Virus record (IMG/VR): IMGVR_UViG_3300014205_009008
Source of the DNA: an uncultured virus (IMG/VR IMGVR_UViG_3300014205_009008)
Taxonomy: Duplodnaviria; Heunggongvirae; Uroviricota; Caudoviricetes
Reading direction: 5' to 3' (one strand)
DNA length: 64,000 nucleotides
A model generated the notes under the pieces. The model did not search any database. It saw only the letters and a program-made list of their open reading frames with translations, and was not told the DNA's origin. Positions within the stretch are counted from its first letter, which is position 1. Every line of letters begins with the position of its first letter. Shown piece after piece: positions 1-64,000 of this stretch. Made by a program: the position numbers and the translations under genes.

Positions 1-119
1 ATTTGCTCGCAACTGCTCTACGGTAGTAATGTTGGGGTTTGCGTAGTAGAGTTTTCCAGCCGCAATCAAAAGTTTGCTTCCCACCTCGGATGCTGCGAGC
101 TCGTCAAAAAGTTCCTGCT

Positions 120-371
120 GCAGCAGCGGATGTTATACCAAGCAAGATGTGTCAATCACGCGACGAGATTGAAGAAGAGAAAAGGCTTATGTATGTCGCA
201 GTTACAAGAGCAAGAGTTGACCTGGTGGTTTCTTATAACTACGAGCAAAATGGTGCTTCCCCATTTCTAGACGCATACCAAACTACCCACAAAACAAATT
301 TAAATGCTCCAAAAGTTCCTCACAGCTTTCCAATCCCACCTGCTCGTCGTAGGATCCAGAGGGCGTGGTGA
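120..371 (+). pseudogene. C-terminal fragment of a UvrD/Rep (SF1) helicase
   Basis: Motif VI-like EEEKRLMYVAVTRAR. The upstream HxxKGLE motif is absent and the frame is closed by stops at 24-29. Confidence 0.65.
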
Positions 372-630
372 CCACCGCGAGGATAGTGACGTCGATCTCC
401 ACATAGTGGATATGATGGAAACTGACGACACCTACGACAAGATTACAAAATGGCTGGAGGACAATAATATCAATTACGGCTCAGACAAGTGGGGGGCTGG
501 GTCAATAGTCATACCAGAACAACCAGGTTTTCAAGTTTCATGTGAGCTGGGATTCTGGACCGGAATAGGAGATAGAGAATTACTACCAATAACCGTGTTC
601 GATGTACAGATGCTCACACCGACCGTCTAA
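304..630 (+). CDS. Minimal nucleotidyltransferase (Pol-beta superfamily)
   Basis: VVGSRGRG...REDSDVDL matches the GS...DxD signature. Confidence 0.6.
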   Translation: MLQKFLTAFQSHLLVVGSRGRGDHREDSDVDLHIVDMMETDDTYDKITKWLEDNNINYGSDKWGAGSIVIPEQPGFQVSCELGFWTGIGDRELLPITVFDVQMLTPTV

Positions 631-649
631 AACATAATTTGCACCTTAA

Positions 650-1681
650 ATGACATCACTATTTCTCATAACCCTCTGCATAATTCAATCAGGCATATTC
701 TCGGGGCTTAATCTAGCCCTTATGGGTATCCCAAGATTACAGCTGGAGGTTGAAGCACAAGCAGGATCCACAATCGCCAAAAAAATCCTAAAGCACCGGC
801 AGGACACCCACAGATTATTAGCAACCATCCTATGGGGTAATGTGGGCGTTAATACACTGCTAGCCATACTCACACACGATGCATTGCAGGGTCTTATTGG
901 ATTCCTAGTGTCCGTAGTACTTATTACTATCGTTGGAGAAATACTACCTCAAGCCTACCTTAATAAAAATCTACGTAGAGTGTATAACTATCTCGACCCT
1001 CTCGTTTACGTCTATTCCTTTTTACTCTACCCACTAGCTTGGCCGACTGGCAAATTACTAGACAAAGTAGTCGGGCCAGACGGTTTGACATACTTTCGCG
1101 AAAACGAAATACGCCAAATGTTGAGTTACCACGCCAATGATAATGAAAACGAAATTAGTCAGGTAGAGGCCCGTGGTGCAATGAACTTTTTAAAACTAGA
1201 CGATACCCCTGTAAAACACGAGGGCAAGCTCCTAGATCCCGATAGTATTATTCAAGTGGAACTTTCTGAAAATGGCCAGATCGTATTACCACCAAAAATC
1301 CCATTAACAGCCGACCTTACACAAAAAATCATACAAGTTGGACAACCATGGGTCATTCTAACATGCCCAAAAGGATCACCACTATTAGCCTTGGATGCAG
1401 ACGAATACATACGTGAAAGCGTCAAAGAACAAAGTGCCAGACTACTATATCACTGTCACAGACCAATTATAATAGACGACCCCAATACAACCCTTGGAGA
1501 TATCCTACCGCGATTTGCAATAGACAAGATACATGGTATTGATGATGTAGTCGACGACGACGTTATAATCTATTGGACTAAAGAGGAGAAGCGCATAGTC
1601 ACAGGGGCGGATATCTTCGGAACACTCCTTAAAGGCATCTGCAGTAAAAATGGACAGCCTGCGATCCCGATCACCAATTAG
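650..1681 (+). CDS. CNNM/DUF21 transmembrane protein (CorC/HlyC-like metal transporter)
   Basis: SGIFSGLNLALMG, LLATILWGNVGVN and GEILPQA motifs; hydrophobic N-terminal half. Confidence 0.85.
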   Translation: MTSLFLITLCIIQSGIFSGLNLALMGIPRLQLEVEAQAGSTIAKKILKHRQDTHRLLATILWGNVGVNTLLAILTHDALQGLIGFLVSVVLITIVGEILPQAYLNKNLRRVYNYLDPLVYVYSFLLYPLAWPTGKLLDKVVGPDGLTYFRENEIRQMLSYHANDNENEISQVEARGAMNFLKLDDTPVKHEGKLLDPDSIIQVELSENGQIVLPPKIPLTADLTQKIIQVGQPWVILTCPKGSPLLALDADEYIRESVKEQSARLLYHCHRPIIIDDPNTTLGDILPRFAIDKIHGIDDVVDDDVIIYWTKEEKRIVTGADIFGTLLKGICSKNGQPAIPITN

Positions 1682-1682
1682 T

Positions 1683-2015
1683 ATGAAAGTAAAAATTACA
1701 TTCGAGTTGGATCTGAAGGGAACACATTACAACATACCCAACAAGAGTGTTCTTAACCTATACCTCCAGAACCTAGGAAGTTGGATCCACGCACTGCATC
1801 TCAAGTACCTGGATAACAGAATAGAAGCTCAATTATACAAAGGAGATCCAGCCACCAAAAAAGCCCATATAATGCACGCGGAACAGGATGCAAAACTTTC
1901 TGCACAAATATTCAATAACTACACCGTGGAGGGCACCACCGAAAACGGGCAGCATTTCAAGTTTACACATCAGGAACCAGGTTACAAAGAGGAATTGAAG
2001 GTCACAAAGCCCTAA
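1683..2015 (+). CDS. Hypothetical protein
   Basis: ORF; ATG at 1683 directly follows the upstream stop. Confidence 0.5.
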   Translation: MKVKITFELDLKGTHYNIPNKSVLNLYLQNLGSWIHALHLKYLDNRIEAQLYKGDPATKKAHIMHAEQDAKLSAQIFNNYTVEGTTENGQHFKFTHQEPGYKEELKVTKP

Positions 2016-2582
2016 AATAAATCCATCTCCGTTTCAGCTGTAGGAGTTTCCAACACTAATTTAGCGCGCAATAGGCTCCTGTTATTGTCCCACCAGCCGT
2101 CGCCTATAATCTCTCTAGCCTTTGCGGTGTCCTTTAAATCAATGCCTAATAATTGATCCAAATTACCAAAGTTAGCCGCCAGCTCAAGCGGGGAGAGAGC
2201 ATGATTTCCATCAACACCAAAGCAATCCTCTAATAATAGCCACAGGAATCTGATCCAAGTTACCATGTTGGGCAGCATAGTGTAACGGCGTAAACTTTCT
2301 ATTGTCAGGTAATAACAATGTGCGTTCGTTTAAGACACTATTGGGTATTTGGGCTAAGGTACCATATGTTGCCGCCTCGTGGAGGGCAGTACGACCTACC
2401 ATATTTCCAACAATCAAATTTGCCTCAGTTAGCACTTCTTTTCGAATATTTCTGAAGCCGTTCTTAGCCGCGCTATGCAGCGGAGTATTACCAAAAGCAT
2501 CTGGCGTGGAATACATTCCTGTTACAAGCTCATCTACCTGCGCAAAGGACAGCCTCTTTAGTTCTTCTAACTCCGTCAGCAT
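2012..2582 (-). pseudogene. Ankyrin-repeat protein with WW/DLF tail, frameshifted near 2240
   Basis: ORF 2211-2582 has GNTPLHSAA-type repeats. The overlapping frame 2012-2278 continues with LDQLLGIDL...GDGWW...EMDLF. Confidence 0.8.
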
Positions 2583-2588
2583 CCCTAA

Positions 2589-2616
2589 AGGATAACAGAA
2601 GAATCACAGGAGTCAA
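2589..2616 (-). promoter_or_regulatory. sigma70-type promoter, leaderless spacing
   Basis: TTGACT-N16-TATCCT with extended -10 TG; 6 nt to the ATG at 2582. Confidence 0.55.
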
Positions 2617-3866
2617 AATAAATCAATCTCATGAGTCTCTTCTGTATCAAGCAACTCCCTACTGCGCTGAATGGACTTATACTTCGACCACCATTCTGGA
2701 GACACATACTGCTCACATTCATCACTCAAATCAATGGCAAGAAGACAATCTAGGTCCTCTTCAGCAACTGCCTCAAGTACCGTACCACTGCCTCCAATCT
2801 CTAAAATGTCATTAAGCTCAGTCTCAGATGGAGTTTGTGAGGAAATGAGCAAATTCTCGCAGGTCAAGAACTCCTCAGGTACCTGACTTAAGCAACCACT
2901 TAGTGCAGCCGTATGCAGGACAGTGTTTCCCAACGCATTGCGCTCAAACATAGCCTCACGAGTAATCAAGACCTTTGGAACATTATCCAGCATTTCACCC
3001 GAAGCAGCGCAGTGTAGCAGATTGCTTTTGAATGCTGGTGCAGGAGTTATAGGTACAGTATTGAGAATAGTGGAAGTAAACTCACGAAACCGATCATCAC
3101 GGTAGACATACATCAACTCCTTGACTACCTCAAAGGGCAGTTCAGACAAACACCCAGTTGTCGCAGCCACTTGGGCCACAGTCCTATTATGAATGTCGTA
3201 CGCTGCTAAATTTGCCTTAGTGAAAAACTTCTTTGGAACATTATTGAAAGTCCCAAATTCAGCAGCAATATGCAATGGGGAACAATCAAAACGCGCAACA
3301 TCGGTCATTGTCTTGTCCGTAAGGTGACACTCTGGTAGTTGATCCAAACATCCTCCCTCTGCAGCCACCTGTAGTAAATTCTTCGAGTCCTGCGTCGCAA
3401 AAACCATATCATCTGTTAGCAGCTCAACAGGGACCTGATATAATTTCCTGTTTAGTGCCGCACGATGTATAGCAGTCAAATCTAAATGTTTTACCAATGC
3501 ATCCTTCGGCACCTTATCTAGATGCCCATGGAGAGCAGCATAGTCCAATACAGATACTCCAGTACCGTCGCGGGCTGTGAGAGCCTTCTCTGTTAAGAAC
3601 TCCTTCGGACACTCGTCAATAAATCCGCGCATGGCGGCTATATGTAGAACAGTAAGCTTACGGTCGCGCAGGCTACGGGACATGTAGTTATGTTGAGGGA
3701 AAGCAGGATCCCAAATATATGGAATTTCCTTTATACGCTCCAACGGTAATAACTCCAAGATGCTCTTACTCTTCTCCAAAGGCGCAAAAAGATAAAAAGA
3801 TAACGCCACCTTATCTGGTGTCCCACCAGATAAGAAATGTTTTAGTTTATCCTCAAGTTGACCCAT
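2613..3866 (-). CDS. Ankyrin-repeat protein with WW/DLF tail
   Basis: Repeats such as TVLHIAAMRG and GNTVLHTAALSG; ends PEWW...HEIDLF. Confidence 0.85.
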   Translation of the reverse strand: MGQLEDKLKHFLSGGTPDKVALSFYLFAPLEKSKSILELLPLERIKEIPYIWDPAFPQHNYMSRSLRDRKLTVLHIAAMRGFIDECPKEFLTEKALTARDGTGVSVLDYAALHGHLDKVPKDALVKHLDLTAIHRAALNRKLYQVPVELLTDDMVFATQDSKNLLQVAAEGGCLDQLPECHLTDKTMTDVARFDCSPLHIAAEFGTFNNVPKKFFTKANLAAYDIHNRTVAQVAATTGCLSELPFEVVKELMYVYRDDRFREFTSTILNTVPITPAPAFKSNLLHCAASGEMLDNVPKVLITREAMFERNALGNTVLHTAALSGCLSQVPEEFLTCENLLISSQTPSETELNDILEIGGSGTVLEAVAEEDLDCLLAIDLSDECEQYVSPEWWSKYKSIQRSRELLDTEETHEIDLF

Positions 3867-3871
3867 TTAAT

Positions 3872-3901
3872 AGTATAGAAAATAGAATGCGCCACTGTCA
3901 A
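3872..3901 (-). promoter_or_regulatory. sigma70-type promoter, leaderless spacing
   Basis: TTGACA-N18-TATACT; 5 nt to the ATG at 3866. Confidence 0.7.
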
Positions 3902-3918
3902 TCAAAACAAAAGAATAC

Positions 3919-4467
3919 ATGGACTTTGACGAGCTAATACCAGTACCAGCAAAACGGATAACCGGAAAGTCCAACCTATGGAATAGTGCACATGCAGGCC
4001 TTCGCAAGCTCTGGAACAAAGTAACCACACCAAGCACAAGAACCAACGAAAACATAGGACGAGCGCTAGCCTATATCACGGCAGCTCCATTAATTCTAGC
4101 AATCGTTTGGTTTGCCATTTCAATAATAGCATTTATTCCAGAAGGTAGCGCACTGACCGCAATAGCCCACACAAACTCTAAAATTGAAGCCAAGAGCAAA
4201 GAATTAGTTATTGCCTCAGCTGGAGACTCCTTCACTGTAAGCACCAAAGATACCACACTCAAAGTAACCAGTCAGAATATCAGTGAATTTGCAGTGCTAT
4301 TAGGGGATTCAGGCATATTGGATCCAGTAGAAGCCCTAGAGCTCAAGAAACAATCACCAAAAATCATTGTGTGGAATGGAAAACTAACAACCGAAAGAGC
4401 AAAACGTTTAGAACTCGCAAAGATCGCAGAGTTACAAATGGCAGATAAGAAATTGCATGAAAAATAG
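3919..4467 (+). CDS. Hypothetical membrane protein
   Basis: 182-aa ORF with one hydrophobic segment. Confidence 0.5.
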   Translation: MDFDELIPVPAKRITGKSNLWNSAHAGLRKLWNKVTTPSTRTNENIGRALAYITAAPLILAIVWFAISIIAFIPEGSALTAIAHTNSKIEAKSKELVIASAGDSFTVSTKDTTLKVTSQNISEFAVLLGDSGILDPVEALELKKQSPKIIVWNGKLTTERAKRLELAKIAELQMADKKLHEK

Positions 4468-4516
4468 TATCATCATTAAAGCCACACTGATACTTAGGTA
4501 ACGTAAACATAAATTT

Positions 4517-5110
4517 ATGCGAACAATATCCATCAAGGACCTATTTTTTGAAAGGTACAAGTACGAGTGCAAGCACGACTGGCCAGAAAACTGCTTTATA
4601 CAAGGGGGAGACAAGGGAATTGTCTTTAATTCCTCAGCAGCAGAAGCATTCGAAAAGCCAGTTGAAACCGTCCTAACAACGATAGGTGTTACCAATGATA
4701 TCCTCCCGCAAAAAACCAAGGAATACTACACAACTTGCTTCTTTGAGGCCTTTCCAAGGGAGCCTGATACTTTTCTCAGGGGAGAAGGAGCTACAATGGA
4801 GGAAGCGGAAACCAAGTGCTGGGAGGACTATCAGAAAGTAGTCAACTGTAAAAGCCACGAACCAGAGCGCCGCAACCGAAGAGACGGATATGGGTTCTGC
4901 AAGCACTGTGGAATGGGCGGCATGTTCTTTGAACCGCTAGAAACGTGTAAAATATGCGGGGTACCAACATACGCCTTTTCAGACACTGATAATAATTGGT
5001 ACTGTAAAGCACACGAGAGTGCCATTCCTGAAGACAAACAGAGTACAATGTACAAAAGCTACCTGCGCCTAACCCAAATGGATAAGGAGTCCAAAAATGA
5101 ACCCGAGTGA
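4517..5110 (+). CDS. Hypothetical protein with Cys/His clusters (possible Zn binding)
   Basis: CKHC, CKIC and CKAH; preceded by AAACATAAATTT. Confidence 0.55.
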   Translation: MRTISIKDLFFERYKYECKHDWPENCFIQGGDKGIVFNSSAAEAFEKPVETVLTTIGVTNDILPQKTKEYYTTCFFEAFPREPDTFLRGEGATMEEAETKCWEDYQKVVNCKSHEPERRNRRDGYGFCKHCGMGGMFFEPLETCKICGVPTYAFSDTDNNWYCKAHESAIPEDKQSTMYKSYLRLTQMDKESKNEPE

Positions 5111-5558
5111 ACTTTGCCCTGGATCGGTAGCCTGCCAAAAGCCTAAAATGTCCGATAAAAATGGGCGAACATGGGACCAATGCAAAGTAATACTAACTGA
5201 CGGACGTGAAATAACCGGGTACTTGGATACAACGTGGGGACACTACTTTTACTTCGACCTTGCAAGCGGGGTCAGAAAAATGAGCAGGAAAGATTGGAGA
5301 AAGGCTAAAATCGATGTGTTCTTCTTGGATAAGGAACTAGTAGCCAAATTTGTCCCTAGGCCAACACTATCACCAAAGGAAATGCGAAAGATCATTAAGG
5401 ACAGGATATCACATCTAGCAACCAACCAAGCCGATAAGGTCTGCGAAATTCTTCACAACAAGGTAAATAGTACAACGCAAGTTAGGAAAGCCTATAGCTA
5501 CCTCGAAAGATGCCTCAAAGGCAAAACAGATACCCAGATAGCAATCCTTGATTTCTAG
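5097..5558 (+). CDS. Hypothetical protein
   Basis: ORF in the tightly packed plus-strand run. Confidence 0.5.
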   Translation: MNPSELCPGSVACQKPKMSDKNGRTWDQCKVILTDGREITGYLDTTWGHYFYFDLASGVRKMSRKDWRKAKIDVFFLDKELVAKFVPRPTLSPKEMRKIIKDRISHLATNQADKVCEILHNKVNSTTQVRKAYSYLERCLKGKTDTQIAILDF

Positions 5559-5560
5559 CC

Positions 5561-5785
5561 ATGACTAATCGACAAAAACTAAAAGGGCTCCTGTATAAAA
5601 TCACCACCGAACAATACGGTGTATTCAAGCGGATGTATTCACCAACAAACCCCAATATAGCAATTGAGGAAGTTGTGGAAATTGTTGAGCACAAAAAGTT
5701 GTCATGGGCTATAACGCAGGTAGAAAACACCATCTTACTAAACCGCAAAAGGGCGCCCGCAGAGGCAGACACAATCGACTTCTAA
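5561..5785 (+). CDS. Hypothetical protein
   Basis: ORF; its stop overlaps the next ATG. Confidence 0.5.
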   Translation: MTNRQKLKGLLYKITTEQYGVFKRMYSPTNPNIAIEEVVEIVEHKKLSWAITQVENTILLNRKRAPAEADTIDF

Positions 5786-6231
5786 TGTCTACCAAATTAA
5801 GATTGTTACTACCTGAGGACATCGATGCTGCCTCCAATATTGTCAAGGAGAATTATCCCGAGGACTCTTATGAGATGTGCGAAGAGGAGCTTAGGTCCAT
5901 GTTCTTGGATGTGCCAATATCACCAACCTACTGGGCAGCAATACTCGGGGATGAGCTGGTCGGATTCGCCGGATACAGTCAGACCTGGATGGACTATAAC
6001 ATCTATCAGATATTCTGGGTTAACGTAGCACCAAAACACCAAAATAACGGTATTGGAACATCGCTAATACACAAGCTAATAGGCGAAATATCTTCAAACA
6101 AGTCCGCCCTTATGGTTGAGCTCACCTCCACCAGCAACAACCTAGAGTTCTACCAAAAACATTTCGGCTTTGAAGTAATTCAAGCAGTAGGCGACTACTA
6201 CCTTATGGCATTGCACTTAAAACATAAATAG
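5785..6231 (+). CDS. GNAT family N-acetyltransferase
   Basis: VNVAPKHQNNGIGTSLI and FYQKHFGFE motifs; start moved to the ATG at 5785. Confidence 0.85.
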   Translation: MSTKLRLLLPEDIDAASNIVKENYPEDSYEMCEEELRSMFLDVPISPTYWAAILGDELVGFAGYSQTWMDYNIYQIFWVNVAPKHQNNGIGTSLIHKLIGEISSNKSALMVELTSTSNNLEFYQKHFGFEVIQAVGDYYLMALHLKHK

Positions 6232-6232
6232 C

Positions 6233-7069
6233 ATGGGAGGCACACTAACAGTATCTATGCGTTTTACAGAGCACCAACAACAGGTGCTGCAAAAATTTTC
6301 AGACTCAAGATTGGACGGGTTCCAAGTGCCACCTGTATTGCACTACGAGGCTTGGACAAACTGGATCAGCTGGGCAGTAAAGTCTCCAGAATTATGGGTA
6401 ACAGAATCAAAGGATCCAGAGTTAAACGAGCGCATCAAGCTCCAGCCGACGGCCTGTGAAATTTTAGAGCAGGCTGTAGCAGATACAAACAATAAAAAGA
6501 GTGGTTACGGCATCATAAATACCCCAGAGCCTTCTGAATACGGAATCCTATGCTTAGATTTTGTTAATGCCCAAATATTTAACAGTCAGGGATACTCAAG
6601 TCCAGCAACAATCTACTATACAAGTCATTCTACTGCCAGAGAAGAACAACTAAATATTCTCAGGTTACTCGCAAAGATGGGCGCCATTTCACATGCCCGC
6701 ATAGATCTCTTTTATGGTAACGAGTCTGTCTTTGCACAAACAGTCAAAGAAATTCATTCTATCTCCAAGGTTGAACCAGTAAAAATCAATAAGTACCAAT
6801 TTCAATTTACCCACTCAATCGAAATACTCTCTGATTCAGATGACCGAAAAGCTATTCTCCTTGATGGTGAAACACTAGCTAAAGTCATAACCAGCCTTAC
6901 AACTAACCCAGATAACGAACTCCTATCAAGTTTCCAGGCCTTTATCAAGCAGGGACCCAATGGGCTGTTTTCAGTCACAAAGTGTCTCGAGCCAAGCGAT
7001 GAAAAAGAAGAAGCAGAGCGCAGGCGCCTTCTAGCAGAATTCTTCAACAAAAATAACTGGAACATCTAA
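6233..7069 (+). CDS. Hypothetical protein
   Basis: 278-aa ORF. Confidence 0.55.
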   Translation: MGGTLTVSMRFTEHQQQVLQKFSDSRLDGFQVPPVLHYEAWTNWISWAVKSPELWVTESKDPELNERIKLQPTACEILEQAVADTNNKKSGYGIINTPEPSEYGILCLDFVNAQIFNSQGYSSPATIYYTSHSTAREEQLNILRLLAKMGAISHARIDLFYGNESVFAQTVKEIHSISKVEPVKINKYQFQFTHSIEILSDSDDRKAILLDGETLAKVITSLTTNPDNELLSSFQAFIKQGPNGLFSVTKCLEPSDEKEEAERRRLLAEFFNKNNWNI

Positions 7070-7070
7070 T

Positions 7071-7586
7071 ATGTTTACCGTAGACACACTCAATCAAGAA
7101 GAGCTCATTGAAGGCACGCCAGCAAAAATCCCAGTAAAATCATATACAATGGAACTTGTAGTAGGCGACTGGTCGGGGGACGGGCATGAAAAATCAGACA
7201 ACGTCACATTAATAAGTAATATCCCAGTAGCGGATGTTCAAGAGTCCTACCTCAACGCATGCAAAATCACAAACGTCGCCTTCCATCATGGGGTATACGG
7301 TAAGGGCGGACCAAAAGAAAGCTATCCAAACCAACTATTTACAGAATACGAGGACTATGCCATAAACCTGACGTGCAAAGCACTTCTTCTGGAACATGGA
7401 ATACCAGGACACTTGTTAACAATAGGAGATAGAGGGACGATAGAATGGTTTACTGAACTCTGGATCGCATTTGTTAAAATCGGCAACCCTAAAATAAACC
7501 TGACCGTCCTAGAAAAGGATGTCATTCCAAAAATTAACGGCTACTACGGAGACCTAAACTGCCAGTTCGGCTACGGACTATATTAA
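7071..7586 (+). CDS. Hypothetical phage-type protein
   Basis: ORF with GDWSGDGHEK and a terminal FGYGLY. Confidence 0.55.
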   Translation: MFTVDTLNQEELIEGTPAKIPVKSYTMELVVGDWSGDGHEKSDNVTLISNIPVADVQESYLNACKITNVAFHHGVYGKGGPKESYPNQLFTEYEDYAINLTCKALLLEHGIPGHLLTIGDRGTIEWFTELWIAFVKIGNPKINLTVLEKDVIPKINGYYGDLNCQFGYGLY

Positions 7587-7587
7587 C

Positions 7588-7998
7588 ATGAGATTCGGAA
7601 CTATACACAATTTCCAATTATTTGAAGCGAACAAGTCCAACAGGTTGGACGCAGCATTTGGATTACTACTTATCAGGCTTAATAGTCCGCTCCATACCAA
7701 GGCTGACGCACTAAAGTTGTTTGACGCCATTACCAGAGCCAATTACCGTATTGTCAAGAAACCACAAAGAACAAAGATACTATCCACACTGTTCAAAGAT
7801 TTCGAACAACTTGGAGTTAGTGCAACCATAGGCAAATTAACCAAAGCAGCAGGATTGGATAACACCAGCGAGATACAGGAGAAAAACATTTCGACTATGG
7901 CGAAGTTCTTGCTTGAATCCTATTCCAGAACCAGAAAAAGGCATATAGCACGACTCCAAGAAAAATCAGACACAGTAATGTCGGAAGGCTACGCCTAA
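7588..7998 (+). CDS. Hypothetical protein
   Basis: ORF in an operon-like run. Confidence 0.5.
   Translation: MRFGTIHNFQLFEANKSNRLDAAFGLLLIRLNSPLHTKADALKLFDAITRANYRIVKKPQRTKILSTLFKDFEQLGVSATIGKLTKAAGLDNTSEIQEKNISTMAKFLLESYSRTRKRHIARLQEKSDTVMSEGYA
7986..7996 (+). promoter_or_regulatory. GC-TAC-GC mini-hairpin motif (first of 13 copies)
   Basis: AGGC-TAC-GCCT; the tRNA 5' end lies 25 nt after the loop. Confidence 0.6.
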
Positions 7999-8016
7999 AA
8001 AATAAAACACCAAAAT

Positions 8017-8091
8017 GTCACCATAGTTCAACGGATAGAACGGGAGTTTCCTAAACTTTAAATCCGAGTTCGATTCTCGGTGGTGATACCA
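8017..8091 (+). tRNA. tRNA-Arg(CCT)
   Basis: Cloverleaf with acceptor GTCACCA/TGGTGAT, anticodon loop TT-CCT-AA, T loop TTCGATT and encoded CCA. Confidence 0.9.
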
Positions 8092-8104
8092 AAACATAAT
8101 TTTT

Positions 8105-8422
8105 ATGCTAACAGTTACTGCTGCAAACTACTGGAATGAAATTGAGGCGACCAACCTGAGTACATCTGTCAAAGGGATACTAAAAAGTTTGGTCAACTCC
8201 TACCTTCACGACACAATCCCTGCACAGCTCTCGCAGCACGAAAAGGTTGAGCTTGCCAAAGCAGAAATTACCGAAGTAGAAATTCAGGATACCGAAAACC
8301 GTTCCACCGCAGGCATACTTACCATCATGCACTTTGTTCCCAACGACAAGGAACTGCACAGGGAGTTTCTTTATCTCGCCAAGCACTACCCAAACGGCTG
8401 TAGCAAGGCGTTTAACAAGTAA
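8105..8422 (+). CDS. Hypothetical protein
   Basis: ORF preceded by AAACATAATTTTT. Confidence 0.5.
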   Translation: MLTVTAANYWNEIEATNLSTSVKGILKSLVNSYLHDTIPAQLSQHEKVELAKAEITEVEIQDTENRSTAGILTIMHFVPNDKELHREFLYLAKHYPNGCSKAFNK

Positions 8423-8935
8423 GCTCATGCATTCACAGTCAGCCGCGCGCAAAACAGTAACCCCTTCCAAATCACATTCTACTCATTGTATGAGGTTATG
8501 GGCGCGGGATTACATCTAAGCATGGATACTACACCAAGGATGGCGGCCCAAAATGCACACTTCTTTGCCATGCAAATGGATTGGGCAAAGCTCACCAATG
8601 CAGAACTTGAGTTATACCTCCAGCGTGGAGACGTGCTGGCCATATACGAAAAACACCGTAGAGAGCACCTAACCTAAGTACAAGTATGTTCGAGCTAAAA
8701 TTCGTTAGTTGCTTCATCGTAATCACAGTTGTAACGTACACGATAGGTACCATCGTGCTGTCATTATGGGTTGCCGACAAAGTCACAAGCATCCGCCGTA
8801 CCCAAGGATTTAGATTGGATGGGTTTGTGGATGTTGTTTGTTTTATCTGTACCATTATGAATTTCCATGTAGTGCTACCAATTGGTATACTATTTTCCCT
8901 CCTGAGCTCGAAACCCAGCAAACCTAGGTTACCAA

Positions 8936-10168
8936 ATGACTCTATTTAACGAGCTACAGGCAAGGGGACTCATTCATAATTGCTCCGATGCTGAAAGCCT
9001 GGAGACAAGGTTAACAAGGTCTATTACGCTATACTCTGGGATTGATCCGACTGGTCCCGACTTGCATGTAGGGCACCTATTACCGCTGCTGATGCTCCAA
9101 AGGTTTCAACAGGCCGGGCACAAAGTCATCGTCGTCATAGGTGGTGCCACCGCTCGCATTGGTGACCCATCAGGCAAGAAGGGGGAGAGAGAGCTACTGC
9201 CAATTGAGACAATCAAGTCAAACATCTCCTCCTTGAGCGTTCAAATCAACAAACTCTTTGACTCCAACATCACAATTCTGGACAACGCTGAGTGGTTCGA
9301 AGGCATGAGTTGCCTTACATTCCTAAGAGACATAGGAAAACACTTCCCACTTGGAGGCATGTTATCAAAAGATAGCGTGGCTAGTCGAATTGCAACGGGA
9401 ATCAGCTTTACAGAGTTCTCATACCAGTTACTTCAGGGTCACGATTTCGCACATCTGAATTCAACGCTGGCGTGCGAGCTGCAAATCGGCGGAAGTGACC
9501 AATGGGGAAATATTGTTGCCGGTCTGGAACTTATCAGGCGTACGAATTCCAAAGAATGCTTTGGGCTTACCTTTCCACTGCTGACCAAGTCCGACGGCAG
9601 CAAGATGGGTAAAAGCGAAGATGGAGCGGTCTGGCTTAATGCATCAAAAACCAGCCCGTTTAAATTCTTTCAGTTCTGGCGCCAGGTAACAGACTTGGAA
9701 GTAGGGGAACTTCTGCTCAAACTCACCAGCATCCCGCCAGCTGAGATATCCAGCATTATGGAGCAGCACCGGCAAGCCCCACAGCTAGGAAAGGCCCAAG
9801 AAGTGTTGGCCGCAGCACTTACAGCCCAAGTACATGGTGATGCTGCCACAGAAAACGTCAAGATAGCAAACGCAATACTATTCAATGGCAGCCAGGACCT
9901 CACAGAACATGCACTTGAGGTATTGGCAACCGAAATACCAACATTCTGTTGTAGTAACTCCACAATCGAAGCAGTAGCGCAATGTTTCGCATGCAGTAAA
10001 AGTCAGGCACGAAGGGATATTCAGAGTAAAGGTATCAGCATCAACGGTAAGGTAATAGGGCTAGAAATGTCAGATTTGGACAGCCATTGGATATTCGACA
10101 AATTTATCTTACTGCGCAAGGGAAAAAGGCAATTTGCATTAGGTATCAGGCAAGATAAACTGCAATAG
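8936..10168 (+). CDS. tyrS: Tyrosyl-tRNA synthetase
   Basis: YSGIDPTGPDLHVGH, QIGGSDQWGNI, KMGKS and a C-terminal S4-like LLRKGK domain. Confidence 0.97.
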   Translation: MTLFNELQARGLIHNCSDAESLETRLTRSITLYSGIDPTGPDLHVGHLLPLLMLQRFQQAGHKVIVVIGGATARIGDPSGKKGERELLPIETIKSNISSLSVQINKLFDSNITILDNAEWFEGMSCLTFLRDIGKHFPLGGMLSKDSVASRIATGISFTEFSYQLLQGHDFAHLNSTLACELQIGGSDQWGNIVAGLELIRRTNSKECFGLTFPLLTKSDGSKMGKSEDGAVWLNASKTSPFKFFQFWRQVTDLEVGELLLKLTSIPPAEISSIMEQHRQAPQLGKAQEVLAAALTAQVHGDAATENVKIANAILFNGSQDLTEHALEVLATEIPTFCCSNSTIEAVAQCFACSKSQARRDIQSKGISINGKVIGLEMSDLDSHWIFDKFILLRKGKRQFALGIRQDKLQ

Positions 10169-10242
10169 CTAGAACAAATCAGGAACGTCAAGTTCTTGAT
10201 TAGGCTCTAATTTGAGCTTCCTCCAAGAAAAACATAAAAGAG

Positions 10243-11388
10243 ATGACCGGCAATACACTTACCCTAACAGATGGGAAAACACTATGGCTACACAAGGTGC
10301 GGCATGATGGGTACGATCTTCACGAATTCCTGCAAACACATAAGATTAAATGGGACAAAAGTCCAGAATCTCTAATACGTGAATACCTCAAATATCGGGC
10401 AAAGCAAGGAGGAAGACCATCCGAATTTGATCTAGTAGAAAACCAGAAAGGCTTGATATTTTCATTCCTACTACCTGCAAATGTTCCTGATGTCAGTACC
10501 GAAATTTACTACTCCAACCTATTTGACCTAGCACACCAAGAAATGGATAAAGATCCGCACAAATGGGATGGGTTTTTAACGAGCTATGCCGATTACGAAT
10601 ACTTTATAGACTATAAAAACGGGGAAGCGTACCATATGCAGGACGAACCAATTATGGTACAAAAGAAAACTGCCGTTAAATTATCCAAAGTAGACCTAGA
10701 GAAGGCATCTGAAACACTGCTATTTCCAATACAGGAGCTAATCGGCAAATTGTTAAAATTAAAGCAGGTTAAATCCTCAGCTTTCACCCAGCAGGCACTC
10801 AAAAAGTATTGCTTGGACATATTCACGGTTAAGAATATCGCAGGAAAACCAATGCTTATTATGGGAAACTCACCAATTACACCAAAAGACGCCATGGCAA
10901 ACGTCACCTGTATAGCTGGTCGAGTACTAGATGAGTGTGCAATCAGGCATGTAGTTAAAGAAATCAAATGGACAAGGGCAACAAAGGCAAAAATGGAACG
11001 TGTGAAGAAAGCTATGCCGAAGGAAGTTTATGCGCAATTAATACAGGTTGAGGAGGCAGCTAGGACACTAGGGCAAGAAGCGTTCACTACAGCAGTTAAA
11101 GACTATAAGTCTCGAGAATATTACCATTGGGAATGGATGATAAATACCAATAATGGTAAAAAGTTCAACATCTACGGGTGTAGCCGACCAGAACACACGT
11201 TGTTTGCAGTTAGACAACAAGGAAAGAATTTCCCACATTATAGAACCGTTAAGGAATACCAGCAAGCTATTCATAAGGAGATTTGTAAGGCAATCAAAAC
11301 CAAGTTGCCATTGCCACCATTTTCTAAGCGTAATACGTCCCACGAAAAAGTTAGAGCAACGGTCAAGAAAGGAATGACGGCTAAATGA
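10243..11388 (+). CDS. Hypothetical protein
   Basis: 381-aa ORF after AAACATAAAA. Confidence 0.6.
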   Translation: MTGNTLTLTDGKTLWLHKVRHDGYDLHEFLQTHKIKWDKSPESLIREYLKYRAKQGGRPSEFDLVENQKGLIFSFLLPANVPDVSTEIYYSNLFDLAHQEMDKDPHKWDGFLTSYADYEYFIDYKNGEAYHMQDEPIMVQKKTAVKLSKVDLEKASETLLFPIQELIGKLLKLKQVKSSAFTQQALKKYCLDIFTVKNIAGKPMLIMGNSPITPKDAMANVTCIAGRVLDECAIRHVVKEIKWTRATKAKMERVKKAMPKEVYAQLIQVEEAARTLGQEAFTTAVKDYKSREYYHWEWMINTNNGKKFNIYGCSRPEHTLFAVRQQGKNFPHYRTVKEYQQAIHKEICKAIKTKLPLPPFSKRNTSHEKVRATVKKGMTAK

Positions 11389-11427
11389 TTCAGTAGCACA
11401 TTGGTTGTTGTCAAAAACAAATAAATT

Positions 11428-11865
11428 ATGCCAGTTTATCCAAAAGGAACCAAATTTCTGTATTTTTCAAGTGCAGTCGTTTCCATGCAGAAAACAGATC
11501 TGGCCCCTGGGAAAACAGTGCTGGTTGAGGAGAATTTTGGCATTTACAAGGAGAAGAATAGAGTTCCCACTGAAAAACTAAGGCCGGCACCTCCACGCCA
11601 CCCACGCTTTAGTGAAATTAAATGTGTCACAGGATATGTTGACAGCTACGGAGCTGTTCACGCTGTTATAATCTTTGATGATCAGGATACCCAGCATGAG
11701 GCAGTGTTTCCAGAAGTAACAAGGCACAAGCGTTGGCGATGGTGGAGAAGCGAAGGCTTAGATAAGAGTGCACTCAATCAGGTTGAGCCAGATAGCGAGG
11801 ACTGGGAAAACATTAAGTCATGGTTATTAAAGAACGGTTGCTTTAACTACTGGGAAGTGGATTAA
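11428..11865 (+). CDS. Hypothetical protein
   Basis: 145-aa ORF. Confidence 0.5.
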   Translation: MPVYPKGTKFLYFSSAVVSMQKTDLAPGKTVLVEENFGIYKEKNRVPTEKLRPAPPRHPRFSEIKCVTGYVDSYGAVHAVIIFDDQDTQHEAVFPEVTRHKRWRWWRSEGLDKSALNQVEPDSEDWENIKSWLLKNGCFNYWEVD

Positions 11866-11885
11866 AAAAACCCGTTACAACGGAA

Positions 11886-11914
11886 TTGACACGCACCGCC
11901 TACAAGTATACAAT
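11886..11914 (+). promoter_or_regulatory. sigma70-type promoter
   Basis: TTGACA-N17-TACAAT upstream of the ATG at 11937. Confidence 0.7.
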
Positions 11915-11936
11915 ATTGAACTAGACACCGAACCAT

Positions 11937-12928
11937 ATGAAGATAAGAACTCTACTCACAATAGTAATCGGCATCCCATGTAGCGTGATGGCTGACCCAT
12001 ACCCCAACACGCAGTCGCCGGAGCAAGCATCCTACACGTCACCATATGTATATTCGCCAGCCATCACAGCACCAGCCATCACCACAGGATTTAACGATGA
12101 TCCACGAGTCTTTACCAACTGGCAGGACTGGTCGCTAACACCTTACTCCGATTGGCAAAACTTTAACGCCATACAACACCTCGACTCCACTTGGGGGGCA
12201 TACTTCAAACCTATAAACGGACCAGTAGATGTACAAAGTGCCACAACCGAATGGCTGCAGACCAGACTGGTTGCAGCAGCATCTCTCCTGCGCAATACAG
12301 TGCCATACGGGCATCACCACATCCAAGTTTGGGACGTACCAAATACCACTCAGTGGACAGATGCAGGTTACGAGGCAGGCTACGGAATTGACTGCTCAGA
12401 CTTCACACACTGGACTTACAATTACGGGCTAGCATCCAACTCAAAACCGGGGTAGCAGAACAAGCCGCCATGACATCGGCTGAAATATATCTTGATGATG
12501 GAAGCGTGGTTCTAGTTGAAGGGCAGCATCTATTCGACGTTCATAACGGATATGTCAAAGACTACAACTCACTCGTATCCAGTCTGCAGCCCGGCGATCT
12601 TCTATATATTCGCAGTGACCCAGCACTCTCAAATCCTATCTCCCACGTTATCATGTGGCTCGGTGGATTAGCTACAGATACAAACGGAATCGATGCATAC
12701 TTTGTCACAGACAGCCACGGAGATGTAGTGTATGATTCCAACGGAAACCTTATACCATCTGGACCAGAAATCCGACCATTCGGAAAAGACAGTTACTACT
12801 TTGGCTCATTCGACCACGTAGTGCGTTACGCACCATTGAATATTGTTCCAGAACCAACAACAATAGGGCTCTTTGTTTCGGGAGCGATCATGCTGGACAT
12901 AAAGCTCAAGAAACGCCGCAAAGAATGA
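11937..12928 (+). pseudogene. Secreted NlpC/P60 peptidase with PEP-CTERM anchor, split by a 1-nt frameshift near 12432
   Basis: Signal peptide and GIDCSDF in ORF1; LQPGDLLY, SHVIMWLG and VPEPTTIGLF...KKRRKE in ORF2. Adding one base restores YGLGIQLKTGVAEQAAM. Confidence 0.8.
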
Positions 12929-13557
12929 AACTAGGGACTACAATGTCTGAGGATCTGATCGCTGAGTGGACAACGCCAGGGCTAATAGGAGTTTCACGAC
13001 TGCACGAAGCATGTATGAACGGTAACCTAGAAAAGGTCCCAAAACTTCTAATTACTGACGAATATCTGAGTCAAACAGAAGCTAGAAGCAAAGAAACCTC
13101 GTTTCACTACTTGGCCATAAGCAAGGCATTAGATAAACTTCCTATCGGCGTACTAAACCACCAAAACCTTACCAAGCCAGATGCATTGGGCACTTCCGTA
13201 CTACACATAGCAGCCGAAAATGGGAGCATAGAACAGATACCAAAAAATCTCCTAACTAGAGAAATCTTATTAGAAGGTGATACACGCAGCGTACTTCACC
13301 TTGCAGCGAGGTACGGGCACCTCGACAAGTTACCAGACGTATTTCTGCCAGAAGATTATCTTATCGAGATAAATCAATGGACACCATTCCATTTGGCAAA
13401 ATGCTGGGGCCACATGCACCAACTCCTGGGAGTTGACCTGCCCAAATCCTGTGAAAAGAGTGTAGATAAGGAATGGTGGGAGAAAAATCAACGATTGCTT
13501 CATGTTCAGGAAGAACTTATAGTTAACACCACAACACCCGACCTCGACCTATTTTAA
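12925..13557 (+). CDS. Ankyrin-repeat protein with WW/DLF tail
   Basis: SVLHIAAENG and SVLHLAARYG; ends KEWW...DLDLF. Confidence 0.85.
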   Translation: MKLGTTMSEDLIAEWTTPGLIGVSRLHEACMNGNLEKVPKLLITDEYLSQTEARSKETSFHYLAISKALDKLPIGVLNHQNLTKPDALGTSVLHIAAENGSIEQIPKNLLTREILLEGDTRSVLHLAARYGHLDKLPDVFLPEDYLIEINQWTPFHLAKCWGHMHQLLGVDLPKSCEKSVDKEWWEKNQRLLHVQEELIVNTTTPDLDLF

Positions 13558-13595
13558 ATTATATAGGCTACGCCTTATCTATCAAATAAAGTATC

Positions 13596-14018
13596 ATGCG
13601 AAGTTTGCAAAAGAGTGGGCGTTATGTGTTTCCTCGCTCACTTGTCGACATACCACATATCCAGTCACAGGCCGCGCGCATATTGCTAGAGAAAGCACTT
13701 AGAAAGGCGCAAGGGCCTGTATTGCCAAAATGGATTGTATGGCTAAAGTTCAGGGAAGAATTTCTAGCAGAACTGCCCACTGACGCGTGCACTTGTTTCT
13801 ATTGTGACAAACCGCTGGATAGAAAGATAACCAATCAGAAGCACCCCATGTGCCCGACGCTGGATCATTTTACACCGCTAGCGTCTGGCGGGTCAAAATA
13901 TGATAAGAAAAATCTGGTCATCTCCTGCCGCAAATGTAACTCGAAGAAAGGGCATATGCAGCCAGAAGAATTCATCAGAAATCATGCCCCACAAAAGTAC
14001 CAAGAAATCTATGGCTAA
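13596..14018 (+). CDS. HNH endonuclease
   Basis: CFYC...TLDHFTPLASGG...NLVISCRKCNSKKG. Confidence 0.9.
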   Translation: MRSLQKSGRYVFPRSLVDIPHIQSQAARILLEKALRKAQGPVLPKWIVWLKFREEFLAELPTDACTCFYCDKPLDRKITNQKHPMCPTLDHFTPLASGGSKYDKKNLVISCRKCNSKKGHMQPEEFIRNHAPQKYQEIYG

Positions 14019-14280
14019 GAAACCCATATTTGACTGCTTCGATTGTCAGCAGAACACCGCCGAAATCGACGAGTACTTCATGATACACAACGAGCTTTGG
14101 GATATCGTGACAGCACCACCCAAAAAAGGCGGGTATCGCATCCTGCTATGCATTGGATGCACAGAAGACAGGCTGGGAAGAAAACTAACCAAAGATGATT
14201 TCACAGATTGCCCTCTAAACACTGGAGAGCTGGATTTTAACCCACACTCAGACCGCATGAAAGACAGATTGTCAGCATAG
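14011..14280 (+). CDS. Small Zn-finger-like phage protein
   Basis: CFDC...LCIGCTEDRLGR; start moved to the ATG at 14011. Confidence 0.55.
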   Translation: MAKKPIFDCFDCQQNTAEIDEYFMIHNELWDIVTAPPKKGGYRILLCIGCTEDRLGRKLTKDDFTDCPLNTGELDFNPHSDRMKDRLSA

Positions 14281-14310
14281 GCTACGCCAAACCATACCAA
14301 CAGCACCATC

Positions 14311-14766
14311 ATGATCCGCTACCTCATTATCATCTCCATCGCATTCGCACTGCTGAGCCTAACTCACGCAAGCATTCCAAAGGAGACTATTTCCGTTCCT
14401 GTCACGAAGCTCGACACCATCAAGTTCAACGGCGAGGATTACAAGCTCAAATCATCCAACCCTTCCGAAATTGGCACGCAAGAAGTATTTGAGGGTCCAA
14501 AGGCATTTATCACCAGAATCTCTGGCACCAGCAATCCGAAATACGAGGTTGCAGGTGCTGCAAAAATTGAAGGAGCAAAGCTATTTTGGCAGTCAGACGA
14601 ATCACTAGGATTCCAATACGACGTCAAGGGCCGCAAAGTTCTCGAAATCTGGCTGTTCAGCGACAACCAGACACTAGCCTATACTGAGATCACGGACCAG
14701 TTGCCCAAAAAGGAAGATCTGGAGAAAATTGTAACCAACCTGTCGTCCCTCAAAAACAACCTGTAA
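14311..14766 (+). CDS. Hypothetical exported protein
   Basis: N-terminal signal peptide MIRYLIIISIAFALLSLTHA. Confidence 0.55.
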   Translation: MIRYLIIISIAFALLSLTHASIPKETISVPVTKLDTIKFNGEDYKLKSSNPSEIGTQEVFEGPKAFITRISGTSNPKYEVAGAAKIEGAKLFWQSDESLGFQYDVKGRKVLEIWLFSDNQTLAYTEITDQLPKKEDLEKIVTNLSSLKNNL

Positions 14767-14770
14767 TATT

Positions 14771-15337
14771 ATGTATCGTACCCCATACCTCATCCAGCGG
14801 ATTACCAAACCAACCGTCAAACTCAAATTCCCCGCCAACCGAAGCATCTTCGGTTTCTATCAAGGGGAGGCAAATTCCGATACAGCCCAAGCTGACAGGC
14901 TGCTAATTCGAGCAGCACTGCCTTTGGATTCTATGGGTAGCGCGGAGTTCGAGTTTGGGGCAGTACCCAAAAGCTTCCGGCAGATGGCTGCAATCAAAGA
15001 CGAACTTGTCACAGAAGTCTTTGAAATGGTTGGAACCCCCGAAACCTTTTCCATCGCAGGACCGGTGCCAACCATTAAGGCGAAGGTATACCTCCTGTGC
15101 CGTAAGGATCAGGTAGACCAGCTCAAAGCAGACTTGGAAAAATTCGCCAAATCCAACTACAAGCTCCGCTGCAAGGAGACACCAAAGATTAAAAATGGGC
15201 TCTTCGGCGAGTACGATATGGACGGCAAGCTTAAAAAATCCAATGTTGTGGCATGGTTTGACTTGGATAACCTATGGTTTCTCACCACCACAGTCTCGCA
15301 CCTGGCAAGCATGAAGCTGCTCCTAGGCATGAAATGA
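14771..15337 (+). CDS. Hypothetical phage-type protein
   Basis: ORF with MGSAEFEFGAVPKS. Confidence 0.55.
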   Translation: MYRTPYLIQRITKPTVKLKFPANRSIFGFYQGEANSDTAQADRLLIRAALPLDSMGSAEFEFGAVPKSFRQMAAIKDELVTEVFEMVGTPETFSIAGPVPTIKAKVYLLCRKDQVDQLKADLEKFAKSNYKLRCKETPKIKNGLFGEYDMDGKLKKSNVVAWFDLDNLWFLTTTVSHLASMKLLLGMK

Positions 15338-15351
15338 AAAACATAATTTCC

Positions 15352-15852
15352 ATGAAGCTTAAGTTTAAACAATCGGCTAATCAAAAAGCATTGGTGGAAA
15401 ATACCAAGAAAGCACTCGAGCTATTCGCAAAGCTCGAGCTGCAGCCGATTGTTACAAAGGGGGAATTCGGCACAAAGATCGAACTGTCACTGTCAATCAA
15501 TGTTAAAGGAAAGTCGGACACGATCTCCCCAACATTGAGTTTTATTATCACCGACAAAGAGTGGCCAGTATCATTGCTGCAGACAAAAACTGCTCACGCT
15601 AGCGCCCAACTACCAGACTTGTCACCAAACCCAGAGGACCAAGTTGGAAATCTCGACGAAGCCAACTACTACAGGATTGACCAAATACCGCAACTAATCG
15701 AAAAACAAGTTACAGGTTGTGTTATTGATCAAATCGTCAGCATCAAACAATTCCTTACCTGTGATAACGAGCCCAAAGACGGTGAGAAAATATTCAAACC
15801 ATTCTTCAGGACATACTACCAGCTGGAAACCCCAAAACCAGTATCAAAATAA
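15352..15852 (+). CDS. Hypothetical protein
   Basis: Start inferred after AAACATAATTTCC. Confidence 0.5.
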   Translation: MKLKFKQSANQKALVENTKKALELFAKLELQPIVTKGEFGTKIELSLSINVKGKSDTISPTLSFIITDKEWPVSLLQTKTAHASAQLPDLSPNPEDQVGNLDEANYYRIDQIPQLIEKQVTGCVIDQIVSIKQFLTCDNEPKDGEKIFKPFFRTYYQLETPKPVSK

Positions 15853-16451
15853 TGTGTGATCATAACAACAACCCAGGTTATTGGCAGCAAGGTTTAGAAA
15901 TACTGGCAAAGCGCGCCTATCCAGAACTGAAGAAGTCAGGCATGTGTAGCAGACACAGAGAAAACGGGCACTTCGAATGTGAGATTTGTTACCCTGTCTG
16001 GGATGAGCTACTAAAGGCCCACATGGAGGTTTCCCACAGACTGTACGACGAATTGCTAGCACTGTCTGGCCTTACAGATCCGCCAAATGGGAGGATAGGA
16101 ACCAATGCGATAGTTGCAGAACTTAAACGCAAGCTCAAGATGGAAGAAGTCCGTTCATCCCCAGTCACCTGCATTAGAAAGCCGAACACACCAAAAGACG
16201 ACATCAAGCATGTCCTCGACCGAATGTGGAACTGGAAAATGGATTCTGCATTTCGGGTGGCCTCTGCTATCGAAAATTTCCCACCTGAAGCACTCGCTAA
16301 GCTGAATTACCTCAAGGACGAATTCGGCAACTGCGGTTGGCAGGATGGTGAAGCTTACGGCAAACTGCGAGACGCGAATAACGAGGTTGCGGAACTGCTG
16401 GGGTATACATGGAGCGACGATCAGGATAAATGGATTCTGAAACCAAGTTAG
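15852..16451 (+). CDS. Hypothetical protein
   Basis: 199-aa ORF with an overlapping stop/start. Confidence 0.5.
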   Translation: MCDHNNNPGYWQQGLEILAKRAYPELKKSGMCSRHRENGHFECEICYPVWDELLKAHMEVSHRLYDELLALSGLTDPPNGRIGTNAIVAELKRKLKMEEVRSSPVTCIRKPNTPKDDIKHVLDRMWNWKMDSAFRVASAIENFPPEALAKLNYLKDEFGNCGWQDGEAYGKLRDANNEVAELLGYTWSDDQDKWILKPS

Positions 16452-16501
16452 CGCTACGCGCCATTCATTAAAGGCTACATCTAGCACCGAAGGTAAGAAG
16501 C

Positions 16502-16843
16502 ATGAAATATTTTCTCATCGCTGGCATTGTTGGAATCTCAGCAATATCTGCACTCATTAATCAGCCGCCACTCCCGAAGTTCATAGATCACAAGATTCTG
16601 AATGTGTCGGGCATTACCATCCATAAGAACTCTACGGCAACCATTATTAGCGATACCGGTAAAGTCACCATCGCCTTTAATGGTAAGGCACGAATCAGCA
16701 CCAGCACAGATTCGAATGCTGTTCGCGTGATTGATGAGATAGATACTCTCTGGCTGCACACAAGAAATCTAGAAATCCAAATCCAGACCCCCGAAGTCCT
16801 TAGAGATGAAAGACAGGGAGTTATTGCTAACGCAAAAACTTAG
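16502..16843 (+). CDS. Hypothetical exported protein
   Basis: Hydrophobic N-terminus. Confidence 0.45.
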   Translation: MKYFLIAGIVGISAISALINQPPLPKFIDHKILNVSGITIHKNSTATIISDTGKVTIAFNGKARISTSTDSNAVRVIDEIDTLWLHTRNLEIQIQTPEVLRDERQGVIANAKT

Positions 16844-17645
16844 CATGACGAGGAATATGTCCAACAAGAAACCCACAAAACCTACTGTAACAGACGAGCA
16901 AGTTATCGAGCGGGAGTTTGGGTACGCGACAATCTTGCCACCAACGCGCTCCTTCGAAGTAGGAGAAATGGTAGAACTTGGAAATATTGAGCGTTCTGAG
17001 ATCATTGGCAAATTTAAGGATGGGAGTATCTACAAGCTCCGCACCACACACACCAAGCGGGACGGCGTTGCAATCAATGAGACTTTTGCTCTTTGGTTTG
17101 AGATCAGCAAATTTGGCACCAGAGAAAAGAATAACTCGCAGCCCAACCTAGCAGCACCTGACACCCTGCATTATCGCACGCTAAACTCGCAGGTTTCCAG
17201 CCTACTCTCAAGGATCTCCCATTTTGGCGTTGAGTTTTGCCCGAGCTATCAGAGAGGTTATGCATGGACTCCTGAGCAAAAACAAGCACTTATCACCACA
17301 CTCTTGGAACGCGGGTCCATTGGCACTTTCTCATTTAACCGACGCAGCTACGGAACCAAGGGCCCACTCTATGAGATCGTTGACGGCAAACAACGTTTAA
17401 CAGCACTCAATGAGTTCTTCCAAGACCAATTCAGCATCAAAGGCAAGTACTTCAGCGAGCTGACTACCTCCGACCAGTCCCTCATCGAGAATGCGCCAGC
17501 ACTCATTTACGATCTTGAAGAGGCCTCGGAGAAGGACATCCTGATACTATTCCTTCGTGTCAACAGGGCTGGAACTCCAGTCGACCAAGAGCACATCAAC
17601 AAGGTTCAGGCCCGCCTGAATGAACTACTGAATGCACCAGTATGA
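16844..17645 (+). CDS. DUF262 (ParB/Srx-like) domain protein
   Basis: PSYQRGYAWT, EIVDGKQRLTAL and FLRVNRAG motifs. Confidence 0.85.
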
Positions 17646-18280
17646 CACTGGATCAGAAGATAAACCTCAAAAGCTGGTACTCCAAAAACGGTAACTCGGA
17701 GCTACACAACATTGTCTACAACAAGGTAGACCAAAACTGGGGACGTTACGACAAAGACATTCAGACGTATCAGAAATCTATCTACCAGCCCCAGATAGCC
17801 CCAAAACCATCATCTTGCATCGGCCTGCTCAATAAAGTTTATTCATTCTACGCAGACCTCTGCATTGTTTTATTCAAGTTTCTTTTCAAGCCAGACAGCC
17901 TTATTTCAGGCGAACCAGCAAATGGTAAAGTATATTTTGAGGAAGGATACTTGGAAGGTAAAACACAAGCCTTACTGGAGGATAAAAATAAGCGCCCAGC
18001 ACGTCAAATGACTGGGCTGCCAATACCTTTCGCACAGTGTGCAACACATACGTCAGTAGACCTGTGGCAGGTAAGACCACAAAAGTCCAACAACCCGCCG
18101 GCCACTGGGCTTTCATCTCTTACAAAGGAATTCACACAACTTTGCGAAACTTGCCTGCGACTCAAAGAATTAGTCTCCTCTAGTCACGGTAAAGAAAAGG
18201 CAAAGCTACACAACCAGCTTCAGCGGTCGCAGGCCGCACTAACCAAAGTTCAGCAACAAATCCAAACCCTACTCACATGA
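17642..18280 (+). CDS. Hypothetical protein
   Basis: ATGA overlap with its neighbours. Confidence 0.5.
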   Translation: MTLDQKINLKSWYSKNGNSELHNIVYNKVDQNWGRYDKDIQTYQKSIYQPQIAPKPSSCIGLLNKVYSFYADLCIVLFKFLFKPDSLISGEPANGKVYFEEGYLEGKTQALLEDKNKRPARQMTGLPIPFAQCATHTSVDLWQVRPQKSNNPPATGLSSLTKEFTQLCETCLRLKELVSSSHGKEKAKLHNQLQRSQAALTKVQQQIQTLLT

Positions 18281-19332
18281 ACCCACAAGTAATCAAAGTA
18301 CTCACCGAAAGACTGCCAAAGTCGTTCGTCAAAACTGGACCATCATCCTTCATGCTCCGCAACCCTGGCAAGATCGTGTTTGTCAAGGTAAACAGCGACA
18401 GCGTCCTCATCGTCAACGACGGAGGAGAATTCCAAAGTGGCATGGACATGGTCCGCATCCTGAAGGCCGAAGACGCAGCGCACCAAGCGGAACTTGATGA
18501 GCAAATAGTTCAGGATATCGTCTCACTAGCCTAGAGAATAGCGGATTGGCTACGCCATACCCAGCCAAGAACAACAGCATGAAGCTCAAAATCAATCGGA
18601 CAGTATTCTGGTTCATACTAAGCTATTCCCTGTTATTGAACCTAGCCATTACGGGTGTCGCAACGAACATGTCGATAAAACATAAGGCAGTCGCTAAAGC
18701 ACAGGAACCCACAGCCACTAAGACCTACCCAAACATTATTGAGGATCTCGAAAAGGCCCCAGCCATTTCAGTTATGGCAATCGATGAGGTCGGCGTCTCA
18801 AATGACATGAGCATCGAATCTCTCCAGAAAGCGGTAGCCGAAGAAGTCAACGAACAAGCAGCCAAGCTCGCCACCAAATAAAAAATCATGGATACCAACG
18901 ATCAGAACACCGACAGGGCTCAGCTACAGGCTCTCTCCCAAGTGCAGCCCTCAAGCGAAACCACCAACGTGCAACGCATTGAAATCAACAGGGACTTTTA
19001 CTCAGAATGAGCGAGCGATTCGACGATAAATACAAGGTTGGGGAGGCACATGAGCTGCCACTGAACCATACCCTAGCCCGCACCGAGTTTGTTGCAAGGG
19101 CACTGGAAATCCAAGCCATCCAAGCATGGGCAGGATCAGAAGGAATCCAGCTCCGATCGGAGTACTGCACCAGCGTCCGCAAAAAGGGTGGGAAAATCAT
19201 TTCTGCCAAGGTTCTGACCTACGACTACAAGCCCATGGCAGCAATGGCTGAACCACAGGCAAAAAGGCAGGTCGTGGTTTCAACAATCAACTAAAGAAAT
19301 GCTACGCAAAATTTAATCAACAACCATAACAT

Positions 19333-19863
19333 ATGAAAATTGGAATCGACATCGACGACACGCTAAACAAACTTTCTGAGTCCTGGATTGAATGGATCGT
19401 AGCACATTACGACTCCCAATTCTCTCAGGATAAGTGGCGCTCATGGGACCTGCCAAGCCACGCTCAGGGCGGAGAAAGGCTCTTTGATTTCCTGCATATG
19501 GAGGGAACCTTCTCCAAACTCGGAATTCGCAGTGATGCCCAGCGGGTCACCAAGCGCCTTGCAGAAAAACACGAGCTTTACACCATCTCAGCCTTTGGAT
19601 CTGTCCACCACGGCCTCGTCGAAAAAGGCGACTGGCTGGCCAAAAACTTCCCTCACATTCCAGTCAAGAACTACATGTTCTGCAACACCAAAGGGCTGGT
19701 TGGAGTGGATGTCCTCATCGATGACGGCCCACACAACTTCGACGGGTTCAAGGGTATCCCAATCGTGATGGATAAGCCATGGAACCGCTCCGCCCAAATC
19801 ACCAACCGCGCCAAGAACTGGAACGACGTGGAGAAGATCTTTGAAGTCAACGGATGGCTCTAA
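19333..19863 (+). CDS. 5'(3')-deoxyribonucleotidase (NT5C, HAD family)
   Basis: IGIDIDDTL, VLIDDGPHN and PWNR motifs. Confidence 0.9.
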   Translation: MKIGIDIDDTLNKLSESWIEWIVAHYDSQFSQDKWRSWDLPSHAQGGERLFDFLHMEGTFSKLGIRSDAQRVTKRLAEKHELYTISAFGSVHHGLVEKGDWLAKNFPHIPVKNYMFCNTKGLVGVDVLIDDGPHNFDGFKGIPIVMDKPWNRSAQITNRAKNWNDVEKIFEVNGWL

Positions 19864-20410
19864 CAGGGTTGTCATATGAAAAAGAAAATCCTTCAGTTCC
19901 TTCTCCGCTGTTATCTCAAAGCTAACATCAGGCAGGGGTCAGCACAACACCGCGCAGATTTTCATGAACTGATCGACGAGACTCTGAAGGCAATGGAGTC
20001 AGCCTTCCACGAAGAATCCCGAATCCAGCTCAAAGGATACCTCAAGCAATGTGTTGATGAGGTGGACTGCAGCTATCCTTAAGTCAGAACGGCTACGCCT
20101 CTGACAAAAACAAAAGTAATATGTCAGAGATAGAACAATTTCTATTCCCAATGCAAGTGGAGACCAACCCTGCCCCATTCAGGTTCTCCAAACTTGCGCC
20201 CAAGGAAAAGACCGAGCTTGTCAGCAAGACTCTAAAGTCCATCTACGCGGCAGTACCCAAAAGCAAAAAACACAACACCCAGATTACCAAATTTGTATGG
20301 GCGCAGTATAAGTTGGGCGCCGACTCCATCAACCCTGCAACGATTGAATCACAAGTTTCAAAAATCGAATACCAAGAAGAGCTAGAAAAAGCACAAATGG
20401 AGATCACGAA

Positions 20411-20950
20411 ATGAAACTCTCGCTATTCCGTACCCCAAAACCTGAAGCACAACTAGCAATCAAGGAGAAACCAGCATACACACTTGATCCTTACATGCTG
20501 GAGTATGAGCTCAGACTAGTCCGGCAAAACAAGCCCAAGCGTGTCCCAACTATCCGAGAGTTTACTAGTGGTGTACACAAACTCATAGGCGGAAGTTGCT
20601 ACATGATGTCGCCCAGTCGTGCAGCGGTCATAGCCTACTGGAATGGGGAAATTTTCCCAGAAAACAATCCGGTCATCCATGTTTTTGCACTTAGCGAATA
20701 TGGAGAACCAGAAGTAGTGCTTAAAGCTGTATATGTCGGGGAAAGCGCCCTCGCATACAAAACCGGCAGTTCTTGGTTTGCTGCCCCAGAAGGATCAGCT
20801 TCCTTCGGAGATGCGGAAAGATGGGCAGCCAAAATTTCAGAATTCAGCAAGCAACAGCGCGAAACCAAGCCCGGACTACCAAAATACATACAGAATCAGC
20901 CAGATTGGATCAAGGAGAGGTATTGCGCAAAACGCAACATCAAGCAGTGA
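20411..20950 (+). CDS. Hypothetical protein
   Basis: 179-aa ORF. Confidence 0.5.
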   Translation: MKLSLFRTPKPEAQLAIKEKPAYTLDPYMLEYELRLVRQNKPKRVPTIREFTSGVHKLIGGSCYMMSPSRAAVIAYWNGEIFPENNPVIHVFALSEYGEPEVVLKAVYVGESALAYKTGSSWFAAPEGSASFGDAERWAAKISEFSKQQRETKPGLPKYIQNQPDWIKERYCAKRNIKQ

Positions 20951-22080
20951 GCAACTACAGGAACATGCAGTATTGGCTGGAGACACTCTCCGAGCCACCC
21001 TTTATTGGGCTAGGTGAAACACCTGGCGACCCTATTTTTCATGCCGAAGGCAACGTGCTTATTCATACCAAAATGGTGCTGGAGGAATTGAAAAAGTTAC
21101 CGGAATTCAAAGACCTTAACGAATCCGACCAGCTGGTGCTAAGGTTAGCAGCCCTGTTTCATGATACCGGCAAACAAAGCTGCTGGGTGAACATTGACGG
21201 ACGAATTAGCTATGCAGGACATAGTAGAGAAAGCAATAAAATTTTCTACTCATATTTCTGGGAGAACGGATATAACAATATCACCCTCGAGGAACGCCGC
21301 CAAGTACACGGGCTTATTGCCTGCCACTCGTGGCCCCCAAATCTCTTTAATGGGACAAAGGTCGTAAAAGATTACCCGCCAGAAGCCCACGTGATCCATT
21401 CCAGCCAATATTGTCGAAACGACCTTTTGCATTTGCTCTCCAAAGCAGACATGCTGGGGCGTACTAGCAAAATTGACAAAAAGGGTAGCATCGCAGCAGT
21501 TGATTTATACAGGGACCTGTCCAAAGAACTTAATTGCCTGTCCGCACCATACAAATTTGACAACGATCATGCGAGATACAAATTTCTAAACGACCCAAAT
21601 GGCAATTTTAACTATCAGGCCTTCGACGATACAAAAATGGTACTGCACATGATGATGGGAGTGCCAGGCAGCGGCAAATCCACATATCGTACCAAAGTCC
21701 TTGGATCATTGCCATGCATCTCCCTTGATGAAATTAGAATCGAACTTGGGCTGCCACCGGGAGAATCAACACACCGGACGCTTGTACCAGCCTACGAACG
21801 GTTCAGGGAAATCCTCAGGGAACACAAAGACTGCGTGTGGGATGCCGTTAACGTCAGGTTCGATATCAGGCAGCAAGTTTTCTCATTGGCGAGGCAATAT
21901 GGTGCAAAGACCATCATACACTTTGTAGACAAAGACAAAGAAGCATGCCATAAGGGAAATAAAAATAGAGAAGCAAAAACACCCGATTACGTTGTTGATG
22001 GGATAGCAGCAACAATGCAGATGCCGAAACTTTCAGAATCGCACCAGTTTGACTGGCAGCAACCGACCACAAAAACATAA
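20947..22080 (+). CDS. HD phosphohydrolase fused to a P-loop (AAA_33/PNK-like) kinase
   Basis: HAEGNVLIHTKMV, LAALFHDTGK, GVPGSGKST and VWDAVN; GTG start overlapping the upstream stop is inferred. Confidence 0.85.
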   Translation: MSNYRNMQYWLETLSEPPFIGLGETPGDPIFHAEGNVLIHTKMVLEELKKLPEFKDLNESDQLVLRLAALFHDTGKQSCWVNIDGRISYAGHSRESNKIFYSYFWENGYNNITLEERRQVHGLIACHSWPPNLFNGTKVVKDYPPEAHVIHSSQYCRNDLLHLLSKADMLGRTSKIDKKGSIAAVDLYRDLSKELNCLSAPYKFDNDHARYKFLNDPNGNFNYQAFDDTKMVLHMMMGVPGSGKSTYRTKVLGSLPCISLDEIRIELGLPPGESTHRTLVPAYERFREILREHKDCVWDAVNVRFDIRQQVFSLARQYGAKTIIHFVDKDKEACHKGNKNREAKTPDYVVDGIAATMQMPKLSESHQFDWQQPTTKT

Positions 22081-22084
22081 AACC

Positions 22085-22546
22085 ATGAACGCCAAAGTCA
22101 AAATGTTTTTCATCTTCGCAGTGCTAGTCCTATCTGCACTCTACCTGCCCATCCTTGTTATCATGTTATCACTCGCGCATCTGATATATTGGGGTGTAAC
22201 TTGGAACGACAAGATCAGCCCAGAAACATACGAGCAAGAAAATCTGTCCCTCCCAGCAGATATTCTCTGTTACCTAATTACCATGCTATCAGCTATCGGA
22301 GGACTGATTCGCTTTGGAGAAACAGCACCTTTCACAGTTTACCAAATGTTTGGAAAGTTATTCACGATAGACAGCTCTACAAAGTATGGTATAGCCATCG
22401 CAGGCATAGCACTTATGTTCGTAGTAGATATTATGGACCGCATGCATAGGACATGTAATGCCAAATTCGAAAAGGAAATTCAGGATTTTGCAAAGGCTGA
22501 AGCCGAGCTTGGCGCAGAAGACCCAGTCGAAGGCAAAATTAAATAA
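22085..22546 (+). CDS. Hypothetical membrane protein
   Basis: Several hydrophobic segments; start follows AAACATAAAACC. Confidence 0.5.
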   Translation: MNAKVKMFFIFAVLVLSALYLPILVIMLSLAHLIYWGVTWNDKISPETYEQENLSLPADILCYLITMLSAIGGLIRFGETAPFTVYQMFGKLFTIDSSTKYGIAIAGIALMFVVDIMDRMHRTCNAKFEKEIQDFAKAEAELGAEDPVEGKIK

Positions 22547-22581
22547 TTCTGGTTACACCAGAATAAAGAAAATTCCAAATC

Positions 22582-23352
22582 ATGATTGCGCGCCTACAGA
22601 CAAAAAACGGGAAGCCGTACTCTGTGGCCGCCACATTGGCAATAGAAGGCTTCATCCAGCGCGGCTATGAGGTAGTCCCATTTGACATCAAAGATATTGA
22701 CCGTATTCAATGGCAAAAAACCGAACCAGTCATAGGTGGAGTTGGAACATGTCGTAGAATCCTCGAACATCTCGGAGTTAACTGGCACCGCGACACCTAT
22801 CCAATCCAGCTCCGCAGTCACTTTAGGAGAAATCTTAGCACCTGCAAGATAGGCGAACTAAAAGAGTCTGATTTGCCAGTCTTTATCAAGCCAACTCTTG
22901 ATACAAAAACATTCACTGGTTTTGTGTGCAAGGACAAGTATGACCGCCGACTTGGAAACATTCCGCCAGACTTAGACATCTACAAGGTGGAAGTGGTAGA
23001 GTTCCTGACGGAATATAGAGTCTACGTTCTGGACGGGAAGATCCTCAATATAGCAAGATATACAGGACCAGTAGACCACATGCCAGACGTCTCCACCATA
23101 CGAGACATGATCAATGCCATGCACTCAACAACCACCGAGGGTCCCATCGCCTACAGCCTGGATGTAGGGGTTCTAGACACAGGAGACACTGTATTAGTTG
23201 AGGTTAACGATGCACTAAGCCTTGGAAACTACGGGCTTTGCCCAGCATTGTACTCCAAAATGATCAGCGCAAGATGGCTTCAGCTAGTAGGGCTGTCATA
23301 TCTGGAGGATGCAGAAATAAACGACTCACCAAGCTACATAAACGCAAACTAG
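22582..23352 (+). CDS. ATP-grasp domain protein (DUF4343/R2K-like)
   Basis: PVFIKP...KTFTG, EYRVYV, YSLDVG and LVEVNDALSLGNYG. Confidence 0.8.
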   Translation: MIARLQTKNGKPYSVAATLAIEGFIQRGYEVVPFDIKDIDRIQWQKTEPVIGGVGTCRRILEHLGVNWHRDTYPIQLRSHFRRNLSTCKIGELKESDLPVFIKPTLDTKTFTGFVCKDKYDRRLGNIPPDLDIYKVEVVEFLTEYRVYVLDGKILNIARYTGPVDHMPDVSTIRDMINAMHSTTTEGPIAYSLDVGVLDTGDTVLVEVNDALSLGNYGLCPALYSKMISARWLQLVGLSYLEDAEINDSPSYINAN

Positions 23353-23382
23353 GCTACGCCAAAACCAAATACAAACCATATC

Positions 23383-23547
23383 ATGGAAATCAAAGTCAAA
23401 ACAAACTCAGGTGAAACCCGCACATTCAGGTCCAAAGAGCCGGTTACCGAAAAAGTCATCACTGAGTTCACCAAAATCCACGAAGGATCCATCAAGAGCG
23501 AAGGGTGGGTTATCGTTGAGCCCAAGGTCAACATCTCGGCAAACTAA
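23383..23547 (+). CDS. Small hypothetical protein (54 aa, not in the ORF track)
   Basis: MEIKVKTNSG...; starts 26 nt after the GC-TAC-GC loop and its stop overlaps the next ATG. Confidence 0.55.
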   Translation: MEIKVKTNSGETRTFRSKEPVTEKVITEFTKIHEGSIKSEGWVIVEPKVNISAN

Positions 23548-24050
23548 TGTCACCTATGGAATTCAACCAATGCAAAACCTGCGGCGCGAATAATGGGCGT
23601 GCTGGAACCCTAATCGACGGCGAATGTCTGAACTGCCACGATACGCGCGAGACTGGTGCAGGATGCGTACATGAGAACCTGCAAAGAACGCCAGAAGAGC
23701 TCAAAAAGACCTTCGCAATAATCAAAACAGAGAGTGCTAAGGACCCTTCCAGCGATATGAAAAAACAGGTCAAATGTTTGGGCAAAGTCCGCGTCCTTGA
23801 ACCGGGCAAGGGCAAAGAGGACTTTATCACAGTCTCGCTTTTTCCAGAAGACGGCATTGAGGTAATTGGTGAAGCGCGCAAGTCAGATCTGCCACAAGAA
23901 TTGCACAAGGTTGGAGCAGTTTTCACATATACTGCAAGCGACAAGTATACCTACCGATTCGAACCAGTAACCGTCAAGGAACTAACTGAGGCAGACATTG
24001 CCCGCCTACAAGAAAATGCAGAGCGTATCGCAGCACTAACGGAAGAATAA
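23547..24050 (+). CDS. Hypothetical protein
   Basis: CxxC pairs at the N-terminus. Confidence 0.5.
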   Translation: MSPMEFNQCKTCGANNGRAGTLIDGECLNCHDTRETGAGCVHENLQRTPEELKKTFAIIKTESAKDPSSDMKKQVKCLGKVRVLEPGKGKEDFITVSLFPEDGIEVIGEARKSDLPQELHKVGAVFTYTASDKYTYRFEPVTVKELTEADIARLQENAERIAALTEE

Positions 24051-24051
24051 T

Positions 24052-24501
24052 ATGCGTCCAAAATACACCATCGTCGACGGCAAATACCCAATCATCATGA
24101 CCGATGCGAGCCAGCATGGTGACTTCGGGCAAGGACTCAAAAAGACATCAGCGGGACATTGCAGCATCGACTTCAGGGACAATGATGTTTTTGTGAGCTG
24201 CTGGGGCTCATCCATTGGGCTCAAAGTCAATTCCGACCCAAAAAACGATGAGGAGCTTATTCAAGAAATGCTCAGGGGTGAGTTTAAGTACATCGTTAAC
24301 GATCTTTTCCCAGTTGTTTTCTCCAGTGCACTGCAACACGAACAGGTTTGTACGTGGCGAGACCTAACTGGTGGCAAATGCACTGTCGCCGACGTCCACA
24401 ACGATGCAAAAGTCACACTTCACCCAGACTGTGGCACAAAGCTAGAGCAGGGAGAAGGGGATCAGTGGGCAATGGACAGGCTCTTTAAGAAAGAGTACTA
24501 A
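24052..24501 (+). CDS. Hypothetical protein with an internal duplication
   Basis: KYTIVDGKYPII and KYIVNDLFPVV halves. Confidence 0.5.
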   Translation: MRPKYTIVDGKYPIIMTDASQHGDFGQGLKKTSAGHCSIDFRDNDVFVSCWGSSIGLKVNSDPKNDEELIQEMLRGEFKYIVNDLFPVVFSSALQHEQVCTWRDLTGGKCTVADVHNDAKVTLHPDCGTKLEQGEGDQWAMDRLFKKEY

Positions 24502-24851
24502 ACATCGATCCCACAGGATAATTGACTGTCCAAGTCAGTTCGTACGGATCTGCAAAAACTTTTTTGCGACATCTTAAATGATGCCTGATCTGTTATATCA
24601 ACGAAGGCGCCACCATTAGCTTGGAATTGTTTAAACTCCTCAACACCAGCCGGAGTAGAAAGATCAAACTCCGCCTCTGGATCCCACAGCGATAATTCCG
24701 TAATTTCATCGTATGTTTTTGCATCGGCTATTACCTCTACAAACTCACCTGGCAATTTGAAAACTTCTACCTTGCCGTTACTCCCAACTCCCACCGGCAA
24801 CTTATAGTCGGAGGCAAGCAGGACTTCCCGTTGTTCGTCTGAAATCTGCAT
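24498..24851 (-). CDS. Hypothetical protein, leaderless
   Basis: TTGACT-N17-TATAGT (24858-24886) lies 6 nt before the ATG. Confidence 0.6.
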   Translation of the reverse strand: MQISDEQREVLLASDYKLPVGVGSNGKVEVFKLPGEFVEVIADAKTYDEITELSLWDPEAEFDLSTPAGVEEFKQFQANGGAFVDITDQASFKMSQKSFCRSVRTDLDSQLSCGIDV

Positions 24852-24928
24852 TTAATAACTATAGCTGATTCCCGACAGCGAGTCAATAGCATCTATACAC
24901 TTTTCTAAGCTGCAAAAACAAAATTTCC

Positions 24929-26047
24929 ATGCGCAACGCACACAAATCCAACGAGATCATAGACCTAGTAGCTAAACTAGGCAGCGCAAAACCGTCAGAA
25001 CTAGTAGCCCTGCAACAATTAGGGTTGCCTAAGGTGGAAAGGAAAGTCCTAATGAATAGGATGAACAGTATCTTATTCAATCTTTGCAAGTCAGGCAAGC
25101 TCACAAAAAACAATGGAACTGTTAAAATAGCTACAGCATTTACCAGCAAAGGGAGTATCCCAAGTCCGTCCAAAGATACAAAGAAAAGGGGCATAAACTC
25201 AGTTCTATCTCCAGGTGCCCGTATAGTAGAAACACAATCTACGGATAACGGGTATGGAGAGTCGCCGTCCAAAATATGGGCACGGTCCACACTAGGCGAA
25301 ATTGTAGGGAAAACAATCGGCGATGCAAAGACAAGTGCACTATCACTACCCGGCATCTCGTGGAAAGGCGAAATTGAATGGCTCGATCGGTGTAAAAACC
25401 TTAAAAGGGTCATTGGCGTAGAAGAAGAGGCAGAGGTGATCAAGGCGGGAGACCCAATCAGGAAAAAATTGCAGGCTAAATACGGTAGAAGCCTTAGGTA
25501 CGTCCCAACCTCACTACAAAAGGTGTTTTTGCAGCCAGGCAAGGATAAAGAACTCGTGGCGCTACGGAACTCTCTAAAGCTCAAAGAGGGATACGGCATT
25601 GTGTGGCTAGATCTGATGGGGGCACTAAACCCTCTTAGTCTTCAGTTGATGCTCAGTGTGCTGGCATGTTCGCCCTCCAAGAACGAAGATTCACTATTCA
25701 GCCATATTTGGGCGCAGGGTAAATCCGGGGTGTTTGCAACAACGCTAGCATTTACACAACCAGGACCTATGCTCTGGGATAAATACACAGAAGTAGGCAA
25801 ATGTGTTACACCAACAAAACTACACCAAGATAAGAGGCTTGTCAAGCTAAACAGCCTGACAGCTATTATGAACAGGCAGTTTCAGGAAACACTAACTCTC
25901 CAGCCAAACACATACCTAGCCTATAGAAACACATCCGAGGATAAGACAATGGCAAGGCCGATGTGCATGCTCATCTGGGAAGTGAAAGAGGGAAGCCATC
26001 CAGTAGAATATCCTGAAGTCGTCCTAACGCCGCCACAAAATAAATGA
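24929..26047 (+). CDS. Hypothetical protein, possible SAM-methyltransferase-like fold
   Basis: ALSLPG...VIGVEEE...IVWLDLMG resembles Rossmann MTase motifs; weak. Confidence 0.35.
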   Translation: MRNAHKSNEIIDLVAKLGSAKPSELVALQQLGLPKVERKVLMNRMNSILFNLCKSGKLTKNNGTVKIATAFTSKGSIPSPSKDTKKRGINSVLSPGARIVETQSTDNGYGESPSKIWARSTLGEIVGKTIGDAKTSALSLPGISWKGEIEWLDRCKNLKRVIGVEEEAEVIKAGDPIRKKLQAKYGRSLRYVPTSLQKVFLQPGKDKELVALRNSLKLKEGYGIVWLDLMGALNPLSLQLMLSVLACSPSKNEDSLFSHIWAQGKSGVFATTLAFTQPGPMLWDKYTEVGKCVTPTKLHQDKRLVKLNSLTAIMNRQFQETLTLQPNTYLAYRNTSEDKTMARPMCMLIWEVKEGSHPVEYPEVVLTPPQNK

Positions 26048-26301
26048 ACCTCATATCCACATTTACAGGAAAAACAGCCAAAGAGCAGGCTGAGCTTAAA
26101 CCACCATTTGGGCCAGGACTCACTGAGACAGCAAGGGTCGAAACTTTGGAAGTTTATGGAACAAGTTTCACCGATCAAGGAGACGACCACTGCGAGTTTA
26201 GAGCATTAGACGCCGCAGGTACACTGCTCGCCACAGTTAAGGTTCCAGGATACTAAAAATATCCATAACAAGAAAACCAATACCAGCTATAATACACACC
26301 C

Positions 26302-26823
26302 ATGAAAAACGTAATACTATCCCTCCTGCTCCTAGCAACCTCCACAGCACTTCAAGCAGGCACAGACTTCAAATCCTTTAAAGAAGTCGTCGAGCCAGTC
26401 TCCAAGTTCAAAAACCAAGAGTTGCAGGTTAATCTATTCTATGTCCAAGCCTTTGGGCCAGCAACATCAGGCTACACAACAAATACAGGCTCTGGAGGAG
26501 GATTTGGGGTTAACTATATCTTCGCAAGGTATTTCGGTATCGGCGTGGATAACTTCTGGTACAGCAACGACAACAAGTCCAATTACTTTCTTCTGCCTAC
26601 AGCAACAGTCCGCTATCCTATCGAATCTCTCAGCCTTGCTCCTTATGCAGTCATAGGTGGAGGAGTTGGGTTTGGCAAGACAAACATCGGTTTCGGCACT
26701 GTCGGAGGAGGTCTTGAATATAGGCTAACTTCCAACCTTGGAACATACGTCGATGCAAGGTGGTTGTATGGTGCACCGAATAACGCAGCAACGCTAAGCA
26801 CCGGGTTGCGAATAGTATTCTAA
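26302..26823 (+). CDS. Outer-membrane beta-barrel protein
   Basis: Signal peptide, alternating beta strands (PYAVIGGGVG, GGGLEYR) and a terminal Phe. Confidence 0.8.
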   Translation: MKNVILSLLLLATSTALQAGTDFKSFKEVVEPVSKFKNQELQVNLFYVQAFGPATSGYTTNTGSGGGFGVNYIFARYFGIGVDNFWYSNDNKSNYFLLPTATVRYPIESLSLAPYAVIGGGVGFGKTNIGFGTVGGGLEYRLTSNLGTYVDARWLYGAPNNAATLSTGLRIVF

Positions 26824-27116
26824 TGGATAACGTCAATGCAAGAAACCAAGCCGCGCTTACATTGGCTTTGGGCTGTGCCCGTGGAGCTCTACTTGATGTT
26901 TTATCGGGCGAGTTCACACCTGAGCAGATCAAACATATCTACAATACTACATCCGCAACAAACATCGCATCAAGTATTGCGGTAGCGGAACAAGACCTAG
27001 AGACAGATTGGGCAGTGCATCTGACAGATCAAGAGCAGCAGAAAATTAAAGGGCACTGCCCATAATAAGCCAAAAATTAGATTTGCTTTTAAAAGACAAA
27101 TCTGATATATTTGGCG

Positions 27117-27590
27117 ATGCCCTTCCCTCGCCTTTTACCCATCCTAGCCTTTACAATGCTGGCGTTGGTTACCCAAGCACCTGCTAAGACTAACAAATCA
27201 GAAGCAGACAACGCGCCAAAGTCTGTTCCAGTACCAGAGGCACAGGTACCAACAGGAACATGTATTAGAATCAGTTTATCAAATCAATGTGCGTGGCTAT
27301 ATCAGGACGGCAAGGTAGTCAACACAACAGCTGTATGCACTGGTCGGCCTGGCCGAAGAACACCAACAGGAAACTTCTTCGTTATAAACAAGCACAAAGA
27401 CTGGATATCAACAATATATCATGTGCCAATGCCATACTTTTTAAGATTAGACCCAGGGTATTTTGGATTGCACGCAGGTCACATGGCCGGAAAACCAGCA
27501 TCACACGGTTGCATACGCTTGCCAAAAGGCAAAGCCGCAGAGTTCTTTTCAGTTGTACCAGTTGGCACACCGGTAAAAATCGAACAATAG
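27117..27590 (+). CDS. L,D-transpeptidase (YkuD family)
   Basis: TGRPGRRTPTG, LHAG...ASHGCIRLP, GTPV and a signal peptide; TTGCTT-N17-TATATT lies 5 nt before the ATG at 27117. Confidence 0.9.
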   Translation: MPFPRLLPILAFTMLALVTQAPAKTNKSEADNAPKSVPVPEAQVPTGTCIRISLSNQCAWLYQDGKVVNTTAVCTGRPGRRTPTGNFFVINKHKDWISTIYHVPMPYFLRLDPGYFGLHAGHMAGKPASHGCIRLPKGKAAEFFSVVPVGTPVKIEQ

Positions 27591-27602
27591 GCAGACTGAA
27601 AA

Positions 27603-28175
27603 TTACATATCAAAATCTGCCTGCTCCGATTCAGTTATTGGAGCTATTCCCCTAGTTTGATTCCTAGTCTTAAACTCTCCAAAGCTCCAAGCTACATTGT
27701 CACCCTCGCAGCTTTTTTGTACTACTTTAAGTTCCTCAATACAGAGTCCGCGCAATGATTTGTTGAGCTTCTGCTGTAATTCATATAGATTTGGAGCAGT
27801 AGCCAAACACATATCCCCAAGTTTTGTTGGCATTCCAGCTAATCCAGCTAGTTTGTCTCCAAGCGCAGCAAGACCAGTAGCAGGTTTAAAAATACCAATA
27901 CATATGTAGTCAGAACCCAGTTTATATAAGTTTAAATCTATGCCACGAATTGCTTTGTCTTCTCTCCTGTATTTGGTAGATACTGATCCAAGCAGCGGCA
28001 GGGATAACTCACACTTCCCTACTTCTGGTTCACGCAAAGATTCGGCAATAAAGGCTTTCTTCGGCTGATATAGTTTTAAATCTGTATTCTGTACAGTAAA
28101 ACCAACAGCTTGGAGCTTACCCTTGAACATTGCCTCGGGAATAATGTATCCGCCACAATCACACGTTCTTTTCAT
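27603..28175 (-). CDS. Hypothetical protein, leaderless
   Basis: TTGACA-N18-TACTAT (28181-28210) lies 5 nt before the ATG at 28175. Confidence 0.6.
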   Translation of the reverse strand: MKRTCDCGGYIIPEAMFKGKLQAVGFTVQNTDLKLYQPKKAFIAESLREPEVGKCELSLPLLGSVSTKYRREDKAIRGIDLNLYKLGSDYICIGIFKPATGLAALGDKLAGLAGMPTKLGDMCLATAPNLYELQQKLNKSLRGLCIEELKVVQKSCEGDNVAWSFGEFKTRNQTRGIAPITESEQADFDM

Positions 28176-28236
28176 TCCACATAGTACCGTGCTGACATAA
28201 GTCATGTCAATGGGCATATTAAACATAAATTAAGCC

Positions 28237-28911
28237 ATGTTTCAAAGCAAAAAGGCATTATTTCATCATTGTATTCCCTTAGAGAAACTCATCACTGTTA
28301 ATGGCGATATGGTGTCCAGCCAACACCATTCCACAGACGATGACGCGGCATTTATTCCAGCCTATACATGGTGGCACGATACCTTTGGATTCTGGCCTAT
28401 ATTCCTAGCCGTAGGGAACGGGCCAAACACTCTCGGAATGACAGGTTACCCAAACCAGTTTGGCCGAGTTATATCTAGCAGGTGGGATGAGAAAAGGAAA
28501 AGATCTGTCCGAACCCTTCGACCAAAAGGGGATATGCGCAACTATGTGCTACTTTCGTTCGAGGAGGCAGAATGTCTGCCCCATAACTTCGATACATGGG
28601 AAAATATCATCTGTTTCTCATCGCCACTTCCATTGCCAATAGGTGTAGAAAGGGATCCAGCCTTACCACCTTACGCAAAAATACCAAAACAATACGTTAA
28701 ATCTTTAGTCGGTCAGACCAAAAGAAAGCTCTCAAACTGGATAAAGCTAGCCAAGAAAAAGGATGGGCGCGTTCAGGCATGCGCGCCACGGTTGGATATG
28801 ACTAAAGTCATTGAGATAAAGGTCAGAAACCAGAAGACCAAGAAGTTGCTGGAGAACATCGGATATCAAAATGTCGAAGTATTGCGCGTACCAGCACCCA
28901 AATGGTATTGA
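28237..28911 (+). CDS. Hypothetical protein
   Basis: 224-aa ORF after AAACATAAATT. Confidence 0.55.
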   Translation: MFQSKKALFHHCIPLEKLITVNGDMVSSQHHSTDDDAAFIPAYTWWHDTFGFWPIFLAVGNGPNTLGMTGYPNQFGRVISSRWDEKRKRSVRTLRPKGDMRNYVLLSFEEAECLPHNFDTWENIICFSSPLPLPIGVERDPALPPYAKIPKQYVKSLVGQTKRKLSNWIKLAKKKDGRVQACAPRLDMTKVIEIKVRNQKTKKLLENIGYQNVEVLRVPAPKWY

Positions 28912-29181
28912 GAGGAACGAAAATGAAACCCAAATACATACCACTTATCGAAGCCAAAATAAAGCTCCCAACAAAGGCATTCGTCCAAAGAAGCAAGCAG
29001 ATTGGTCCAGATGCCTGGGAAGATTATGTGGACGAATATGTCGTATGGAGCATTTTTGAAAATACAGCCTTAGTAACAGGTGGGGGCGAGAAAATCAATA
29101 CCATTCACATCCACAATCTAGTAGTGCCGTACAAGCCCGAAGCAGACGATATAGAAATCTAGTTGGAGCAAAACATAATTT

Positions 29182-29763
29182 TTGACCAACAAGACCGTGC
29201 CAAAAGAACCACAACCTACTCAACCTACTAATTCGAACAATGCCCTTGGCTTTTCCCTAGAGGAAATGCAGACATTGGCCAAACTTAACGGGGAAAGTGC
29301 AAAAGCTTGGTGGACAGAACTCTCTGAGGATGATCGTAAAAGAGTTGAATCGCGCGAGAGTTATGAAGCATTTAAGCTTGGATGGGCTGCAGCAAAATTA
29401 CGGTGCCCATCCACAACTATCAAACAGTACTATCTGGTCATGCCGGCTGACCTCAATCACGTGGGGACCATGTTTGGTGGCGTTGCCATGAACCTGGCAG
29501 ACAAGTACGGTGCAATTTGCGGTTCACTAGCATATCCTGATGCAACCTTTGTCACTAGGCACTTCGACATCTTTAATTTCCTTTCGCCAGCACACTTGGG
29601 AGACATCCTTGAGATCACCGCAACACTGCTCGAAACGGGAAACACATCCATTACCGTCGGAATAGATGCAGTAAATACGAAGTCACGCTCAAAGATATTC
29701 TCCACCAAGGCGGTATATGTCAACATCCTCAACGGGATTAAAGCACCAATACCTACCAAATGA
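29182..29763 (+). CDS. Hotdog-fold acyl-CoA thioesterase with an N-terminal extension
   Basis: VMPADLNHVGTMFGG...FLSPAHLGDIL...GNTSI. Confidence 0.85.
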   Translation: MTNKTVPKEPQPTQPTNSNNALGFSLEEMQTLAKLNGESAKAWWTELSEDDRKRVESRESYEAFKLGWAAAKLRCPSTTIKQYYLVMPADLNHVGTMFGGVAMNLADKYGAICGSLAYPDATFVTRHFDIFNFLSPAHLGDILEITATLLETGNTSITVGIDAVNTKSRSKIFSTKAVYVNILNGIKAPIPTK

Positions 29764-29914
29764 TCGCAGCGCTAGTATTTGTCAGATCGGCTAACCAAGC
29801 ACCAATTCCAAACTACGTTGGTCTCCTACTCCTCTTAGTAAGTCTAGCTGGAATGTTGTTGCTACTATATGGATCTAGTAGAAAAGATAAAGACAATCAA
29901 AACACGCGCAAGAA

Positions 29915-31375
29915 ATGAACGCTGCTAAACAAATAGAAGTCTTGAATAGCCTGCTGAAAAGTAAGAACCCCGACTACCAAGAGCTAGCCAAACTCAAGCT
30001 TGCCGAACTGGCAGAACCAGTTTCCAACGATGCCGATATAGCCAAACTACGCAAAGCAGCCAAATCAGGAAAACTACACAAGCTGCCAAAGGCGATATTC
30101 ACACAATTTAACATCCTTGGTATCAAAGTCGACGACACCATCATCCACACCGCTGCCAAATACGGGCACCTAGACCAGTTGCCAGAGGAGCTACTTACTG
30201 AGCGAAACCTACTAACCCCAAATAAAAAAGGATACACACCGTTGTACCTGTGCGCTGAAAATGGGCACCTCAACCAAATCCCCAGTTGGATGTTGACAGC
30301 CAAAAACCTAAGAGCAAACGAGGAAAAAGGTAGGTCAGCGATTAGCGCAGCTGCAAGGACCAAGCACATAGATCAAGTACCAAGCAAAGCATTCGAAGAA
30401 ATAGTCATACAACATGACATAAAATACACAAAAGTCAAAGGCAGCCCGCCACGTCTAGGCGAGGGGGCACACGTTCTACACGAGATGCAAACATACGATT
30501 GTCTGCATCAGGCGCCAAAAGCACTGTTGACCGAAAAGCGGCTACTCGCGCCAGACCCAATAATGGAATACACCATGGTACACTGGTTAGCAAACAGTGG
30601 GCACCTAGACATGGTACCCGCTAGCATCTTGGTACCTAAGAACCTCCTACTAAAGACAACCACCGGAAAGACTGTCCTCCACTGTTGCGCAATATCAGGA
30701 AATCTTGACGCCGTCCCAAAACAGTATATTACATTAGAAAACGTACTCGTAAAGAACAACGATGGAGATACAGTACTTCACGCCTTTGCAGAATACGGGC
30801 ATTTGGACAAGTTACCAGCAACCTTGTTAACCAAACAATCTGTGGCGATAAAAAACAAAGCGGGGTTGTCGACAATACACATGGCTGCCGGAGCTGGCCG
30901 CAAGCACTGCAGGGCGGGGCTCGCACAGATACCAAAAGCATTTATCACCCAAGAATCACTACTAGAATACGGAGCGAATGAGCATACAACCGTATTCCTA
31001 GCAGTCGCAAGCGGCGAGCTAACCAATATCCCAACAGAGTTACTCACTGCAGAAACCCTACTTGCGGAAACCCCAAACAGACAAAATATCCCCCTGCACA
31101 GGGCAGCAGAGCTTGGTTACTTGGACCAGATACCTAGGGGAGTATTGACATCAAGTAATCTACTCGTGCAGGATTGTCGTGGAAATAGTCCACTCTCTAA
31201 TGCCTTTAAACACGGGTACTCAGATCAACTCCTAGGACTAGAATTGGAAGACAATCAGCCAATCCGGGAAATAGTAGGGGACGACTGGTGGGCTAGGAAC
31301 AAAAAATTATTAGCAGATAGGGCATGTCTGACAACAACAACCTCAACTGATGGGAAAAGTATAGACTTATTCTAA
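29915..31375 (+). CDS. Ankyrin-repeat protein with WW/DLF tail
   Basis: About 10 repeats of GxTxLHxxAxxGHLDQxP; ends GDDWW...SIDLF. Confidence 0.9.
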   Translation: MNAAKQIEVLNSLLKSKNPDYQELAKLKLAELAEPVSNDADIAKLRKAAKSGKLHKLPKAIFTQFNILGIKVDDTIIHTAAKYGHLDQLPEELLTERNLLTPNKKGYTPLYLCAENGHLNQIPSWMLTAKNLRANEEKGRSAISAAARTKHIDQVPSKAFEEIVIQHDIKYTKVKGSPPRLGEGAHVLHEMQTYDCLHQAPKALLTEKRLLAPDPIMEYTMVHWLANSGHLDMVPASILVPKNLLLKTTTGKTVLHCCAISGNLDAVPKQYITLENVLVKNNDGDTVLHAFAEYGHLDKLPATLLTKQSVAIKNKAGLSTIHMAAGAGRKHCRAGLAQIPKAFITQESLLEYGANEHTTVFLAVASGELTNIPTELLTAETLLAETPNRQNIPLHRAAELGYLDQIPRGVLTSSNLLVQDCRGNSPLSNAFKHGYSDQLLGLELEDNQPIREIVGDDWWARNKKLLADRACLTTTTSTDGKSIDLF

Positions 31376-31377
31376 AC

Positions 31378-32778
31378 ATGTCACCTTTAAAACAACTACA
31401 GGTACTGGAAACCCTACTGAAAAGTAAGAACAAAAGCATCCAAGAGCTTGCCAGAATCAAACGGGCAGAACTGGTAGCACCTATTGCTCAAAAGGAAAAT
31501 ACACTCAAATTGCGCAAGGCAGCAAAGACTGGCACATTGCATAAGTTACCAAAAGGACTATTTACACTAGATAACCTGTTGGGACCCATAATTTCCGATA
31601 CAGTCTTACACACAGCCGCAAGGTATGGGTACCTTGACCAAATACCAGAAGAGTTCATTACGGAGCGCAATCTGTTAATCCACAACCGGGAAGGAAATAC
31701 CCCGCTGCATCTATGTGCAGAACACGGACATCTAGATCAGATACCAAAAGAGATTTTAACACCTACCAACCTGCTAATTAAAAACCCACAAAACGGACAA
31801 TGCCCATTTAAACTAGCGGCAAGCAACAAACATGTAGACCAATTACCGCCAGCCAGCGTGGAAGCCCTACTTTCAGTTGATGTTATGGAAGGTAGTAACG
31901 GTCTGCATGCAATCGTATTTGGCGGATGCTTGGATCAGATTTCCTCATCGTTGTTGACGGAGAAAAACGTCTTATCCAGATCAGAACCAGAAGGATGTAC
32001 CATCCTGCACTGGCTGGCCTGCGAAGGGGACCTACACCAAGTACCCAAAGAAATGCTCTCGCTAAAAAACTTGCTGCTACAAAACAGTCATGGAGATACC
32101 GCGCTCCATTACGTAGCCGAACATGGCAGTTTTTGGCCAATTCCAAAACAACTTATCACCATAGAAAATCTAATGGCAAGAAATAAAGCTGGTGACACAG
32201 TCTTCCACGCATTTGCCAGCCACGGCAAACTGCACAAGTTACCGCCACATTTATTAACCACAGAATCTCTCTTAGCAAAAAATGTCGCAGGTCTTACGCC
32301 TATATATGTAGCCGCCAAAGCCGGTATTATAACTCAAGTCCCAAAGAAGTTTATCACGCAAGATGTACTACTGGAACGCGATAAAGAAGGATTAAACACA
32401 ATATTCAATGTAGTTATAGCAGGACAACTACGGTACATCCCAAAAGAACTCCTTACTGTGGAAATTATGATCACCCCAGCTTTTGATAAGGGGGAGACAC
32501 CATTACACCGAGCGGCATACATGGGGCATCTTAAACAACTGCCGCCAGAATTATTGACTGCAACTAACTTGCTCGTTAAAGATAAAACAGGGGCCACTCC
32601 GATTGACTTTGCATTTGAAGGCGATCACGCTGACCAGCTACTTGATGTTGACTTTTCCGACAGCCAAGCTGTCCGTAAAATAGTTGGAGAAGAATGGTGG
32701 CAGAAGAATCAAAGGGCTGTTTTCGGCAAGAAAAACCTTACCGTTACAGCACAAACCATAGAAGTAGATATATTCTAA
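31378..32778 (+). CDS. Ankyrin-repeat protein with WW/DIF tail (tandem paralogue)
   Basis: Same N-terminal LLKSKN...KLRKAAK cap as the preceding gene; ends GEEWW...EVDIF. Confidence 0.9.
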   Translation: MSPLKQLQVLETLLKSKNKSIQELARIKRAELVAPIAQKENTLKLRKAAKTGTLHKLPKGLFTLDNLLGPIISDTVLHTAARYGYLDQIPEEFITERNLLIHNREGNTPLHLCAEHGHLDQIPKEILTPTNLLIKNPQNGQCPFKLAASNKHVDQLPPASVEALLSVDVMEGSNGLHAIVFGGCLDQISSSLLTEKNVLSRSEPEGCTILHWLACEGDLHQVPKEMLSLKNLLLQNSHGDTALHYVAEHGSFWPIPKQLITIENLMARNKAGDTVFHAFASHGKLHKLPPHLLTTESLLAKNVAGLTPIYVAAKAGIITQVPKKFITQDVLLERDKEGLNTIFNVVIAGQLRYIPKELLTVEIMITPAFDKGETPLHRAAYMGHLKQLPPELLTATNLLVKDKTGATPIDFAFEGDHADQLLDVDFSDSQAVRKIVGEEWWQKNQRAVFGKKNLTVTAQTIEVDIF

Positions 32779-33377
32779 TGCCAGCAACACTTTTCAACAT
32801 GCCCGATCAAGGTTACACTGCACACCACATAGCTGCATGGACTGGCACGCTACACCGGCTGCCAAAAAAGGAACTCACCTTAGAAAACCTTACAGCGAAA
32901 AGTAAAAGCGGCTATACACCTTTAAGGTTTGCAGCTGAAAATAAGTATTTAAACCAAATCCCAACGGAGATACTACTCGAAGAAAACCTTATACCGGGAA
33001 CAACAATTTTACATTGGGCGGCAAAATACGGGTATTTGAGTCAGCTGCCAAAAGAAATCTTCACTCGGAAAGCACTGCGTTCGGAGGACAGAAATGGGGA
33101 GACACCATTCCATATGGCGGCTTGGACAGGGCACCTAAAGCAATTCCCGCGAGAACTCTTAACTCCCGAGAACCTACTATACAAAGGAAGCGCTATCCCA
33201 GCACCACTTCAGTTAATCACCACACATATAGATGACTTGCTAGGCATAGATTTTTGCGGAAACCAAGAAGTCCGAGAAATGGTTGGCGAGGACTGGTGGC
33301 ACAAGAATATCCAAGTAATAAAAGCCATGGAAGAATTGTCCAAGCCATACCGTAAAGTGGAAATTGAACTATTCTAA
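32778..33377 (+). CDS. Ankyrin-repeat protein with WW/ELF tail
   Basis: GETPFHMAAWTG; ends GEDWW...EIELF. Confidence 0.85.
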   Translation: MPATLFNMPDQGYTAHHIAAWTGTLHRLPKKELTLENLTAKSKSGYTPLRFAAENKYLNQIPTEILLEENLIPGTTILHWAAKYGYLSQLPKEIFTRKALRSEDRNGETPFHMAAWTGHLKQFPRELLTPENLLYKGSAIPAPLQLITTHIDDLLGIDFCGNQEVREMVGEDWWHKNIQVIKAMEELSKPYRKVEIELF

Positions 33378-33398
33378 TTTAAAAAAAAACATAAATTT

Positions 33399-33830
33399 AT
33401 GCAGGCCACACTTAGTCAAAAACTACATCACCGTGTTAGGTTACTGGGGCCTTGCACAGGACCAATATTTGTTATAGGCATAGTACCTTTGGTTTTTGCA
33501 TTCACCGTCAATCCATCATTTGCTTTCCTCTCGGTACTTATAGCACTCATCGGGGTAGTTATATGGGAGCAAAATCAAAGTCAGGTCAGTCTTATCCTAG
33601 AAATCCTCCAATCTCAGGAATGGATGATTACAGACGCCAAAGCCGACCAAACAGGCCCAACAGAGATCACCTTGCTACTACCAGAGGTCACCAGTCAGAC
33701 AAATATAATGGGGAAATCTGTATCAGCAAAAATACCAGCAAAGACAGTATCTGTCTCTGGCCCACTTTTAAAACTTCTAATAGATAACTCCGATAGTTCA
33801 ACCTTCAAACTGCCAACAGTAAAGGTATAA
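33399..33830 (+). CDS. Hypothetical membrane protein
   Basis: Two hydrophobic segments. Confidence 0.5.
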   Translation: MQATLSQKLHHRVRLLGPCTGPIFVIGIVPLVFAFTVNPSFAFLSVLIALIGVVIWEQNQSQVSLILEILQSQEWMITDAKADQTGPTEITLLLPEVTSQTNIMGKSVSAKIPAKTVSVSGPLLKLLIDNSDSSTFKLPTVKV

Positions 33831-33838
33831 AACACCAA

Positions 33839-33914
33839 GGTCCTGTAGCTCAATGGTTAGAGCAGTCGGCTCATAACCGATTGGTTGGGGGTTCAAGTCC
33901 CTCCAGGACCACCA
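33839..33914 (+). tRNA. tRNA with CAT anticodon, probably Ile2 (lysidine type)
   Basis: Acceptor GGTCCTG/CAGGACC, anticodon arm GTCGG-CTCATAA-CCGAT and encoded CCA. The body resembles bacterial Ile2 and lacks the initiator GGG/CCC stem. Confidence 0.85.
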
Positions 33915-33926
33915 AAACATAAATTC

Positions 33927-34175
33927 ATGCAAAAGGAACCTGTTGAACAGATACTAGTCATCCAAATTGAGGGTAGTGCCGGGGAAGAACCAAGAGATGT
34001 TGGTGGAATAAGGACTAAGCTCTCAGACAACAGGGTAGAAGAGCTTTGGGACACTTGGAGGGAAGACAATGACACAGATCCAGAGGCTTTCGTCGCGTGG
34101 CTTATCAAAGAAAAGAAAGCAACAGCAATACAGGCATGCACACTCGTACTACCAGACGAAGATGCGGAGGATTAG
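33927..34175 (+). CDS. Hypothetical protein
   Basis: Start follows AAACATAAATTC. Confidence 0.5.
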   Translation: MQKEPVEQILVIQIEGSAGEEPRDVGGIRTKLSDNRVEELWDTWREDNDTDPEAFVAWLIKEKKATAIQACTLVLPDEDAED

Positions 34176-34222
34176 GACAAGTTTGTAACAATAAAGAAAT
34201 CGGAAGAAAACGCCAATCAATA

Positions 34223-34903
34223 ATGGAAACCAAACTAATAGCAACAACGCCATACATCTCCCTCAAACAAAGAGGTAACTGGGCATTTGCAAGCCGCTCC
34301 AAAGGCAGAGGTGCAGTAGGCATCATTGCCATCACCAACGATAACAAAGTCGTCCTAGTTGAGCAGTACAGGATCCCACACGAAAAATTTGCCGTAGAAC
34401 TACCAGCAGGGTTGTTGGGCGACGAGATTGAAGGGGAGACCCCGCTGGAAGCAGCTCACAAGGAACTCCTCGAGGAAACAGGGTACAAAGCAGGAACAAT
34501 GGAACCATTTGGAAACCCAGTCTGCAGCTCGGCAGGGCTATCCGATGAAACACTACAGCTCTTCGTCGCCACCAATCTGGAAAAAGTACACAATGGCGGT
34601 GGCGTTGGTTCGGAAAAAATAGTTGTGCATGAAGTACCGCTCTCCAATTACTACGAGTGGGTTTTCTCCCCACAGCAAGCAACAAAGATTATAGACACGA
34701 AAGTCATCGCGATACCTGGCATCCTAGCAGCGCTACACCAAGCAAAGGACCAAAACTCAGAATTTCTTAAACAGGTACTTAAAGTAGCTGTCATGACAGC
34801 CGGTGGCGAACTGGAAATAAACCCCAAGTTTGTGGAGGAAGCATACGAAGATAAAGGCAGACTCCTTATCGGCGACGGCAAAGTAGTAATCCTCTCAACC
34901 TAA
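34223..34903 (+). CDS. Nudix hydrolase (ADP-ribose pyrophosphatase-like)
   Basis: VLVEQYR, ELPAG and a Nudix box GETPLEAAHKELLEETGY. Confidence 0.9.
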   Translation: METKLIATTPYISLKQRGNWAFASRSKGRGAVGIIAITNDNKVVLVEQYRIPHEKFAVELPAGLLGDEIEGETPLEAAHKELLEETGYKAGTMEPFGNPVCSSAGLSDETLQLFVATNLEKVHNGGGVGSEKIVVHEVPLSNYYEWVFSPQQATKIIDTKVIAIPGILAALHQAKDQNSEFLKQVLKVAVMTAGGELEINPKFVEEAYEDKGRLLIGDGKVVILST

Positions 34904-35342
34904 ATCGCTACGCGTTAAATAACCAAAACATCATGCAAATGGACAAGCTCAAAGAATTCATTGATTCACGCGTCAAGGCAGTTAAAGAGGCTCCAGAGAG
35001 GCGAGGACAGTTTCTTGTTGATTCATTCAAAGATCACTGTATGGGAGCAGTCTACTTTGCCAAGGACGCAGGTATCATCGACACAATCGATGAAAGGCGC
35101 ATGATGAATTATGTCAGTGCCCAATTCGATATCTTGGAGCAAGAATTTGAAGCATGAGCGGGATCACCTTTCAATCCGATCACGACAAGGACGATTGCCC
35201 GCATGTTATCATGATTCTATCCAACGGTAGGGCAGTTGCCGACCTTGGAAGGGGAATGGATTGCAGTGATGCTGAATGGGAAGAGCTGCGCAATCGGATA
35301 CAGGCTAGTTTTCCCCAAAAACAAATTGAAGAATTAACGTAA

Positions 35343-35425
35343 GCTGGTGTGGCGGAACGGTATACGCAGCAGACTTAAAATCTGCTGGAGGTAACTTCAT
35401 GTGGGTTCGAATCCCACCACCAGCA
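35343..35425 (+). tRNA. tRNA-Leu(TAA)
   Basis: Acceptor GCTGGTG/CACCAGC, anticodon arm GCAGA-CTTAAAA-TCTGC, long variable arm; CCA not encoded. Confidence 0.9.
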
Positions 35426-35527
35426 TCCCTTTATTCTTTGCTCTAAAGATACCAGTTTGGGTACAGCATTTGAAGATTTCCAGCCTTACCTAGCTTAATA
35501 AGAATTGAAGCGGTAGCAACCCCAAGG

Positions 35528-35557
35528 TTGACATGCATTACCTAAAAGCGCTATCCT
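35528..35557 (+). promoter_or_regulatory. sigma70-type promoter, leaderless spacing
   Basis: TTGACA-N18-TATCCT; 5 nt to the ATG at 35563. Confidence 0.65.
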
Positions 35558-35562
35558 AGTCA

Positions 35563-36744
35563 ATGACTTCGTGGCATGAACGCGCTAAAAATGGGCAGTT
35601 GCATACACTGCCACACAGCGACCTTGCAGTGCTGATAATTAAAGATGCTGAGGGTAAAACCCCAATGCATTTAGCTATTGAATCGGGGTATTTCGATAGC
35701 ATCCCATCAAACTTCATAACAGAGAGAACCATGGTGACTAGGAACGAATTTGGGGAAACGCCACTACACCTAGCAATTAACAAAGGTTTTGCTGGAAAAT
35801 TGACATCATTTATGACTCCCGAGTACCTACTGCTTCGGGACAAAGCCAATAGAACCGTGTTTCATGCTCTCGTAGAAGCTGGGACAGTCAATTACGCACC
35901 AAAGTCCTTTCTAACAGAAGATCATTATCTAATTAAGGACTCGAGAGAAAACACCCCTCTGCACATGGCAGCCTCTAGCGGCCACTTGGATCAGGTTCCA
36001 GCACAAATATTACGTGAGCACATCACAACTGCTAAAAACGATTATGGGCGCACTGCGCTTCAGATAGCAGCCATGGAAAATCACTTGGACCAAGTTCCAA
36101 TAGATATACTAACAGTTGAAAATCTAGCTACGGCTGACAAAGCTGGGTGGACGTCACTTCATAATGCGGCGGCACGGGGGTACCTGAATCATATACCACT
36201 TCCAGTGCTAAGCTCGAAAGCAATGCTAATGCCACTACCCAACGGCGATACGCCATTCCATCTCGCAGCACAAAATGATGAACTGGATAAATTCCCAGAG
36301 GAAATACTCACAGCAAAGAATCTACTCCATATCAGTGATGTCCCTGGAAATAAATTTAGGAATACGGCGTTTCATTGGGCAGCTGTAAGTGGACATCTAA
36401 ATCAAATTCCTGTAGATCTTCTGACCAAAGAAAACCTACTAATGCGAAATAAGCGAGGTGTATCACCGCTAATGTATGCAGCTCGAGAAGGAATACTTGC
36501 GCAAGTACCAAGTGAGCGGCTGGTGGCTGAAAGCCTTATGGAAAAGGATGACGATGGAATAACATCGCTGCAATACGCAGTATTACGGGGGGAGCTAGGT
36601 CTCCTTTTGGGAGTGGATTTTTCAGACTATCCAGAAGCGCGCAAGATAGTAGGAAACGAGTGGTGGGAACAAAATGAAACGGTCACTAAGCATAAGGAAG
36701 AACTGAATAGCACAGTCGAGGTCATTGACATTGATATATTTTAA
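35563..36744 (+). CDS. Ankyrin-repeat protein with WW/DIF tail
   Basis: GETPLHLA-type repeats; ends GNEWW...DIDIF. Confidence 0.9.
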   Translation: MTSWHERAKNGQLHTLPHSDLAVLIIKDAEGKTPMHLAIESGYFDSIPSNFITERTMVTRNEFGETPLHLAINKGFAGKLTSFMTPEYLLLRDKANRTVFHALVEAGTVNYAPKSFLTEDHYLIKDSRENTPLHMAASSGHLDQVPAQILREHITTAKNDYGRTALQIAAMENHLDQVPIDILTVENLATADKAGWTSLHNAAARGYLNHIPLPVLSSKAMLMPLPNGDTPFHLAAQNDELDKFPEEILTAKNLLHISDVPGNKFRNTAFHWAAVSGHLNQIPVDLLTKENLLMRNKRGVSPLMYAAREGILAQVPSERLVAESLMEKDDDGITSLQYAVLRGELGLLLGVDFSDYPEARKIVGNEWWEQNETVTKHKEELNSTVEVIDIDIF

Positions 36745-37739
36745 AAGATATCCATTTCAGCCATATCAGTAGCCTCTGACAATCCAGCTTTCTCAGCCTT
36801 AACCTGATCGCTTCTCACCTTCCAGTCAGGTCCTAACTTGTCCTCAAGATTCTCAGGTAGTTCCACGCCAAGCAAGGCGTCCTCACGTTTAAATCTCCGA
36901 AAAACTGTTATCACGTCACCGGCAGCCTCGACATTCCACATATCTTTCGTCATTCTAGGCAACAGCAAAGACAATCCAGTCATATTATGACCGGCACATA
37001 TAGTCATTAATGGCAAAATATCAGAATCCAAAATATACTCCTTTACAAGATGCAACTGGTTACACTTAGCAGCAAAATGCAGCGGAGTTACACCTTTGCT
37101 ATTTGAGACATGTAACATCTCACCATCAACAACTGGGAAAACCGCAGAATTATTGTTTGGGCCAGCTACCTCCTCTTGAAGGTCAAGAAGAAGACCAATC
37201 TGCCCCCATTTTGCAAACTGATGCAACACAGTCTCACTTTTCTCACTCTTTTGTGATCTAAGCAATAAGTTTTTCTTCGTAATGTAGGGGCGTATAGTTT
37301 CGAATATACTCGAGCTAAGCTCCTTAGCCTCATCATCGGTAAATCTACTCTGCGACAGGGTCTGCTTGTTAGAGCGTAGAAACCCAAAGTTTACAACAGC
37401 GGCGTGAAAAGGTGTATACCAATCATCCTTTCCAGGTGTCTTGGTCAACATTGCCTCTGTGATATACGGCTTGACTATTGGAAACCATTTGGAGTTAAAA
37501 GCATAGTTAAGCGGGAAGTTCCCGCTAGAATTTACTGAATGGACCAGACCATGTTTTAGCACCACAGCAGGTATCCCACCTCCTTTATACTTCCTCAGGC
37601 TGTGGGCCTTTAGTTGTCTTGGGCTCTTTTTGGAAGTATCCATCAACCCCAGAGTGGAATGCAAGAAGGATTCGCCCGTAACATCGTTAACCTTTGTCCA
37701 CGCCTCAAATACAATAGCCTCCTCTCTTGACATCACCAT
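36741..37739 (-). CDS. Divergent ankyrin-repeat protein with DIF tail
   Basis: GVTPLHFAA; ends LLGVEL...EMDIF. TTGACG-N17-TATACT lies 5 nt before the ATG at 37739. Confidence 0.8.
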   Translation of the reverse strand: MVMSREEAIVFEAWTKVNDVTGESFLHSTLGLMDTSKKSPRQLKAHSLRKYKGGGIPAVVLKHGLVHSVNSSGNFPLNYAFNSKWFPIVKPYITEAMLTKTPGKDDWYTPFHAAVVNFGFLRSNKQTLSQSRFTDDEAKELSSSIFETIRPYITKKNLLLRSQKSEKSETVLHQFAKWGQIGLLLDLQEEVAGPNNNSAVFPVVDGEMLHVSNSKGVTPLHFAAKCNQLHLVKEYILDSDILPLMTICAGHNMTGLSLLLPRMTKDMWNVEAAGDVITVFRRFKREDALLGVELPENLEDKLGPDWKVRSDQVKAEKAGLSEATDMAEMDIF

Positions 37740-37799
37740 ACTGCAGTATACCAAACCACTGATGACACGTCAACCAATCCACCAAAACATAAATTCAGC

Positions 37800-38213
37800 A
37801 TGACAGCCGCCGAATTATTGAGTAATGGAGTCCAATTGCTAGGGTGCAAGGGAATGGACACGATGCAGAACATTGTTAACCTGCGTATGGCGGCACGTAT
37901 GCAGTGGGAGCGGGAGGAGATGGGGGGGCTAGAGCACGTCCAGTTTGCATACAGGAACGGCACACCGATTGTACCTATTGGACACTGCGGACACCCATTA
38001 GAGTTAGTTAAACGCGGATACATCGATGGCAAGGGGTGGCCCAAAGAAGTGGAGACACCGAACATTAAGCTATCCAAGTGGCCAGACGGCAACCATTGGT
38101 ACGCATATGTAGACGGGCAAGAGGTCATAGAAAACGGCAATCACAAATGGAATACTCCAGATGAAGCAGAAAAAGCCGCCTTGAGGTACTTAGCGAAGAA
38201 AACAAAATCCTGA
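37800..38213 (+). CDS. Hypothetical protein
   Basis: ORF after AAACATAAATT. Confidence 0.5.
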   Translation: MTAAELLSNGVQLLGCKGMDTMQNIVNLRMAARMQWEREEMGGLEHVQFAYRNGTPIVPIGHCGHPLELVKRGYIDGKGWPKEVETPNIKLSKWPDGNHWYAYVDGQEVIENGNHKWNTPDEAEKAALRYLAKKTKS

Positions 38214-39168
38214 ACAACCAAATTTTCACCATGCCAACTAAAACTCTACCCAGAAATTCAGCAAAACCTTTGAAAGGCAAACCCTTCCAAGATTTGCAAG
38301 CCATCCACGAGAAACCCATCACGTCACCTTGGTATGGGAATAACGCCCAAGTAACCCCCTACCTCCTTCCACTACAATTCGGGGATGGAGAGCAAAAGGT
38401 AATCCTATCCTTTCCATCCTACCCTTCGATATGTGTCCTTGTCCTATTCGACTCCAACCTGCCGCAGGATCTACCAATGGAAGAACGATGTGCAGAATCA
38501 GAGACTATACGCTGTTTCCGCGATGCTCTGGATGAAATTTACGAAGGATGTCGCGATATCTATCTCCCTGAAGAAAAGGAAAAACAAATCTCCTTAGTTG
38601 CAGAATGCGAGCCAGACGAGTTCGAAGCTTGGCAAGAAATCACCAGAGACGGAAGTTGTTGGTGCTAAGAACATAAAAGTGTGAGAAAACAACCAAAATC
38701 TTGGAAGTCAGCCAAACGGCCATGTAATGCCGAACCAGGTTATAAGTATTTTAGAGTCAAGTGTAGCACAAGGATGTCCGAAAAATTAGATAACTACGAC
38801 CCACAAAGAAAAGGAACCCACAGCTTTGGCAGTAGATTTTGGGAAAGCTATACGTTTGAAAACGAAAACTGGTGGAAATCCTTCCGCCAAAAAGACCAAG
38901 CTTACGTACATCCTCCGCAATACTTAGTTATCTACGGGCTTCCGACGAATGCAACCCTTGTCGTTCTCAGATACCCCCATGGGCTTAACTGGAAAAAAGT
39001 ACTACCACAACTGCACAAAGTAGCATTGGAGTATGACCGGCGGCTCATGCCTGGAAAACGCGAAAGGGCTCATATTGAAGGAAGCGAGAAGAAGATCTGG
39101 GCAAGCAAACTATTCACCAGCTACGACTGGGTCAAAGACAAATTTATCAAAGTGAAAGAAGGAAAGGA

Positions 39169-39852
39169 ATGAAACCAAAACGCATCATACTAGTACGCCA
39201 CGGGGAATCCGATGGGAATGTCAACAAAAATATCTATGCATACAAGCCCGATTACGCACTTGTACTCACAGAAAAAGGCAAGATGCAAGCACGTCTAGCT
39301 GGGGATAGCGTATGGCGCAGGATTGGGAACGAGACTATCATGTTCTATGTTTCATCCTTCCACCGCACTAGGATGACAGCACAGGAGATGTTCAAAGCCT
39401 TTGACCGTAATCTAATCCAGATGCGCGAGGATCCTCGATTGCGCGAACAAGAATGGTCCGGCGCTCTAAGGGTTGGAATGACCTCGGAGAGCCAGAAGGA
39501 GATGGAAGCAGAACGCGACGCTTACGGCCACTTCTACTTCAGGTTCAAAGGTGGCGAATCCTGCGCCGATGTCTACGACAGGTTAAGCACATTTCTCGAC
39601 ACACTGCACAGGGACTTTGAGAAGCCGAACTTTCCAGAAAATGTCTGCATTGTAACCCACGGGATGACGGTGCGCGTACTTCTAATGAGATGGTTCCACA
39701 TGACTGTGGAGGAGTTCGAGCGACTGCGCAACCCACACAATTGCGCTCAGATTGTAATGGAATTACAGGATGACGGGAAATACAAGATCGTGACACCTCT
39801 AGTAAAATACGACAAGCCATCACACCCATACCAGATGCCACCAGATGAATGA
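39169..39852 (+). CDS. Histidine phosphatase (phosphoglycerate mutase family)
   Basis: LVRHGES, DPRLREQ, GGES and IVTHG. Confidence 0.92.
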   Translation: MKPKRIILVRHGESDGNVNKNIYAYKPDYALVLTEKGKMQARLAGDSVWRRIGNETIMFYVSSFHRTRMTAQEMFKAFDRNLIQMREDPRLREQEWSGALRVGMTSESQKEMEAERDAYGHFYFRFKGGESCADVYDRLSTFLDTLHRDFEKPNFPENVCIVTHGMTVRVLLMRWFHMTVEEFERLRNPHNCAQIVMELQDDGKYKIVTPLVKYDKPSHPYQMPPDE

Positions 39853-40606
39853 AATGCAAACCAAGAGAAACTACATAGGAGTTACAGGGTTTAGAGACAG
39901 GCAAGAGATAGAGGAGATCTCCAAATTTGCCGATCAACTCGAATCAAAGTGTAGGGTGCATTATGGGGTTATGACCGGCAGAAAGAAACTATCGGATATC
40001 CCATCAAAGTACTCACATAGCTTTTTAAGCTATGAAGCATTGGATAACATTTTCCCAGCAGCAACTGAGTCGACAATGAATTGCGTGCACTATGCCGATT
40101 ACGGAGAAGATGTGGACCCGCTAATAACGATGGGAATACTAGCCAAAATATGCTTCTACTGTAACAACATGCAAGCACTTCAACTGGATATGGTACTTCC
40201 ATCAGAAAAGGCAATAAACCCAATTGTAACAATGTTTCCCCATATCGAAGTCATTCTCCAGATTAATCCAGAAACACTGGCACAAAAGACTACAGAACAA
40301 CTCAAGGAATATCTGAACGGTTTCATAAGGGTGGATTGGCTGCTGTTTGATCAGTCAAAAGGAACCGGTAAAAAAGGTGACCCAGCACAAATGGAAAAGT
40401 TTATCAACGATTTCCCAGAATACCGCGTAGCTTTAGCTGGTGGACTTGGCCCAGAAACACTAACCGTCCTTGGACCGCTGCAAGGGAAGACCAGCATAGA
40501 TGCACAGGGCAGACTTACTAGAGCAGGAGAAGATCAATTTAACCCGTATCTTGACCTTGCCAAGGTCAAAGCATACTTACAAACATCCACACAAGCATAT
40601 GGGTAA
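39845..40606 (+). CDS. Phosphoribosylanthranilate-isomerase-like TIM barrel
   Basis: IGVTG, LLFDQSKGTG, ALAGGLGPE and SIDAQG. Confidence 0.65.
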   Translation: MNEMQTKRNYIGVTGFRDRQEIEEISKFADQLESKCRVHYGVMTGRKKLSDIPSKYSHSFLSYEALDNIFPAATESTMNCVHYADYGEDVDPLITMGILAKICFYCNNMQALQLDMVLPSEKAINPIVTMFPHIEVILQINPETLAQKTTEQLKEYLNGFIRVDWLLFDQSKGTGKKGDPAQMEKFINDFPEYRVALAGGLGPETLTVLGPLQGKTSIDAQGRLTRAGEDQFNPYLDLAKVKAYLQTSTQAYG

Positions 40607-40909
40607 GCCACGAACATGGAAAATGTGGGCCTACGATTTTGGCCCAGATAAGGAGTTCCCAGAACACCTGTATATGTACCTTGGGGAGAAATGGTGGGTT
40701 GAGCTTCACGGGCTAGAGGAACCGCTCGTTGAAGTACTGGTTACAGAGGATCCGGAAGGTCCGTATTACGGCTGGCTCGAAACAGGAGAGGAGCAGCCAA
40801 GCATGATATGGCCCAGTAAAATACAATTTACCATGTGCTTTCCATACGGGCCAAAAGTCGAAGAAGAACGCGACAAAGGAGTCAGCCTCCGATTTAATAT
40901 CAACAACGC

Positions 40910-41491
40910 ATGAACCTGAACATTGTCACCCTTTGTGACGAAATCCCAGACGAGAAAGTTCAGTACGCGGAACCCATTGATCTTATCTTCTGTCTGGGAG
41001 ACATTGAGGATTATTGGTTAAGTCAAAGGATTACAGAGCTCAAACCAGCATTTGGGGTATTGGGCATCAAAGGAAACCACGATAGTGCAGGTTCACTTAT
41101 ACACAGCAGGGCTGACATAAGTTTTCAGCAGCAAACCATTGACCTGAGAGGAAAGTCGCTAACATTCTTTGGAATACCAGGCAGTTGGAAATATAAGCCT
41201 TTTGGGCACTGGCTCTACACACAAGAGGAAATGCAGGAGAAATTGACCTCTATTCCAAGGGTAGACTTCGTCTTATCCCACAACAGCCCAGCTAATATCG
41301 GACACGAGCGCAGAGGGGAAACCATGCCAGATGGCGTGCATCAAGGGTTTCAAGCACTTACCGACTATATAGCATCGCACCAGCCTAAGTTTCTATTCCA
41401 CGGACACCAACACGCAAGAAAAATATCTCACATTGTGGGCACTACGGTCGTAGGCTGCTTTGGAGAGGAACTCCACTCAATCTCCATCTAA
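40910..41491 (+). CDS. Calcineurin-like metallophosphoesterase
   Basis: CLGD, KGNHD, LSHNSP and FHGHQH. Confidence 0.85.
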   Translation: MNLNIVTLCDEIPDEKVQYAEPIDLIFCLGDIEDYWLSQRITELKPAFGVLGIKGNHDSAGSLIHSRADISFQQQTIDLRGKSLTFFGIPGSWKYKPFGHWLYTQEEMQEKLTSIPRVDFVLSHNSPANIGHERRGETMPDGVHQGFQALTDYIASHQPKFLFHGHQHARKISHIVGTTVVGCFGEELHSISI

Positions 41492-41492
41492 C

Positions 41493-42425
41493 ATGCAAAG
41501 CAAACAAGCATCCGAACTCATTGAGCGCCACAAAACGCACCCAGCCTCGTACGCTATAGACATGGTCTGGCGACACATCAGGCAATGGTTTGTATACGCG
41601 GTTGCTACAGATTCCCCGCACCTCCTAACTTACTACATCCAGAGAGCCAAGGCCGTGCACAATCTAACCCCAGATGACATTATAAGCCACGGCATATCAA
41701 CCTATGACGTACATGTCCCCATGGGCATAGCTATGCAATACGAGATAGAAAAGATGCAGTTCTCGCTCTGGGACATCGCGTGCATACATGGAAGTGAACG
41801 AGTCATACCACAACTCAAACAATGGTTTCCAATCAGCCGACTGGCAGACACATCCAAACAGAACAAACGGACAGTCTGGATGCTTGACACCCAGCAATAC
41901 AAGATGCTTTCATTCAGTGAGATACTATGGTGGATGAATGCCAACAGCAACCCTAGCATTCAACAGGATAAAGTCGCCGCTATTGTAACCTCTATTGTAG
42001 TAAATGAGCACCACAAGAACGGCACTCTACCTACAGACGCTATCACAAGTTTTATCATGAGTTCAAGATGTGGAAGCTTTCTCGATGCCCTTGAAGTAGA
42101 AATGCTAAATTGGAAGCAGATAATACCATTCCCAAAGTTTGTATTGGCACGAGATCCAGATACTATAGCCAATTACCTCTGCTGCGCCGAACGTTATGGC
42201 AGAAGCGAAGTAATCCACGTACTACTCGCTGTTGCTCGCTGGAGACCTGATAACCTAGAAACCACTGCTCATGCGTTGGTACGCAATAACATCAACCCCT
42301 CCGACTTCAAAGGAAATATGCAAAGCCAGACAGTTATAGAGCTACAGAGGCTTGTGGACATGATTAAATTAGCCAACCAAAAATTGTGCCCAGCAGAGGC
42401 ACCCACAGAAATGAGTCTATTCTAA
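41493..42425 (+). CDS. Hypothetical protein ending in EMSLF
   Basis: Long ORF whose tail resembles that of the ankyrin family. Confidence 0.55.
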   Translation: MQSKQASELIERHKTHPASYAIDMVWRHIRQWFVYAVATDSPHLLTYYIQRAKAVHNLTPDDIISHGISTYDVHVPMGIAMQYEIEKMQFSLWDIACIHGSERVIPQLKQWFPISRLADTSKQNKRTVWMLDTQQYKMLSFSEILWWMNANSNPSIQQDKVAAIVTSIVVNEHHKNGTLPTDAITSFIMSSRCGSFLDALEVEMLNWKQIIPFPKFVLARDPDTIANYLCCAERYGRSEVIHVLLAVARWRPDNLETTAHALVRNNINPSDFKGNMQSQTVIELQRLVDMIKLANQKLCPAEAPTEMSLF

Positions 42426-42426
42426 T

Positions 42427-42738
42427 ATGCAAAAGCTTTACGAGATCATCATCCCCACAAGGTATCCAAATGACAAAAAGATACCAACCAAAGATCACAA
42501 GGAATGGGACCGCTTAGTTCAAAAGATCTCAGGCGGCTTAACAGTCATGGCAGCAAGCAAGGGCAAGTGGGTGTTCAACGCCAAGGAGTACCACGAAAAG
42601 GTCATCCCAGTCAGAGTCATGTGCGACGAGTCAAAGATAGATGAGCTCATCGATTTCACGATCGCCTACTACAAGCAGCTGGCAGTCATGTATTACGTAG
42701 TATCAGCCGAAGTTCACATCAGGCACGCCAAGCCGTAA
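42427..42738 (+). CDS. Hypothetical protein
   Basis: 103-aa ORF. Confidence 0.5.
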   Translation: MQKLYEIIIPTRYPNDKKIPTKDHKEWDRLVQKISGGLTVMAASKGKWVFNAKEYHEKVIPVRVMCDESKIDELIDFTIAYYKQLAVMYYVVSAEVHIRHAKP

Positions 42739-42749
42739 AACAAAATTCC

Positions 42750-43835
42750 ATGTCCGACATCAAACTAGGGAGCCTCCCACTAAAGCACGCAATTGTTAAC
42801 CCGCTATACATCCCAGCCAAGCTCAATACCGCCATCGAAGGCTTATCACGCAGTCAGCAACCAATACTGGATAGCGCAATAAGTGAAGTGTTAACCATGA
42901 CAAAATTAGCCCAAGACCTCTATGCTGGGCTTCCAAAAGCTGATCGGAAGCGCAAGCATCCGCTTATGGCTTGGAGATTGGACATGCCAATTGACTATAA
43001 GGATGCAGGGCACGGCAGCTTCGGACAAACACCTGATTTACGCGACTACTTCCTACTTGGTGGTAAAAACCCGGAAAAGTCCCTCAGGAGGCATTGGCCA
43101 AAAGACAGCTGGGGCCACCCAATGAAGTATGCAGGCAGTGTAAACGCTGGTATCTGGCCGCAAATATTCCACAACCTCACCAAATGGAAGACCAACCAAT
43201 GGACCACATTAAGCTACTACGGAATTGAAAGAACCCTAGAAGCCTTTGATGAGCGCGAACTCACCAATACCACTTATCACTTATGGGTAGCAGGTCAGAC
43301 AGCAAACCCAGGTACCGAGAAACAAGATTGTTTTGTATATGTACAATCTGAACGGCTGGAAGAAGAAGATACCATGAGAATACTCTCAAAAATGTATGAT
43401 GAACGCGCTGCCAAGCTAGAAGAAGCAATTCCCTATGCAAAATACCTGGAGCTCTTCAACACACTTCAGCAAGAAGCAAGCGACGCCCACAAAGAATGGT
43501 TGGTGTCATTCCCTACAGGCTTTTTGTGTAAACCAACACTCGGTATAGATGTTGAAGATGGAGACTACAGGCTGCATGACGCTTTGAGCGAACAATATCC
43601 ATTCACACAGGAATACGGAAACAGGATAACCGTATTTGGCGAACCAAGAGGTCAACAAACTCCACACCGTTGGATTGCACCAAATCCCCTACCTGCAGGA
43701 CCAAGAGCATTGGCGCCACTACTTCACTGGAAATGTCCGGATGCCGATATGGACATGCAGGTGCTGGCAGACTTACCAAGTCATGACAGGTATGCTGTTA
43801 ACCATTACTGCAAGTTGCACGGAACATGCACGTAG
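42750..43835 (+). CDS. Hypothetical protein
   Basis: 361-aa ORF. Confidence 0.55.
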   Translation: MSDIKLGSLPLKHAIVNPLYIPAKLNTAIEGLSRSQQPILDSAISEVLTMTKLAQDLYAGLPKADRKRKHPLMAWRLDMPIDYKDAGHGSFGQTPDLRDYFLLGGKNPEKSLRRHWPKDSWGHPMKYAGSVNAGIWPQIFHNLTKWKTNQWTTLSYYGIERTLEAFDERELTNTTYHLWVAGQTANPGTEKQDCFVYVQSERLEEEDTMRILSKMYDERAAKLEEAIPYAKYLELFNTLQQEASDAHKEWLVSFPTGFLCKPTLGIDVEDGDYRLHDALSEQYPFTQEYGNRITVFGEPRGQQTPHRWIAPNPLPAGPRALAPLLHWKCPDADMDMQVLADLPSHDRYAVNHYCKLHGTCT

Positions 43836-43898
43836 GCAAATCGTAAATTCACACAAAGACTCAAACAACTCAATACTCAACTCACACTATCAGAAATA

Positions 43899-46800
43899 AT
43901 GTTTACTCGTCACGCATTAGCAGCCATAAAATTAACAACACTTCTACTCGCACTAGCCAGCATACCGACCGCAAGCGCACTCTGGTCAGGCACATACAGG
44001 TTTAATAATGTGGATTTGGAGGCAGTTCCAGCCTCACCGAGCAACGCGGATAACATCATTATCAATGGTGTCTCATTCTCATGGATACCAGTAAATTCCT
44101 ACATAAACGGTGGCGGGCTGTCGTGGGCCGGTTATACCATCAAAAGGTTCTACGACTACCACAATTATAAATGGTTGTATCTTTATCAAGATTTGGGCGG
44201 GCAGCAATATGTTGGGACAGCGGTCTGGCAATCATCTTCATCGCCGACCTTTATTACTGCCTTCAACAAGAACCCAGACGCTACCAGATGCATGGGAGAT
44301 CCAATTGATACAGGGACAGGCAGGCAGTTTCAAAACATCCCACTTATCCACAACCCAGAAAACTCATTACTGGACATAAACTATTCCATTGATTTTGCAA
44401 GAAACGAGTCAACCTGTAATTTCGACCAGTATTTTATCAAAGTAGGAACTAACCTAGAATTCTACGAGGGCACACAACGCATCGCCAAATTTATTGGAGC
44501 AGGAACACAATACACACCAGATGTGGAAGCCAGTCGCACATTCAAAGGAAAAATCATAGAAACCGGAAGCGTACTCCGCTTTCTTTCTGGCGGAGAAGAA
44601 AAGCAATACACATTAACATCCGCCAAGTATATTCTAACTTCTAGAACCAAGAATGGGCAAACCATAACCAAGTCAGGTTCCAAATTTATCGACTCAGCAA
44701 CCGGAGATTGGATCAATCTTATACTGTATCCCACTCTTGGCAGCTTTAGCTCATCAGCAGGTGGTTACAGCACAGTTAACGGTAATAGCCTAAACGACGC
44801 AAGCGGAATAAATCTCAAAGCAGTACGTACTGGGGATTCGACAGTATTTAGCGTTAACAATGTCACGCTCTACACTGACATATTAGTCGGAGGCAAAGTT
44901 ACACAGCAAACAGACGCGCTTGGACACAACTCATACTTTAACTACAGCTTCGGGGCTACCCAGCTAACAACTTATACAGACCGTAGGAATAACAACTGGC
45001 TGAGCGAATTCGACAACGCAAATCTAGTTGGCAAACAATCGCCGCTAGGAAACATCATTGAGTATACATACGATAGCAATAATCGTAAAATTACCGAGAC
45101 GGACGAGAACACCCAAACCACCCAATTCGGTTACGGAACATACGGTGAAACAACCAGCATAACAGACCCAAAAGGAAATTTCGCCCTGTTCGGGTATAAT
45201 TCCGATCTTTATTTAACCAGTTATCAGGACAGAGAAGGTAACGTAACTTCGCTTACCCGCGATTCCAACAACTTAGTTACCCTAACAACCAAGCCACTCA
45301 GCCAAACCACGGCAGCCACATACAATACTAACAGACAGCCACTGACTATAACGAACGAATCTGGGAATACAACAACCCTAGGGTATACAAGTGGCAGGAA
45401 TACACTAGTCACATTCCCATCAACCAAAACAATCGGGTACGGGTATAACTCAAGCGGACTAAAGAGCACTGGAACAATAGGTGGATTCACGACGAATTAC
45501 AATACGTACGACGGGATGGGGAGGCTAACTAAGGTTACATCGCCAAGGGGAGGTATAACACAAGCAACCTACAACTTCAGGAGTCAGGTAACCAGTTCAA
45601 CGGATCCGCTCAACCAAGTAAGTTCTGTCACATACAACGGAAATGGTTACCCGACAGTCGCAACCAATCCAGACAGTTCGACTACTCAGTTTGGTTATGA
45701 TGCCGAAGATAACCAGACATCACAGACAGACGAACTAGGAAATATTAGCACAGCAACTTATGATAATGATAACAGGCTAACCGGTGAAACTGATGCTGAT
45801 GGTGTGAGTTATTCGATTGTGCTTTCGCCAACAGGAAAAGTACTACAGGTCAAAAACGATGCAGGACAAACCATCTCAACCGCCACATACGATGCAAACG
45901 ATAACCTGGCTACGATAGCAGATGCAAGTAGCAATACAACAACGCTGGCATACGACAAAGAAGACAGGGTTACAGGCATCACCAGACCAGATACAAAGCA
46001 AACAACCATCACAAGAGATGCGCTAGGCAGACCAACCACAGTCAGCCGTTTCGGCAGGGTCGCGAATACAGCCTACACCCCAACAGGCAAGGTAAGCACT
46101 ATAAGCCTAGCTTCACCAAGTGCCACACCAATAACGCTAGGTTACGACGTAGATGACGCACAAACGTCAGAAACAACCGCACTCGGAAAGGTTGTGTCAC
46201 AGCAACTTAATAGCAGATGGCTACCAAGCCAGATCAATAACAATGGGTTAGTAACAAACCTAACCTACGACGCAGATGGAAACATCGACACGGCCAGTGA
46301 TTCAGTTGGTACGATTACCTATACAACGGACCTATTAGGTAGGATTACCGGAACATCTGAGGTCAGAAGTGGGGGAACAAATACATCCAGCACAAGCTAC
46401 AATTGGAGAAACGAACCAACCAGTTACACCGATTGGAACGGTGCTACAGTCGGATATGAGTACAATGTACGAGGTGACAAAACCAAGGTAACATATCCAG
46501 GCAACAAGCAGGTAATCTATACCTACACCGCAGCATGCAGATTACAAACGGTCACCGACTGGAACAGCAATGTAACAACCTACACCTACGATGGGGAGGG
46601 CAGACTGACCACCAAGGCAAGACCTAATGGTATTACAGAATCCAGAAGTTACGATTTAAATAATAGGGTCACACAGATCAAGGAACTACAAGGTTCTACG
46701 ATCATTACCAGCCTAGACATCGAATACAACTCCATCGGTAAGATCACCAAGGAGACCTACTTCCCAGCTCCAGCAGGCACGCTGGACAGCTCAAGTAACC

Positions 46801-48233
46801 CGACCACAATATTGGAGAAGGTATATTCGTATCTGGATACAGGCGAGCTAGCAGGTGTTAGTGCGAATGGATCAGTATTCACTTATACATCTGATTCGAG
46901 AGCTAATCCAACCAACCTAGGTATCGTATCCAACCAGACTTGGTTGTCCAACTGGAGCGATACAATCACAGTAAATGGTGACAACGAGGCTACCAGCTGG
47001 AATGGTACAGCAATTACAAGAAATGCTCAAGGCACAATGCTATCTGGCCCAACTGGACTTACCAACTCTAGCGTAACCAACAAATCCTTCACAGTTAACG
47101 CTAGACAGCAGATCACGGACAATGGTAGGACATACGACTCCAGAGGCGAATTGGCGGGCCAGACCGGAATAACTTATTTGGTAGATGCTTATGGGGACAG
47201 GCTGACCAAGACAGATACTACAGGTACAAGCTATTACATATACGGAGACGGATTAGAATACGCAATTACTCCATCAGGCAACGAATACTATCATTACGAT
47301 AACAGAGGCAGCGTTACAGCTAAAACAGACGGTGCAGGCACAATAACTGGAGCTTGGGTATACGAGCCATTTGGAGTTATACTAGCCTCAACAGGCACAT
47401 CAGACTTTCTATTCTTAGGTAAGTTTGGATGTGCTACAGAATCGGATTTGGGAGTCTACAAATTGGGTGCAAGGTATTACGCTCCAAACCTACGACAATT
47501 CATGTCAATTGACAGCGTTATTGGTAGTGGTAGCGAGCCAAACAGCCTAAACAGGTATGTTTATTGCATGGGTGATCCAGTTAACTTCATTGATCCTAGT
47601 GGGCTATGTCCCAATGCGCTTACAGAATATGGTGAAATAGCAACAGGAGCATTCTTTGGAGCCATTAAAGGTAACCGAGACGGGTTAGGAGGTTTAGTAG
47701 CAGGAGCTACAGGCGGTTACTGGACAGGAGCCTTTGGCAGCGATGTTGATTCCAGCAATTATAGAATAGGCATATATGGAGGAGGAATTGCGGGAGGTGC
47801 TGTCAGTGCAGCAGGAGGAGAACTAATTGGAATAGGAGCAGTAAAATTAATCTCGTTTTTAGGGCGCGAGTCTTTAGCTATTATTAACGCTGGAAGGCTA
47901 CCATGGGCTGCGGAAGCAGGAGCCATAGGCACAGGAACATACCGCGACACGTTCTTCGCAGCAAATCCTACCCTAAAGGGACTAGTATGGGTACACCATG
48001 CAATTGAGCAACAAGTACTGAGAAAATACCCAGGTCTGTTCACAAGGGCAGAGCTAAATGCATTGTCTAACCTAAGAGGTATACCTAAGGCAATAAATAA
48101 CAAATTGCATTTAAGCACCATGCGTAAGGAATGGAATGCATTTTACAATGCCAACCCAGCCGCAACCAGAGCACAAATAGAAGCACAAGCATCAACTATT
48201 GACATTAAATACGGCACTCAATTTGCGCCCTAA
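43899..48233 (+). CDS. Rhs/YD-repeat polymorphic toxin with signal peptide and putative HNH-fold nuclease C-terminus
   Basis: GDPIDTGTG, YD repeats, ARYYAP...PVNFIDPSGL core end, Gly-rich linker and VHHAIEQ...NLRGIP...LH tip. Confidence 0.9.
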   Translation: MFTRHALAAIKLTTLLLALASIPTASALWSGTYRFNNVDLEAVPASPSNADNIIINGVSFSWIPVNSYINGGGLSWAGYTIKRFYDYHNYKWLYLYQDLGGQQYVGTAVWQSSSSPTFITAFNKNPDATRCMGDPIDTGTGRQFQNIPLIHNPENSLLDINYSIDFARNESTCNFDQYFIKVGTNLEFYEGTQRIAKFIGAGTQYTPDVEASRTFKGKIIETGSVLRFLSGGEEKQYTLTSAKYILTSRTKNGQTITKSGSKFIDSATGDWINLILYPTLGSFSSSAGGYSTVNGNSLNDASGINLKAVRTGDSTVFSVNNVTLYTDILVGGKVTQQTDALGHNSYFNYSFGATQLTTYTDRRNNNWLSEFDNANLVGKQSPLGNIIEYTYDSNNRKITETDENTQTTQFGYGTYGETTSITDPKGNFALFGYNSDLYLTSYQDREGNVTSLTRDSNNLVTLTTKPLSQTTAATYNTNRQPLTITNESGNTTTLGYTSGRNTLVTFPSTKTIGYGYNSSGLKSTGTIGGFTTNYNTYDGMGRLTKVTSPRGGITQATYNFRSQVTSSTDPLNQVSSVTYNGNGYPTVATNPDSSTTQFGYDAEDNQTSQTDELGNISTATYDNDNRLTGETDADGVSYSIVLSPTGKVLQVKNDAGQTISTATYDANDNLATIADASSNTTTLAYDKEDRVTGITRPDTKQTTITRDALGRPTTVSRFGRVANTAYTPTGKVSTISLASPSATPITLGYDVDDAQTSETTALGKVVSQQLNSRWLPSQINNNGLVTNLTYDADGNIDTASDSVGTITYTTDLLGRITGTSEVRSGGTNTSSTSYNWRNEPTSYTDWNGATVGYEYNVRGDKTKVTYPGNKQVIYTYTAACRLQTVTDWNSNVTTYTYDGEGRLTTKARPNGITESRSYDLNNRVTQIKELQGSTIITSLDIEYNSIGKITKETYFPAPAGTLDSSSNPTTILEKVYSYLDTGELAGVSANGSVFTYTSDSRANPTNLGIVSNQTWLSNWSDTITVNGDNEATSWNGTAITRNAQGTMLSGPTGLTNSSVTNKSFTVNARQQITDNGRTYDSRGELAGQTGITYLVDAYGDRLTKTDTTGTSYYIYGDGLEYAITPSGNEYYHYDNRGSVTAKTDGAGTITGAWVYEPFGVILASTGTSDFLFLGKFGCATESDLGVYKLGARYYAPNLRQFMSIDSVIGSGSEPNSLNRYVYCMGDPVNFIDPSGLCPNALTEYGEIATGAFFGAIKGNRDGLGGLVAGATGGYWTGAFGSDVDSSNYRIGIYGGGIAGGAVSAAGGELIGIGAVKLISFLGRESLAIINAGRLPWAAEAGAIGTGTYRDTFFAANPTLKGLVWVHHAIEQQVLRKYPGLFTRAELNALSNLRGIPKAINNKLHLSTMRKEWNAFYNANPAATRAQIEAQASTIDIKYGTQFAP

Positions 48234-48252
48234 AGAGTAGAATAAAAAAAAT

Positions 48253-48681
48253 ATGAATACCAAAGAATACCAAGTAAACCCATCAGTGGATGCAGAATTA
48301 GGAGAAAGCACAATTTGTTATCGGGCAACAAATAATGAATTAGTTATAGAAAAGCTGGAGTTGATGTTCCAAGATTGGTTTGGGGATTGTATTATAACAA
48401 CATGCCCAATTTTTGCATGTACAAATGAGCTAAAAACCAGCATTGAACAGTTAAGCATAGCAAATATTTCTTTCGAAGTGGTGCACAGCTACAAAAGCCT
48501 TGAATTCGAAGATATGCATCCTGAAATGATCCTTCCTACTTGGTTTTGGATGAGACTAGGAACAGACAAAGCTGATTTCTATACCAACAAGGGCCAACTA
48601 ATCGTTTCAGAAACAGGGCTAAAATTACTCAAAGCCGCCGGCCTAGAACATGCAGACATTATCCCACTACAAAGACAATAA
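48253..48681 (+). CDS. Putative cognate immunity protein
   Basis: Acidic 142-aa ORF immediately after the Rhs stop. Confidence 0.6.
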   Translation: MNTKEYQVNPSVDAELGESTICYRATNNELVIEKLELMFQDWFGDCIITTCPIFACTNELKTSIEQLSIANISFEVVHSYKSLEFEDMHPEMILPTWFWMRLGTDKADFYTNKGQLIVSETGLKLLKAAGLEHADIIPLQRQ

Positions 48682-48689
48682 TTACACCA

Positions 48690-49123
48690 ACAAGATATTA
48701 TATAGACGCCACTATAATATACGCTGGAGCGACGGCTCTATAAGCAGAAACCTAAGTCAAGCCGAGCTACTTAGTAAAATAGCGGCAATGCCAGATAACT
48801 GCATTTTGGATATGGCCATTTTTGGTCACGGCAACGTTAACATACAAACAACAAGTTTTTACACAAAAGAAGGGTCAGACGGACTGAAAGTGAGCGACGG
48901 GCACGTAGTATTCTACACCGCAGGGCAACGACTACACCGTCACCAAGTAACATTTACGAGTATATTAGGCAAGAAACTCGCGCCAGGAGCCACAATAGGC
49001 TTATATGGCTGCTATACTGGAACAAAAGGAGGAATCGCAGAGCAACTAAACAAAGATACAAAAAAGGAACCACTATCGGCGCAGATGGGTGGACTGGACC
49101 CTCTAGTAATAATCTTTGGGTAA
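48690..49123 (+). pseudogene. Orphan Rhs C-terminal fragment (DUF4347/caspase-like GHG...GC)
   Basis: IFGHGN...IGLYGCYTG with no convincing start. Confidence 0.4.
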
Positions 49124-49257
49124 CCTATAACAAAACTAAACTAAACGTCTTATTCTGCTGTGGAAGTCTAGCATTAGCAGCAGCATTAACTGCCGCTCTA
49201 TATTCACCAATTGGAGGAATAGGGGATAGTGTAAGCCAATACCCACTAAATCTAGGT

Positions 49258-49608
49258 ATGCGTTGCTGTGCATGGATTCTGCTGACAATAGCAACTGCCA
49301 CTAAAAATACTAGCCAGCTGTACCTTTTTCTCCCTATTCTAGGAAACATAATTGCAGTTGTCCTTGGATCCAAGGCTAAGAACAATTTAAATGGTAAAAT
49401 AACAATAAGCATAGCCAGCATTATATATCTACTAGGGTTATTTCTAATATCTTGGGCCGGATTCCCAATTGTAACACTAGAAAGCGCAATAAACATAGGA
49501 CTAGTAATAATACTGCTCCCTATTGCCATATGGCGCCAAAATTTAGTTGCTATAGTTAACATAATTACTTTTGCACTACTGTTTGCGTGGCTGTTTGCCT
49601 CGCACTAA
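49258..49608 (+). CDS. Small multi-pass membrane protein, possible orphan immunity remnant
   Basis: Hydrophobic; the frame stays open upstream without a start codon. Confidence 0.35.
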   Translation: MRCCAWILLTIATATKNTSQLYLFLPILGNIIAVVLGSKAKNNLNGKITISIASIIYLLGLFLISWAGFPIVTLESAINIGLVIILLPIAIWRQNLVAIVNIITFALLFAWLFASH

Positions 49609-49750
49609 CGCAAGTCAAAAAAAACCCAACTTTACTTCAATGGAGTACCACAACACTCTGATACTATGATAGTTTACGATTCAAACGAGGAAAGAACCTT
49701 GCAAAAGGGTGAAAACTCTACACAGGCACTTGGTTAAAAACATAAAATCT

Positions 49751-50305
49751 ATGGGTTATTCAATCTACGCAAAGCTACCATCTGATATTGGGCCAAAAGT
49801 ATTCGAAGCACTCGAAAAAGAATTCAAACTGGGATCAACAGTATTTGACCCAGATCTATTGGATGCATCAAGGGAGATTTCCAAAGATGATGGTCTTGCT
49901 TATGTCGAAAACAAGCACCTAAACAGCAAAAATACCCTCATTGGCTTCAACTACTCATGTCCGATGACACCGATAAGAGAGTATCTGACATCTGTGGTCA
50001 CAATGCTTGCACGCCTGTATCCAGAAAAACAACCCAAGTTCTATTATGATGGAGAACCAGTATTTATCTACGATTCCAGAGAGGAAGGCAGGAAAAGTGG
50101 CAAGAGTGAATGGATCGCCTGCGATAAACTGGGGGTAACCATTCCACCTGATAAACCCAAACTCTCCGCAGGAATACCAGGAATACTAACCAGGTTATAC
50201 TCCATAAAACCAAAGGATCAAGAGAAAATCGAAGCAGAGATTGGCAGACTGGCTGGCATCCTCAAGGAACTTTCTGCAGATCAACCAAACGAACCGACCA
50301 TATAA
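49751..50305 (+). CDS. Hypothetical protein
   Basis: Start inferred after AAACATAAAATCT. Confidence 0.5.
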   Translation: MGYSIYAKLPSDIGPKVFEALEKEFKLGSTVFDPDLLDASREISKDDGLAYVENKHLNSKNTLIGFNYSCPMTPIREYLTSVVTMLARLYPEKQPKFYYDGEPVFIYDSREEGRKSGKSEWIACDKLGVTIPPDKPKLSAGIPGILTRLYSIKPKDQEKIEAEIGRLAGILKELSADQPNEPTI

Positions 50306-51018
50306 TGAGCGCATCGCCCAACGTAAACACCGCCATCACCAACGCGCAGACAATAATCGGTGCCAGACATACAAAGACTCCACGAGTCACCGTACCACAC
50401 CGGATAATCCTGAAATCCACAGGTACATTTATCACCACTGAAAGTGGCAAGACTGTGTGGAAAACAAAAGGCCACGCCCAAGCCGCACTGCGAAACGACC
50501 TGGACCACATATTCAGATATGATATGAAGCACACCAAACTTACCTACGCGGAAGTCAAGGAAGCCACGCAGGAATTCATTGACACCATGATTGAGTTCGT
50601 TCCATATACACCAAACATCGCATGACACTCTCCGATTTTCTCCTCATAGCACGTAATGCTTATGCCTTGGACATCTGGCCAGATAGTCCAGATGGTTCCA
50701 TCTGGAAGTTGAAGGACGGAATTAGAATGGGCATCACCGTCAAAGGAATCCCAACTAGCTACGATCAGAATACTCCAGGCGAAGCAATCAATAACGCCTC
50801 AAAATTCTCCATCCATAATGGTTGTTGTGGAAACACCCTTACGGTATTGGCCGAAGACCCAGTCAAACAAACAGCGCCCAATAGCTTCACGGTTATCCAT
50901 ACATCGTTAGCTAAAATCCCAACCGGAGAAACGGACGATGAAGGCTACGAAATTACCAAGGATGGGCCGCCAGTCAAATCCTACGTAAAAGTGCAGTTAC
51001 TTTCCCAAACATAAAAGC

Positions 51019-51928
51019 ATGGGATTAAACAGTTGAAGGAATAGTTGTACAAACTTGTGCATTTTGGTTTGTTTGAGTGACTACGCATCCCGTAAAACGC
51101 GCTACAGTATTCAGTTAAAATCTCGTTCATATTTTTTCCGCACAGTATTTGCTCTTTTGTTCTAAATGGTGATTCTTCTAGGATTGTTATCTTCACCTGC
51201 ATTGCCTGACATAGCTGTTCAATAATTTCATAGCCAAATCGTAGCAACCTGTCTTTGTGCATTAGTACAATGTGCCTTACATTGCCTGATAATACTTGTG
51301 CAATTAATGCGGCAAGGAAAGGCCTATGGAGTTTACTTATTTGAATTGGGCAGGATGAAGGAATTAGTGGATAAAAATACCGCAAGAACTGCGGGAATAT
51401 ACGCCAGTGGAGACGAAGGTCACGCGCCAGACAAGAGGTCCGGTGAAAAACCATGCGCCGTAGAAACTGGAACCAAATTAGTTGTTAGTAACGGACTGGG
51501 TTGTGACCATGCACAACTTTGAACAGTCTTTGGAGTTCGGAGCCTCATATTACGCAAAAATAGTGGGATTTTTACTTGCTACAGAACAGAAGTACACAAC
51601 CGTCACAAAGTACAACGAGAACACCGGCAAACCGCACGGGAAAGAGAAAGAGGACTACCTAGAAGTAAGTATTCAAGACAAAAAAATGAGCAGAGAGGTA
51701 TCGGAGGAAATCATCGACTCCGACTATGAATACGACGGACTAATAGGCTACCAGACAACCGACCAGCAAGAAACCGTACTAGGGTTGGCACTCGTCGAAA
51801 GTGAAGATCACAACTACGGACAGGAGCCCCAAGAATTCGAGCCTGCAGTCCCCTCAGAAGTCAAAGACTTTGCAGCCAAGCATGGACTCACACCAAAGTT
51901 CTACCTAGTCAGTTACTGTAGTTACTAA
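51019..51928 (+). pseudogene. Hypothetical gene (MGASYYAKIVG...) interrupted at codon 2 by the IS607 derivative
   Basis: AAACATAAAAGC-ATG at 51019 rejoins in frame with 51541 onward. Confidence 0.7.
51024..51540. mobile_element. Internally deleted IS607-family element (tnpA fragment on minus strand, tnpB 3' end/omegaRNA-like on plus strand)
   Basis: Minus strand gives HKDRLLRFGYEIIEQLC...FYGMRSH. Plus strand gives TARTAGIYASGD...ETGTK. Removing it restores ATG GG|A GCC TCA. Confidence 0.8.
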
Positions 51929-51958
51929 GGAAGGGTTTTCAGCAGTGTGCGAATTAGT

Positions 51959-52330
51959 TGATCAAAGTTGAGCATTTGTCGAAATAAAGGTTACATCCGA
52001 GCTATTTTTAGGGTAATATTTGTATATCCTCTTAAATGAGGTTTGATCTTTATGGACGGAAGAGTTAGTTAGTCGTCTCTGACGGTGTGCCAGATGGACA
52101 ACACTGAACGAGCTTCAACCTTCTGCGCTGGTTTACCTGTGCAGATTACCAATACTCTTTTGTACTCATATAAATATACCCGAACGAATCCATAACTAGT
52201 TTATGGTTGGACGATTGTGCCAATTTAGTAAGGTAATAGGGCTGCCGAAGTCCTGTGCTCCGTACCTCTCAACGATGTTTAAACACCTGAGTAGCACAAA
52301 ACGCTTTCATCAAATGCTCAACTTTGAGCA
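51959..52330 (+). ncRNA. Candidate ~370-nt structured RNA (alternatively an invertible or MITE-like segment)
   Basis: 20-bp terminal inverted repeat with 1 mismatch, several nested stems with G-U pairs on the plus strand, and no ORF. Confidence 0.5.
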
Positions 52331-52402
52331 GGAAAGCTTATAACGGTATATTACTAAAGCAAAATTTTAGGCTACGCCTAAATTACCAAAAACAACATTA
52401 CC

Positions 52403-52708
52403 ATGAGCCGAAAATCCAAGCTCCTTAATCGCTTGTCTCCCAAAGGCAACCGACTGGATAAAGAGACTACAGACGAAATCATCCAGCAAGGATTTTACCA
52501 CAAGCCAAGGGGCCCCGTATTTGTCCGCAAAGCCAAAAATGCTGAACTATCACACGAGCTGGAAACCGGATCTGTTCGCAATCGCGCCTACGGCGGTGGC
52601 AGCCACAAGGGCAAGCCAATCTTCGGTCACAATGGGCCAGCCGAACGGGACATTATTGCCAAGGAAATCGGCAAACAAACCAAAGCACGCAAGCGTAAAA
52701 AGCTATGA
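52403..52708 (+). CDS. Small basic hypothetical protein
   Basis: Lys/Arg-rich; follows a GC-TAC-GC hairpin with a 7-bp stem. Confidence 0.5.
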   Translation: MSRKSKLLNRLSPKGNRLDKETTDEIIQQGFYHKPRGPVFVRKAKNAELSHELETGSVRNRAYGGGSHKGKPIFGHNGPAERDIIAKEIGKQTKARKRKKL

Positions 52709-53190
52709 TCAGAGAAATCCACGGCAACTTACTTGAACTCGCCAAAGACGGAGAATTTGACGTCATTGCACATGGGGCAAACTGTCTCTGCACCATGGGA
52801 GCTGGTATTGCCAGGGGTATCGCATTTGAATTTCCTGAAGCCCTTGAAGCAGACAGGCAAACTACGCGAGGTGACAAGCACAAGCTAGGTTCATTCACCG
52901 CCGCATTTATTCACGAATACGAATTTACCATTGTTAACCTCTACACGCAATTTGGTTTCGGCGCAAGTAAGTCCACAACCGAACAAGAGGAGCGGTATGT
53001 CGCCATCAGAGAGGGCCTGAAAAAGCTCAAGGCGGCCTTCAGTGGCACTCGAATCGGGCTACCACTTATCGGGGCAGGGCTGGCCGGCGGAGATTGGGAC
53101 ATCATCAGGGATATCATTATCAATGAGCTTACAGACGAGAATGTTACAATCGTCTACTTCGACCGTCAGCCGCCAAGTCCAACAAACTAG
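52705..53190 (+). CDS. Macrodomain (ADP-ribose binding/hydrolase)
   Basis: IHGNLL, AHGANC..TMGAGIA, VNLYTQ and PLIGAGLAGGDW. Confidence 0.92.
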   Translation: MIREIHGNLLELAKDGEFDVIAHGANCLCTMGAGIARGIAFEFPEALEADRQTTRGDKHKLGSFTAAFIHEYEFTIVNLYTQFGFGASKSTTEQEERYVAIREGLKKLKAAFSGTRIGLPLIGAGLAGGDWDIIRDIIINELTDENVTIVYFDRQPPSPTN

Positions 53191-53244
53191 GCTACGCCAA
53201 TTAAATTAACAACAGTATCTACACGACGCTAGAATCAAAGCAGG

Positions 53245-54423
53245 ATGATACTCGATATTCCCAAACGCAAGCACTTCAAGGCCAAAGACGAGAAAGGTAT
53301 TCAAGAAATTGAAGCTCTCGTAAAAGGCAAGGACCCAACCTACTTGGAAAAGCTAGCCACCATCGTTCAGATCTTGGAAAAGGAGACAAAAATCCTATCA
53401 AACATCAAGGTTAGCACTGAAGCCTACAGCTGGAGGCAGCAGCGCGAATTTGATATCAGGGAAGATTGGAAGAACATTATCCTAAATACCGTGGCCGTAA
53501 GTGAAAATTGGATCAGGAATCCAGAGGAGTTTAAGAGCAAGAGCCACAGCCCAGAGAAACAACTTTCAGCCCTTCTCCGCCACCTTTTCGCCAAATACCC
53601 CACTCCAGAGTTTCTGAACGCATCATTCGCCAACCCTCAGTTTGCGCCAGTTTTCATCCATATTGCTCAAGGAGGCAACATCAGGACAGCCGACGTCTCA
53701 CTGCCGAAACTCACCAAGCACCAAGCGCACCTCTTCCATTCCACCCCAGGCTACATGGGGCTGATGGAAGCAAATATCCGCGCAAGGGCACTGAGCTATA
53801 ACGTGGACAAAAACTTGTTGGCCCAGATTCTCAAGCAGCAGGCCATCAAGGGTGGAAACCACGGATTTTGGAACTCATTCTTCGAGTTCCTCGGTAGGCA
53901 GGACGGCATGGTCAACCCCGAGCAAATCGGGCCAATTGTTGACTTCCTCAATAACCAACGCCGCACCTTTGTTGACGGAGAACTCAAGGAATTCACATTC
54001 AAAGGTAAGACCATGGCCTCTATCTTCAGGCATATGGAAGAGTGGCACAATGAGCTCGCCAAGGTAAAAGCCGCCAAAAATCGCGTGTGGAATCACAACC
54101 TGTACATCAAGGATGCCGAAATCCCCTCAGAAAACCCTCAGTGGGAGATCACTGAAATCTGCACCGAGAAAGAGCTTCACGCAGAAGGCAAGGCAATGCA
54201 TCACTGCGTCTATTCTTACACAGGTAACTGCGTTGATGGCAAATGCAGCATCTGGTCCATGCGCGGACTCAAGAGCCTGGGGCACGAGCGCATCGCCACC
54301 ATTGAAGTGCGCGGAAACGCCATTGCCCAAGTACGCGGACAATGCAATGCCGCAATCAGCAACAATCACTCCAGAGCCCTCCGTAAATGGGCTGCACAAA
54401 ATAACCTAACCTGGAAGATCTAA
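53245..54423 (+). CDS. PcfJ-like protein
   Basis: ELHAEGKAMHHCVYSY and ATIEV...QVRGQCN. Confidence 0.85.
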   Translation: MILDIPKRKHFKAKDEKGIQEIEALVKGKDPTYLEKLATIVQILEKETKILSNIKVSTEAYSWRQQREFDIREDWKNIILNTVAVSENWIRNPEEFKSKSHSPEKQLSALLRHLFAKYPTPEFLNASFANPQFAPVFIHIAQGGNIRTADVSLPKLTKHQAHLFHSTPGYMGLMEANIRARALSYNVDKNLLAQILKQQAIKGGNHGFWNSFFEFLGRQDGMVNPEQIGPIVDFLNNQRRTFVDGELKEFTFKGKTMASIFRHMEEWHNELAKVKAAKNRVWNHNLYIKDAEIPSENPQWEITEICTEKELHAEGKAMHHCVYSYTGNCVDGKCSIWSMRGLKSLGHERIATIEVRGNAIAQVRGQCNAAISNNHSRALRKWAAQNNLTWKI

Positions 54424-54462
54424 TAATTTAGTAAACCAACCAACCATAGAAAACCAAATACC

Positions 54463-55305
54463 ATGAAAACCATCCTTGCATTCTGCGACAGCCTTTGCGA
54501 ACCCAACCCCGGCGACATGCACGTCGGCTGCTGGGCAAAAAATGAAGAGAACGAGGTTCTGTTCGCCACCCACAAGCGCATCGGTTATGGAACCTGCAAC
54601 GAGGCGGAATACCACGCGCTCTTCAGCATCGTCGAGATGCTGGAGGAGAAATTTCAGGGTAACTGGCCCAAGGTCATTATCCACTCGGACAGTCAGCTGA
54701 TGACGAAACAGGTCACCGGCAAGTGGCAGACCACCAAGCCTGAAATCATTTCCCTCTACAACAAGGCAATGGCGCTCATGGCCAAATACGGATTCACGGT
54801 GCAGTGGATTCCCCGTGAAAATAATGCCATGGCAGATGCACTCGCCCAGCAGCAGCGCCTGAAGGGTTCTGGTCGCAGGTACACCCTTGAGGACGGCCGC
54901 TTCCGCGTCCACAGGAACACCCCCTGCGTCGAGATCTTCACCGACAAGGAGATGTGCAAGATGCTTCACACAAACCGCATGAGCGAGCTCAAGGTCCAAC
55001 TGGAGGCTGAACTGGAACGCAGCCAGACAGACTTCCCATCCCTGCTCGAAACACTGCAATCCCTGCAGCAGGAAAGCGAAAAGATCCAATCGGGATTGCC
55101 CAAGATGAACGGGCTCATCCAAGAATGGGTGGACTCGACATTCCACATGCTGACTGACCACTTGGACAACTTCATCACTCTTGCCAAAAACGAGGATGAC
55201 TCTGTCAGCACCGCCCTCCAAGAATTCCTCACCGCCATGGAGGAGAAACAAAGCCACCTTGCGGGAGAGGAAGACGAAACAGCTGAGGAACCAGCCTACG
55301 CATAA
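54463..55305 (+). CDS. RNase HI-like protein with acidic helical C-terminal extension
   Basis: CD..NPG, TCNEAEY, HSDSQL and WIPRENNAMADALA. Confidence 0.85.
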   Translation: MKTILAFCDSLCEPNPGDMHVGCWAKNEENEVLFATHKRIGYGTCNEAEYHALFSIVEMLEEKFQGNWPKVIIHSDSQLMTKQVTGKWQTTKPEIISLYNKAMALMAKYGFTVQWIPRENNAMADALAQQQRLKGSGRRYTLEDGRFRVHRNTPCVEIFTDKEMCKMLHTNRMSELKVQLEAELERSQTDFPSLLETLQSLQQESEKIQSGLPKMNGLIQEWVDSTFHMLTDHLDNFITLAKNEDDSVSTALQEFLTAMEEKQSHLAGEEDETAEEPAYA

Positions 55306-55742
55306 TGCCAAGTCTAAAACCAAAGCCTCCTAAAGGCTGGACCGCGCACCAGCTAACCAGATTGCCAGCCAAAGGATATTACGTCAGCTACTTTTCCGCA
55401 GCTCCGTTCTATACGGCCTATTTCGTAGGAAGCGGAAAATGTGAATACGCAAGATGCCAGCCTACTAATATAACTTCTCCTGGTGGAAAGGGATCCACCT
55501 TTAGGACTGGGGACTGGCATACGCTGTTGTGGAATTGTGCCCCAACCAAGAAGAAAATCGCAGCATCAAAACTCCTCACCCTAACAGGGAAGTTAGGGCC
55601 ACATGACGAACAGTTCCACTACTTCAAGGACTACACGGACCTATTAACAGCATGGAATTCCTTCGCACCACTATATTCGGCGGTCGCAAAGGCTCCTTCT
55701 GACATCTAAGCTACGCTTAATCCAATAAACACCGAATCACGC

Positions 55743-57521
55743 ATGAATACCAATTGGAACCTGCAATTGCTCTATACTGGCATGGATGATCCGCAGATAA
55801 CAATGGACATCGTAGACTTTGAAAATCAATACATCCAGTTTAACAAGAATTACTCCGGATCAAACCTCGCAGACAAGGCCACCCTGCTAAAGGCCCTCCA
55901 AGATTACACCCGCCTGCTATTTTGCCGTGGGGAGAGGGCAATGATTTATTTCAACTATATCACCGAGCTCAACAGCTCCGATACAGCAGCGGAAGCAGCC
56001 CTCTCGCTCACAACGGAAAGGATCACCAAAGCAAGCAACGAGGTCATCTTCTTTGATCTAAACCTCGGTAAAATCCCCGCAGAAACCCAGCAGGCTTTCC
56101 TGCAGGATCCTGACTTCGCACAATACCGCTATTATTTGGATGGGGTATTCAAGACAGCAAAATACAACCTGTCAGAAGCCGAGGAAAAGATTATATCACT
56201 CAAGGACGGGCCTTCTTACAGCATGTGGGTCAGCGGTCAGGAAAAGCTCCTGAGCCACCAGACAATTAACTGGAAAGGCAATATCATCCCGCTCACTGAA
56301 GCACAGGAACTTGTTGAATCACTGCCCACAAAAGAACGCCGCAAGCTCCATAAACAGGTAATGGCAAAGCTCAAATCCGTCAGCGATTTTGCCGAGGCAG
56401 AGATCAACGCCGTCTACACCGATAAAAAGATTGATGACGAACTTCGAGGGTTTAAGACCTCCTATGATGCAACCCTCCTCGAGCACGAAACAACCGAAGA
56501 CACAGTCTTTGCACTAGTCCAGTCAACGGCTTCAAATATCGCCATTAGTCACAGGTTTTTCAAGCTAAAGGCCAAACTCCTAGGACTGGAATACCTCACA
56601 TATGCAGATAGAGCAGTCACCCTGAGCACAGAACAGAAAGAAGTCCCCTTCGAAGCTGGAGTCCAGATCGTCAGAAAGGCATTTGCTGCAATGGACAGCC
56701 AGTTCTCAGACATCTTTGATTCGTATCTAGCCAAGGGGCAAATCGACGTATATCCAAAAAGCGGGAAAAGTGGTGGGGCATATTGTTCCAGTAGCATCGG
56801 CAATCCAACATACGTCCTGTTGAACCACATGCCCGACATGCAGTCAACCGTCACCCTCGCACATGAAATGGGGCATGCGATCCACAGCGAGCTCTCAGAA
56901 TCACAGCCGCCGCTCTATCAAGCCTACACCACCGCCGTCGCTGAAGTAGCCAGCACATTTTTTGAACAGATTGTATTCTATAACATGCTCGAAACACTCA
57001 GCGTCAAAGAGCAAATAGTGGCCCTCCACGATCGTATCAATCAGGATATCCAGACCACCTACAGGCAGATTGCATTCTTCAACTTCGAACTCGAACTTCA
57101 CCGGACAATGAAGAAGAAGGGGGCGGTATCCAAGGAAGAAATTGCAACCATCCTCAATAAGCATGTTTCCGAGTACCTAGGGGACAAATTCAAAATGGCG
57201 GAAGACGATGGTTTCTTCTTCGTTGGGCTCAGCCACATGCGAGACTTCTTCTATGTCTACTCATACGCCTATGGCAGTCTGATCAGCAGGGCGATCTACA
57301 AGCAATACGCCGAGGACAAGAATGCCCTTGTCAAAATCAAACAATTTCTATCTGCCGGTTGTTCAAAGAGCCCAGAAGATATTTTCAAAGATATCGGAAT
57401 CGACATCTCCAAACCAGAATTTTGGGACAACGGCTTCCAAGCAATCGCGGAAGACATCGACAGGCTGGAAGCATTAATCGCAAACAGCAAGGCGCAGGTC
57501 AGCAAATTAGCCCAAAATTAA
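55743..57521 (+). CDS. pepF: Oligoendopeptidase F (M3B)
   Basis: WNLQLLY, GKSGGAYC, TLAHEMGHAIH, AEVASTFFE and FYVYSYAYG. Confidence 0.92.
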   Translation: MNTNWNLQLLYTGMDDPQITMDIVDFENQYIQFNKNYSGSNLADKATLLKALQDYTRLLFCRGERAMIYFNYITELNSSDTAAEAALSLTTERITKASNEVIFFDLNLGKIPAETQQAFLQDPDFAQYRYYLDGVFKTAKYNLSEAEEKIISLKDGPSYSMWVSGQEKLLSHQTINWKGNIIPLTEAQELVESLPTKERRKLHKQVMAKLKSVSDFAEAEINAVYTDKKIDDELRGFKTSYDATLLEHETTEDTVFALVQSTASNIAISHRFFKLKAKLLGLEYLTYADRAVTLSTEQKEVPFEAGVQIVRKAFAAMDSQFSDIFDSYLAKGQIDVYPKSGKSGGAYCSSSIGNPTYVLLNHMPDMQSTVTLAHEMGHAIHSELSESQPPLYQAYTTAVAEVASTFFEQIVFYNMLETLSVKEQIVALHDRINQDIQTTYRQIAFFNFELELHRTMKKKGAVSKEEIATILNKHVSEYLGDKFKMAEDDGFFFVGLSHMRDFFYVYSYAYGSLISRAIYKQYAEDKNALVKIKQFLSAGCSKSPEDIFKDIGIDISKPEFWDNGFQAIAEDIDRLEALIANSKAQVSKLAQN

Positions 57522-57985
57522 TGAGAAGCTCCAAAAGAGAACAGCTCAGGAGGGTTGGTAAGCAACTAATCAGAATAATTAAGAAATATTCTCCAAACAA
57601 AGATGAGGCTTTAGACGCTACTACACATGTAACTATCATGAGAGAGCTAGGGTTCCGCCGCTCACGCAATGGAACCAACGGCGCATGGATCAACAAGCAA
57701 AGAGGCTACGTTGTGAAAAGCCCTTACTTATGCTCTTTCGAAGACGGCACTGAAGTTCCAAAGAAAGCCATACCAACAATTGTTATTGGCGACAAGAGTT
57801 TGGGGCAAATATGGATACAGCCACTTGCGGATACATCTACCGAAGCCGTCCGCAAAGCACGCAAAATAATCGTGAAAGGGGAACGCAAATGGGACCCTGA
57901 AATGTTTATGAGACATTGGGGTAAAGATGCCCATACCCAAAACATAGGGCTATATAAAAGCAAGCCAGTGGTTTTTGACTGGTGA
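57521..57985 (+). CDS. Minimal protein-kinase-like fold protein
   Basis: YVVK, WIQP and DAHTQNIG...VVFDW (DxHxxN plus the Mg-binding Asp). Confidence 0.55.
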   Translation: MRSSKREQLRRVGKQLIRIIKKYSPNKDEALDATTHVTIMRELGFRRSRNGTNGAWINKQRGYVVKSPYLCSFEDGTEVPKKAIPTIVIGDKSLGQIWIQPLADTSTEAVRKARKIIVKGERKWDPEMFMRHWGKDAHTQNIGLYKSKPVVFDW

Positions 57986-58030
57986 ATCATCGCGGATTAG
58001 GCTACGCCAAATACATCCAGAAACAGTAAC

Positions 58031-58504
58031 ATGATCGAAGCAGTTCTCTATTGTGACGCAAGTGTCAAAGCTGGTTTTTGTGGAATTGGTCTCTGCCTGT
58101 TGGACCTAAACGGAAACCTTATCAAAAAACAGAGCCGCCGCCTTTCAGATCGCGGCAAAAATAACACCGAGGGAGAGGCAGCAGCCATCATCGAAGGTAT
58201 CAAACTGGCTCAAAAGCACGGCTTTTCCAGCATCAGGATCTACACTGACAGCAAATCGTTGGTTCAAGTTGCAAACAGGGGCAAAGGTGGGACTAAGATG
58301 ACCCGCAAATTTGTGAAGGCACTCAGCACTCTCAAAAATCTTATTGCCATCAGCATCAAATGGGTCAAGGGTCACTCCGGCCAGAAATGGAATACACTCT
58401 GTGACAAACTCGCCCGCAACGCAAGCTGGTCAATCACAGACCTCATCACCATCGGGTTCAACAGGCTCTGCGGTAACTGGGATGTGCCCGGTGCACTCGT
58501 TTAA
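58031..58504 (+). CDS. Ribonuclease H
   Basis: YCDAS, NNTEGE, YTDS and WVKGHSG...NTLCDKLA. Confidence 0.9.
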   Translation: MIEAVLYCDASVKAGFCGIGLCLLDLNGNLIKKQSRRLSDRGKNNTEGEAAAIIEGIKLAQKHGFSSIRIYTDSKSLVQVANRGKGGTKMTRKFVKALSTLKNLIAISIKWVKGHSGQKWNTLCDKLARNASWSITDLITIGFNRLCGNWDVPGALV

Positions 58505-58507
58505 TCA

Positions 58508-58930
58508 GTGAAGAAATCACTCTTCGGTCAGGCTCTAGCAATTGCTAACAGGGAATTGCGCAGCCACCCAGAATTCAGGCACTACCTGCACTGGAGTTTT
58601 ATTGTCCGCAAAAACCAGATTATCGAATGGGCCACCAATCATAAATCTCCTCCTCCAATCCAGTTTGGCTACAGCAGCCAAATCAACAACGCCGAGGCCA
58701 AAACCCATTCCGAGTTTGCTGCCTACCGCAGGGCCAGAGGAATCCTGAAAGGCTCGTTTGAAGTCATTAACATACGACTTAACAGAAAAGGGGACATGCG
58801 CAATAGCGCTCCCTGCAATTGCTGCCAAAATTTCTTGGAAGCCGCCGGATGCGCAAAGGTCTGGCATTCTACAAACGAAGGCGAATGGCTCAAGGCCACA
58901 CCAAGCTGGCTACCAGAATTTTCAGAATAG
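58508..58930 (+). CDS. Zn-dependent cytidine/deoxycytidylate deaminase-fold protein
   Basis: THSE...SAPCNCC (HxE/PCxxC). Confidence 0.75.
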   Translation: MKKSLFGQALAIANRELRSHPEFRHYLHWSFIVRKNQIIEWATNHKSPPPIQFGYSSQINNAEAKTHSEFAAYRRARGILKGSFEVINIRLNRKGDMRNSAPCNCCQNFLEAAGCAKVWHSTNEGEWLKATPSWLPEFSE

Positions 58931-58995
58931 TTGTCATAATATCCAAAGGCAATAGCCATGCCTGTCGCTAGCTGTGGGGAAAACATAAATTCGCC

Positions 58996-59442
58996 ATGAA
59001 GCTACAAGACCAAATTACCGCCGATATCAAGCAGGCCATGTTGTCCAAGGATACAAACGCCCTAGGCGTGCTCCGGATGCTCAAGTCCACCCTGACCAAC
59101 CTTGCCATTGAAAAGAAGACCCAAGAATTGGATGACACCATAGTTCTCTCTGCCGTGCGCAAGAACATCAAAACACGCCAGGACTCGGTAGATTGCTTCA
59201 CCAAAGGTGGCAGGCCAGAGCTGGTTGAAAAGGAGCAATCCGAAATCGCCATCCTCGAAAAATACCTACCTGTTCAACTAGCAGAATCAGAACTCGTTAC
59301 CATCATTGACGATGCCATCAAGGAAGTAGGTGCAACATCCAAAAAGGACATGGGAAAGGTCATGAAGGTTGTCAGTGCCAAGGTAAACGGCGCCGCCGAT
59401 GGTAAAACCATAAGTGCACTGGTAGGCAAGAAGCTGATGTAA
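58996..59442 (+). CDS. GatB/YqeY domain protein
   Basis: DIKQAMLSKD, GGRPELVEKE and KDMGKVM...ADGK. Confidence 0.93.
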   Translation: MKLQDQITADIKQAMLSKDTNALGVLRMLKSTLTNLAIEKKTQELDDTIVLSAVRKNIKTRQDSVDCFTKGGRPELVEKEQSEIAILEKYLPVQLAESELVTIIDDAIKEVGATSKKDMGKVMKVVSAKVNGAADGKTISALVGKKLM

Positions 59443-60419
59443 CCATGAGCATGCCAACCACATTACGCGAGCTGTCAGAGTTAATTGCCACACACAAGAT
59501 AATCGTACACTCAGACGGACAAAGCGAACTTCTCGCACGAGCTACCTACTGGCAGAACGATAGTGGCTGGTACATTGTAGACAATGTTACAAATATACCA
59601 CCTGAGTTGTCTTCCGACAGAATGGATCTTTTCTGGGCATATAGCGATAGACTATGCACCACTTCAGTTAATACCAAAGTTCTGCAGGATGCGAAATCAC
59701 TCAGTCCTAGCGAGCTAATCAATTTTGTTCTAGAGCTAAATACCGTAACCAACAAAGGACTGCCCGATGGCACAATCCGTCTGGAATTTATACCGCTCGC
59801 ATGATCCTTTTCATACCACCATTGCAAAGTAAAATCGCCTTAGCGTCACCGTGGACATTCACGCTAAAGGCCGACTACGAGAACCTCTCATTTATCGAAA
59901 CAATGGTACAACAAGGGATCATAGACGAATCAGCACTTCTAGCCCTAAAGAATAGCATCTCTCCAAGCAGGTATACATCCCCAATGAGGAAATACAATTA
60001 TCATGTATTCCTAACAGACCTAGTAACAGTAACATTACCTGCGGGCTCATATCTTAAGGTAGAAGCAATGAGCATGAAGCCGCAAAAAACTGCATTTAGG
60101 AGCATATCACTACGCCTGCTGAAGACTCCAACCATGGACTGGAAAAATGCCCGCTTCAAAATAAACATCGAATACCTCAACACGATGGACATCAAGCCAC
60201 CAACCATCGGCCCAGCACCAATACCGGCAACCACAACCATACACGCAAATCTATGCTAGACAAAGCTATCGACGGAACCGACAAATTGCCAGCACTCATG
60301 GCAAAATTCACACTTGCAACCACCCAGAAAGAGCGCGATGCCCTTGCGGCAGAGATGGACCGACTCAATGCTGAAATAGACGACGACATCATCGATTCAA
60401 TCTATGGAGGACGCGAAGC

Positions 60420-60824
60420 ATGAAAACCAAGCCGGTCAAAGTTACCATCCCTCTCACATTCGAAGGAAAGAAATTCTCGCTTGTCAAGTACTCGGGGAAC
60501 TGGGCAGACGAGATGGATGTGACAGGATTCTCTGTCATGTCAGAAGAAGAGCTTAAAGAGTGGATCGAATACATTCCTAAAGAGCCATTCACCTTTGGTG
60601 TGGGCAGCAATCAGGAAATCGACTATCGCTCCGTCAAAGCGTTCCTAAAGAACTGCACCATCGAGGAAATCTCCAGGGAACAAGCTGAACAGCTTTTTAA
60701 ACTATTTCCATACAAACACGAAAGGTACCTCGACTGGAGGGATGACAACTACCAGCTCATCGAATATAGCACCAGGTGCGTTTTCGGACAATTTCCCAAT
60801 TACAAGGACGAGGAAGAATCCTAA
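60420..60824 (+). CDS. Hypothetical protein
   Basis: ORF with NWADEMD. Confidence 0.5.
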   Translation: MKTKPVKVTIPLTFEGKKFSLVKYSGNWADEMDVTGFSVMSEEELKEWIEYIPKEPFTFGVGSNQEIDYRSVKAFLKNCTIEEISREQAEQLFKLFPYKHERYLDWRDDNYQLIEYSTRCVFGQFPNYKDEEES

Positions 60825-60827
60825 ATC

Positions 60828-61256
60828 ATGAAATTCATTCCTACAGACATCCCCGCAGATGAAGTAGACGAGATAATTGCCAAAAAGTGCGGGTGGACCG
60901 AGCACGAGATCGGAGACGGTGGTATTTATGGCTGGCTTCCACCCGATGGTAAGCATAAGAAAAGTTGGTGGGGCTCGTACTACTCAGCCAAAGAATTACC
61001 AAAATATAGCTCATGCTTAGACGCCATGCACGAAGCCGAAGCATTTCTTAAGGGTGATACAGATTATATCCTAGCCAGAGCATATAAACATATTGACAGC
61101 ACAACCTGGGATACATATTGCAAGACCTTAGCTAGGCTATGCTCACCGGAATCACCGGTGCATGCCACGGCAGCTCAAAAATCAAGAGCCTTTCTTATAG
61201 CAACCGACGAACTCGCACAACTGGAAGTAGAAGAGTACGCACTACTGGAAATCTAA
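60828..61256 (+). CDS. Hypothetical phage-type protein
   Basis: IAKKCGW...LPKYSSCLDAMHEAE...ATAAQK. Confidence 0.5.
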   Translation: MKFIPTDIPADEVDEIIAKKCGWTEHEIGDGGIYGWLPPDGKHKKSWWGSYYSAKELPKYSSCLDAMHEAEAFLKGDTDYILARAYKHIDSTTWDTYCKTLARLCSPESPVHATAAQKSRAFLIATDELAQLEVEEYALLEI

Positions 61257-61495
61257 ATATGTTACCAATAGCAACAATTATCGTCATTTCATCTTGGATG
61301 GCACCAGCCGCTGTCACCGTTCTAGCAGGGCTTCTGGTAGCAGTAGTAGCAGCCTTGGAATATAGATCATTCCGAAACAGCGCCAATTCCGGTTGGCTCG
61401 CAGGTGTGTTCACATTCTTCGCACTTATCACAGCCGTTATAAGTATATTAGTTGCCTGGGGAGTTTGGCTGGCAACTATATTCTTGGGACGTTAA

Positions 61496-62881
61496 TCAAA
61501 AGAGATCCATCTCGGGTCGTTCATCAACCTCAACAAGAGAGTTTATGCATCTTATATGTTCTAGATGTGCCTCCCACCAGGTTTTACCGCCGCGCAACGG
61601 CTTGTCTAAGTCCCTTTTATAACTATCCGGAACAAGCAGGCTTGTAGGTATACGGTGCAAATATCCATTGTCTGCAGCCAGCTGCATAACATTACGCCCC
61701 CACGATACATCTACTTCGGCAATATTTTCAACAGTTAACAAACTACCTAAAAACTCATCATACCCGTCATCCTTGGATTGTGCCCCTATAGCCCATGCCA
61801 AAACGGAATGCCCACCTTCAGCATTAGGCGGAGTATCAAGAAGGGATAGAACCTCAGGGGTTAATAACTCCCTTGGTATTTGGTTCAAACATCCAGCGGA
61901 TGCCGCCTCATGATAAACAGTATACCACTTGTTACTAAGGCGCATATTCTCATCGGTCAACAATTCCTTTGGTGCACGATCTAAGCACGAATGCTGAGCC
62001 AGTGTGTGTAAAACTGTAGAACCATGTTCATCTACCCGCCTGTAATCATCCAGTTTTAACAGCCCCTCGGGTAGTCTGTTTAAATAGCCCGTAGCAGCCA
62101 GCTCATGTAACATATTTGGAGCCCCAGACAGTATTTTCTCAAAATTACGGGCAACATAGCCATTTGGTAACTGGTCAAGTTCTCCAAACATCACCAAACT
62201 CTGAAAAGCTGTTGTTCCACGAATATTTCTCAATAGCAGATTAGGAAGGTTAATGCACTCTGGTGGTAATTCCTTAATCCAGCCCAGACCAATCATTTCA
62301 TGGAATACCGTAGCCCCAGCTGCGTCCGTCTTGCTAAAGTTTTCGTTAGTCAATATATGCAGTGGTAAGTTGTGAATATTACCATACATTGCTGCCTGCC
62401 TAAAGCAGGTAGGTTTTCCAGGAATTTCCTCATTAAGGTACCGCGATGTAATCAGATCACTAGGGGCATGATCCCAGCCAAACTTAGCAGCCTTACTTAA
62501 CACCTCGTAGCCCATATCAGTAAGTGTAGCATCTGGTTGCAAAAATAGCTCTGCAGGAAGTTGCCCAGCCTTCCCAAGTCTCACAGCATGATCCAAAACG
62601 GTCTGCAGCTCAGTATAGGGTTCGTTAAACAAAGCCCTTGTCATGGACTCCTTTGGCACCTGCGCTATTTTATCATTCGAAATCATCGCGGCCATAACCG
62701 TCACACCAAGAGCATCTCTCAAGCCCAAATTTTCCTCAGTCAGAGCCCAATCGGGAATTACAGCATCAGGGTAACGTGCATAATTATGTAAGGTTGTAGA
62801 GCCTGCAAAGTCACGCCGAACCCAATATTCAGGGTCCTCAGGCGTAGGTCCAAACAACAATTCCCTTAGTTTCTTAAGCAC
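61496..62881 (-). CDS. Ankyrin-repeat protein with WW/DLF tail
   Basis: GSTVLHTLA-type repeats; ends TWW...EMDLF. TTGCCT-N18-TATAAT lies 5 nt before the GTG. Confidence 0.85.
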   Translation of the reverse strand: MLKKLRELLFGPTPEDPEYWVRRDFAGSTTLHNYARYPDAVIPDWALTEENLGLRDALGVTVMAAMISNDKIAQVPKESMTRALFNEPYTELQTVLDHAVRLGKAGQLPAELFLQPDATLTDMGYEVLSKAAKFGWDHAPSDLITSRYLNEEIPGKPTCFRQAAMYGNIHNLPLHILTNENFSKTDAAGATVFHEMIGLGWIKELPPECINLPNLLLRNIRGTTAFQSLVMFGELDQLPNGYVARNFEKILSGAPNMLHELAATGYLNRLPEGLLKLDDYRRVDEHGSTVLHTLAQHSCLDRAPKELLTDENMRLSNKWYTVYHEAASAGCLNQIPRELLTPEVLSLLDTPPNAEGGHSVLAWAIGAQSKDDGYDEFLGSLLTVENIAEVDVSWGRNVMQLAADNGYLHRIPTSLLVPDSYKRDLDKPLRGGKTWWEAHLEHIRCINSLVEVDERPEMDLF

Positions 62882-63853
62882 ACTTAATTATAGCACCAGC
62901 ATAATGGAAAAGGCAACCAAACACACCAAACAGAATAACCGACATGAAAATTTATCGGACAGCATTTCAATGGAACGAGACATACGACACAACCGCCCAC
63001 TGGATAGATATCATTAAACAACTTGGATACATCGTCTATGATATAGCCCCAAACGGAGCCGCCTACTGCGAGTATGCCATCAGCAAAAGAGTAGTCAAGA
63101 AATACAAGGGAAAGGAAGTGTAGGCAAAAACATAAATAACGTGCCAGATATTTACCTCAACCTTGACCAGCAAGCGCACAAGATCGTCATACGCGACCTA
63201 TACGACCATATTCTGCACAAATCAGTAACATTGGAGGAAATAGTCATATCCAATGAGGACTGCACCGTAGTAATCAAGGGTCAACCAATCCTTCGCTGGG
63301 ACCGCCACCTGCATTACCCAACTGCAGAAAATCACCCGATAGCCGCGTACCTATTCTTGCGAGCTATCGAAGATATCATACTCTCTAAGAAAGAAATCAC
63401 CCATTAACAATTATGTACAAGAAACCAATATATTGCGTCGGACTAGCCCACAACTTTGGTCGCACAGGCGAGTTTTTAGGAGCATCAATGCGCTACGCAG
63501 GATTCGTACAGGTAAGGTGGGACGGGGAGAACAGGTCAGTACAGCTCCAAAGAAAAGATATCATCATGACCTCCACGCTTGAGCGACCAACTGCCTATGT
63601 GGACCGCGCTAAATGCATTCCAAGTACGCAGCGCAAACACAACTACCCAAAATCAAGGAAACCTGCCAGCTCATTTAGCCTCTTCTCAAAATCCAAGCTC
63701 CGATGCCAGAGCAAGTGTTCAGCGTCAGGAACGCCATGCCAGAAGCGCAAAGGTCATAAAGGAACACATTCTGGATGGATATACAAGTGGGGGAAAAAGC
63801 ACTCACGCGCATAAGCTGTTGACTAGCCGAACTAAATAGCGCTAGAATCACTC

Positions 63854-64000
63854 ATGCCAGCTACCGAAAGTTTCCTATACAAAGCGGCAAGATTAGGGGA
63901 GCTAAACAAACTCCCCACTGAGGCACTGCTAGCCAGTGATTTTCTGGCTACGGATAAAGAAGGATTCTCCACCATCCACATAGCTGCGATATATGGACAC
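63854..64000 (+). CDS. Ankyrin-repeat protein, truncated by the window end
   Basis: MPATESFLYKAARLGELNKLP...GFSTIHIAAIYGH; TTGACT-N18-TAGAAT lies 5 nt before the ATG. Confidence 0.8.
   Translation, partial: MPATESFLYKAARLGELNKLPTEALLASDFLATDKEGFSTIHIAAIYGH

Follow-up and report, generated by a model that had tools for sequence, protein, structure and literature searches.

The 64-kb stretch of uncultured-virus DNA analysed here (the window) raises the question of why a series of ankyrin-repeat proteins with variable repeats should all stop at nearly the same five residues, and what such a shared end might do. Nine ORFs in the 64-kb window, one of them split by a frameshift, end in [E/D/S]-Φ-[D/E]-Φ-F-stop, and a six-frame search of the 64 kb with the regular expression [ILMV][DE][ILMV]F-stop returns these nine family ORFs and zero others. 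The members are listed below, with the source of each assignment in brackets.

2012..2278, - strand: 3' piece of the frameshifted member, with the last half-repeat, WW module, linker and tip EMDLF (88 aa; tail HMM 7.9e-21)
2211..2582, - strand: 5' piece of the frameshifted member, three atypical ankyrin repeats (Ank_2 1.4e-12)
2613..3866, - strand: 417-aa member, 8 repeats, tip EIDLF (ORF scan, Pfam, tail HMM)
12925..13557, + strand: 210-aa member, 5 repeats, tip DLDLF (ORF scan, Pfam, tail HMM)
29915..31375, + strand: 486-aa member, 11 repeats, tip SIDLF (ORF scan, Pfam, tail HMM)
31378..32778, + strand: 466-aa member, 11 repeats, tip EVDIF (ORF scan, Pfam, tail HMM)
32778..33377, + strand: 199-aa member P0001, 4 repeats, tip EIELF; the protein chosen for modelling (ORF scan, Pfam, AF2)
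35563..36744, + strand: 393-aa member, 9 repeats, tip DIDIF (ORF scan, Pfam, tail HMM)
36741..37754, - strand: 337-aa divergent member, weak repeats, W-K replacing WW, tip EMDIF (ORF scan, Pfam, tail HMM)
61496..62881, - strand: 461-aa divergent member, 9 repeats (lineage HMM), without LLGxD, tip EMDLF (ORF scan, tail HMM)
63854..64000, + strand: 5' end of a tenth ankyrin gene of the same repeat type, its C-terminus beyond the window (six-frame scan)

The family within the window

All nine tails that an earlier, sequence-only reading of this DNA had reported were found at the genes it named, with the tips listed above. It had also described an LL motif upstream of the tip and a WW pair about 25 residues from the end; the first, as LL[G/A/D]x[D/E], is present in 8/9 members (it is absent from 61496), and the second likewise in 8/9 (36741 has W-K). 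The partial gene it had seen at 63854 lies on the + strand and has the same repeat type. Its "gene at 2012" has the expected tail but is not a whole gene, being only the 3' piece of a frameshifted one whose repeats lie on ORF 2211-2582; in this member (2012-2582, - strand), the frame switches at about 2240-2270. The members at 29915-31375 and 31378-32778 are tandem paralogues with a common ~75-aa non-ankyrin N-terminus, and that at 36741-37754 (-) is convergent with its neighbour at 35563-36744 (+). Inspection of the N-termini of the window members by eye revealed no signal peptide, so that synthesis in the host cytoplasm is probable.

The ankyrin repeats

The proteins carry 3-11 atypical repeats each, with the consensus GVTPLHLAAENGHLDQIPKELLTEENLLA, and belong to the ankyrin class of tandem ~33-residue helix-turn-helix repeats (Pfam Ank, Ank_2, Ank_3, Ank_4, Ank_5). 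The Pfam ankyrin gathering score is reached by 8/10 window ORF pieces; ORF 61496 has a single sub-threshold match (Ank_2, 23.8 bits against a cut-off of 27.3), and the 88-aa tail piece at 2012-2278 has no Pfam ankyrin match. With ankyrin signal in 9/10 ORF pieces, the 3-11 atypical repeats of the sequence-only reading are present, and its suggestion that a proline disrupts helix 2 agrees with the AF2 model, in which this helix is split into short turns in every repeat. When compared with ankyrin and DARPin structures, the P0001 model gives a Foldseek E of 1.7e-5, TM of 0.44-0.60 and rmsd of 4-7 Å, values that mark its geometry as atypical.

Among the repeat positions, the least information is found at the x of GxT and the xx of AAxxG, which are the classical ankyrin target-contact positions known from DARPin design. 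The proposed modular architecture, a variable ankyrin stack with a constant C-terminal element, is upheld, with variation greatest at just these positions. When used as a query, the repeat region of 35563-36744 retrieves, besides other members of the family, ankyrin proteins of a generic and mostly eukaryotic kind at 23-36% identity, which give no hint of the host.

A three-part tail

The tail consists of a confidently folded WW helical module, a variable acidic linker of 7-8 residues and a conserved tip. The module spans ~35 residues with the pattern LDQLLG-x-[DE]-[FL]...VG-x-E-WW-x-K-N...L, and the tip, [ED]-[IVLM]-[DE]-[LI]-F, lies exactly at the C-terminus. Between them, the linker is acidic or polar, rich in E, A, T, S and D, and has 7 residues in 116/178 tails and 8 in 40/178. 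Family-wide, the module carries 3.7 bits of information at G20, 3.6 at G32, 4.2 at W35, 3.6 at N39 and 3.3 at L49; the linker carries 0.6-1.3 bits, and the five tip positions carry 2.1, 2.6, 2.9, 3.0 and 4.1 bits. Only about ten tail positions are near-invariant, and the expectation, named beforehand, that the tail would be more conserved than the repeats did not hold overall: within the window, mean pairwise identity is 31% for tails versus 38% for repeats. Nor is the tail a mere pentapeptide, as AF2 models it mostly as a folded helical mini-domain.

Sequence and structure searches for a known domain in the tail were empty (Pfam, NCBIfam, PDB, BFVD), in line with the view that the tail is not an already characterised domain. 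Thirteen isolated tails gave nothing in Pfam even at E ≤ 10. In a fold search with the isolated tail model, the best Z was 3.2 among 48,161 chains, Foldseek returned 0 hits, and the best ESM Atlas scores with the P0001 tail were 0.82, below a meaningful level. As a separate observation, co-prediction of two P0001 copies, run without controls, gave a score of 0.00 and a mark of 0.42, a result that bears neither way on self-association.

Distribution of the family

The database search with a tail HMM that had been suggested for this locus reveals a family-wide feature. Run against 1.84 billion representatives, a 56-residue profile of the tail matches 154 protein clusters at E ≤ 1e-3. Among the 150 matches listed of these 154, the profile match extends to the last residue in 145, and the tip regular expression fits 131. 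In the same 150 listed matches, the last residue is F in 141, Y in 4, L in 2 and W in 1; position -2 is L in 86, I in 49, V in 6, M in 5 and P in 0; the third-last position is D/E in 133; and position -5 is E in 64, D in 46 and Q in 1. In the window and related loci, 83/84 tail ORFs have the end of the tail no more than one residue from the stop.

All 20 of the 20 clusters checked are metagenome-only, on contigs of up to 376 kb. The family is expanded: a 156-kb contig carries at least 24 distinct copies within 44 kb, and contigs of 48, 233 and 376 kb carry 11, 8 and 6, respectively. The repeat type of this lineage precedes the module in 123/125 proteins of at least 120 aa. One member is a RecD2-like SF1B helicase fused to ankyrin and tail; since the tail there still follows ankyrin-like repeats, it was the whole ankyrin-tail unit that was fused to the helicase.

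Other searches returned little. Protein homologue searches with P0001 and with a family alignment yielded the window's own proteins only. A locus scan with a peptide pattern from a narrower alignment gave one marginal match in species genomes (L001, E 7e-4, 25 residues) and zero matches in IMG/VR; both scans rest on one peptide pattern, by which divergent members are missed. Megablast of 42750-48233 against 50,697 phage records gave no match, and the window's M3 peptidase and transposase, used as probes for relatives or hosts, found nothing. In the open full-text literature, no description of such a phage ankyrin family was found, and those passages of PMC12660748 that deal with ankyrins concern giant-virus repeats. 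This is a large, previously undescribed multigene family, found here only on metagenomic huge-phage-like contigs.

Genomic context

Huge (jumbo) phages are defined by a genome above 200 kb that includes virion genes. The contig to which the window belongs has at least 115,752 bp; those of relatives measure 233 and 376 kb. PHROG matches were obtained for 23/78 window ORFs at E ≤ 1e-5, with no capsid, portal or terminase among them, and the relatives carry the phage-typical phrog_22485, phrog_562, phrog_33734 and phrog_94. Because no virion gene was seen in the window or the related loci, the label "phage" rests on PHROG content and genome style. No receptor candidate (PDZ, TPR, clamp, SSB, Clp ATPase) was found among the window ORFs scanned. 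The DNA run that contains most of the window has the label landfill metagenome and is possibly its source. A small share of the window sequence also occurs in one wastewater run. No RNA sequencing runs are listed as containing it.

Tip and module occur apart

One alternative is that the whole tail does no more than finish the atypical ankyrin stack. In such a model, the tip would fold back as a structural cap, its Phe completing a hydrophobic core around the two Trp; there would be no shared partner, and the proteins would be one-to-one binders or inhibitors. AF2 predicts a confident, self-contained tail, and the last ten residues have a fair block mean pLDDT both in whole P0001 (85) and in the isolated 60-residue tail (77), so that the tip, as modelled, may pack on its own module and be structural. 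Furthermore, linker length is tight (7-8 residues in 156/178 tails), a narrow range that is also compatible with a fixed intramolecular reach, the module follows the lineage's own repeat type in nearly every longer protein (123/125), and overall tail identity is not above repeat identity.

However, the tip also ends ORFs that lack the module. In its 4-residue form it is found on 9 ORFs outside the tail HMM versus 0.75 expected, the chance expectation being drawn from the ends of 1982 non-family six-frame ORFs of the window and related loci; the 5-residue form is found on 6 such ORFs versus 0.057 expected. Five of the nine extra carriers have no ankyrin signal (Pfam at E ≤ 0.1, lineage repeat HMM). 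One of these "non-ankyrin" carriers, L017:7431-9659, obtains ESM Atlas scores of 0.91 with all structure rows ankyrin and TM below 0.5, and so looks like a degenerate ankyrin solenoid; true portability of the tip therefore rests on three or four small proteins. Conversely, P0004 and P0047 have a second module that is internal and lacks a tip. Module and tip are separable.

A cap, moreover, has no need for exact C-terminal placement behind an acidic linker of variable sequence. Tip-module covariation is absent as well (MIp ≤ 0.08 versus ≥ 0.13 for the top 20 pairs, none standing out), a null that is weak evidence because the tip hardly varies. Given the module-less tips and tip-less modules, we consider the cap unlikely, and yet the strongest of the alternatives. 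For the terminal pentapeptide as a docking element, which the sequence-only reading had put forward, the outcome is mixed: as would be expected of a docking or sorting tag, the tip is found on proteins without the rest of the tail, but no partner (clamp, protease or virion part) emerged from the analysis.

A proposed role for the tail

The best reading, to which we would give a probability of about 0.45, is that each of these proteins combines a variable ankyrin binder with a C-terminal docking or sorting tag that is common to all. In this model, the ankyrin face of each paralogue would hold a different protein, hypothetically one of the host or of its defences. The constant tail, chiefly the tip with its free carboxylate, would plug into one shared receptor; before that happens, the helical module may keep the tip in cis. 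Because the tails would dock on one shared receptor, all tip carriers would be brought to one site; that is, all members and a few unrelated tip carriers of the same phages would reach the same place or machine.

As to the class of receptor, we tentatively rank first a sorting or loading function (virion packaging for co-injection, or other localisation or export). A protease or AAA+ machine, with the tip as degron or adaptor, comes second and appears unlikely, and a replication hub comes third and is improbable. One specific and rather doubtful form of the first would make the tip an address tag of the huge-phage lineage, such that dozens of ankyrin binders and a few other proteins would be loaded onto a phage-encoded virion receptor and a library of host-protein binders would be co-injected with the DNA.

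The tip could instead act by itself in proteolysis, either giving early effectors a timed short life through a degron or protease-unfoldase docking, or delivering the ankyrin-bound target to a Clp/Lon-type machine; the delivery variant would be a bacterial analogue of poxvirus ANK/PRANC-SCF. A binding domain, a flexible linker and a short C-terminal peptide make up the layout of known protease adaptors such as SspB, which the family would resemble, and its diverse carriers have the tag in common. In addition, one related contig has a full ClpP (PF00574, 9.7e-83) and DnaK within 10 kb of its tail-gene array. However, this neighbourhood is seen on one contig only, neither a Clp ATPase nor Lon turned up in the window and related loci, and we know of no described bacterial degron that resembles the tip. 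This explanation seems to us less probable than a cap.

Recruitment to replication is very improbable. Here a host or phage sliding clamp, or an SSB-tail pocket, would recruit both the ankyrin binders and the helicase fusion to phage DNA during its replication; the acidic linker and terminal hydrophobic-Phe end may recall the QL[SD]LF, DDDIPF and T7 gp2.5/gp4 tails, and one carrier is the RecD2-like SF1B helicase. But among the 150 matches listed, Q occurs at -5 in 1 and Pro at -2 in 0, the helicase tail still stands behind ankyrin-like repeats as part of a whole fused unit, and it is not evident why a replisome should need 24 ankyrin paralogues. Least probable of all is a signal-peptide-independent export signal (type I-like or for another host system, e.g. 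into a protist or animal cell): it would suit the absence of an N-terminal signal peptide by eye, the signal-like last ~50 residues (an amphipathic helix and an acidic/hydrophobic end, as in type I substrates, whose C-terminal signal has no sequence consensus and is read by a cognate ABC transporter) and the ankyrin effectors typical of bacteria living with eukaryotes, but the run with most of the window is labelled as landfill and may be its source, no secretion or transporter genes were seen in the window and related loci, and such signals are usually far less conserved and modelled as disordered, unlike the WW module.

In poxviruses and giant viruses, the genes for host range and immune evasion characteristically form large paralogue families that diverge quickly; such families are, to our knowledge, rare in phages. 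In the phage-like lineage described here, copy number per genome reaches at least 24, each copy joining a variable binder to a constant, undescribed module and tip. Should the tip serve as a docking or sorting tag, it would define a new short linear motif, and with it a new receptor, in phage biology; the tip peptide would be a simple handle for fishing out that receptor, and the family would amount to a ready-made natural collection of ankyrin binders directed at bacterial proteins, perhaps those of defence systems. Even as a cap alone, the tail would still be a new domain family within an unusually large phage multigene family.

Comparison with known systems

The nearest parallels in design are the poxvirus ANK/PRANC (ankyrin plus F-box-like) host-range proteins and the ankyrin/F-box families of giant viruses, which are likewise viral multigene families with a variable ankyrin stack, a constant C-terminal element of ~50 residues and many diverged paralogues per genome. 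The window family differs from ANK/PRANC in its WW helical module and exactly C-terminal tip, and in its phage-like carrier of bacteria, which have no SCF ligase. The parallel does not extend to membership: no PRANC or F-box model matches the 10 window ORFs (E ≤ 0.01), 59 members (E ≤ 0.001) or 13 isolated tails (E ≤ 10), and the whole proteins match only ankyrin models.

Ankyrin-repeat proteins of bacterial viruses are also known from Wolbachia phage WO and from the sponge-symbiont "Ankyphage", whose ANKp has a signal peptide. A tblastn search with the 466-aa member at 31378-32778 found only 4 Wolbachia WO records, which are alike over the repeats only (query residues 70-417, 27.5-28.5% identity), with the tail outside the match. 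Compared with ANKp, the window family has no signal peptide by eye and is far larger, with its own C-terminal module.

At the tip itself, the likeness is to replication docking tips (the clamp motif QL[SD]LF, DDDIPF of E. coli SSB and the acidic tails of T7 gp2.5 and gp4 that end in Phe), in which an acidic flexible segment is likewise followed by a short hydrophobic motif with a final Phe and free carboxylate; the window tip has another residue order and a folded module before it. Docking of the QL[SD]LF clamp type, one of the earlier suggestions, was rejected, its defining Gln being at -5 in only 1 of the 150 matches listed, and the SSB tip was rejected with Pro at -2 in 0 of those 150. The class III PDZ ligand consensus is X-[DE]-X-hydrophobic-COOH, and PDZ recognition typically needs a true C-terminus. 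As a pattern only, the tip fits this consensus (among the 150 matches listed, D/E is third-last in 133 and F/Y/L/W last in 148); the window ORFs scanned include no PDZ protein.

Finally, encapsulin C-terminal targeting peptides and the C-terminal helix-loop-helix of P22 scaffolding protein are tags that dock on an HK97-type shell or assembly protein, and there too diverse cargo has a common short C-terminal tag behind a flexible linker. We know of no sequence likeness between the tip and these tags, and the isolated tail model differs in having no fold match (best Z 3.2, Foldseek 0). If the tip does serve in virion loading, it would be a phage counterpart of the encapsulin cargo peptides, combined with the logic of poxvirus ANK/PRANC proteins.

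C-terminal tail of the ankyrin proteins

Translation of the nine ORFs with visible C-termini yields the endings EMDLF, EIDLF, DLDLF, SIDLF, EVDIF, EIELF, DIDIF, EMDIF, and EMDLF, all as listed in the sequence-only reading, and in a six-frame scan of the 64 kb, these family ORFs are the sole matches to [ILMV][DE][ILMV]F-stop. The earlier counts of an LLxD/E-type motif (LL[G/A/D]x[D/E]) and of WW, the latter about 25 residues from the C-terminus, have been reproduced at eight of nine tails each, and a lineage-specific repeat HMM returns the same 3-11 atypical ankyrin repeats per protein, with the consensus GVTPLHLAAENGHLDQIPKELLTEENLLA. A tenth gene, starting at 63854 (+), has the same repeat type and exits the window, as had been proposed. 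The gene placed at 2012 does correspond to a tail-bearing ORF, but a frameshift divides the gene, of which this ORF is the 3' portion rather than the whole:

2211-2582 (-), repeat ORF of the frameshifted member, three repeats
2012-2278 (-), tail ORF of the frameshifted member

The frame changes at about 2240-2270, where the repeat consensus resumes in the other frame; this member represents either a pseudogene or an assembly error. The change is of a single base, the ORFs overlap at 2211-2278 (-), and there is no obvious homopolymer run at the site. Pfam searches of the ten window ORF pieces reveal ankyrin models exclusively; eight pieces reach a gathering score, ORF 61496 matches an ankyrin model once, below the threshold, and the 88-aa tail piece (2012-2278) has no match.

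The information profile of 178 distinct tails resolves three parts.

Parts of the tail and their information content
Conserved core: L19, G20, G32, W35, W36, N39, L49 (2.9-4.2 bits)
Linker: about seven positions (0.6-1.3 bits)
Tip: E/D, I/V, D/E, L/I, F (2.1, 2.6, 2.9, 3.0, and 4.1 bits)

The linker, in which E, A, T, S, and D are abundant, ranges from 4 to 11 residues; of the 178 tails, 116 have a 7-residue linker and 40 an 8-residue one. An AlphaFold2 model of P0001, the 199-aa member at 32778..33377 (+), has a mean pLDDT of 93.4 (73-row alignment) and contains four repeats, the second helix of each broken into short turns, followed by a tail that begins with two short helices, continues with helices of 7 and 18 residues, and finishes in an extended stretch; over the final ten residues, the block mean pLDDT is 85. 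The 60-residue tail, modelled alone, also folds (71-row alignment; mean pLDDT 82.6, last ten residues 77), and since it does, the bulk of the tail is predicted to be a small autonomous helical domain.

The confidence of the model at the tip, together with the tight linker length, suggests that the tip may lie back on the helical domain. The tail would then be a structural cap with the tip packed in cis, an explanation that we consider unlikely, if the best of the alternatives.

The tail does not correspond to a characterised domain in the collections searched. No match was obtained in Pfam (13 tails, E<=10), NCBIfam, Foldseek against the PDB (0 matches), VIA-align against 48,161 chains (best Z 3.2), or BFVD (E 9.2), and among PDB sequences, matching is confined to the ankyrin helix (profile positions 1-16). 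The family possesses a new C-terminal helical domain; after it come an acidic, variable linker and, at the true C-terminus, a conserved tip.

The expectation that the tail would be more conserved than the repeats does not hold overall: mean pairwise identity is 31% for the nine window tails versus 38% for 43 well-formed repeats, a result that, by the test proposed with the claim, counts against it. We think, however, that overall identity is too blunt a measure; the fold itself conserves the repeat scaffold. About 10 tail positions are near-invariant family-wide. The low-information repeat positions (0.7-1.0 bits) are the x in GxT and both x in AAxxG, which we take, from DARPin design, to be the classical target-contact positions of ankyrins.

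Distribution of the family

When a profile built from the C-terminal 56 residues of all nine paralogues was searched against 1.84 billion representative proteins, 154 matched at E<=1e-3, 18 of them also at E<=1e-10. Among the 150 matches listed, 145 have the module running up to the very C-terminus, the final residue is Phe in 141, and 131 agree with the tip pattern; the lineage ankyrin repeat is found in 123 of the 125 among them that have >=120 aa. Pfam detects ankyrin models almost exclusively in 59 longer matches; the exception, P0118, is a RecD2-like helicase in which one or two degenerate ankyrin-like repeats still precede the tail. None of the 20 protein clusters looked up has a name; their sequences originate from assemblies of JGI, ENA, or Logan, in which the contigs concerned reach 375,977 bp. 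A scan with a single peptide pattern produced one marginal match in prokaryote genomes (185,579 species, one genome each) and none in IMG/VR, and metagenome contigs, 1.2-376 kb long, yielded 17 loci in a pattern-based scan.

A tail HMM built from 142 tails identifies 84 tail ORFs in the window and these loci (78 distinct genes after merging overlapping loci). Of the 84 ORFs, 83 have a tail that finishes no more than one residue from the stop. In the remaining ORF, L011:2897-4261 (-), the tail is internal (residues 278-333 of 455, with about 120 residues after it), which may reflect read-through or a gene fusion. At least 24 distinct tail genes lie within the 44 kb covered of a 156-kb contig, and the covered parts of 48-kb, 233-kb, and 376-kb contigs hold at least 11, 8, and 6, respectively. 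The family is a metagenome-only, phage-associated, and strongly expanded group of ankyrin proteins, and inspection of the N-termini by eye reveals no signal peptide.

Gene context

The contig carrying the window is at least 115,752 bp. Most of the window is contained in one sequencing run labelled landfill metagenome, possibly the very sample from which it derives. The window genes are tightly packed, largely on one strand, with 42-49% G+C, and include three tRNA genes as well as HNH, RNase H, Nudix, macro, NT5C, and YqeY-like proteins. Features of the window and of the 48-kb relative (L004) are as follows:

8017-8091, tRNA Arg-CCT
8936-10168, tyrosyl-tRNA synthetase, full (PF00579, 3.5e-77)
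12470-12928 (+), protein ending in a PEP-CTERM sorting signal
16806-17645, GmrSD_N-domain protein
22582-23352, R2K-clade ATP-grasp enzyme
27111-27590, YkuD L,D-transpeptidase
33839-33914, tRNA Met-CAT
35343-35425, tRNA Leu-TAA
38231-38668 (+), small ORF without known family
43899-48233 (+), RHS/YD-repeat protein, 1444 aa
48253-48681, small ORF downstream of the RHS gene (phrog_32682)
52705-53190, macro-domain protein
55743-57521, M3 oligopeptidase (M3 peptidase)
60828-61256 (+), small ORF without known family
L004:10253-12178, DnaK/Hsp70, full-length (PF00012, 9.9e-257; phrog_22485)
L004:12317-13294, protein ending in a PEP-CTERM sorting signal
L004:19386-19967, ClpP, full (PF00574, 9.7e-83)

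The R2K ATP-grasp, GmrSD_N, M3, YkuD, and macro proteins form an auxiliary enzyme set that is odd for a phage-like element. PHROG matches at E<=1e-5 were obtained for 23 of 78 window ORFs, none of them to capsid, portal, or terminase, and 50,697 deposited phage genomes contain no near relative of the window; the element is huge-phage-like, with virion genes absent from the DNA examined.

The RHS protein and the two small ORFs without known family are common to the window and family-bearing contigs. An RHS homologue on the 156-kb relative (L003:12705-16982; 60% identity over 1118 residues) adjoins the ankyrin array, and the small ORFs, which are far better conserved than the surrounding ankyrin genes, are 77% and 60% identical to L015:3518-3979 (376-kb relative) and L018:890-1270, beside tail genes. 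The RHS protein, with an Rhs-associated core at residues 1155-1236 and then a C-terminal domain of about 208 residues that matches no known family, is laid out like a polymorphic toxin, for which the phrog_32682 ORF could be a candidate immunity gene. Relatives' contigs also encode DnaK, ClpP, PheRS, RtcB, an Rnl1-like ligase, a Ser/Thr kinase, and a PEP-CTERM protein; on the 48-kb contig, DnaK and ClpP lie <10 kb from an array of at least eight tail-bearing ankyrin genes. One relative has a PheRS-like gene, RtcB, and a protein with a ribosomal L7/L12 C-terminal domain.

The phage-encoded PEP-CTERM proteins (TIGR02595, 19.1 bits against a cut-off of 16; PF07589, 9.3e-07) suggest a Gram-negative host that possesses an exosortase system. 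The ORF at 11937-12455, which adjoins the window PEP-CTERM gene, has an N-terminus resembling a signal peptide by eye.

Separability of the tip and possible function

Two of the matched proteins, P0004 and P0047, have an internal second helical module without a tip (residues 74-119 and 205-267 for the two modules of P0004). Two WW-module copies are present in P0004, P0047, and L014:2-622, the internal copy being without linker and tip.

Among 2072 six-frame ORFs of >=50 aa from the window and loci, the 4-residue tip ends 88, of which 79 match the tail HMM and nine do not. At the ends of the 1982 non-family ORFs, these nine compare with 0.75 expected empirically, and the 5-residue tip occurs six times versus 0.057 expected.

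ORFs ending in the tip outside the tail HMM
Lineage repeats and a diverged module: 3
Frameshift remnant: 1
No ankyrin signal (repeat HMM; Pfam E<=0.1): 5

The last five are L005:3529-4116, L007:4924-6240, L007:10164-10559, L009:16678-17094, and L017:7431-9659. The L017 protein (743 aa), the one of the five examined further, resembles a degenerate ankyrin solenoid by ESM Atlas comparison, with feature scores up to 0.91 and structure matches that are all ankyrin, at TM <0.5; consequently, the safe statement is that the tip outlasts both the repeat signature and the module. It is probably also present on a few small unrelated proteins.

These results have led to a tentative model, to which we assign a probability of roughly 0.45, in which the ankyrin faces would hold different targets while the tip, through its free carboxylate, would dock on one shared receptor. 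The spread of the tip, like that of a tag, across carriers of different kinds agrees better with a sorting or loading signal, or with a degron, than with a replisome hub. That the tip is itself a degron or protease adaptor, which this spread favors, is somewhat less probable than the structural cap, and docking on a replication hub, which the spread fits less well, is improbable. An export signal in the tail is the least probable explanation.

Comparison with known systems

The tip resembles both the SSB tip and the clamp-binding motif without having the residues that define them: among the 150 matches listed, Q occurs at position -5 in one and P at -2 in none, and both motif assignments, including the sliding-clamp motif suggested by the sequence-only reading, have been rejected. 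The tip formally fits the class III PDZ ligand pattern, and no PDZ protein was found among the window ORFs scanned. The cargo peptides of encapsulins and, in the P22 scaffold, the C-terminal domain that binds coat protein have a parallel design; Foldseek against the PDB and VIA-align reveal no link to them in sequence or fold. Finally, membership in the poxvirus ANK/PRANC proteins, with which the family had been compared, is excluded, since Pfam gives no PRANC or F-box signal in the ten window ORF pieces, the 59 longer matches, or the 13 tails; what stands is the shared architecture of a variable ankyrin stack joined to a constant C-terminal element.

Follow-up and report, generated by a model that had tools for sequence, protein, structure and literature searches.

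A co-oriented GCTACGC mini-hairpin box at gene boundaries of an uncultured phage, a candidate upstream element of a private promoter module

Distribution and placement of the hairpin box

The window analyzed here, a 64-kb stretch of DNA taken at its full length, has a mosaic, phage-like gene content and probably stems from a very large uncultured phage. The core 7-mer GCTACGC occurs 15 times within the 64 kb, 14 times on the plus strand. Dinucleotide-preserving shuffles contained 4.21 copies on average and 12 at most, and none of 100 reached 15, an enrichment that an earlier sequence-only reading of this DNA had expected. Thirteen of the 15 copies share one orientation and lie 0 to 27 nt past a stop codon or span one. 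The motif scan of the window returned all 13 TAC-loop coordinates given by that reading and bore out its claim of gene-boundary copies in a single orientation, these being located at or across stop codons. Mostly outside open reading frames (ORFs) were 12 of the 14 plus-strand copies (binomial P = 3.6e-11), with a noncoding fraction of the window of 9.4% according to the ORF list of the analysis; the copy at 7988 overlaps the final codons of ORF 7588-7998. No 1-mismatch variants of the 7-mer were found in equivalent context in the window, and among N-GC-NNN-GC-N' sites whose flank pairs, TAC loops numbered 13 and any other loop at most 4. The conserved signal comprises 11 bases with the mini-hairpin inside, at 13 sites spread over 50 kb. 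Two further matches were placed outside the family as chance copies: one at 63492..63498 (plus strand), within ORF 63413-63814 and without a paired flank or A-rich spacer, and the sole minus-strand match at 40425..40431, within ORF 39845-40606 and likewise devoid of module context.

All 13 module copies are on the plus strand. Copy 1 (7985..8016) has a aAGGCTACGCCt box with a 4-bp stem and a 22-nt A-rich spacer up to tRNA-Arg(CCT), whose 5' end is at 8017. The box TAGGCTACGCC is found in copy 2 (13564..13595), with a 22-nt spacer to ATG 13596 of an HNH endonuclease gene, and in copy 13 (57998..58030), with a 23-nt spacer to ATG 58031 of an RNase H gene. Three copies carry TAG followed by GCTACGCC: in copy 3 (14278..14310) the TAG is the stop of ORF 13984-14280 and a 23-nt spacer leads to ATG 14311; in copy 8 (23350..23382) it ends an R2K ATP-grasp gene, 23 nt of spacer preceding ATG 23383 of a 54-codon ORF; and in copy 11 (53188..53221) it ends a macro-domain gene. 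Copy 5 (18546..18578; tTGGCTACGCCa, 4-bp stem) is separated by 23 nt from ATG 18579, copy 6 (19298..19332; aaTGCTACGCA, T-A third pair) by 25 nt from ATG 19333 of an NT5C nucleotidase gene, and copy 7 (20089..20120; cGGCTACGCC, with an outer TCAGA/TCTGA stem) by 22 nt from ATG 20121. For NT5C, a protein with at least 90% identity (P0126) is encoded by another organism. Copy 9 (34904..34932; atCGCTACGCG, C-G third pair) has a 19-nt spacer to ATG 34933, or 25 nt to a second in-frame ATG at 34939. Copy 10 (52368..52402; TTTAGGCTACGCCTAAA) combines a 7-bp stem with a 25-nt spacer to ATG 52403. In copy 12 (55707..55742; TAAGCTACGCTTA, A-T third pair, 5-bp stem), the TAA terminates ORF 55305-55709, and a 26-nt spacer leads to ATG 55743 of an M3 oligoendopeptidase gene. 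Two copies have long spacers, both with ATC-T-A at positions 20 to 24: copy 4 (16449..16483; TAGcGCTACGCg, C-G third pair, 4-bp stem), whose next ATG, at 16502 and preceded by GAAGG, lies 42 nt past the core, and copy 11, whose next ATG, at 53245 and opening a PcfJ-like gene, lies 47 nt past it.

The upstream gene often ends on the TAG or TAA of the module itself (14281, 16453, 23353, 53191, and 55710). Such exact placement at gene boundaries, ahead of unrelated accessory genes (HNH, NT5C, RNase H, PepF, and small ORFans), would also be expected of a mobile gene-cassette junction, where the hairpin, folded in single strands like integron attC or HUH-enzyme targets, serves as a recombination or insertion site and the module travels with the imported gene. 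T4-type phages have promoter plus stem-loop cassettes (PeSLs) ahead of accessory genes, which recombine at their stem-loops (PMC2839356, available portion). However, no recombinase was found nearby, the 9- to 11-nt site is far smaller than attC, and the single DNA run offers no alternative joints (contigs only), so that a cassette junction appears very improbable. As a promoter signal, the module resembles the PeSLs of RB49 and phi1, which are repeated, co-oriented combinations of stem-loop and promoter signal before small accessory genes of large phages, with the stem-loop often within the promoter span, where it overlaps the -35 and -10 boxes or separates them (PMC2839356, available portion). 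PeSLs measure about 100 bp and have sigma-70 -35/-10 boxes, terminating GGGG/CCCC stems, and a Shine-Dalgarno site (same portion), whereas the module described here has about 35 nt, an invariant 7-mer, and a 3-bp stem, without -35/-10 consensus or Shine-Dalgarno site.

Stem covariation and downstream conservation

The pair flanking the GCTACGC core is complementary in 13/13 copies (GC in nine, CG in two, AU and UA in one each), and its covariation score of 0.287, versus 0.096 in shuffles, was matched or beaten in 1 of 500 shuffles, in agreement with the covarying flanks described earlier. Support for covariation comes from four variant copies, each with a double change that keeps complementarity. 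Since a fourth pair forms in just 6 and a fifth in just 7 of the 13 copies, the selected stem has 3 bp. Contiguous stems extend over 3 bp in seven copies, 4 bp in four, 5 bp in one, and 7 bp in another; the longer stems previously noted at 16451, 55707, and 52366 were correct. Nearest-neighbor energies of -1 to -4 kcal/mol for most copies mark a stem of 3 bp as very weak.

These double changes bear on the idea of a stoperator-like operator in duplex DNA, in which a repressor or DNA-binding protein of the element, bound to the asymmetric 11-mer, would block or modulate elongating polymerase. Many copies in one orientation to transcription, short intergenic gaps, and a strictly conserved core would suit it, and stoperators of Cluster A mycobacteriophages likewise form numerous asymmetric sites that follow the direction of transcription and occupy short gaps between genes (PMC9283540). 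Those are, however, duplex sites for a monomeric repressor, without pairing constraint or fixed start distance (PMC9283540). Complementarity-keeping changes in 4/4 variant copies are unexpected for a duplex-reading protein, a roadblock needs neither a fixed downstream block nor a fixed start distance, and no HTH protein was detected in the window. We regard an operator of this type as quite improbable.

From the end of the 7-mer, the next start in the 11 copies with normal spacers (10 ATGs and the tRNA-Arg 5' end) follows after 22, 22, 23, 23, 25, 22, 23, 19, 25, 26, and 23 nt, the tRNA lying at 22 nt, the same distance as ATGs. The earlier estimate of 22 to 29 nt after the loop was right within counting convention, as 19 to 26 nt were measured after the 7-mer, and the spacer, described before as A/C rich, consists of 55% A, 23% C, 18% T, and 5% G. 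Position 12 after the 7-mer is A in 13/13 copies, positions 8 and 15 in 12/13 each (P = 0.005 for the position 8 column), and downstream conservation is stronger with the copies aligned on the hairpin than on the ATG (summed information of 7.58 versus 5.49 bits). A YA step occupies positions 7 and 8 in 10/13 copies, a count attained at some pair of columns in 12 of 20,000 shuffles. A Y-R step whose R falls on position 23 or 24 is present in every one of the 13 copies, the tRNA copy and both long-spacer copies among them; this is the only placement to reach 13/13, a count attained at some placement in 18 of 5,000 shuffles of the spacer. The step was found post hoc and overlaps partly with the occurrence of a pyrimidine directly before the start in 10/11 copies, compared to 49/75 other plus-strand genes. 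In the -10-like block, the base at -7 is C in 7/11 and A in 4/11 copies, but not T. Module anatomy, its statistics, covariation, and positional conservation are observed features of the DNA.

Junction context and a second promoter class

A second motif, AAAACATAAAT, is located at operon heads in a leaderless-type promoter layout. In this AACATAA class, AAACAT ends 6 to 10 nt ahead of the ATG, and a start codon follows 5 to 10 nt after the T in 15 of 20 plus-strand copies. Operon heads after divergent junctions carry AACATAA in 4/5 cases and the hairpin box in 0/5; the latter always lies 0 to 27 nt past the stop of a co-directional gene. Because other internal junctions in the window overlap or span 1 to 19 nt, the box junctions of roughly 38 nt may need their own initiation signal.

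Its confinement to co-directional runs, 19 to 26 nt before an ATG and never at operon heads, would also fit an element of polycistronic RNA, i.e., a GC-UAC-GC hairpin plus A-rich tract that a dedicated nuclease or RNA-binding protein would bind and that would act as a processing or stabilizing site, a translational operator, or a ribosome-loading site for internal cistrons lacking a Shine-Dalgarno site. The placement of the box keeps the ribosome-binding stretch clear, and covariation suits an RNA helix equally well as a DNA helix. Other observations speak against it. To our knowledge, a UAC triloop on a 3-bp stem confers no special stability on RNA, whereas the DNA complement of this hairpin is specially stable (PMC13037366, available portion). 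Cleavage at 7988, where the hairpin precedes the upstream stop codon, would yield a nonstop RNA; moreover, the tRNA and long-spacer copies retain the 3' part (ATC-A/TA) without an ATG there, and no match to any Rfam family was obtained. A precedent exists in the one-orientation start-associated sequences (SAS/ESAS) of Cluster K mycobacteriophages, which precede a subset of genes (PMC3203893, available portion). Like the present box, these putative signals are private, short, strongly conserved motifs before some nonstructural genes and sometimes include the upstream stop codon; SAS, however, lie 3 to 7 bp from the start, hold the Shine-Dalgarno core, and have inverted repeats without pairing support (same portion), unlike a box 19 to 26 nt from the start whose flank covaries. 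On balance, an RNA element seems unlikely.

A transcription terminator or attenuator of the upstream gene would account for a hairpin directly past stop codons. The box is, however, followed by an A-rich tract and not by a U-tract, its stem has merely 3 bp, convergent gene ends carry 0 copies, and terminator-like sites are not enriched in the window (21 versus 23.3 in shuffles), which leaves this explanation with hardly any probability.

The N4-type comparison and the proposed promoter module

As the sequence-only reading had stated, the template strand reads GCGTAGC, which places it in the GCGNAGC family of mini-hairpins. Such mini-hairpins serve at transcription and priming start sites and are also used by N4 mini-vRNAP (PMC13037366, available portion). 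The main rival to a private promoter, although we judge it unlikely, is an N4-type promoter, in which a single-subunit RNA polymerase of the T7/N4-like type, encoded by the phage, would bind the template hairpin. Starting 11 nt downstream from the loop center, on the 8th nt past the 7-mer, RNA would have A/C-rich, G-poor leaders of 12 to 19 nt without a Shine-Dalgarno site. In N4 early promoters, conservation spans -17 to +1, and inverted repeats flank a GC-rich heptamer centered at -11 (PMC4496689, available portion). With the loop center set at -11, the conserved TAG starts at -17, coding-strand C at -10 and -8 corresponds to the template G-10 and G-8 contacted by N4 vRNAP, positions -6 to -3 are 88% A/T, and the -1/+1 step is Y-A in 10/13 copies with A in 12/13. 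The likeness extends to a template-strand GC-rich heptamer of the family bound by mini-vRNAP, a G-N-A-type 3-nt loop, and inverted-repeat flanks (PMC4496689 and PMC13037366, available portions).

Several features nevertheless mismatch. N4 promoters require a purine at the template loop center and template C at +1 (PMC4496689, available portion), but the loop center here is T rather than A or G, and the coding strand has A at the N4-equivalent +1 in 12/13 copies, which would make RNA start with A instead of G. Stems measure 3 to 4 bp in 11/13 copies versus 5 to 7 bp in N4, and 13 copies dispersed over 50 kb ahead of unrelated genes contrast with the 3 sites at the genome end of N4. Furthermore, the conserved A12, A13, and A15 and the ATC at 20 to 22 would fall within the transcript, and the equal spacing to ATGs and the tRNA 5' end is left unexplained. 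The source element is not an N4-like genome, and the search for an RNA polymerase gene suggested by the earlier reading found none within the 64-kb window, be it a vRNAP or another T7-like or N4-like enzyme; nor was a sigma or DNA-binding candidate found there. Of the earlier proposal, membership in the N4 early-promoter family is not supported by loop center, +1 base, stem length, copy distribution, or the polymerase search of the window, while the promoter itself was retained as the best-supported reading, owing to in-register downstream conservation and the Y-R step at a fixed distance in 13/13 copies; the alternatives that it named, an RNA processing or protein-binding site, are kept as less probable rivals.

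We tentatively favor, on sequence grounds, the hairpin box as the upstream element of a private promoter module, with RNA starting at or near the start of the next gene. Enrichment, single orientation, intergenic placement, the invariant 7-mer, and third-pair complementarity in 13/13 copies speak for this reading. Against it, a polycistronic-RNA element would show identical placement behind co-directional genes, and YA at positions 7 and 8, which has no role in its geometry, favors the N4-type alternative. Also against it count the very weak stem, covariation carried by 4 variant copies, C or A in place of T at -7, and the 0/5 operon heads with a box. By analogy, the geometry of the private promoter module matches the leaderless layout of the window's AACATAA class and of 80 Paceibacteria loci (1,126 ORFs), where a TAYAMT box precedes the ATG by 6 nt (93 cases), 7 nt (43), 8 nt (29), or 9 nt (28). 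Like AAAACATAAAT and the leaderless promoters of Patescibacteria/CPR, the hairpin class has a start codon 6 to 10 nt past an A-rich -10-like block, no Shine-Dalgarno site, and a pyrimidine ahead of the start; unlike them, it lacks T at -7 and has an extra conserved upstream box.

The proposed module would be compact (about 35 nt) and private to the element, the hairpin motif not having been found in any relative examined, and the 13 box copies would form its upstream element. The box, e.g., TAGGCTACGCC, holds a 3-bp hairpin with a 3-nt loop, d(GCGTAGC) on the template strand, and an A-rich block follows at fixed spacing, with A at +4, +8, +12, +13, and +15 after the 7-mer. We infer that RNA starts at the module, with the exact site predicted at the Y-R step 23/24 nt after the 7-mer. 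In 7 copies, this putative start would coincide with the first nucleotide of tRNA-Arg or with the A that opens the next ATG; it would lie 2 to 4 nt ahead of the ATG in 4 copies and 18 to 23 nt ahead of it in 2, where the leaders are G rich and Shine-Dalgarno-like. Sigma-70 promoters need T at -7. Since the A-rich block keeps A at -12/-11 but lacks that T, the box near -28 would recruit or replace a specificity factor, i.e., an element-encoded polymerase, sigma-like protein, or activator, which as the presumed box-reading protein would probably be helped by the template-strand mini-hairpin. Messages made from this module would be leaderless or nearly so, as in the AAAACATAAAT class and in Paceibacteria-type CPR genomes.

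Occurrence and pairing of the GCTACGC box

The heptamer GCTACGC, the core of what is called the box here, had 15 copies in 64 kb, all but one on the + strand. In 100 dinucleotide-preserving shuffles its mean number was 4.21 and its maximum 12, and none of the shuffles reached 15, which bears out the enrichment over shuffled sequence that the sequence-only reading had set as a check. When the motif positions were recomputed, all 13 coordinates of that reading also proved correct. These 13 + strand copies, which we name by the start of the heptamer core (7988 to 58001), constitute the family, while the two leftover copies at 63492 (+) and 40431 (−) lie within ORFs, lack the family context, and were treated as chance occurrences. 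According to a simple ORF list, 12 of the 14 + strand copies fall mostly outside ORFs, compared with a non-coding share of 9.4% in the window (P = 3.6e-11); copy 7988 overlaps the final four codons of ORF 7588-7998. Every box has a co-directional gene upstream, with gaps of 29 to 54 nt where both neighbors are clear, and none of the window's five + strand operon heads downstream of a divergent junction carries a box. The triplet upstream of the core is TAG in six copies, TAA in one, and TAG offset by one base in another, and in five copies the preceding ORF ends with it; the gene list is a greedy ORF call, in which the stop-to-box distances of copies 14281, 52371, and 58001 hinge on short ORFs. 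Upstream of the TAG, the 13-copy alignment showed no conservation. All of these statistics come from 13 copies in a single window. The motif family is real; it is not random, and it belongs to this element alone.

Placement within operons and just past stop codons would suit an intercistronic element acting at the RNA level, which we regard as an unlikely explanation. A cassette junction or recombination site, to which we assign a very low probability, would also agree with the double role of the TAG as stop codon of the gene before it and with the accessory genes of unrelated kinds downstream. A single DNA run, and no RNA run, was listed as containing the stretch; its contigs span 7000-26999 in one piece, with no joints at the boxes there. 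Recoding or readthrough of TAG was rejected: stops are TAA in 51 cases, TGA in 22, and TAG in 18, and the tyrosyl-tRNA synthetase (TyrRS) and PepF genes are intact under code 11.

Across the 13 family copies the heptamer was invariant, and no one-mismatch variants were present in the same context in the window. A covarying flanking pair had been proposed previously, and the base pair next to the core is indeed complementary in all 13 copies (GC in 9, CG in 2, AU in 1, and UA in 1), with a covariation score of 0.287 versus 0.096 in shuffles, of which 1 in 500 scored equally high. Contiguous stems measure 3 bp in seven copies, 4 bp in four, 5 bp in one, and 7 bp in one. Since the next two pairs outward form in just 6 and 7 of the 13 copies, the selected structure is a 3-bp stem with a 3-nt loop. 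Among paired-flank sites of the form N-GC-NNN-GC-N′, the TAC loop occurred 13 times and any other loop at most 4 times. Nearest-neighbor stem energies are approximately −1 to −4 kcal/mol in most copies, as calculated with parameters that may miss a special loop. We know of no special stability of the RNA form GC-UAC-GC. On the template strand, the coding GCTACGC reads GCGTAGC in 13/13 copies, an exact GCGNAGC heptamer (N, any base), as the sequence-only reading had recognized. The accessible text of one source describes GCGNAGC as a family of extraordinarily stable DNA mini-hairpins present at N4 promoter and priming sites and reports mini-hairpins at the G4 and ssiA origins (PMC13037366). A replication-priming site was nevertheless rejected here, as it leaves the fixed distance to gene starts unexplained.

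In all four variant copies both sides of the stem had changed with pairing kept. These paired double changes favor a reading as structure, because a protein reading duplex DNA would not demand pairing; that reading is weakened by the fact that just four copies are informative and the stem is 3 bp long. We consider it possible, if rather doubtful, that the hairpin is read as structure in either of the two start geometries discussed below. The same double changes would be unexpected for a duplex operator of the stoperator type, an explanation that suits the copy number, the orientation with transcription, and the short intergenic placement, judged by the available part of a stoperator study (PMC9283540), but which we hold to be quite improbable. 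No cognate repressor was found among the Pfam-scanned ORFs of the window.

A conserved module between box and gene start

The box and the A-rich spacer after it together form a module of ∼35 nt. The heptamer served as anchor of the alignment, with position 1 the first base downstream of it; A makes up 55% of the local background, and the 19 nt downstream of the boxes contain 55% A and 18% T. Conserved columns are C at position 1, the paired base (9/13), A at position 4 (11/13), a pyrimidine at position 7 (10/13), A at position 8 (12/13), a pyrimidine at position 10 (10/13), A at position 12 (13/13), A at position 13 (9/13), and A at position 15 (12/13). Over 18 columns, the hairpin-anchored alignment contains 7.58 bits of information versus 5.49 bits for the start-anchored one. 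The Y-A step at positions 7-8, a location derived from N4 geometry before the columns were computed, is present in 10 of 13 copies and was matched in any column pair by 12 of 20,000 spacer shuffles. A Y-R step with its purine at position 23 or 24 is found in all 13 copies, which no other position pair achieves and which 18 of 5,000 shuffles reached anywhere; several of these column statistics were chosen after viewing the alignment, and the shuffles correct for the choice of position, not for every choice of measure. In seven copies the purine coincides with the start of the next gene, as the A of its ATG or as base 1 of tRNA-Arg, and in copies 19301, 34907, 52371, and 55710 it lies 2 to 4 nt upstream of the ATG. 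The long-spacer copies 16453 and 53191, with an ATG 42 and 47 nt after the core, keep an ATC-T-A string at the Y-R step, and their ATG follows 18 to 23 nt further downstream. The G-rich stretches GAAGG and AGCAGG precede the ATG in these two copies and are absent from the other spacers.

Upstream of tRNA-Arg(CCT), the window at 7995-8017 contains AACA-N6-T-G(+1), which ends exactly at the mature 5′ end. This string fits the late-promoter consensus of phage AR9 as printed in the accessible part of its description (A−11 ACA, 6N, U, A/G+1; PMC7598289), and the tRNA might be made without a leader.

The conservation is anchored on the box and has its 3′ edge at the Y-R step, an edge kept whether an ATG, a tRNA, or neither comes next; such an arrangement would be promoter-like. 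RNA would then start at position 23/24, the most economical solution in a system that otherwise appears to use leaderless messages, the box would span about −33 to −23, and the A-rich block would supply A at −12/−11. In the start-anchored columns, −12 is A in 10/11 and −11 is A in 8/11 copies. The TANNNT of leaderless sigma-70 promoters, 6 to 9 nt before the ATG, was not found, as position −7 is C in 7/11 and A in 4/11 copies and never T. Because this T is missing, recognition by a host sigma-70-type factor alone seems unlikely, and the box would have to supply specificity. Neither TTGACA/TATAAT within the module nor conservation upstream of the box was detected. We favor, tentatively and at somewhat less than even confidence, a promoter with its RNA start at position 23/24 and the box upstream. 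Most likely the box forms the upstream part of such a promoter module and may be recognized as a mini-hairpin of the template strand.

The main rival places the start differently. In N4 geometry the loop center would be at −11 and the Y-A step at positions 7-8 would be −1/+1, so that the TAG starts at −17, template G−10 and G−8 are present, and −6 to −3 is A/T-rich, a close match to the N4 early-promoter description in the published text available (PMC4496689). However, this geometry puts the conserved A12, A13, A15, and ATC within the transcript and does not explain the equal distance of the tRNA 5′ end and the ATGs, and we judge it unlikely. What stands of the N4-like promoter suggested by the sequence-only reading is the template hairpin, with its 3-nt G-N-A loop in a GC-rich heptamer, and template G at −10 and −8, provided by the invariant coding C5 and C7 only if the loop center is −11. 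The other features differ. Stems are 3 to 4 bp in 11/13 copies instead of 5 to 7 bp; N4 early promoters need a purine at the loop center (−11 A/G) of the template, according to the same partial source (PMC4496689), whereas the box has template T in 13/13; and the template C expected at +1, 11 nt from the loop center, is absent, the coding base being A in 12/13 and T in 1/13. Copy number and placement do not agree either. As the N4 promoter family is defined, the box falls outside it.

Among other known systems, the closest functional analogues of the favored promoter module are the PeSL promoter-plus-stem-loop cassettes of T4-type phages, as far as described in the accessible text (PMC2839356), and leaderless CPR promoters; the sigma-70-like −35/−10, terminating stem-loop, and Shine-Dalgarno (SD) site before an ORFan that characterize PeSLs were not observed. 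In pattern, it most resembles the SAS/ESAS of Cluster K mycobacteriophages, from the available portion of their description (PMC3203893), and the stoperators of Cluster A. Termination is an extremely improbable function: an intrinsic terminator has a GC-rich stem of at least 5 bp plus a U-tract, while the boxes have no U-tract and a 3-bp stem (3 to 4 bp in 11/13 copies), and no copy lies at any convergent gene end. A terminator scan of 7000-26900 showed no enrichment of terminator-like sites, and its sole box-covering match was on the minus strand at 16463-16449. Pairing of the box with 16S rRNA helix 45 was dropped, since that stretch is presumably base-paired in the ribosome.

Putative leaderless gene starts and further candidate promoter motifs

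SD-like strings precede only 5 of 56 ORFs in the window and 60 of 1135 ORFs in 80 CPR loci (L002-L081, around pepF in Paceibacteria-type CPR genomes). In the latter, a TAYAMT box ends 6, 7, 8, and 9 nt before the ATG in 93, 43, 29, and 28 of 1126 ORFs, compared with 1 to 6 of 1126 at most other distances, which is a leaderless layout. Gene starts in the window do not use TATAAT in the leaderless position and carry a second private motif instead, AAAACATAA(A/T)T, which is located on the + strand at 631, 4506, 6221, 8093, 10231, 15340, 22074, 28222, 29172, 33388, 33916, 37786, 38670, 49739, 58982, and 63129. The string AACATAA has 20 copies on the + strand and two on the − strand, and 15 of the 20 + strand copies have a start codon (ORF of at least 40 codons) 5 to 10 nt after the T. 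The motif is present at four of the five + strand operon heads located downstream of a divergent junction (28237, 37800, 49757, and 63141). As a promoter must exist at such heads, AAAACATAA(A/T)T is very probably a leaderless promoter in which AAACAT replaces TATAAT as the −10 hexamer. It would shift several likely gene starts (15352, 22088, 33932, and 49757).

Canonical sigma-70-type signals were noted as well: TTGACA-17-TACAAT at 11886-11914, upstream of gene 11937, and TATAAT at 26288-26301, 8 nt upstream of ATG 26302. Judged by these motifs, the window may carry three promoter types. A different intergenic hairpin is located at 22546-22564 (minus strand, ATTCTGGT-GTA-ACCAGAAT; plus strand, TTCTGGTTACACCAGAA), directly after a stop codon and ∼17 nt before ATG 22582, a placement like that of the GCTACGC boxes.

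The element, its relatives, and the meaning of the module

Pfam matches in the window comprise TyrRS, an M3 oligoendopeptidase (PepF), YqeY, two RNase H, NUDIX, NT5C, an HD-polynucleotide-kinase (PNK)-like protein, a DarG-like macro domain, HNH, GmrSD-N, and PcfJ, and 57 of 62 further ORFs had no NCBIfam match. Three tRNAs are the sole Rfam 15 matches at gathering score in the window, and no Rfam 15 family at that score covers the box. Capsid, terminase, and polymerase genes were not found in the window. About ten ankyrin-repeat proteins (among them 2613-3866, 12925-13557, 29915-33377, 35563-37754, and 61496-62881) and a 1444-aa RHS-repeat protein (43899-48233) in 64 kb are an unusually heavy load for a bacterial phage-like element. 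PepF (55743-57521) is nearest to Paceibacteria/Parcubacteria-type CPR bacteria (50 to 57% identity); for TyrRS (8936-10168), no protein beyond the window's own cluster exceeds 52% identity, and the neighbors that carry names are scattered over unrelated phyla with CPR absent, so that the ancestry of the two genes is mosaic. In one public gene call both have later starts (358 and 579 aa), and homolog alignment backs the longer PepF. In 80 CPR genomes, no homolog of any of 91 window proteins but PepF lay closer than 10 kb to pepF. Three of the 91 have homologs in the uncultured huge phage LR756500.1 (462 kb, 24% GC): a 197-aa unknown protein (4517-5110; 386706-387203 in LR756500.1; 41% identity), the HD-PNK-like protein (20773-22080; 24519-25562; 32%), and the DarG-like macro protein (52705-53190; 19280-19708; 43%). 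That phage contains just 3 GCTACGC in its 462 kb. The same organism is on record solely as one 74.7-kb and one 115.8-kb contig, and an NT5C protein with at least 90% identity (P0126) is encoded on an 8.3-kb contig of a close relative. The window probably belongs to a large phage or other large mobile element, perhaps with a CPR host.

No motif-bearing relative was found among the GTDB genomes, JGI metagenome contigs, and IMG/VR records searched. The DNA of the 1444-aa gene (4.3 kb) had no match in 50,697 phage records, searches via TyrRS, PepF, and the PNK-like protein yielded no IMG/VR relatives, and an exact 28-mer of the window was absent from IMG/VR. In the 80 CPR pepF loci (1.43 Mb), GCTACGC was at background (49 forward, 31 reverse) and never in hairpin context. 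The word GGCTACGCC occurred 0 to 2 times per genome in five relatives and was not enriched in 401 same-order GTDB genomes (highest count 24, control word 35). A clade-specific PepF segment matched one 3.8-kb JGI metagenome contig, with an SD site present and the motif absent. TAGGCTACGCCNAANNNA was found at 79 IMG/VR loci, in multiple copies only in two giant-virus MAG contigs (L128 and L103), where TAGGCTACGCC recurs every 138 nt (or multiples) in a coding tandem repeat; this repeat has nothing to do with the intergenic module and can mislead motif searches. Four spellings of the 9- to 10-mer matched 232 papers, and the 15 matches listed were all primers or unrelated texts, with no description of the motif among them.

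A box-binding partner was not detected by Pfam at E ≤ 0.5 (24 unknown proteins), NCBIfam, PHROGs, PDB sequence searches (5 proteins), or one Atlas look-up, and the Pfam scan of 72 + 24 window ORFs revealed no RNA polymerase, virion or other T7-like. The N-terminal 65 residues (24929-25130) of a 372-aa ORF gave weak, non-significant PDB matches to ADAR1 Z-alpha (E 0.34-0.65); Z-alpha domains bind Z-DNA and Z-RNA.

The module would count among phage-private promoters or regulatory cassettes; a new, dispersed use of DNA-hairpin promoters is the less probable case. To our knowledge, such promoters have so far been found at few sites, located at the end of N4-like genomes, and phage N4 alone has given a detailed picture of promoters recognized as a folded single strand instead of as duplex sequence. 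It is a possibility, though one we doubt, that dispersed template d(GCGTAGC) mini-hairpins act as structure-read promoters in a very large uncultured phage, which may infect CPR bacteria, and that the polymerase or factor reading them has no relation to the N4 virion enzyme. If so, DNA-hairpin promoters would be a general gene-expression code before at least 13 genes and a tRNA, and 13 structure-read sites with natural compensatory stem variants would provide a second, independent system for a polymerase that reads DNA shape. Even if the box is a private promoter read as duplex, the module would mark out a class of genes by timing or regulation in a large phage-like lineage that is unexplored, would help to fix gene starts, since the mRNAs would be leaderless and SD free, and would mean that a single genome has two private promoter codes next to each other.

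Follow-up and report, generated by a model that had tools for sequence, protein, structure and literature searches.

A probable gene-less derivative of an IS607-family transposon in an intergenic region of a large virus-like contig rich in ankyrin repeats

Introduction

Elements of the IS607 family (IS607, IS1535, ISC1926) are described in PMC6188088 as having no terminal inverted repeats. An imperfect repeat is found near the two ends, at unequal distances from them, and is bound by dimers of the transposase TnpA. According to the same source, the elements have GG termini, insert at GG and leave no target duplication.

Two reports describe the RNA side of such elements. The guide RNA (reRNA) of the ISXfa1 TnpB is given as ∼150 nt long, running ∼17 nt past the right end of the element and forming three stem-loops, the third of which overlaps the TnpA repeats (bioRxiv 10.1101/2023.08.09.552727). 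In a study of IStrons, TnpA is reported to act on a mini-IS, and the omegaRNA to work in trans with TnpB (bioRxiv 10.1101/2023.11.20.567912). The mini-IS of that account is engineered, and the natural gene-less element that it treats, a PATE, is of the IS605 type, with a Y1 transposase and hairpin ends.

Here, we analyze a locus in a 64,000-nucleotide stretch of DNA from an uncultured virus of the Caudoviricetes (IMG/VR IMGVR_UViG_3300014205_009008), hereafter called the window. A first-pass annotation had described the locus as an ORF-free element of ∼370 nt at 51959–52330, and had favored a free-standing structured RNA. We conclude that positions 51932–52346 very probably are a non-autonomous, gene-less, MITE-like derivative of an IS607-family transposon, 415 bp in length. 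The locus matches the description of the family in PMC6188088 in its unequal subterminal repeat, its GG termini and the lack of a target duplication. In relatives with the same ends, TnpA is a serine recombinase that has a MerR-type helix-turn-helix (HTH) at its N terminus, and a TnpB accessory gene is also present. Unlike the family, the window copy has no genes at all.

Results

The window and the intergenic locus

The window is compact and mostly oriented in one direction, with 83 of the 94 ATG-started ORFs of at least 80 aa on the plus strand. It contains three tRNAs and encodes a tyrosyl-tRNA synthetase, an RHS-repeat protein, at least nine ankyrin-repeat proteins, and YkuD, GmrSD and HNH domains. 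The phage, plasmid and IMG/VR collections contain nothing closely related to it.

The element lies between two genes of this large, ankyrin-rich, virus-like contig. The gap that contains it (51929–52402, 474 nt) had been presented as the largest non-coding gap in the window. Ranked by ATG-started ORFs of at least 80 aa, it is third, behind 62696–63412 and 34904–35562.

Ends and boundaries of the element

The two arms that drew attention to the locus, 51959–51978 and 52311–52330, pair at 19 of 20 positions as originally reported. Two matches were observed where 0.01 are expected, and none of 100 shuffles gave two. The inverted repeat extends to 26 nt at 88% identity (51959–51984 with 52305–52330). 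Each arm is also an internal dyad, again in agreement with the first reading: TTGATC/TTGAGC in the left arm and TGCTCAA-CT-TTGAGCA in the right arm. TTGAKC motifs are present in both arms and at 52043.

The arms are subterminal. When related copies are read outward from every arm, their flanks diverge exactly at 51932 and 52346. The contigs assembled from public sequencing runs have loose ends at 51931/51933 and termini at 52333–52347. Two types of end can be distinguished: an A-end, consisting of an arm plus ∼27 nt and finishing ..AACCC, and a B-end, consisting of an arm plus ∼15–16 nt and finishing ..CGG. Since the flanks are unrelated directly past these points, we place the element at 51932–52346 (415 nt, plus strand), which is wider than the ∼370 nt first assigned to it. 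The left arm is thereby 27 nt inside the left end, and the right arm 16 nt inside the right end. All copies have GGG at the start and CGG at the end. There is no target duplication around 51932–52346, where the flanks (..AAGGAA and TATATT..) are unrelated.

In full-length relatives, the end equivalent to the A-end of the window copy (51932–51978, plus strand) adjoins tnpA at its 3′ end. This 47-nt block is 89–98% identical in L005, L006, L011, L012, L016, L018, L021, L023 and L032 (loci from the contig scans described below). At the other end, the 17-nt core of the right arm is present in all 10 aligned B-ends, with two changed bases in a decayed copy upstream and two in L017. The left end of the window copy is the tnpA-side end, and the right end is the tnpB-side end.

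No similarity to TnpA or TnpB was found inside 51932–52346, and the element is accordingly classified as non-autonomous. A tblastn search with 12 TnpB-like sequences against the gene-less copies returned noise (best E 0.013 in a 1.4-kb database, which we do not trust). Nothing in the full-length elements compared corresponds to the left ∼215 nt of the interior. Within these ∼215 nt, a block of 27 nt (52025–52051) contains a CCTC/GAGG hairpin and a further TTGATC. All 27 positions of the block are the same in the window, in L024, in L027 and in L013 (a copy at 72% identity), and the full-length elements compared lack it. The left ∼215 nt with this block might provide an extra TnpA site or a promoter; both are guesses. 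Scans for sigma-70 promoters and terminators gave hits at chance level. A 40-nt sub-segment (51982–52021), flanked by AAATA/TATTT, is inverted in L024 relative to the window, as seen both in an opposite-orientation blastn piece and in the alignment.

An ATG within the arm had the appearance of opening a small conserved protein (MLNF(E/D)Q...). We rejected this candidate: the frames past the arm differ by locus and mostly stop within 6–30 codons.

Copies in other DNA contexts

Landfill, lake and freshwater metagenomes contain the element at 93–98% identity in other DNA contexts, without the genes that flank it in the window at 80% likeness or above. In one lake run and one freshwater run (X2 and X11), it is assembled as a separate contig. 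The X2 contig (401 nt) covers 51949–52347 only and the X11 contig (387 nt) covers 51955–52333 only, differing from the window in 5 to 7 letters. At 80% likeness or above, neither run covers the flanking genes (51553–51909, and from 52369 onward). Many variants of the element appear as short contigs across the lake and freshwater runs (X2–X17). Many contigs break at 51931/51933, 51978, 51541 and 52330. Separate short contigs and shared break points are the behavior of a repeat present in several contexts.

Scanning JGI metagenome contigs for the 20-mer of the arm identified 28 loci. L024 contains the whole element (93% identity over window positions 51929–52351), L013 is a copy at 72% identity, and L027, L030 and L016 are partial copies at contig ends. 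Nine further loci have the 47-nt block 51932–51978 only. The gene-less form occurs in five flank contexts (window, L024/L030, L027, L013 and L016), and the sequence beyond ..AACCC is distinct in all 13 A-ends of the lineage, that of the window included. With gene-less copies in at least five unrelated contexts, the unit behaves as mobile DNA.

The corresponding scan of genome contigs gave five loci. Both arms of a full element are present in L036 only; L033–L035 and L037 contain the 20-mer with neither end tail. Megablast and blastn searches of phage and plasmid collections found no relative of the region. Four element patterns had no match in IMG/VR, where four neighboring proteins retrieved only distant loci that lack the element. 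No empty insertion site was found in the metagenome data searched. The contigs aligned to the window, which cannot reveal rare inversions or excisions, contain no joints.

Full-length relatives encode a transposase and a TnpB-like nuclease

Arm pairs in the same outward arrangement are 2.3–2.5 kb apart in L012, L032, L017, L020/L022 and L036. The DNA between them contains genes for a serine-recombinase transposase and a TnpB-related RuvC nuclease, which are divergently transcribed; the usual IS607 gene layout is tandem. Each gene of the full-length elements ends in an arm, and the arm encodes the last residues of TnpA (..NAQL).

The transposase is assigned to the IS607 family by NF033518 (IS607 family transposase; cut-off 110), which scores 124.8 bits in L012 and 157.9 bits over the full profile length in L036. 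Pfam detects Resolvase in both L012 and L032, accompanied in L032 by MerR/HTH_17.

The TnpB-like proteins are long (538–643 aa), those encoded between the arm pairs measuring 566–624 aa and that of L012 624 aa, and have no Pfam match. TIGR01766 scores 35.3 bits on the L012 protein (cut-off 32), and the guided_TnpB model gives 24–34 bits on the TnpB-related proteins, below its curated cut-off of 100. Only nine relatives were found among 5.8 billion proteins, and searches of PDB sequences with the protein and its profile had no relevant match. An AlphaFold model is weak overall (mean pLDDT 56) with a confident core, and only the RuvC core is informative. Foldseek matches this core to RuvC and Cas12f chains (E ∼1e-4).

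Full-length copies are present in the same sample as the window genome. In run X1, the letters at loose ends are the flanks of L012 and L032, on contigs with depths of 15.5 and 16.4, compared to 14.2–14.4 for the pieces of the window. Loose ends that match these flanks at similar depth indicate that the full-length copies co-occur with the window genome.

A second, decayed copy upstream

A second IS607-type element, clearly decayed, is located at 51021–51540, upstream of 51932–52346 and in the same (plus) orientation. It consists of a diverged A-end, a truncated minus-strand tnpA and a B-type end. Its B-type end includes a third arm at 51509–51525, followed by ..TTCGG, and other contigs diverge at 51541. 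A tblastn search with L012 TnpA matches 51307–51044 (43% identity, E 1e-18). NF033518 covers only profile positions 103–187, the C-terminal half, of the minus-strand ORF (67.9 bits, cut-off 110). The alignments of the two ends score 32 and 28, compared to shuffle means of 17 and 16 and shuffle maxima of 36 and 31; with the best shuffles scoring as high, they are suggestive only. An ORF of 140–148 aa (51482/51509–51928) begins inside the third arm.

Decay of this kind raises the question of whether the window element is an inert fossil, that is, the same IS607-derived insert with its DNA- and RNA-level activity gone in the window genome. The tnpA upstream in the window is truncated as described, that of L012 has a stop in the HTH, and in L032 both tnpA and tnpB are split; every transposase copy seen in the AT-rich lineage is damaged, and no intact one was recovered among the loci found. 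The intact tnpA of L036, which encodes a protein of 198 aa, belongs to a GC-rich sister lineage in a bacterial MAG. Against a fossil, copies across contexts and habitats still have both arms intact at 93–98% identity, and the 27-nt block, together with a 15-nt hairpin in the right-hand part, is kept across subfamilies that are 72% identical. We consider an inert fossil unlikely, but a reading that deserves real weight.

The right-hand part as a putative guide-RNA scaffold

Local alignments show homology between the right-hand part of the element (52205–52346, plus strand) and the region of L012 and L032 that comprises the 3′ end of tnpB and the B-end. This is the position where IS607 TnpB guide RNAs are encoded, which suggests a plus-strand reRNA/omegaRNA scaffold here, with its guide to the right of 52346. 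Rfam contains no match to a known reRNA family, either at the locus (E≤10) or at six related loci (E≤1).

The 15-mer GGGCTGCCGAAGTCC at 52239–52253 (plus strand) is common to the window, L012, L024, L030 and L032, and to L013 with one mismatch. It can form a hairpin with a 5-bp stem and a GCCGA loop, and is followed by a stem between 52254–59 and 52293–98. The latter is TGTGCT/AGCACA in the window, ATTGTT/AACAAT in L013, GTGC/GCAC in L012 and GACG/CGTC in L032. The 15-mer translates as GLPKS in L012 and GCRSP in L032. Its presence in different frames points to a constraint at the nucleotide level. A frame of 46 aa through the right part of the element resembles the TnpB C-terminus (GLPKS..STKR), so that some conserved positions may be a trace of recent coding ancestry rather than of RNA function.

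The putative scaffold resembles the ISXfa1 TnpB-reRNA, as that RNA is presented in bioRxiv 10.1101/2023.08.09.552727, in its location at the tnpB 3′ end and right end of the element, in its roughly three local stem-loops, the last of which overlaps the transposase-binding repeats, and in a guide just outside the end. By analogy with ISXfa1 in that source, the putative guide position is 52347–52366 (plus strand), directly outside the B-end. Unlike the ISXfa1 RNA, the window scaffold is known from sequence alone, matches no curated family and is carried without a nuclease gene. From its position and a few compensatory changes, the right-hand ∼140 nt may yield a plus-strand guide-RNA scaffold for a TnpB-like nuclease.

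Possible mobilization in trans

The properties of the ends and of the right-hand part suggest how an IS607-type element without genes could be maintained. The 20–26-bp inverted repeat would represent a pair of subterminal dyads to which TnpA dimers bind, and the element would be moved in trans by TnpA made elsewhere. Movement would be a cut-and-paste exchange at the terminal GG that leaves no target duplication. Plus-strand transcription of the right-hand ∼140 nt, presumably inherited from the 3′ end of tnpB, would yield a guide-RNA scaffold, with the 16–20 nt just right of 52346 as the guide. A TnpB-like nuclease, also supplied in trans, could then re-cut emptied sites, so that the element is kept in place. 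The 93–98% identity of dispersed copies suggests both mobilization in trans and present-day activity.

A more ambitious proposal would make the element a stand-alone guide-RNA cassette that combines transposase-binding ends, a reRNA scaffold and a conserved leader of its own, and that parasitizes both enzymes of the full-length copies found in the same sample at similar depth. The leader would be the invariant 27-nt block, acting as a promoter or a processing signal, and the scaffold would derive from the rare clade of long TnpB-like nucleases (538–643 aa). Such a cassette would rely on TnpA for movement and, once excised, on TnpB for copying back. We regard this proposal as speculative and rather doubtful.

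The interior does not fold as a single structured RNA

According to the first-pass annotation, the locus is a free-standing, plus-strand structured RNA gene of the virus, ∼370 nt long and closed by a terminal helix formed by the two arms. The stretch 51959–52330 as a whole does fold better than shuffles, with z-scores of −4.2 on the plus strand and −5.4 on the minus strand. When the arms are removed (51985–52304), z falls to −0.95 on the plus strand, where 13 of 100 shuffles are as good, and to −2.33 on the minus strand; the interior of the 72%-identical homologue L013 has a z-score of +0.63. The favorable value for the whole stretch is thus due to the two arms. The interior alone is ordinary and folds no better than shuffles, an outcome that the first-pass annotation itself had named as refuting, so a single nested RNA is not supported.

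Several inner stems had been listed for this RNA. They do appear in the minimum-free-energy fold, but the long-range nested ones are not conserved in homologues. RNAalifold on four copies retains local hairpins only and drops helices 4 and 5 of the window fold, with an unfavorable covariation term; in the 4-row alignment, these two helices are paired in 55% and 71% of cells. The window fold has 11 pairs changed on both sides, compared to 4.5 ± 1.7 in shuffles (0 of 500 reaching this number) and 2–4 in slid controls, a count that comes essentially from one diverged row (L013) and that tests a structure derived from the window itself. Compensatory changes are found in the hairpins 52190–52206, 52084–52105 and 52254–98. 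For example, the hairpin at 52190–52206 is CCATAA/TTATGG in the window and CTGTAA/TTACAG in L013. A few local hairpins are genuinely conserved and the long-range global fold is not. The consensus fold of 10 B-ends contains the arm hairpin only and is uninformative, because the MAFFT alignment across lineages is poor.

G-U pairs in the stems had been taken to favor a plus-strand RNA. They do not select a strand, since the minus strand folds at least as well. The absence of tRNA and tmRNA matches at the locus was correctly noted, and the only three tRNAs of the window are located elsewhere. Rfam likewise gave no match at gathering thresholds, nor with 51700–52600 at E≤10, the curated families including group I introns, RAGATH-18 and RNase P. 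The invariance of the 27-nt block across 72%-identical copies, the compensated hairpins and the z-scores of the whole stretch are what an RNA gene has in its favor. Against it, in addition to the ordinary interior and the helices that break in homologues, are the inverted 40-nt piece in L024, the use of the same arms to bound protein-coding transposons of 2.3–2.5 kb, and the occurrence of the unit in five unrelated contexts. A free-standing RNA gene is very unlikely.

The element is not an invertible segment or an intron

As an alternative, it had been suggested that the dyad arms are sites at which a serine invertase flips the segment between them. This was correct in assigning the arms to a serine-recombinase system. 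As in Hin/Gin-type segments, the dyad sites of the element are inverted and have a core of 2 bp, and the enzymes associated with them are serine recombinases. A remnant recombinase gene is present ∼400–500 nt upstream. That remnant encodes a truncated IS607-family transposase and no invertase. The two ends are unequal, with tails of 27 nt and 16 nt that differ in sequence, and no promoter or gene is positioned for switching by inversion. The orientation of the interior relative to the ends is constant in six of six copies, three complete (window, L024, L013) and three partial (L027, L030, L016), so nothing suggests an invertible switch. Unlike Hin/Gin-type segments, the window element shows no orientation variants, has no adjacent invertase and occurs in many genomic contexts. 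An invertible segment is thus hardly credible.

We give almost no credence to a miniature IStron, in which a group I intron carried by an IS607 element would splice itself from a read-through viral transcript. According to bioRxiv 10.1101/2023.11.20.567912, IS607-family IStrons do exist, with the intron and the guide RNA at opposite ends, and the window element has the orientation of the surrounding genes. Against an IStron, Rfam searches of 51700–52600 (E≤10) and of six related loci (E≤1) found neither a group I intron nor another family. The intergenic location leaves nothing to splice back together, and in L027 an ORF leads out of the A-end on the opposite strand from the putative RNA.

Discussion

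The evidence assembled here identifies 51932–52346 as a mobile-DNA unit. The term MITE-like is used in a loose sense only. Like classical MITEs, the element is short, non-coding and multi-copy, has inverted repeats, and appears to be an internal deletion of an autonomous transposon. It is not a classical MITE: its repeats lie inside the ends, its flanks show no target-site duplication, and a serine recombinase, not a DDE transposase, is presumed to move it.

The closest described parallels are the mini-IS and PATEs, which, as characterized in bioRxiv 10.1101/2023.11.20.567912, are gene-less and retain only transposon ends and a guide RNA, as the window element may. As noted above, that mini-IS is engineered and that PATE is of the IS605 type. 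The window element, in contrast, is natural, of the IS607 type and without a group I intron, and it resides in a virus-like genome. A word search of literature titles and abstract starts found no description of an IS607-derived MITE or of a gene-less IS607 element.

The outcome of this analysis is mostly corrective. A long inverted repeat and a good folding z-score gave the impression of a new RNA, and the signal came from the ends of a transposon. The element is a fairly ordinary relic of mobile DNA rather than a new RNA gene. It does draw attention to a little-sampled sub-lineage in which tnpA and tnpB are divergent and the TnpB-like nuclease is unusually long. The element appears to be spreading among large, ankyrin-rich virus-like genomes, and is found in samples from landfill, lake and fresh water. 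If the right-hand part does function as a guide RNA, it would provide a compact scaffold for the clade of long TnpB-like nucleases and an example of trans-dependence on both enzymes of a transposon. Should the more doubtful proposal of a stand-alone guide-RNA cassette be true, the element would act as a hyper-parasite, exploiting a transposon inside a large virus.

A TnpB-related clade and a GC-rich sister lineage

The TnpB-related proteins (538-643 aa) form a rare clade without a Pfam match, which comprises the protein relatives P0001-P0009 as well as the products of genes in three loci with full-length elements: L012 (498-2372, minus strand), L036 (974-2674, plus strand) and L020 (2990-4708, minus strand). 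In all three of these loci examined, the TnpB-related gene and the IS607 tnpA are divergent. A nine-sequence alignment contains just a single invariant cysteine, and therefore no conserved zinc ribbon. The full-length element of L036, a locus from a Hyphomicrobiales MAG, is intact, and its ends are related to those of a GC-rich sister lineage. Members of this lineage share the 17-nt arm and a ..CACTGCTGGGTAACCC tail and are found in eight different flanks (L007, L014, L015, L017, L019, L025, L026 and L028).

An inverted piece, a decayed second element and outward-facing frames

A 40-nt interior piece of the element lies in opposite orientations in the window (51982-52021) and in locus L024 (819-857), which carries a whole gene-less copy. 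The piece is bordered by a 5-bp inverted repeat, AAATA/TATTT; outside it, the two copies are 93% identical. A second, decayed IS607-type element (window 51021-51540), with a truncated tnpA on the minus strand (50981-51454), is located 391 nt upstream of the 415-nt element in the same orientation.

Each arm also carries an outward-facing ATG that starts a long frame into the flanking DNA, as seen in the window (51509-51928, 139 aa) and in two other arm-bearing loci, L032 (3004-3570, 188 aa, with weak hydrolase matches) and L027 (ankyrin-like, from 145). These frames may be N-terminal fusions left by insertion into genes, or may have arisen by chance (about one frame in three).

Gene content and a recurrent motif in the window

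The window encodes at least nine ankyrin-repeat proteins (in regions 2211-3866, 12925-13557, 29915-33377, 35563-37739 and 61496-62695), an RHS-repeat protein (43899-48233), a tyrosyl-tRNA synthetase and an M3 peptidase, and has two genes for RNase H. Two gene-free gaps, 62696-63412 and 34904-35562, exceed the one that the first-pass annotation had considered the largest; a tRNA-Leu lies in the gap at 34904-35562.

The 11-nt motif TAGGCTACGCC occurs eight times in the window with at most one mismatch, compared with a chance expectation of 0.65. All copies are on the plus strand (7985, 13564, 14278, 18546, 23350, 52368, 53188 and 57998), usually with an ATG 20-45 nt downstream, and one lies 22 nt beyond the right end of the element. 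Its probable role is that of a promoter or regulatory site specific to the virus.
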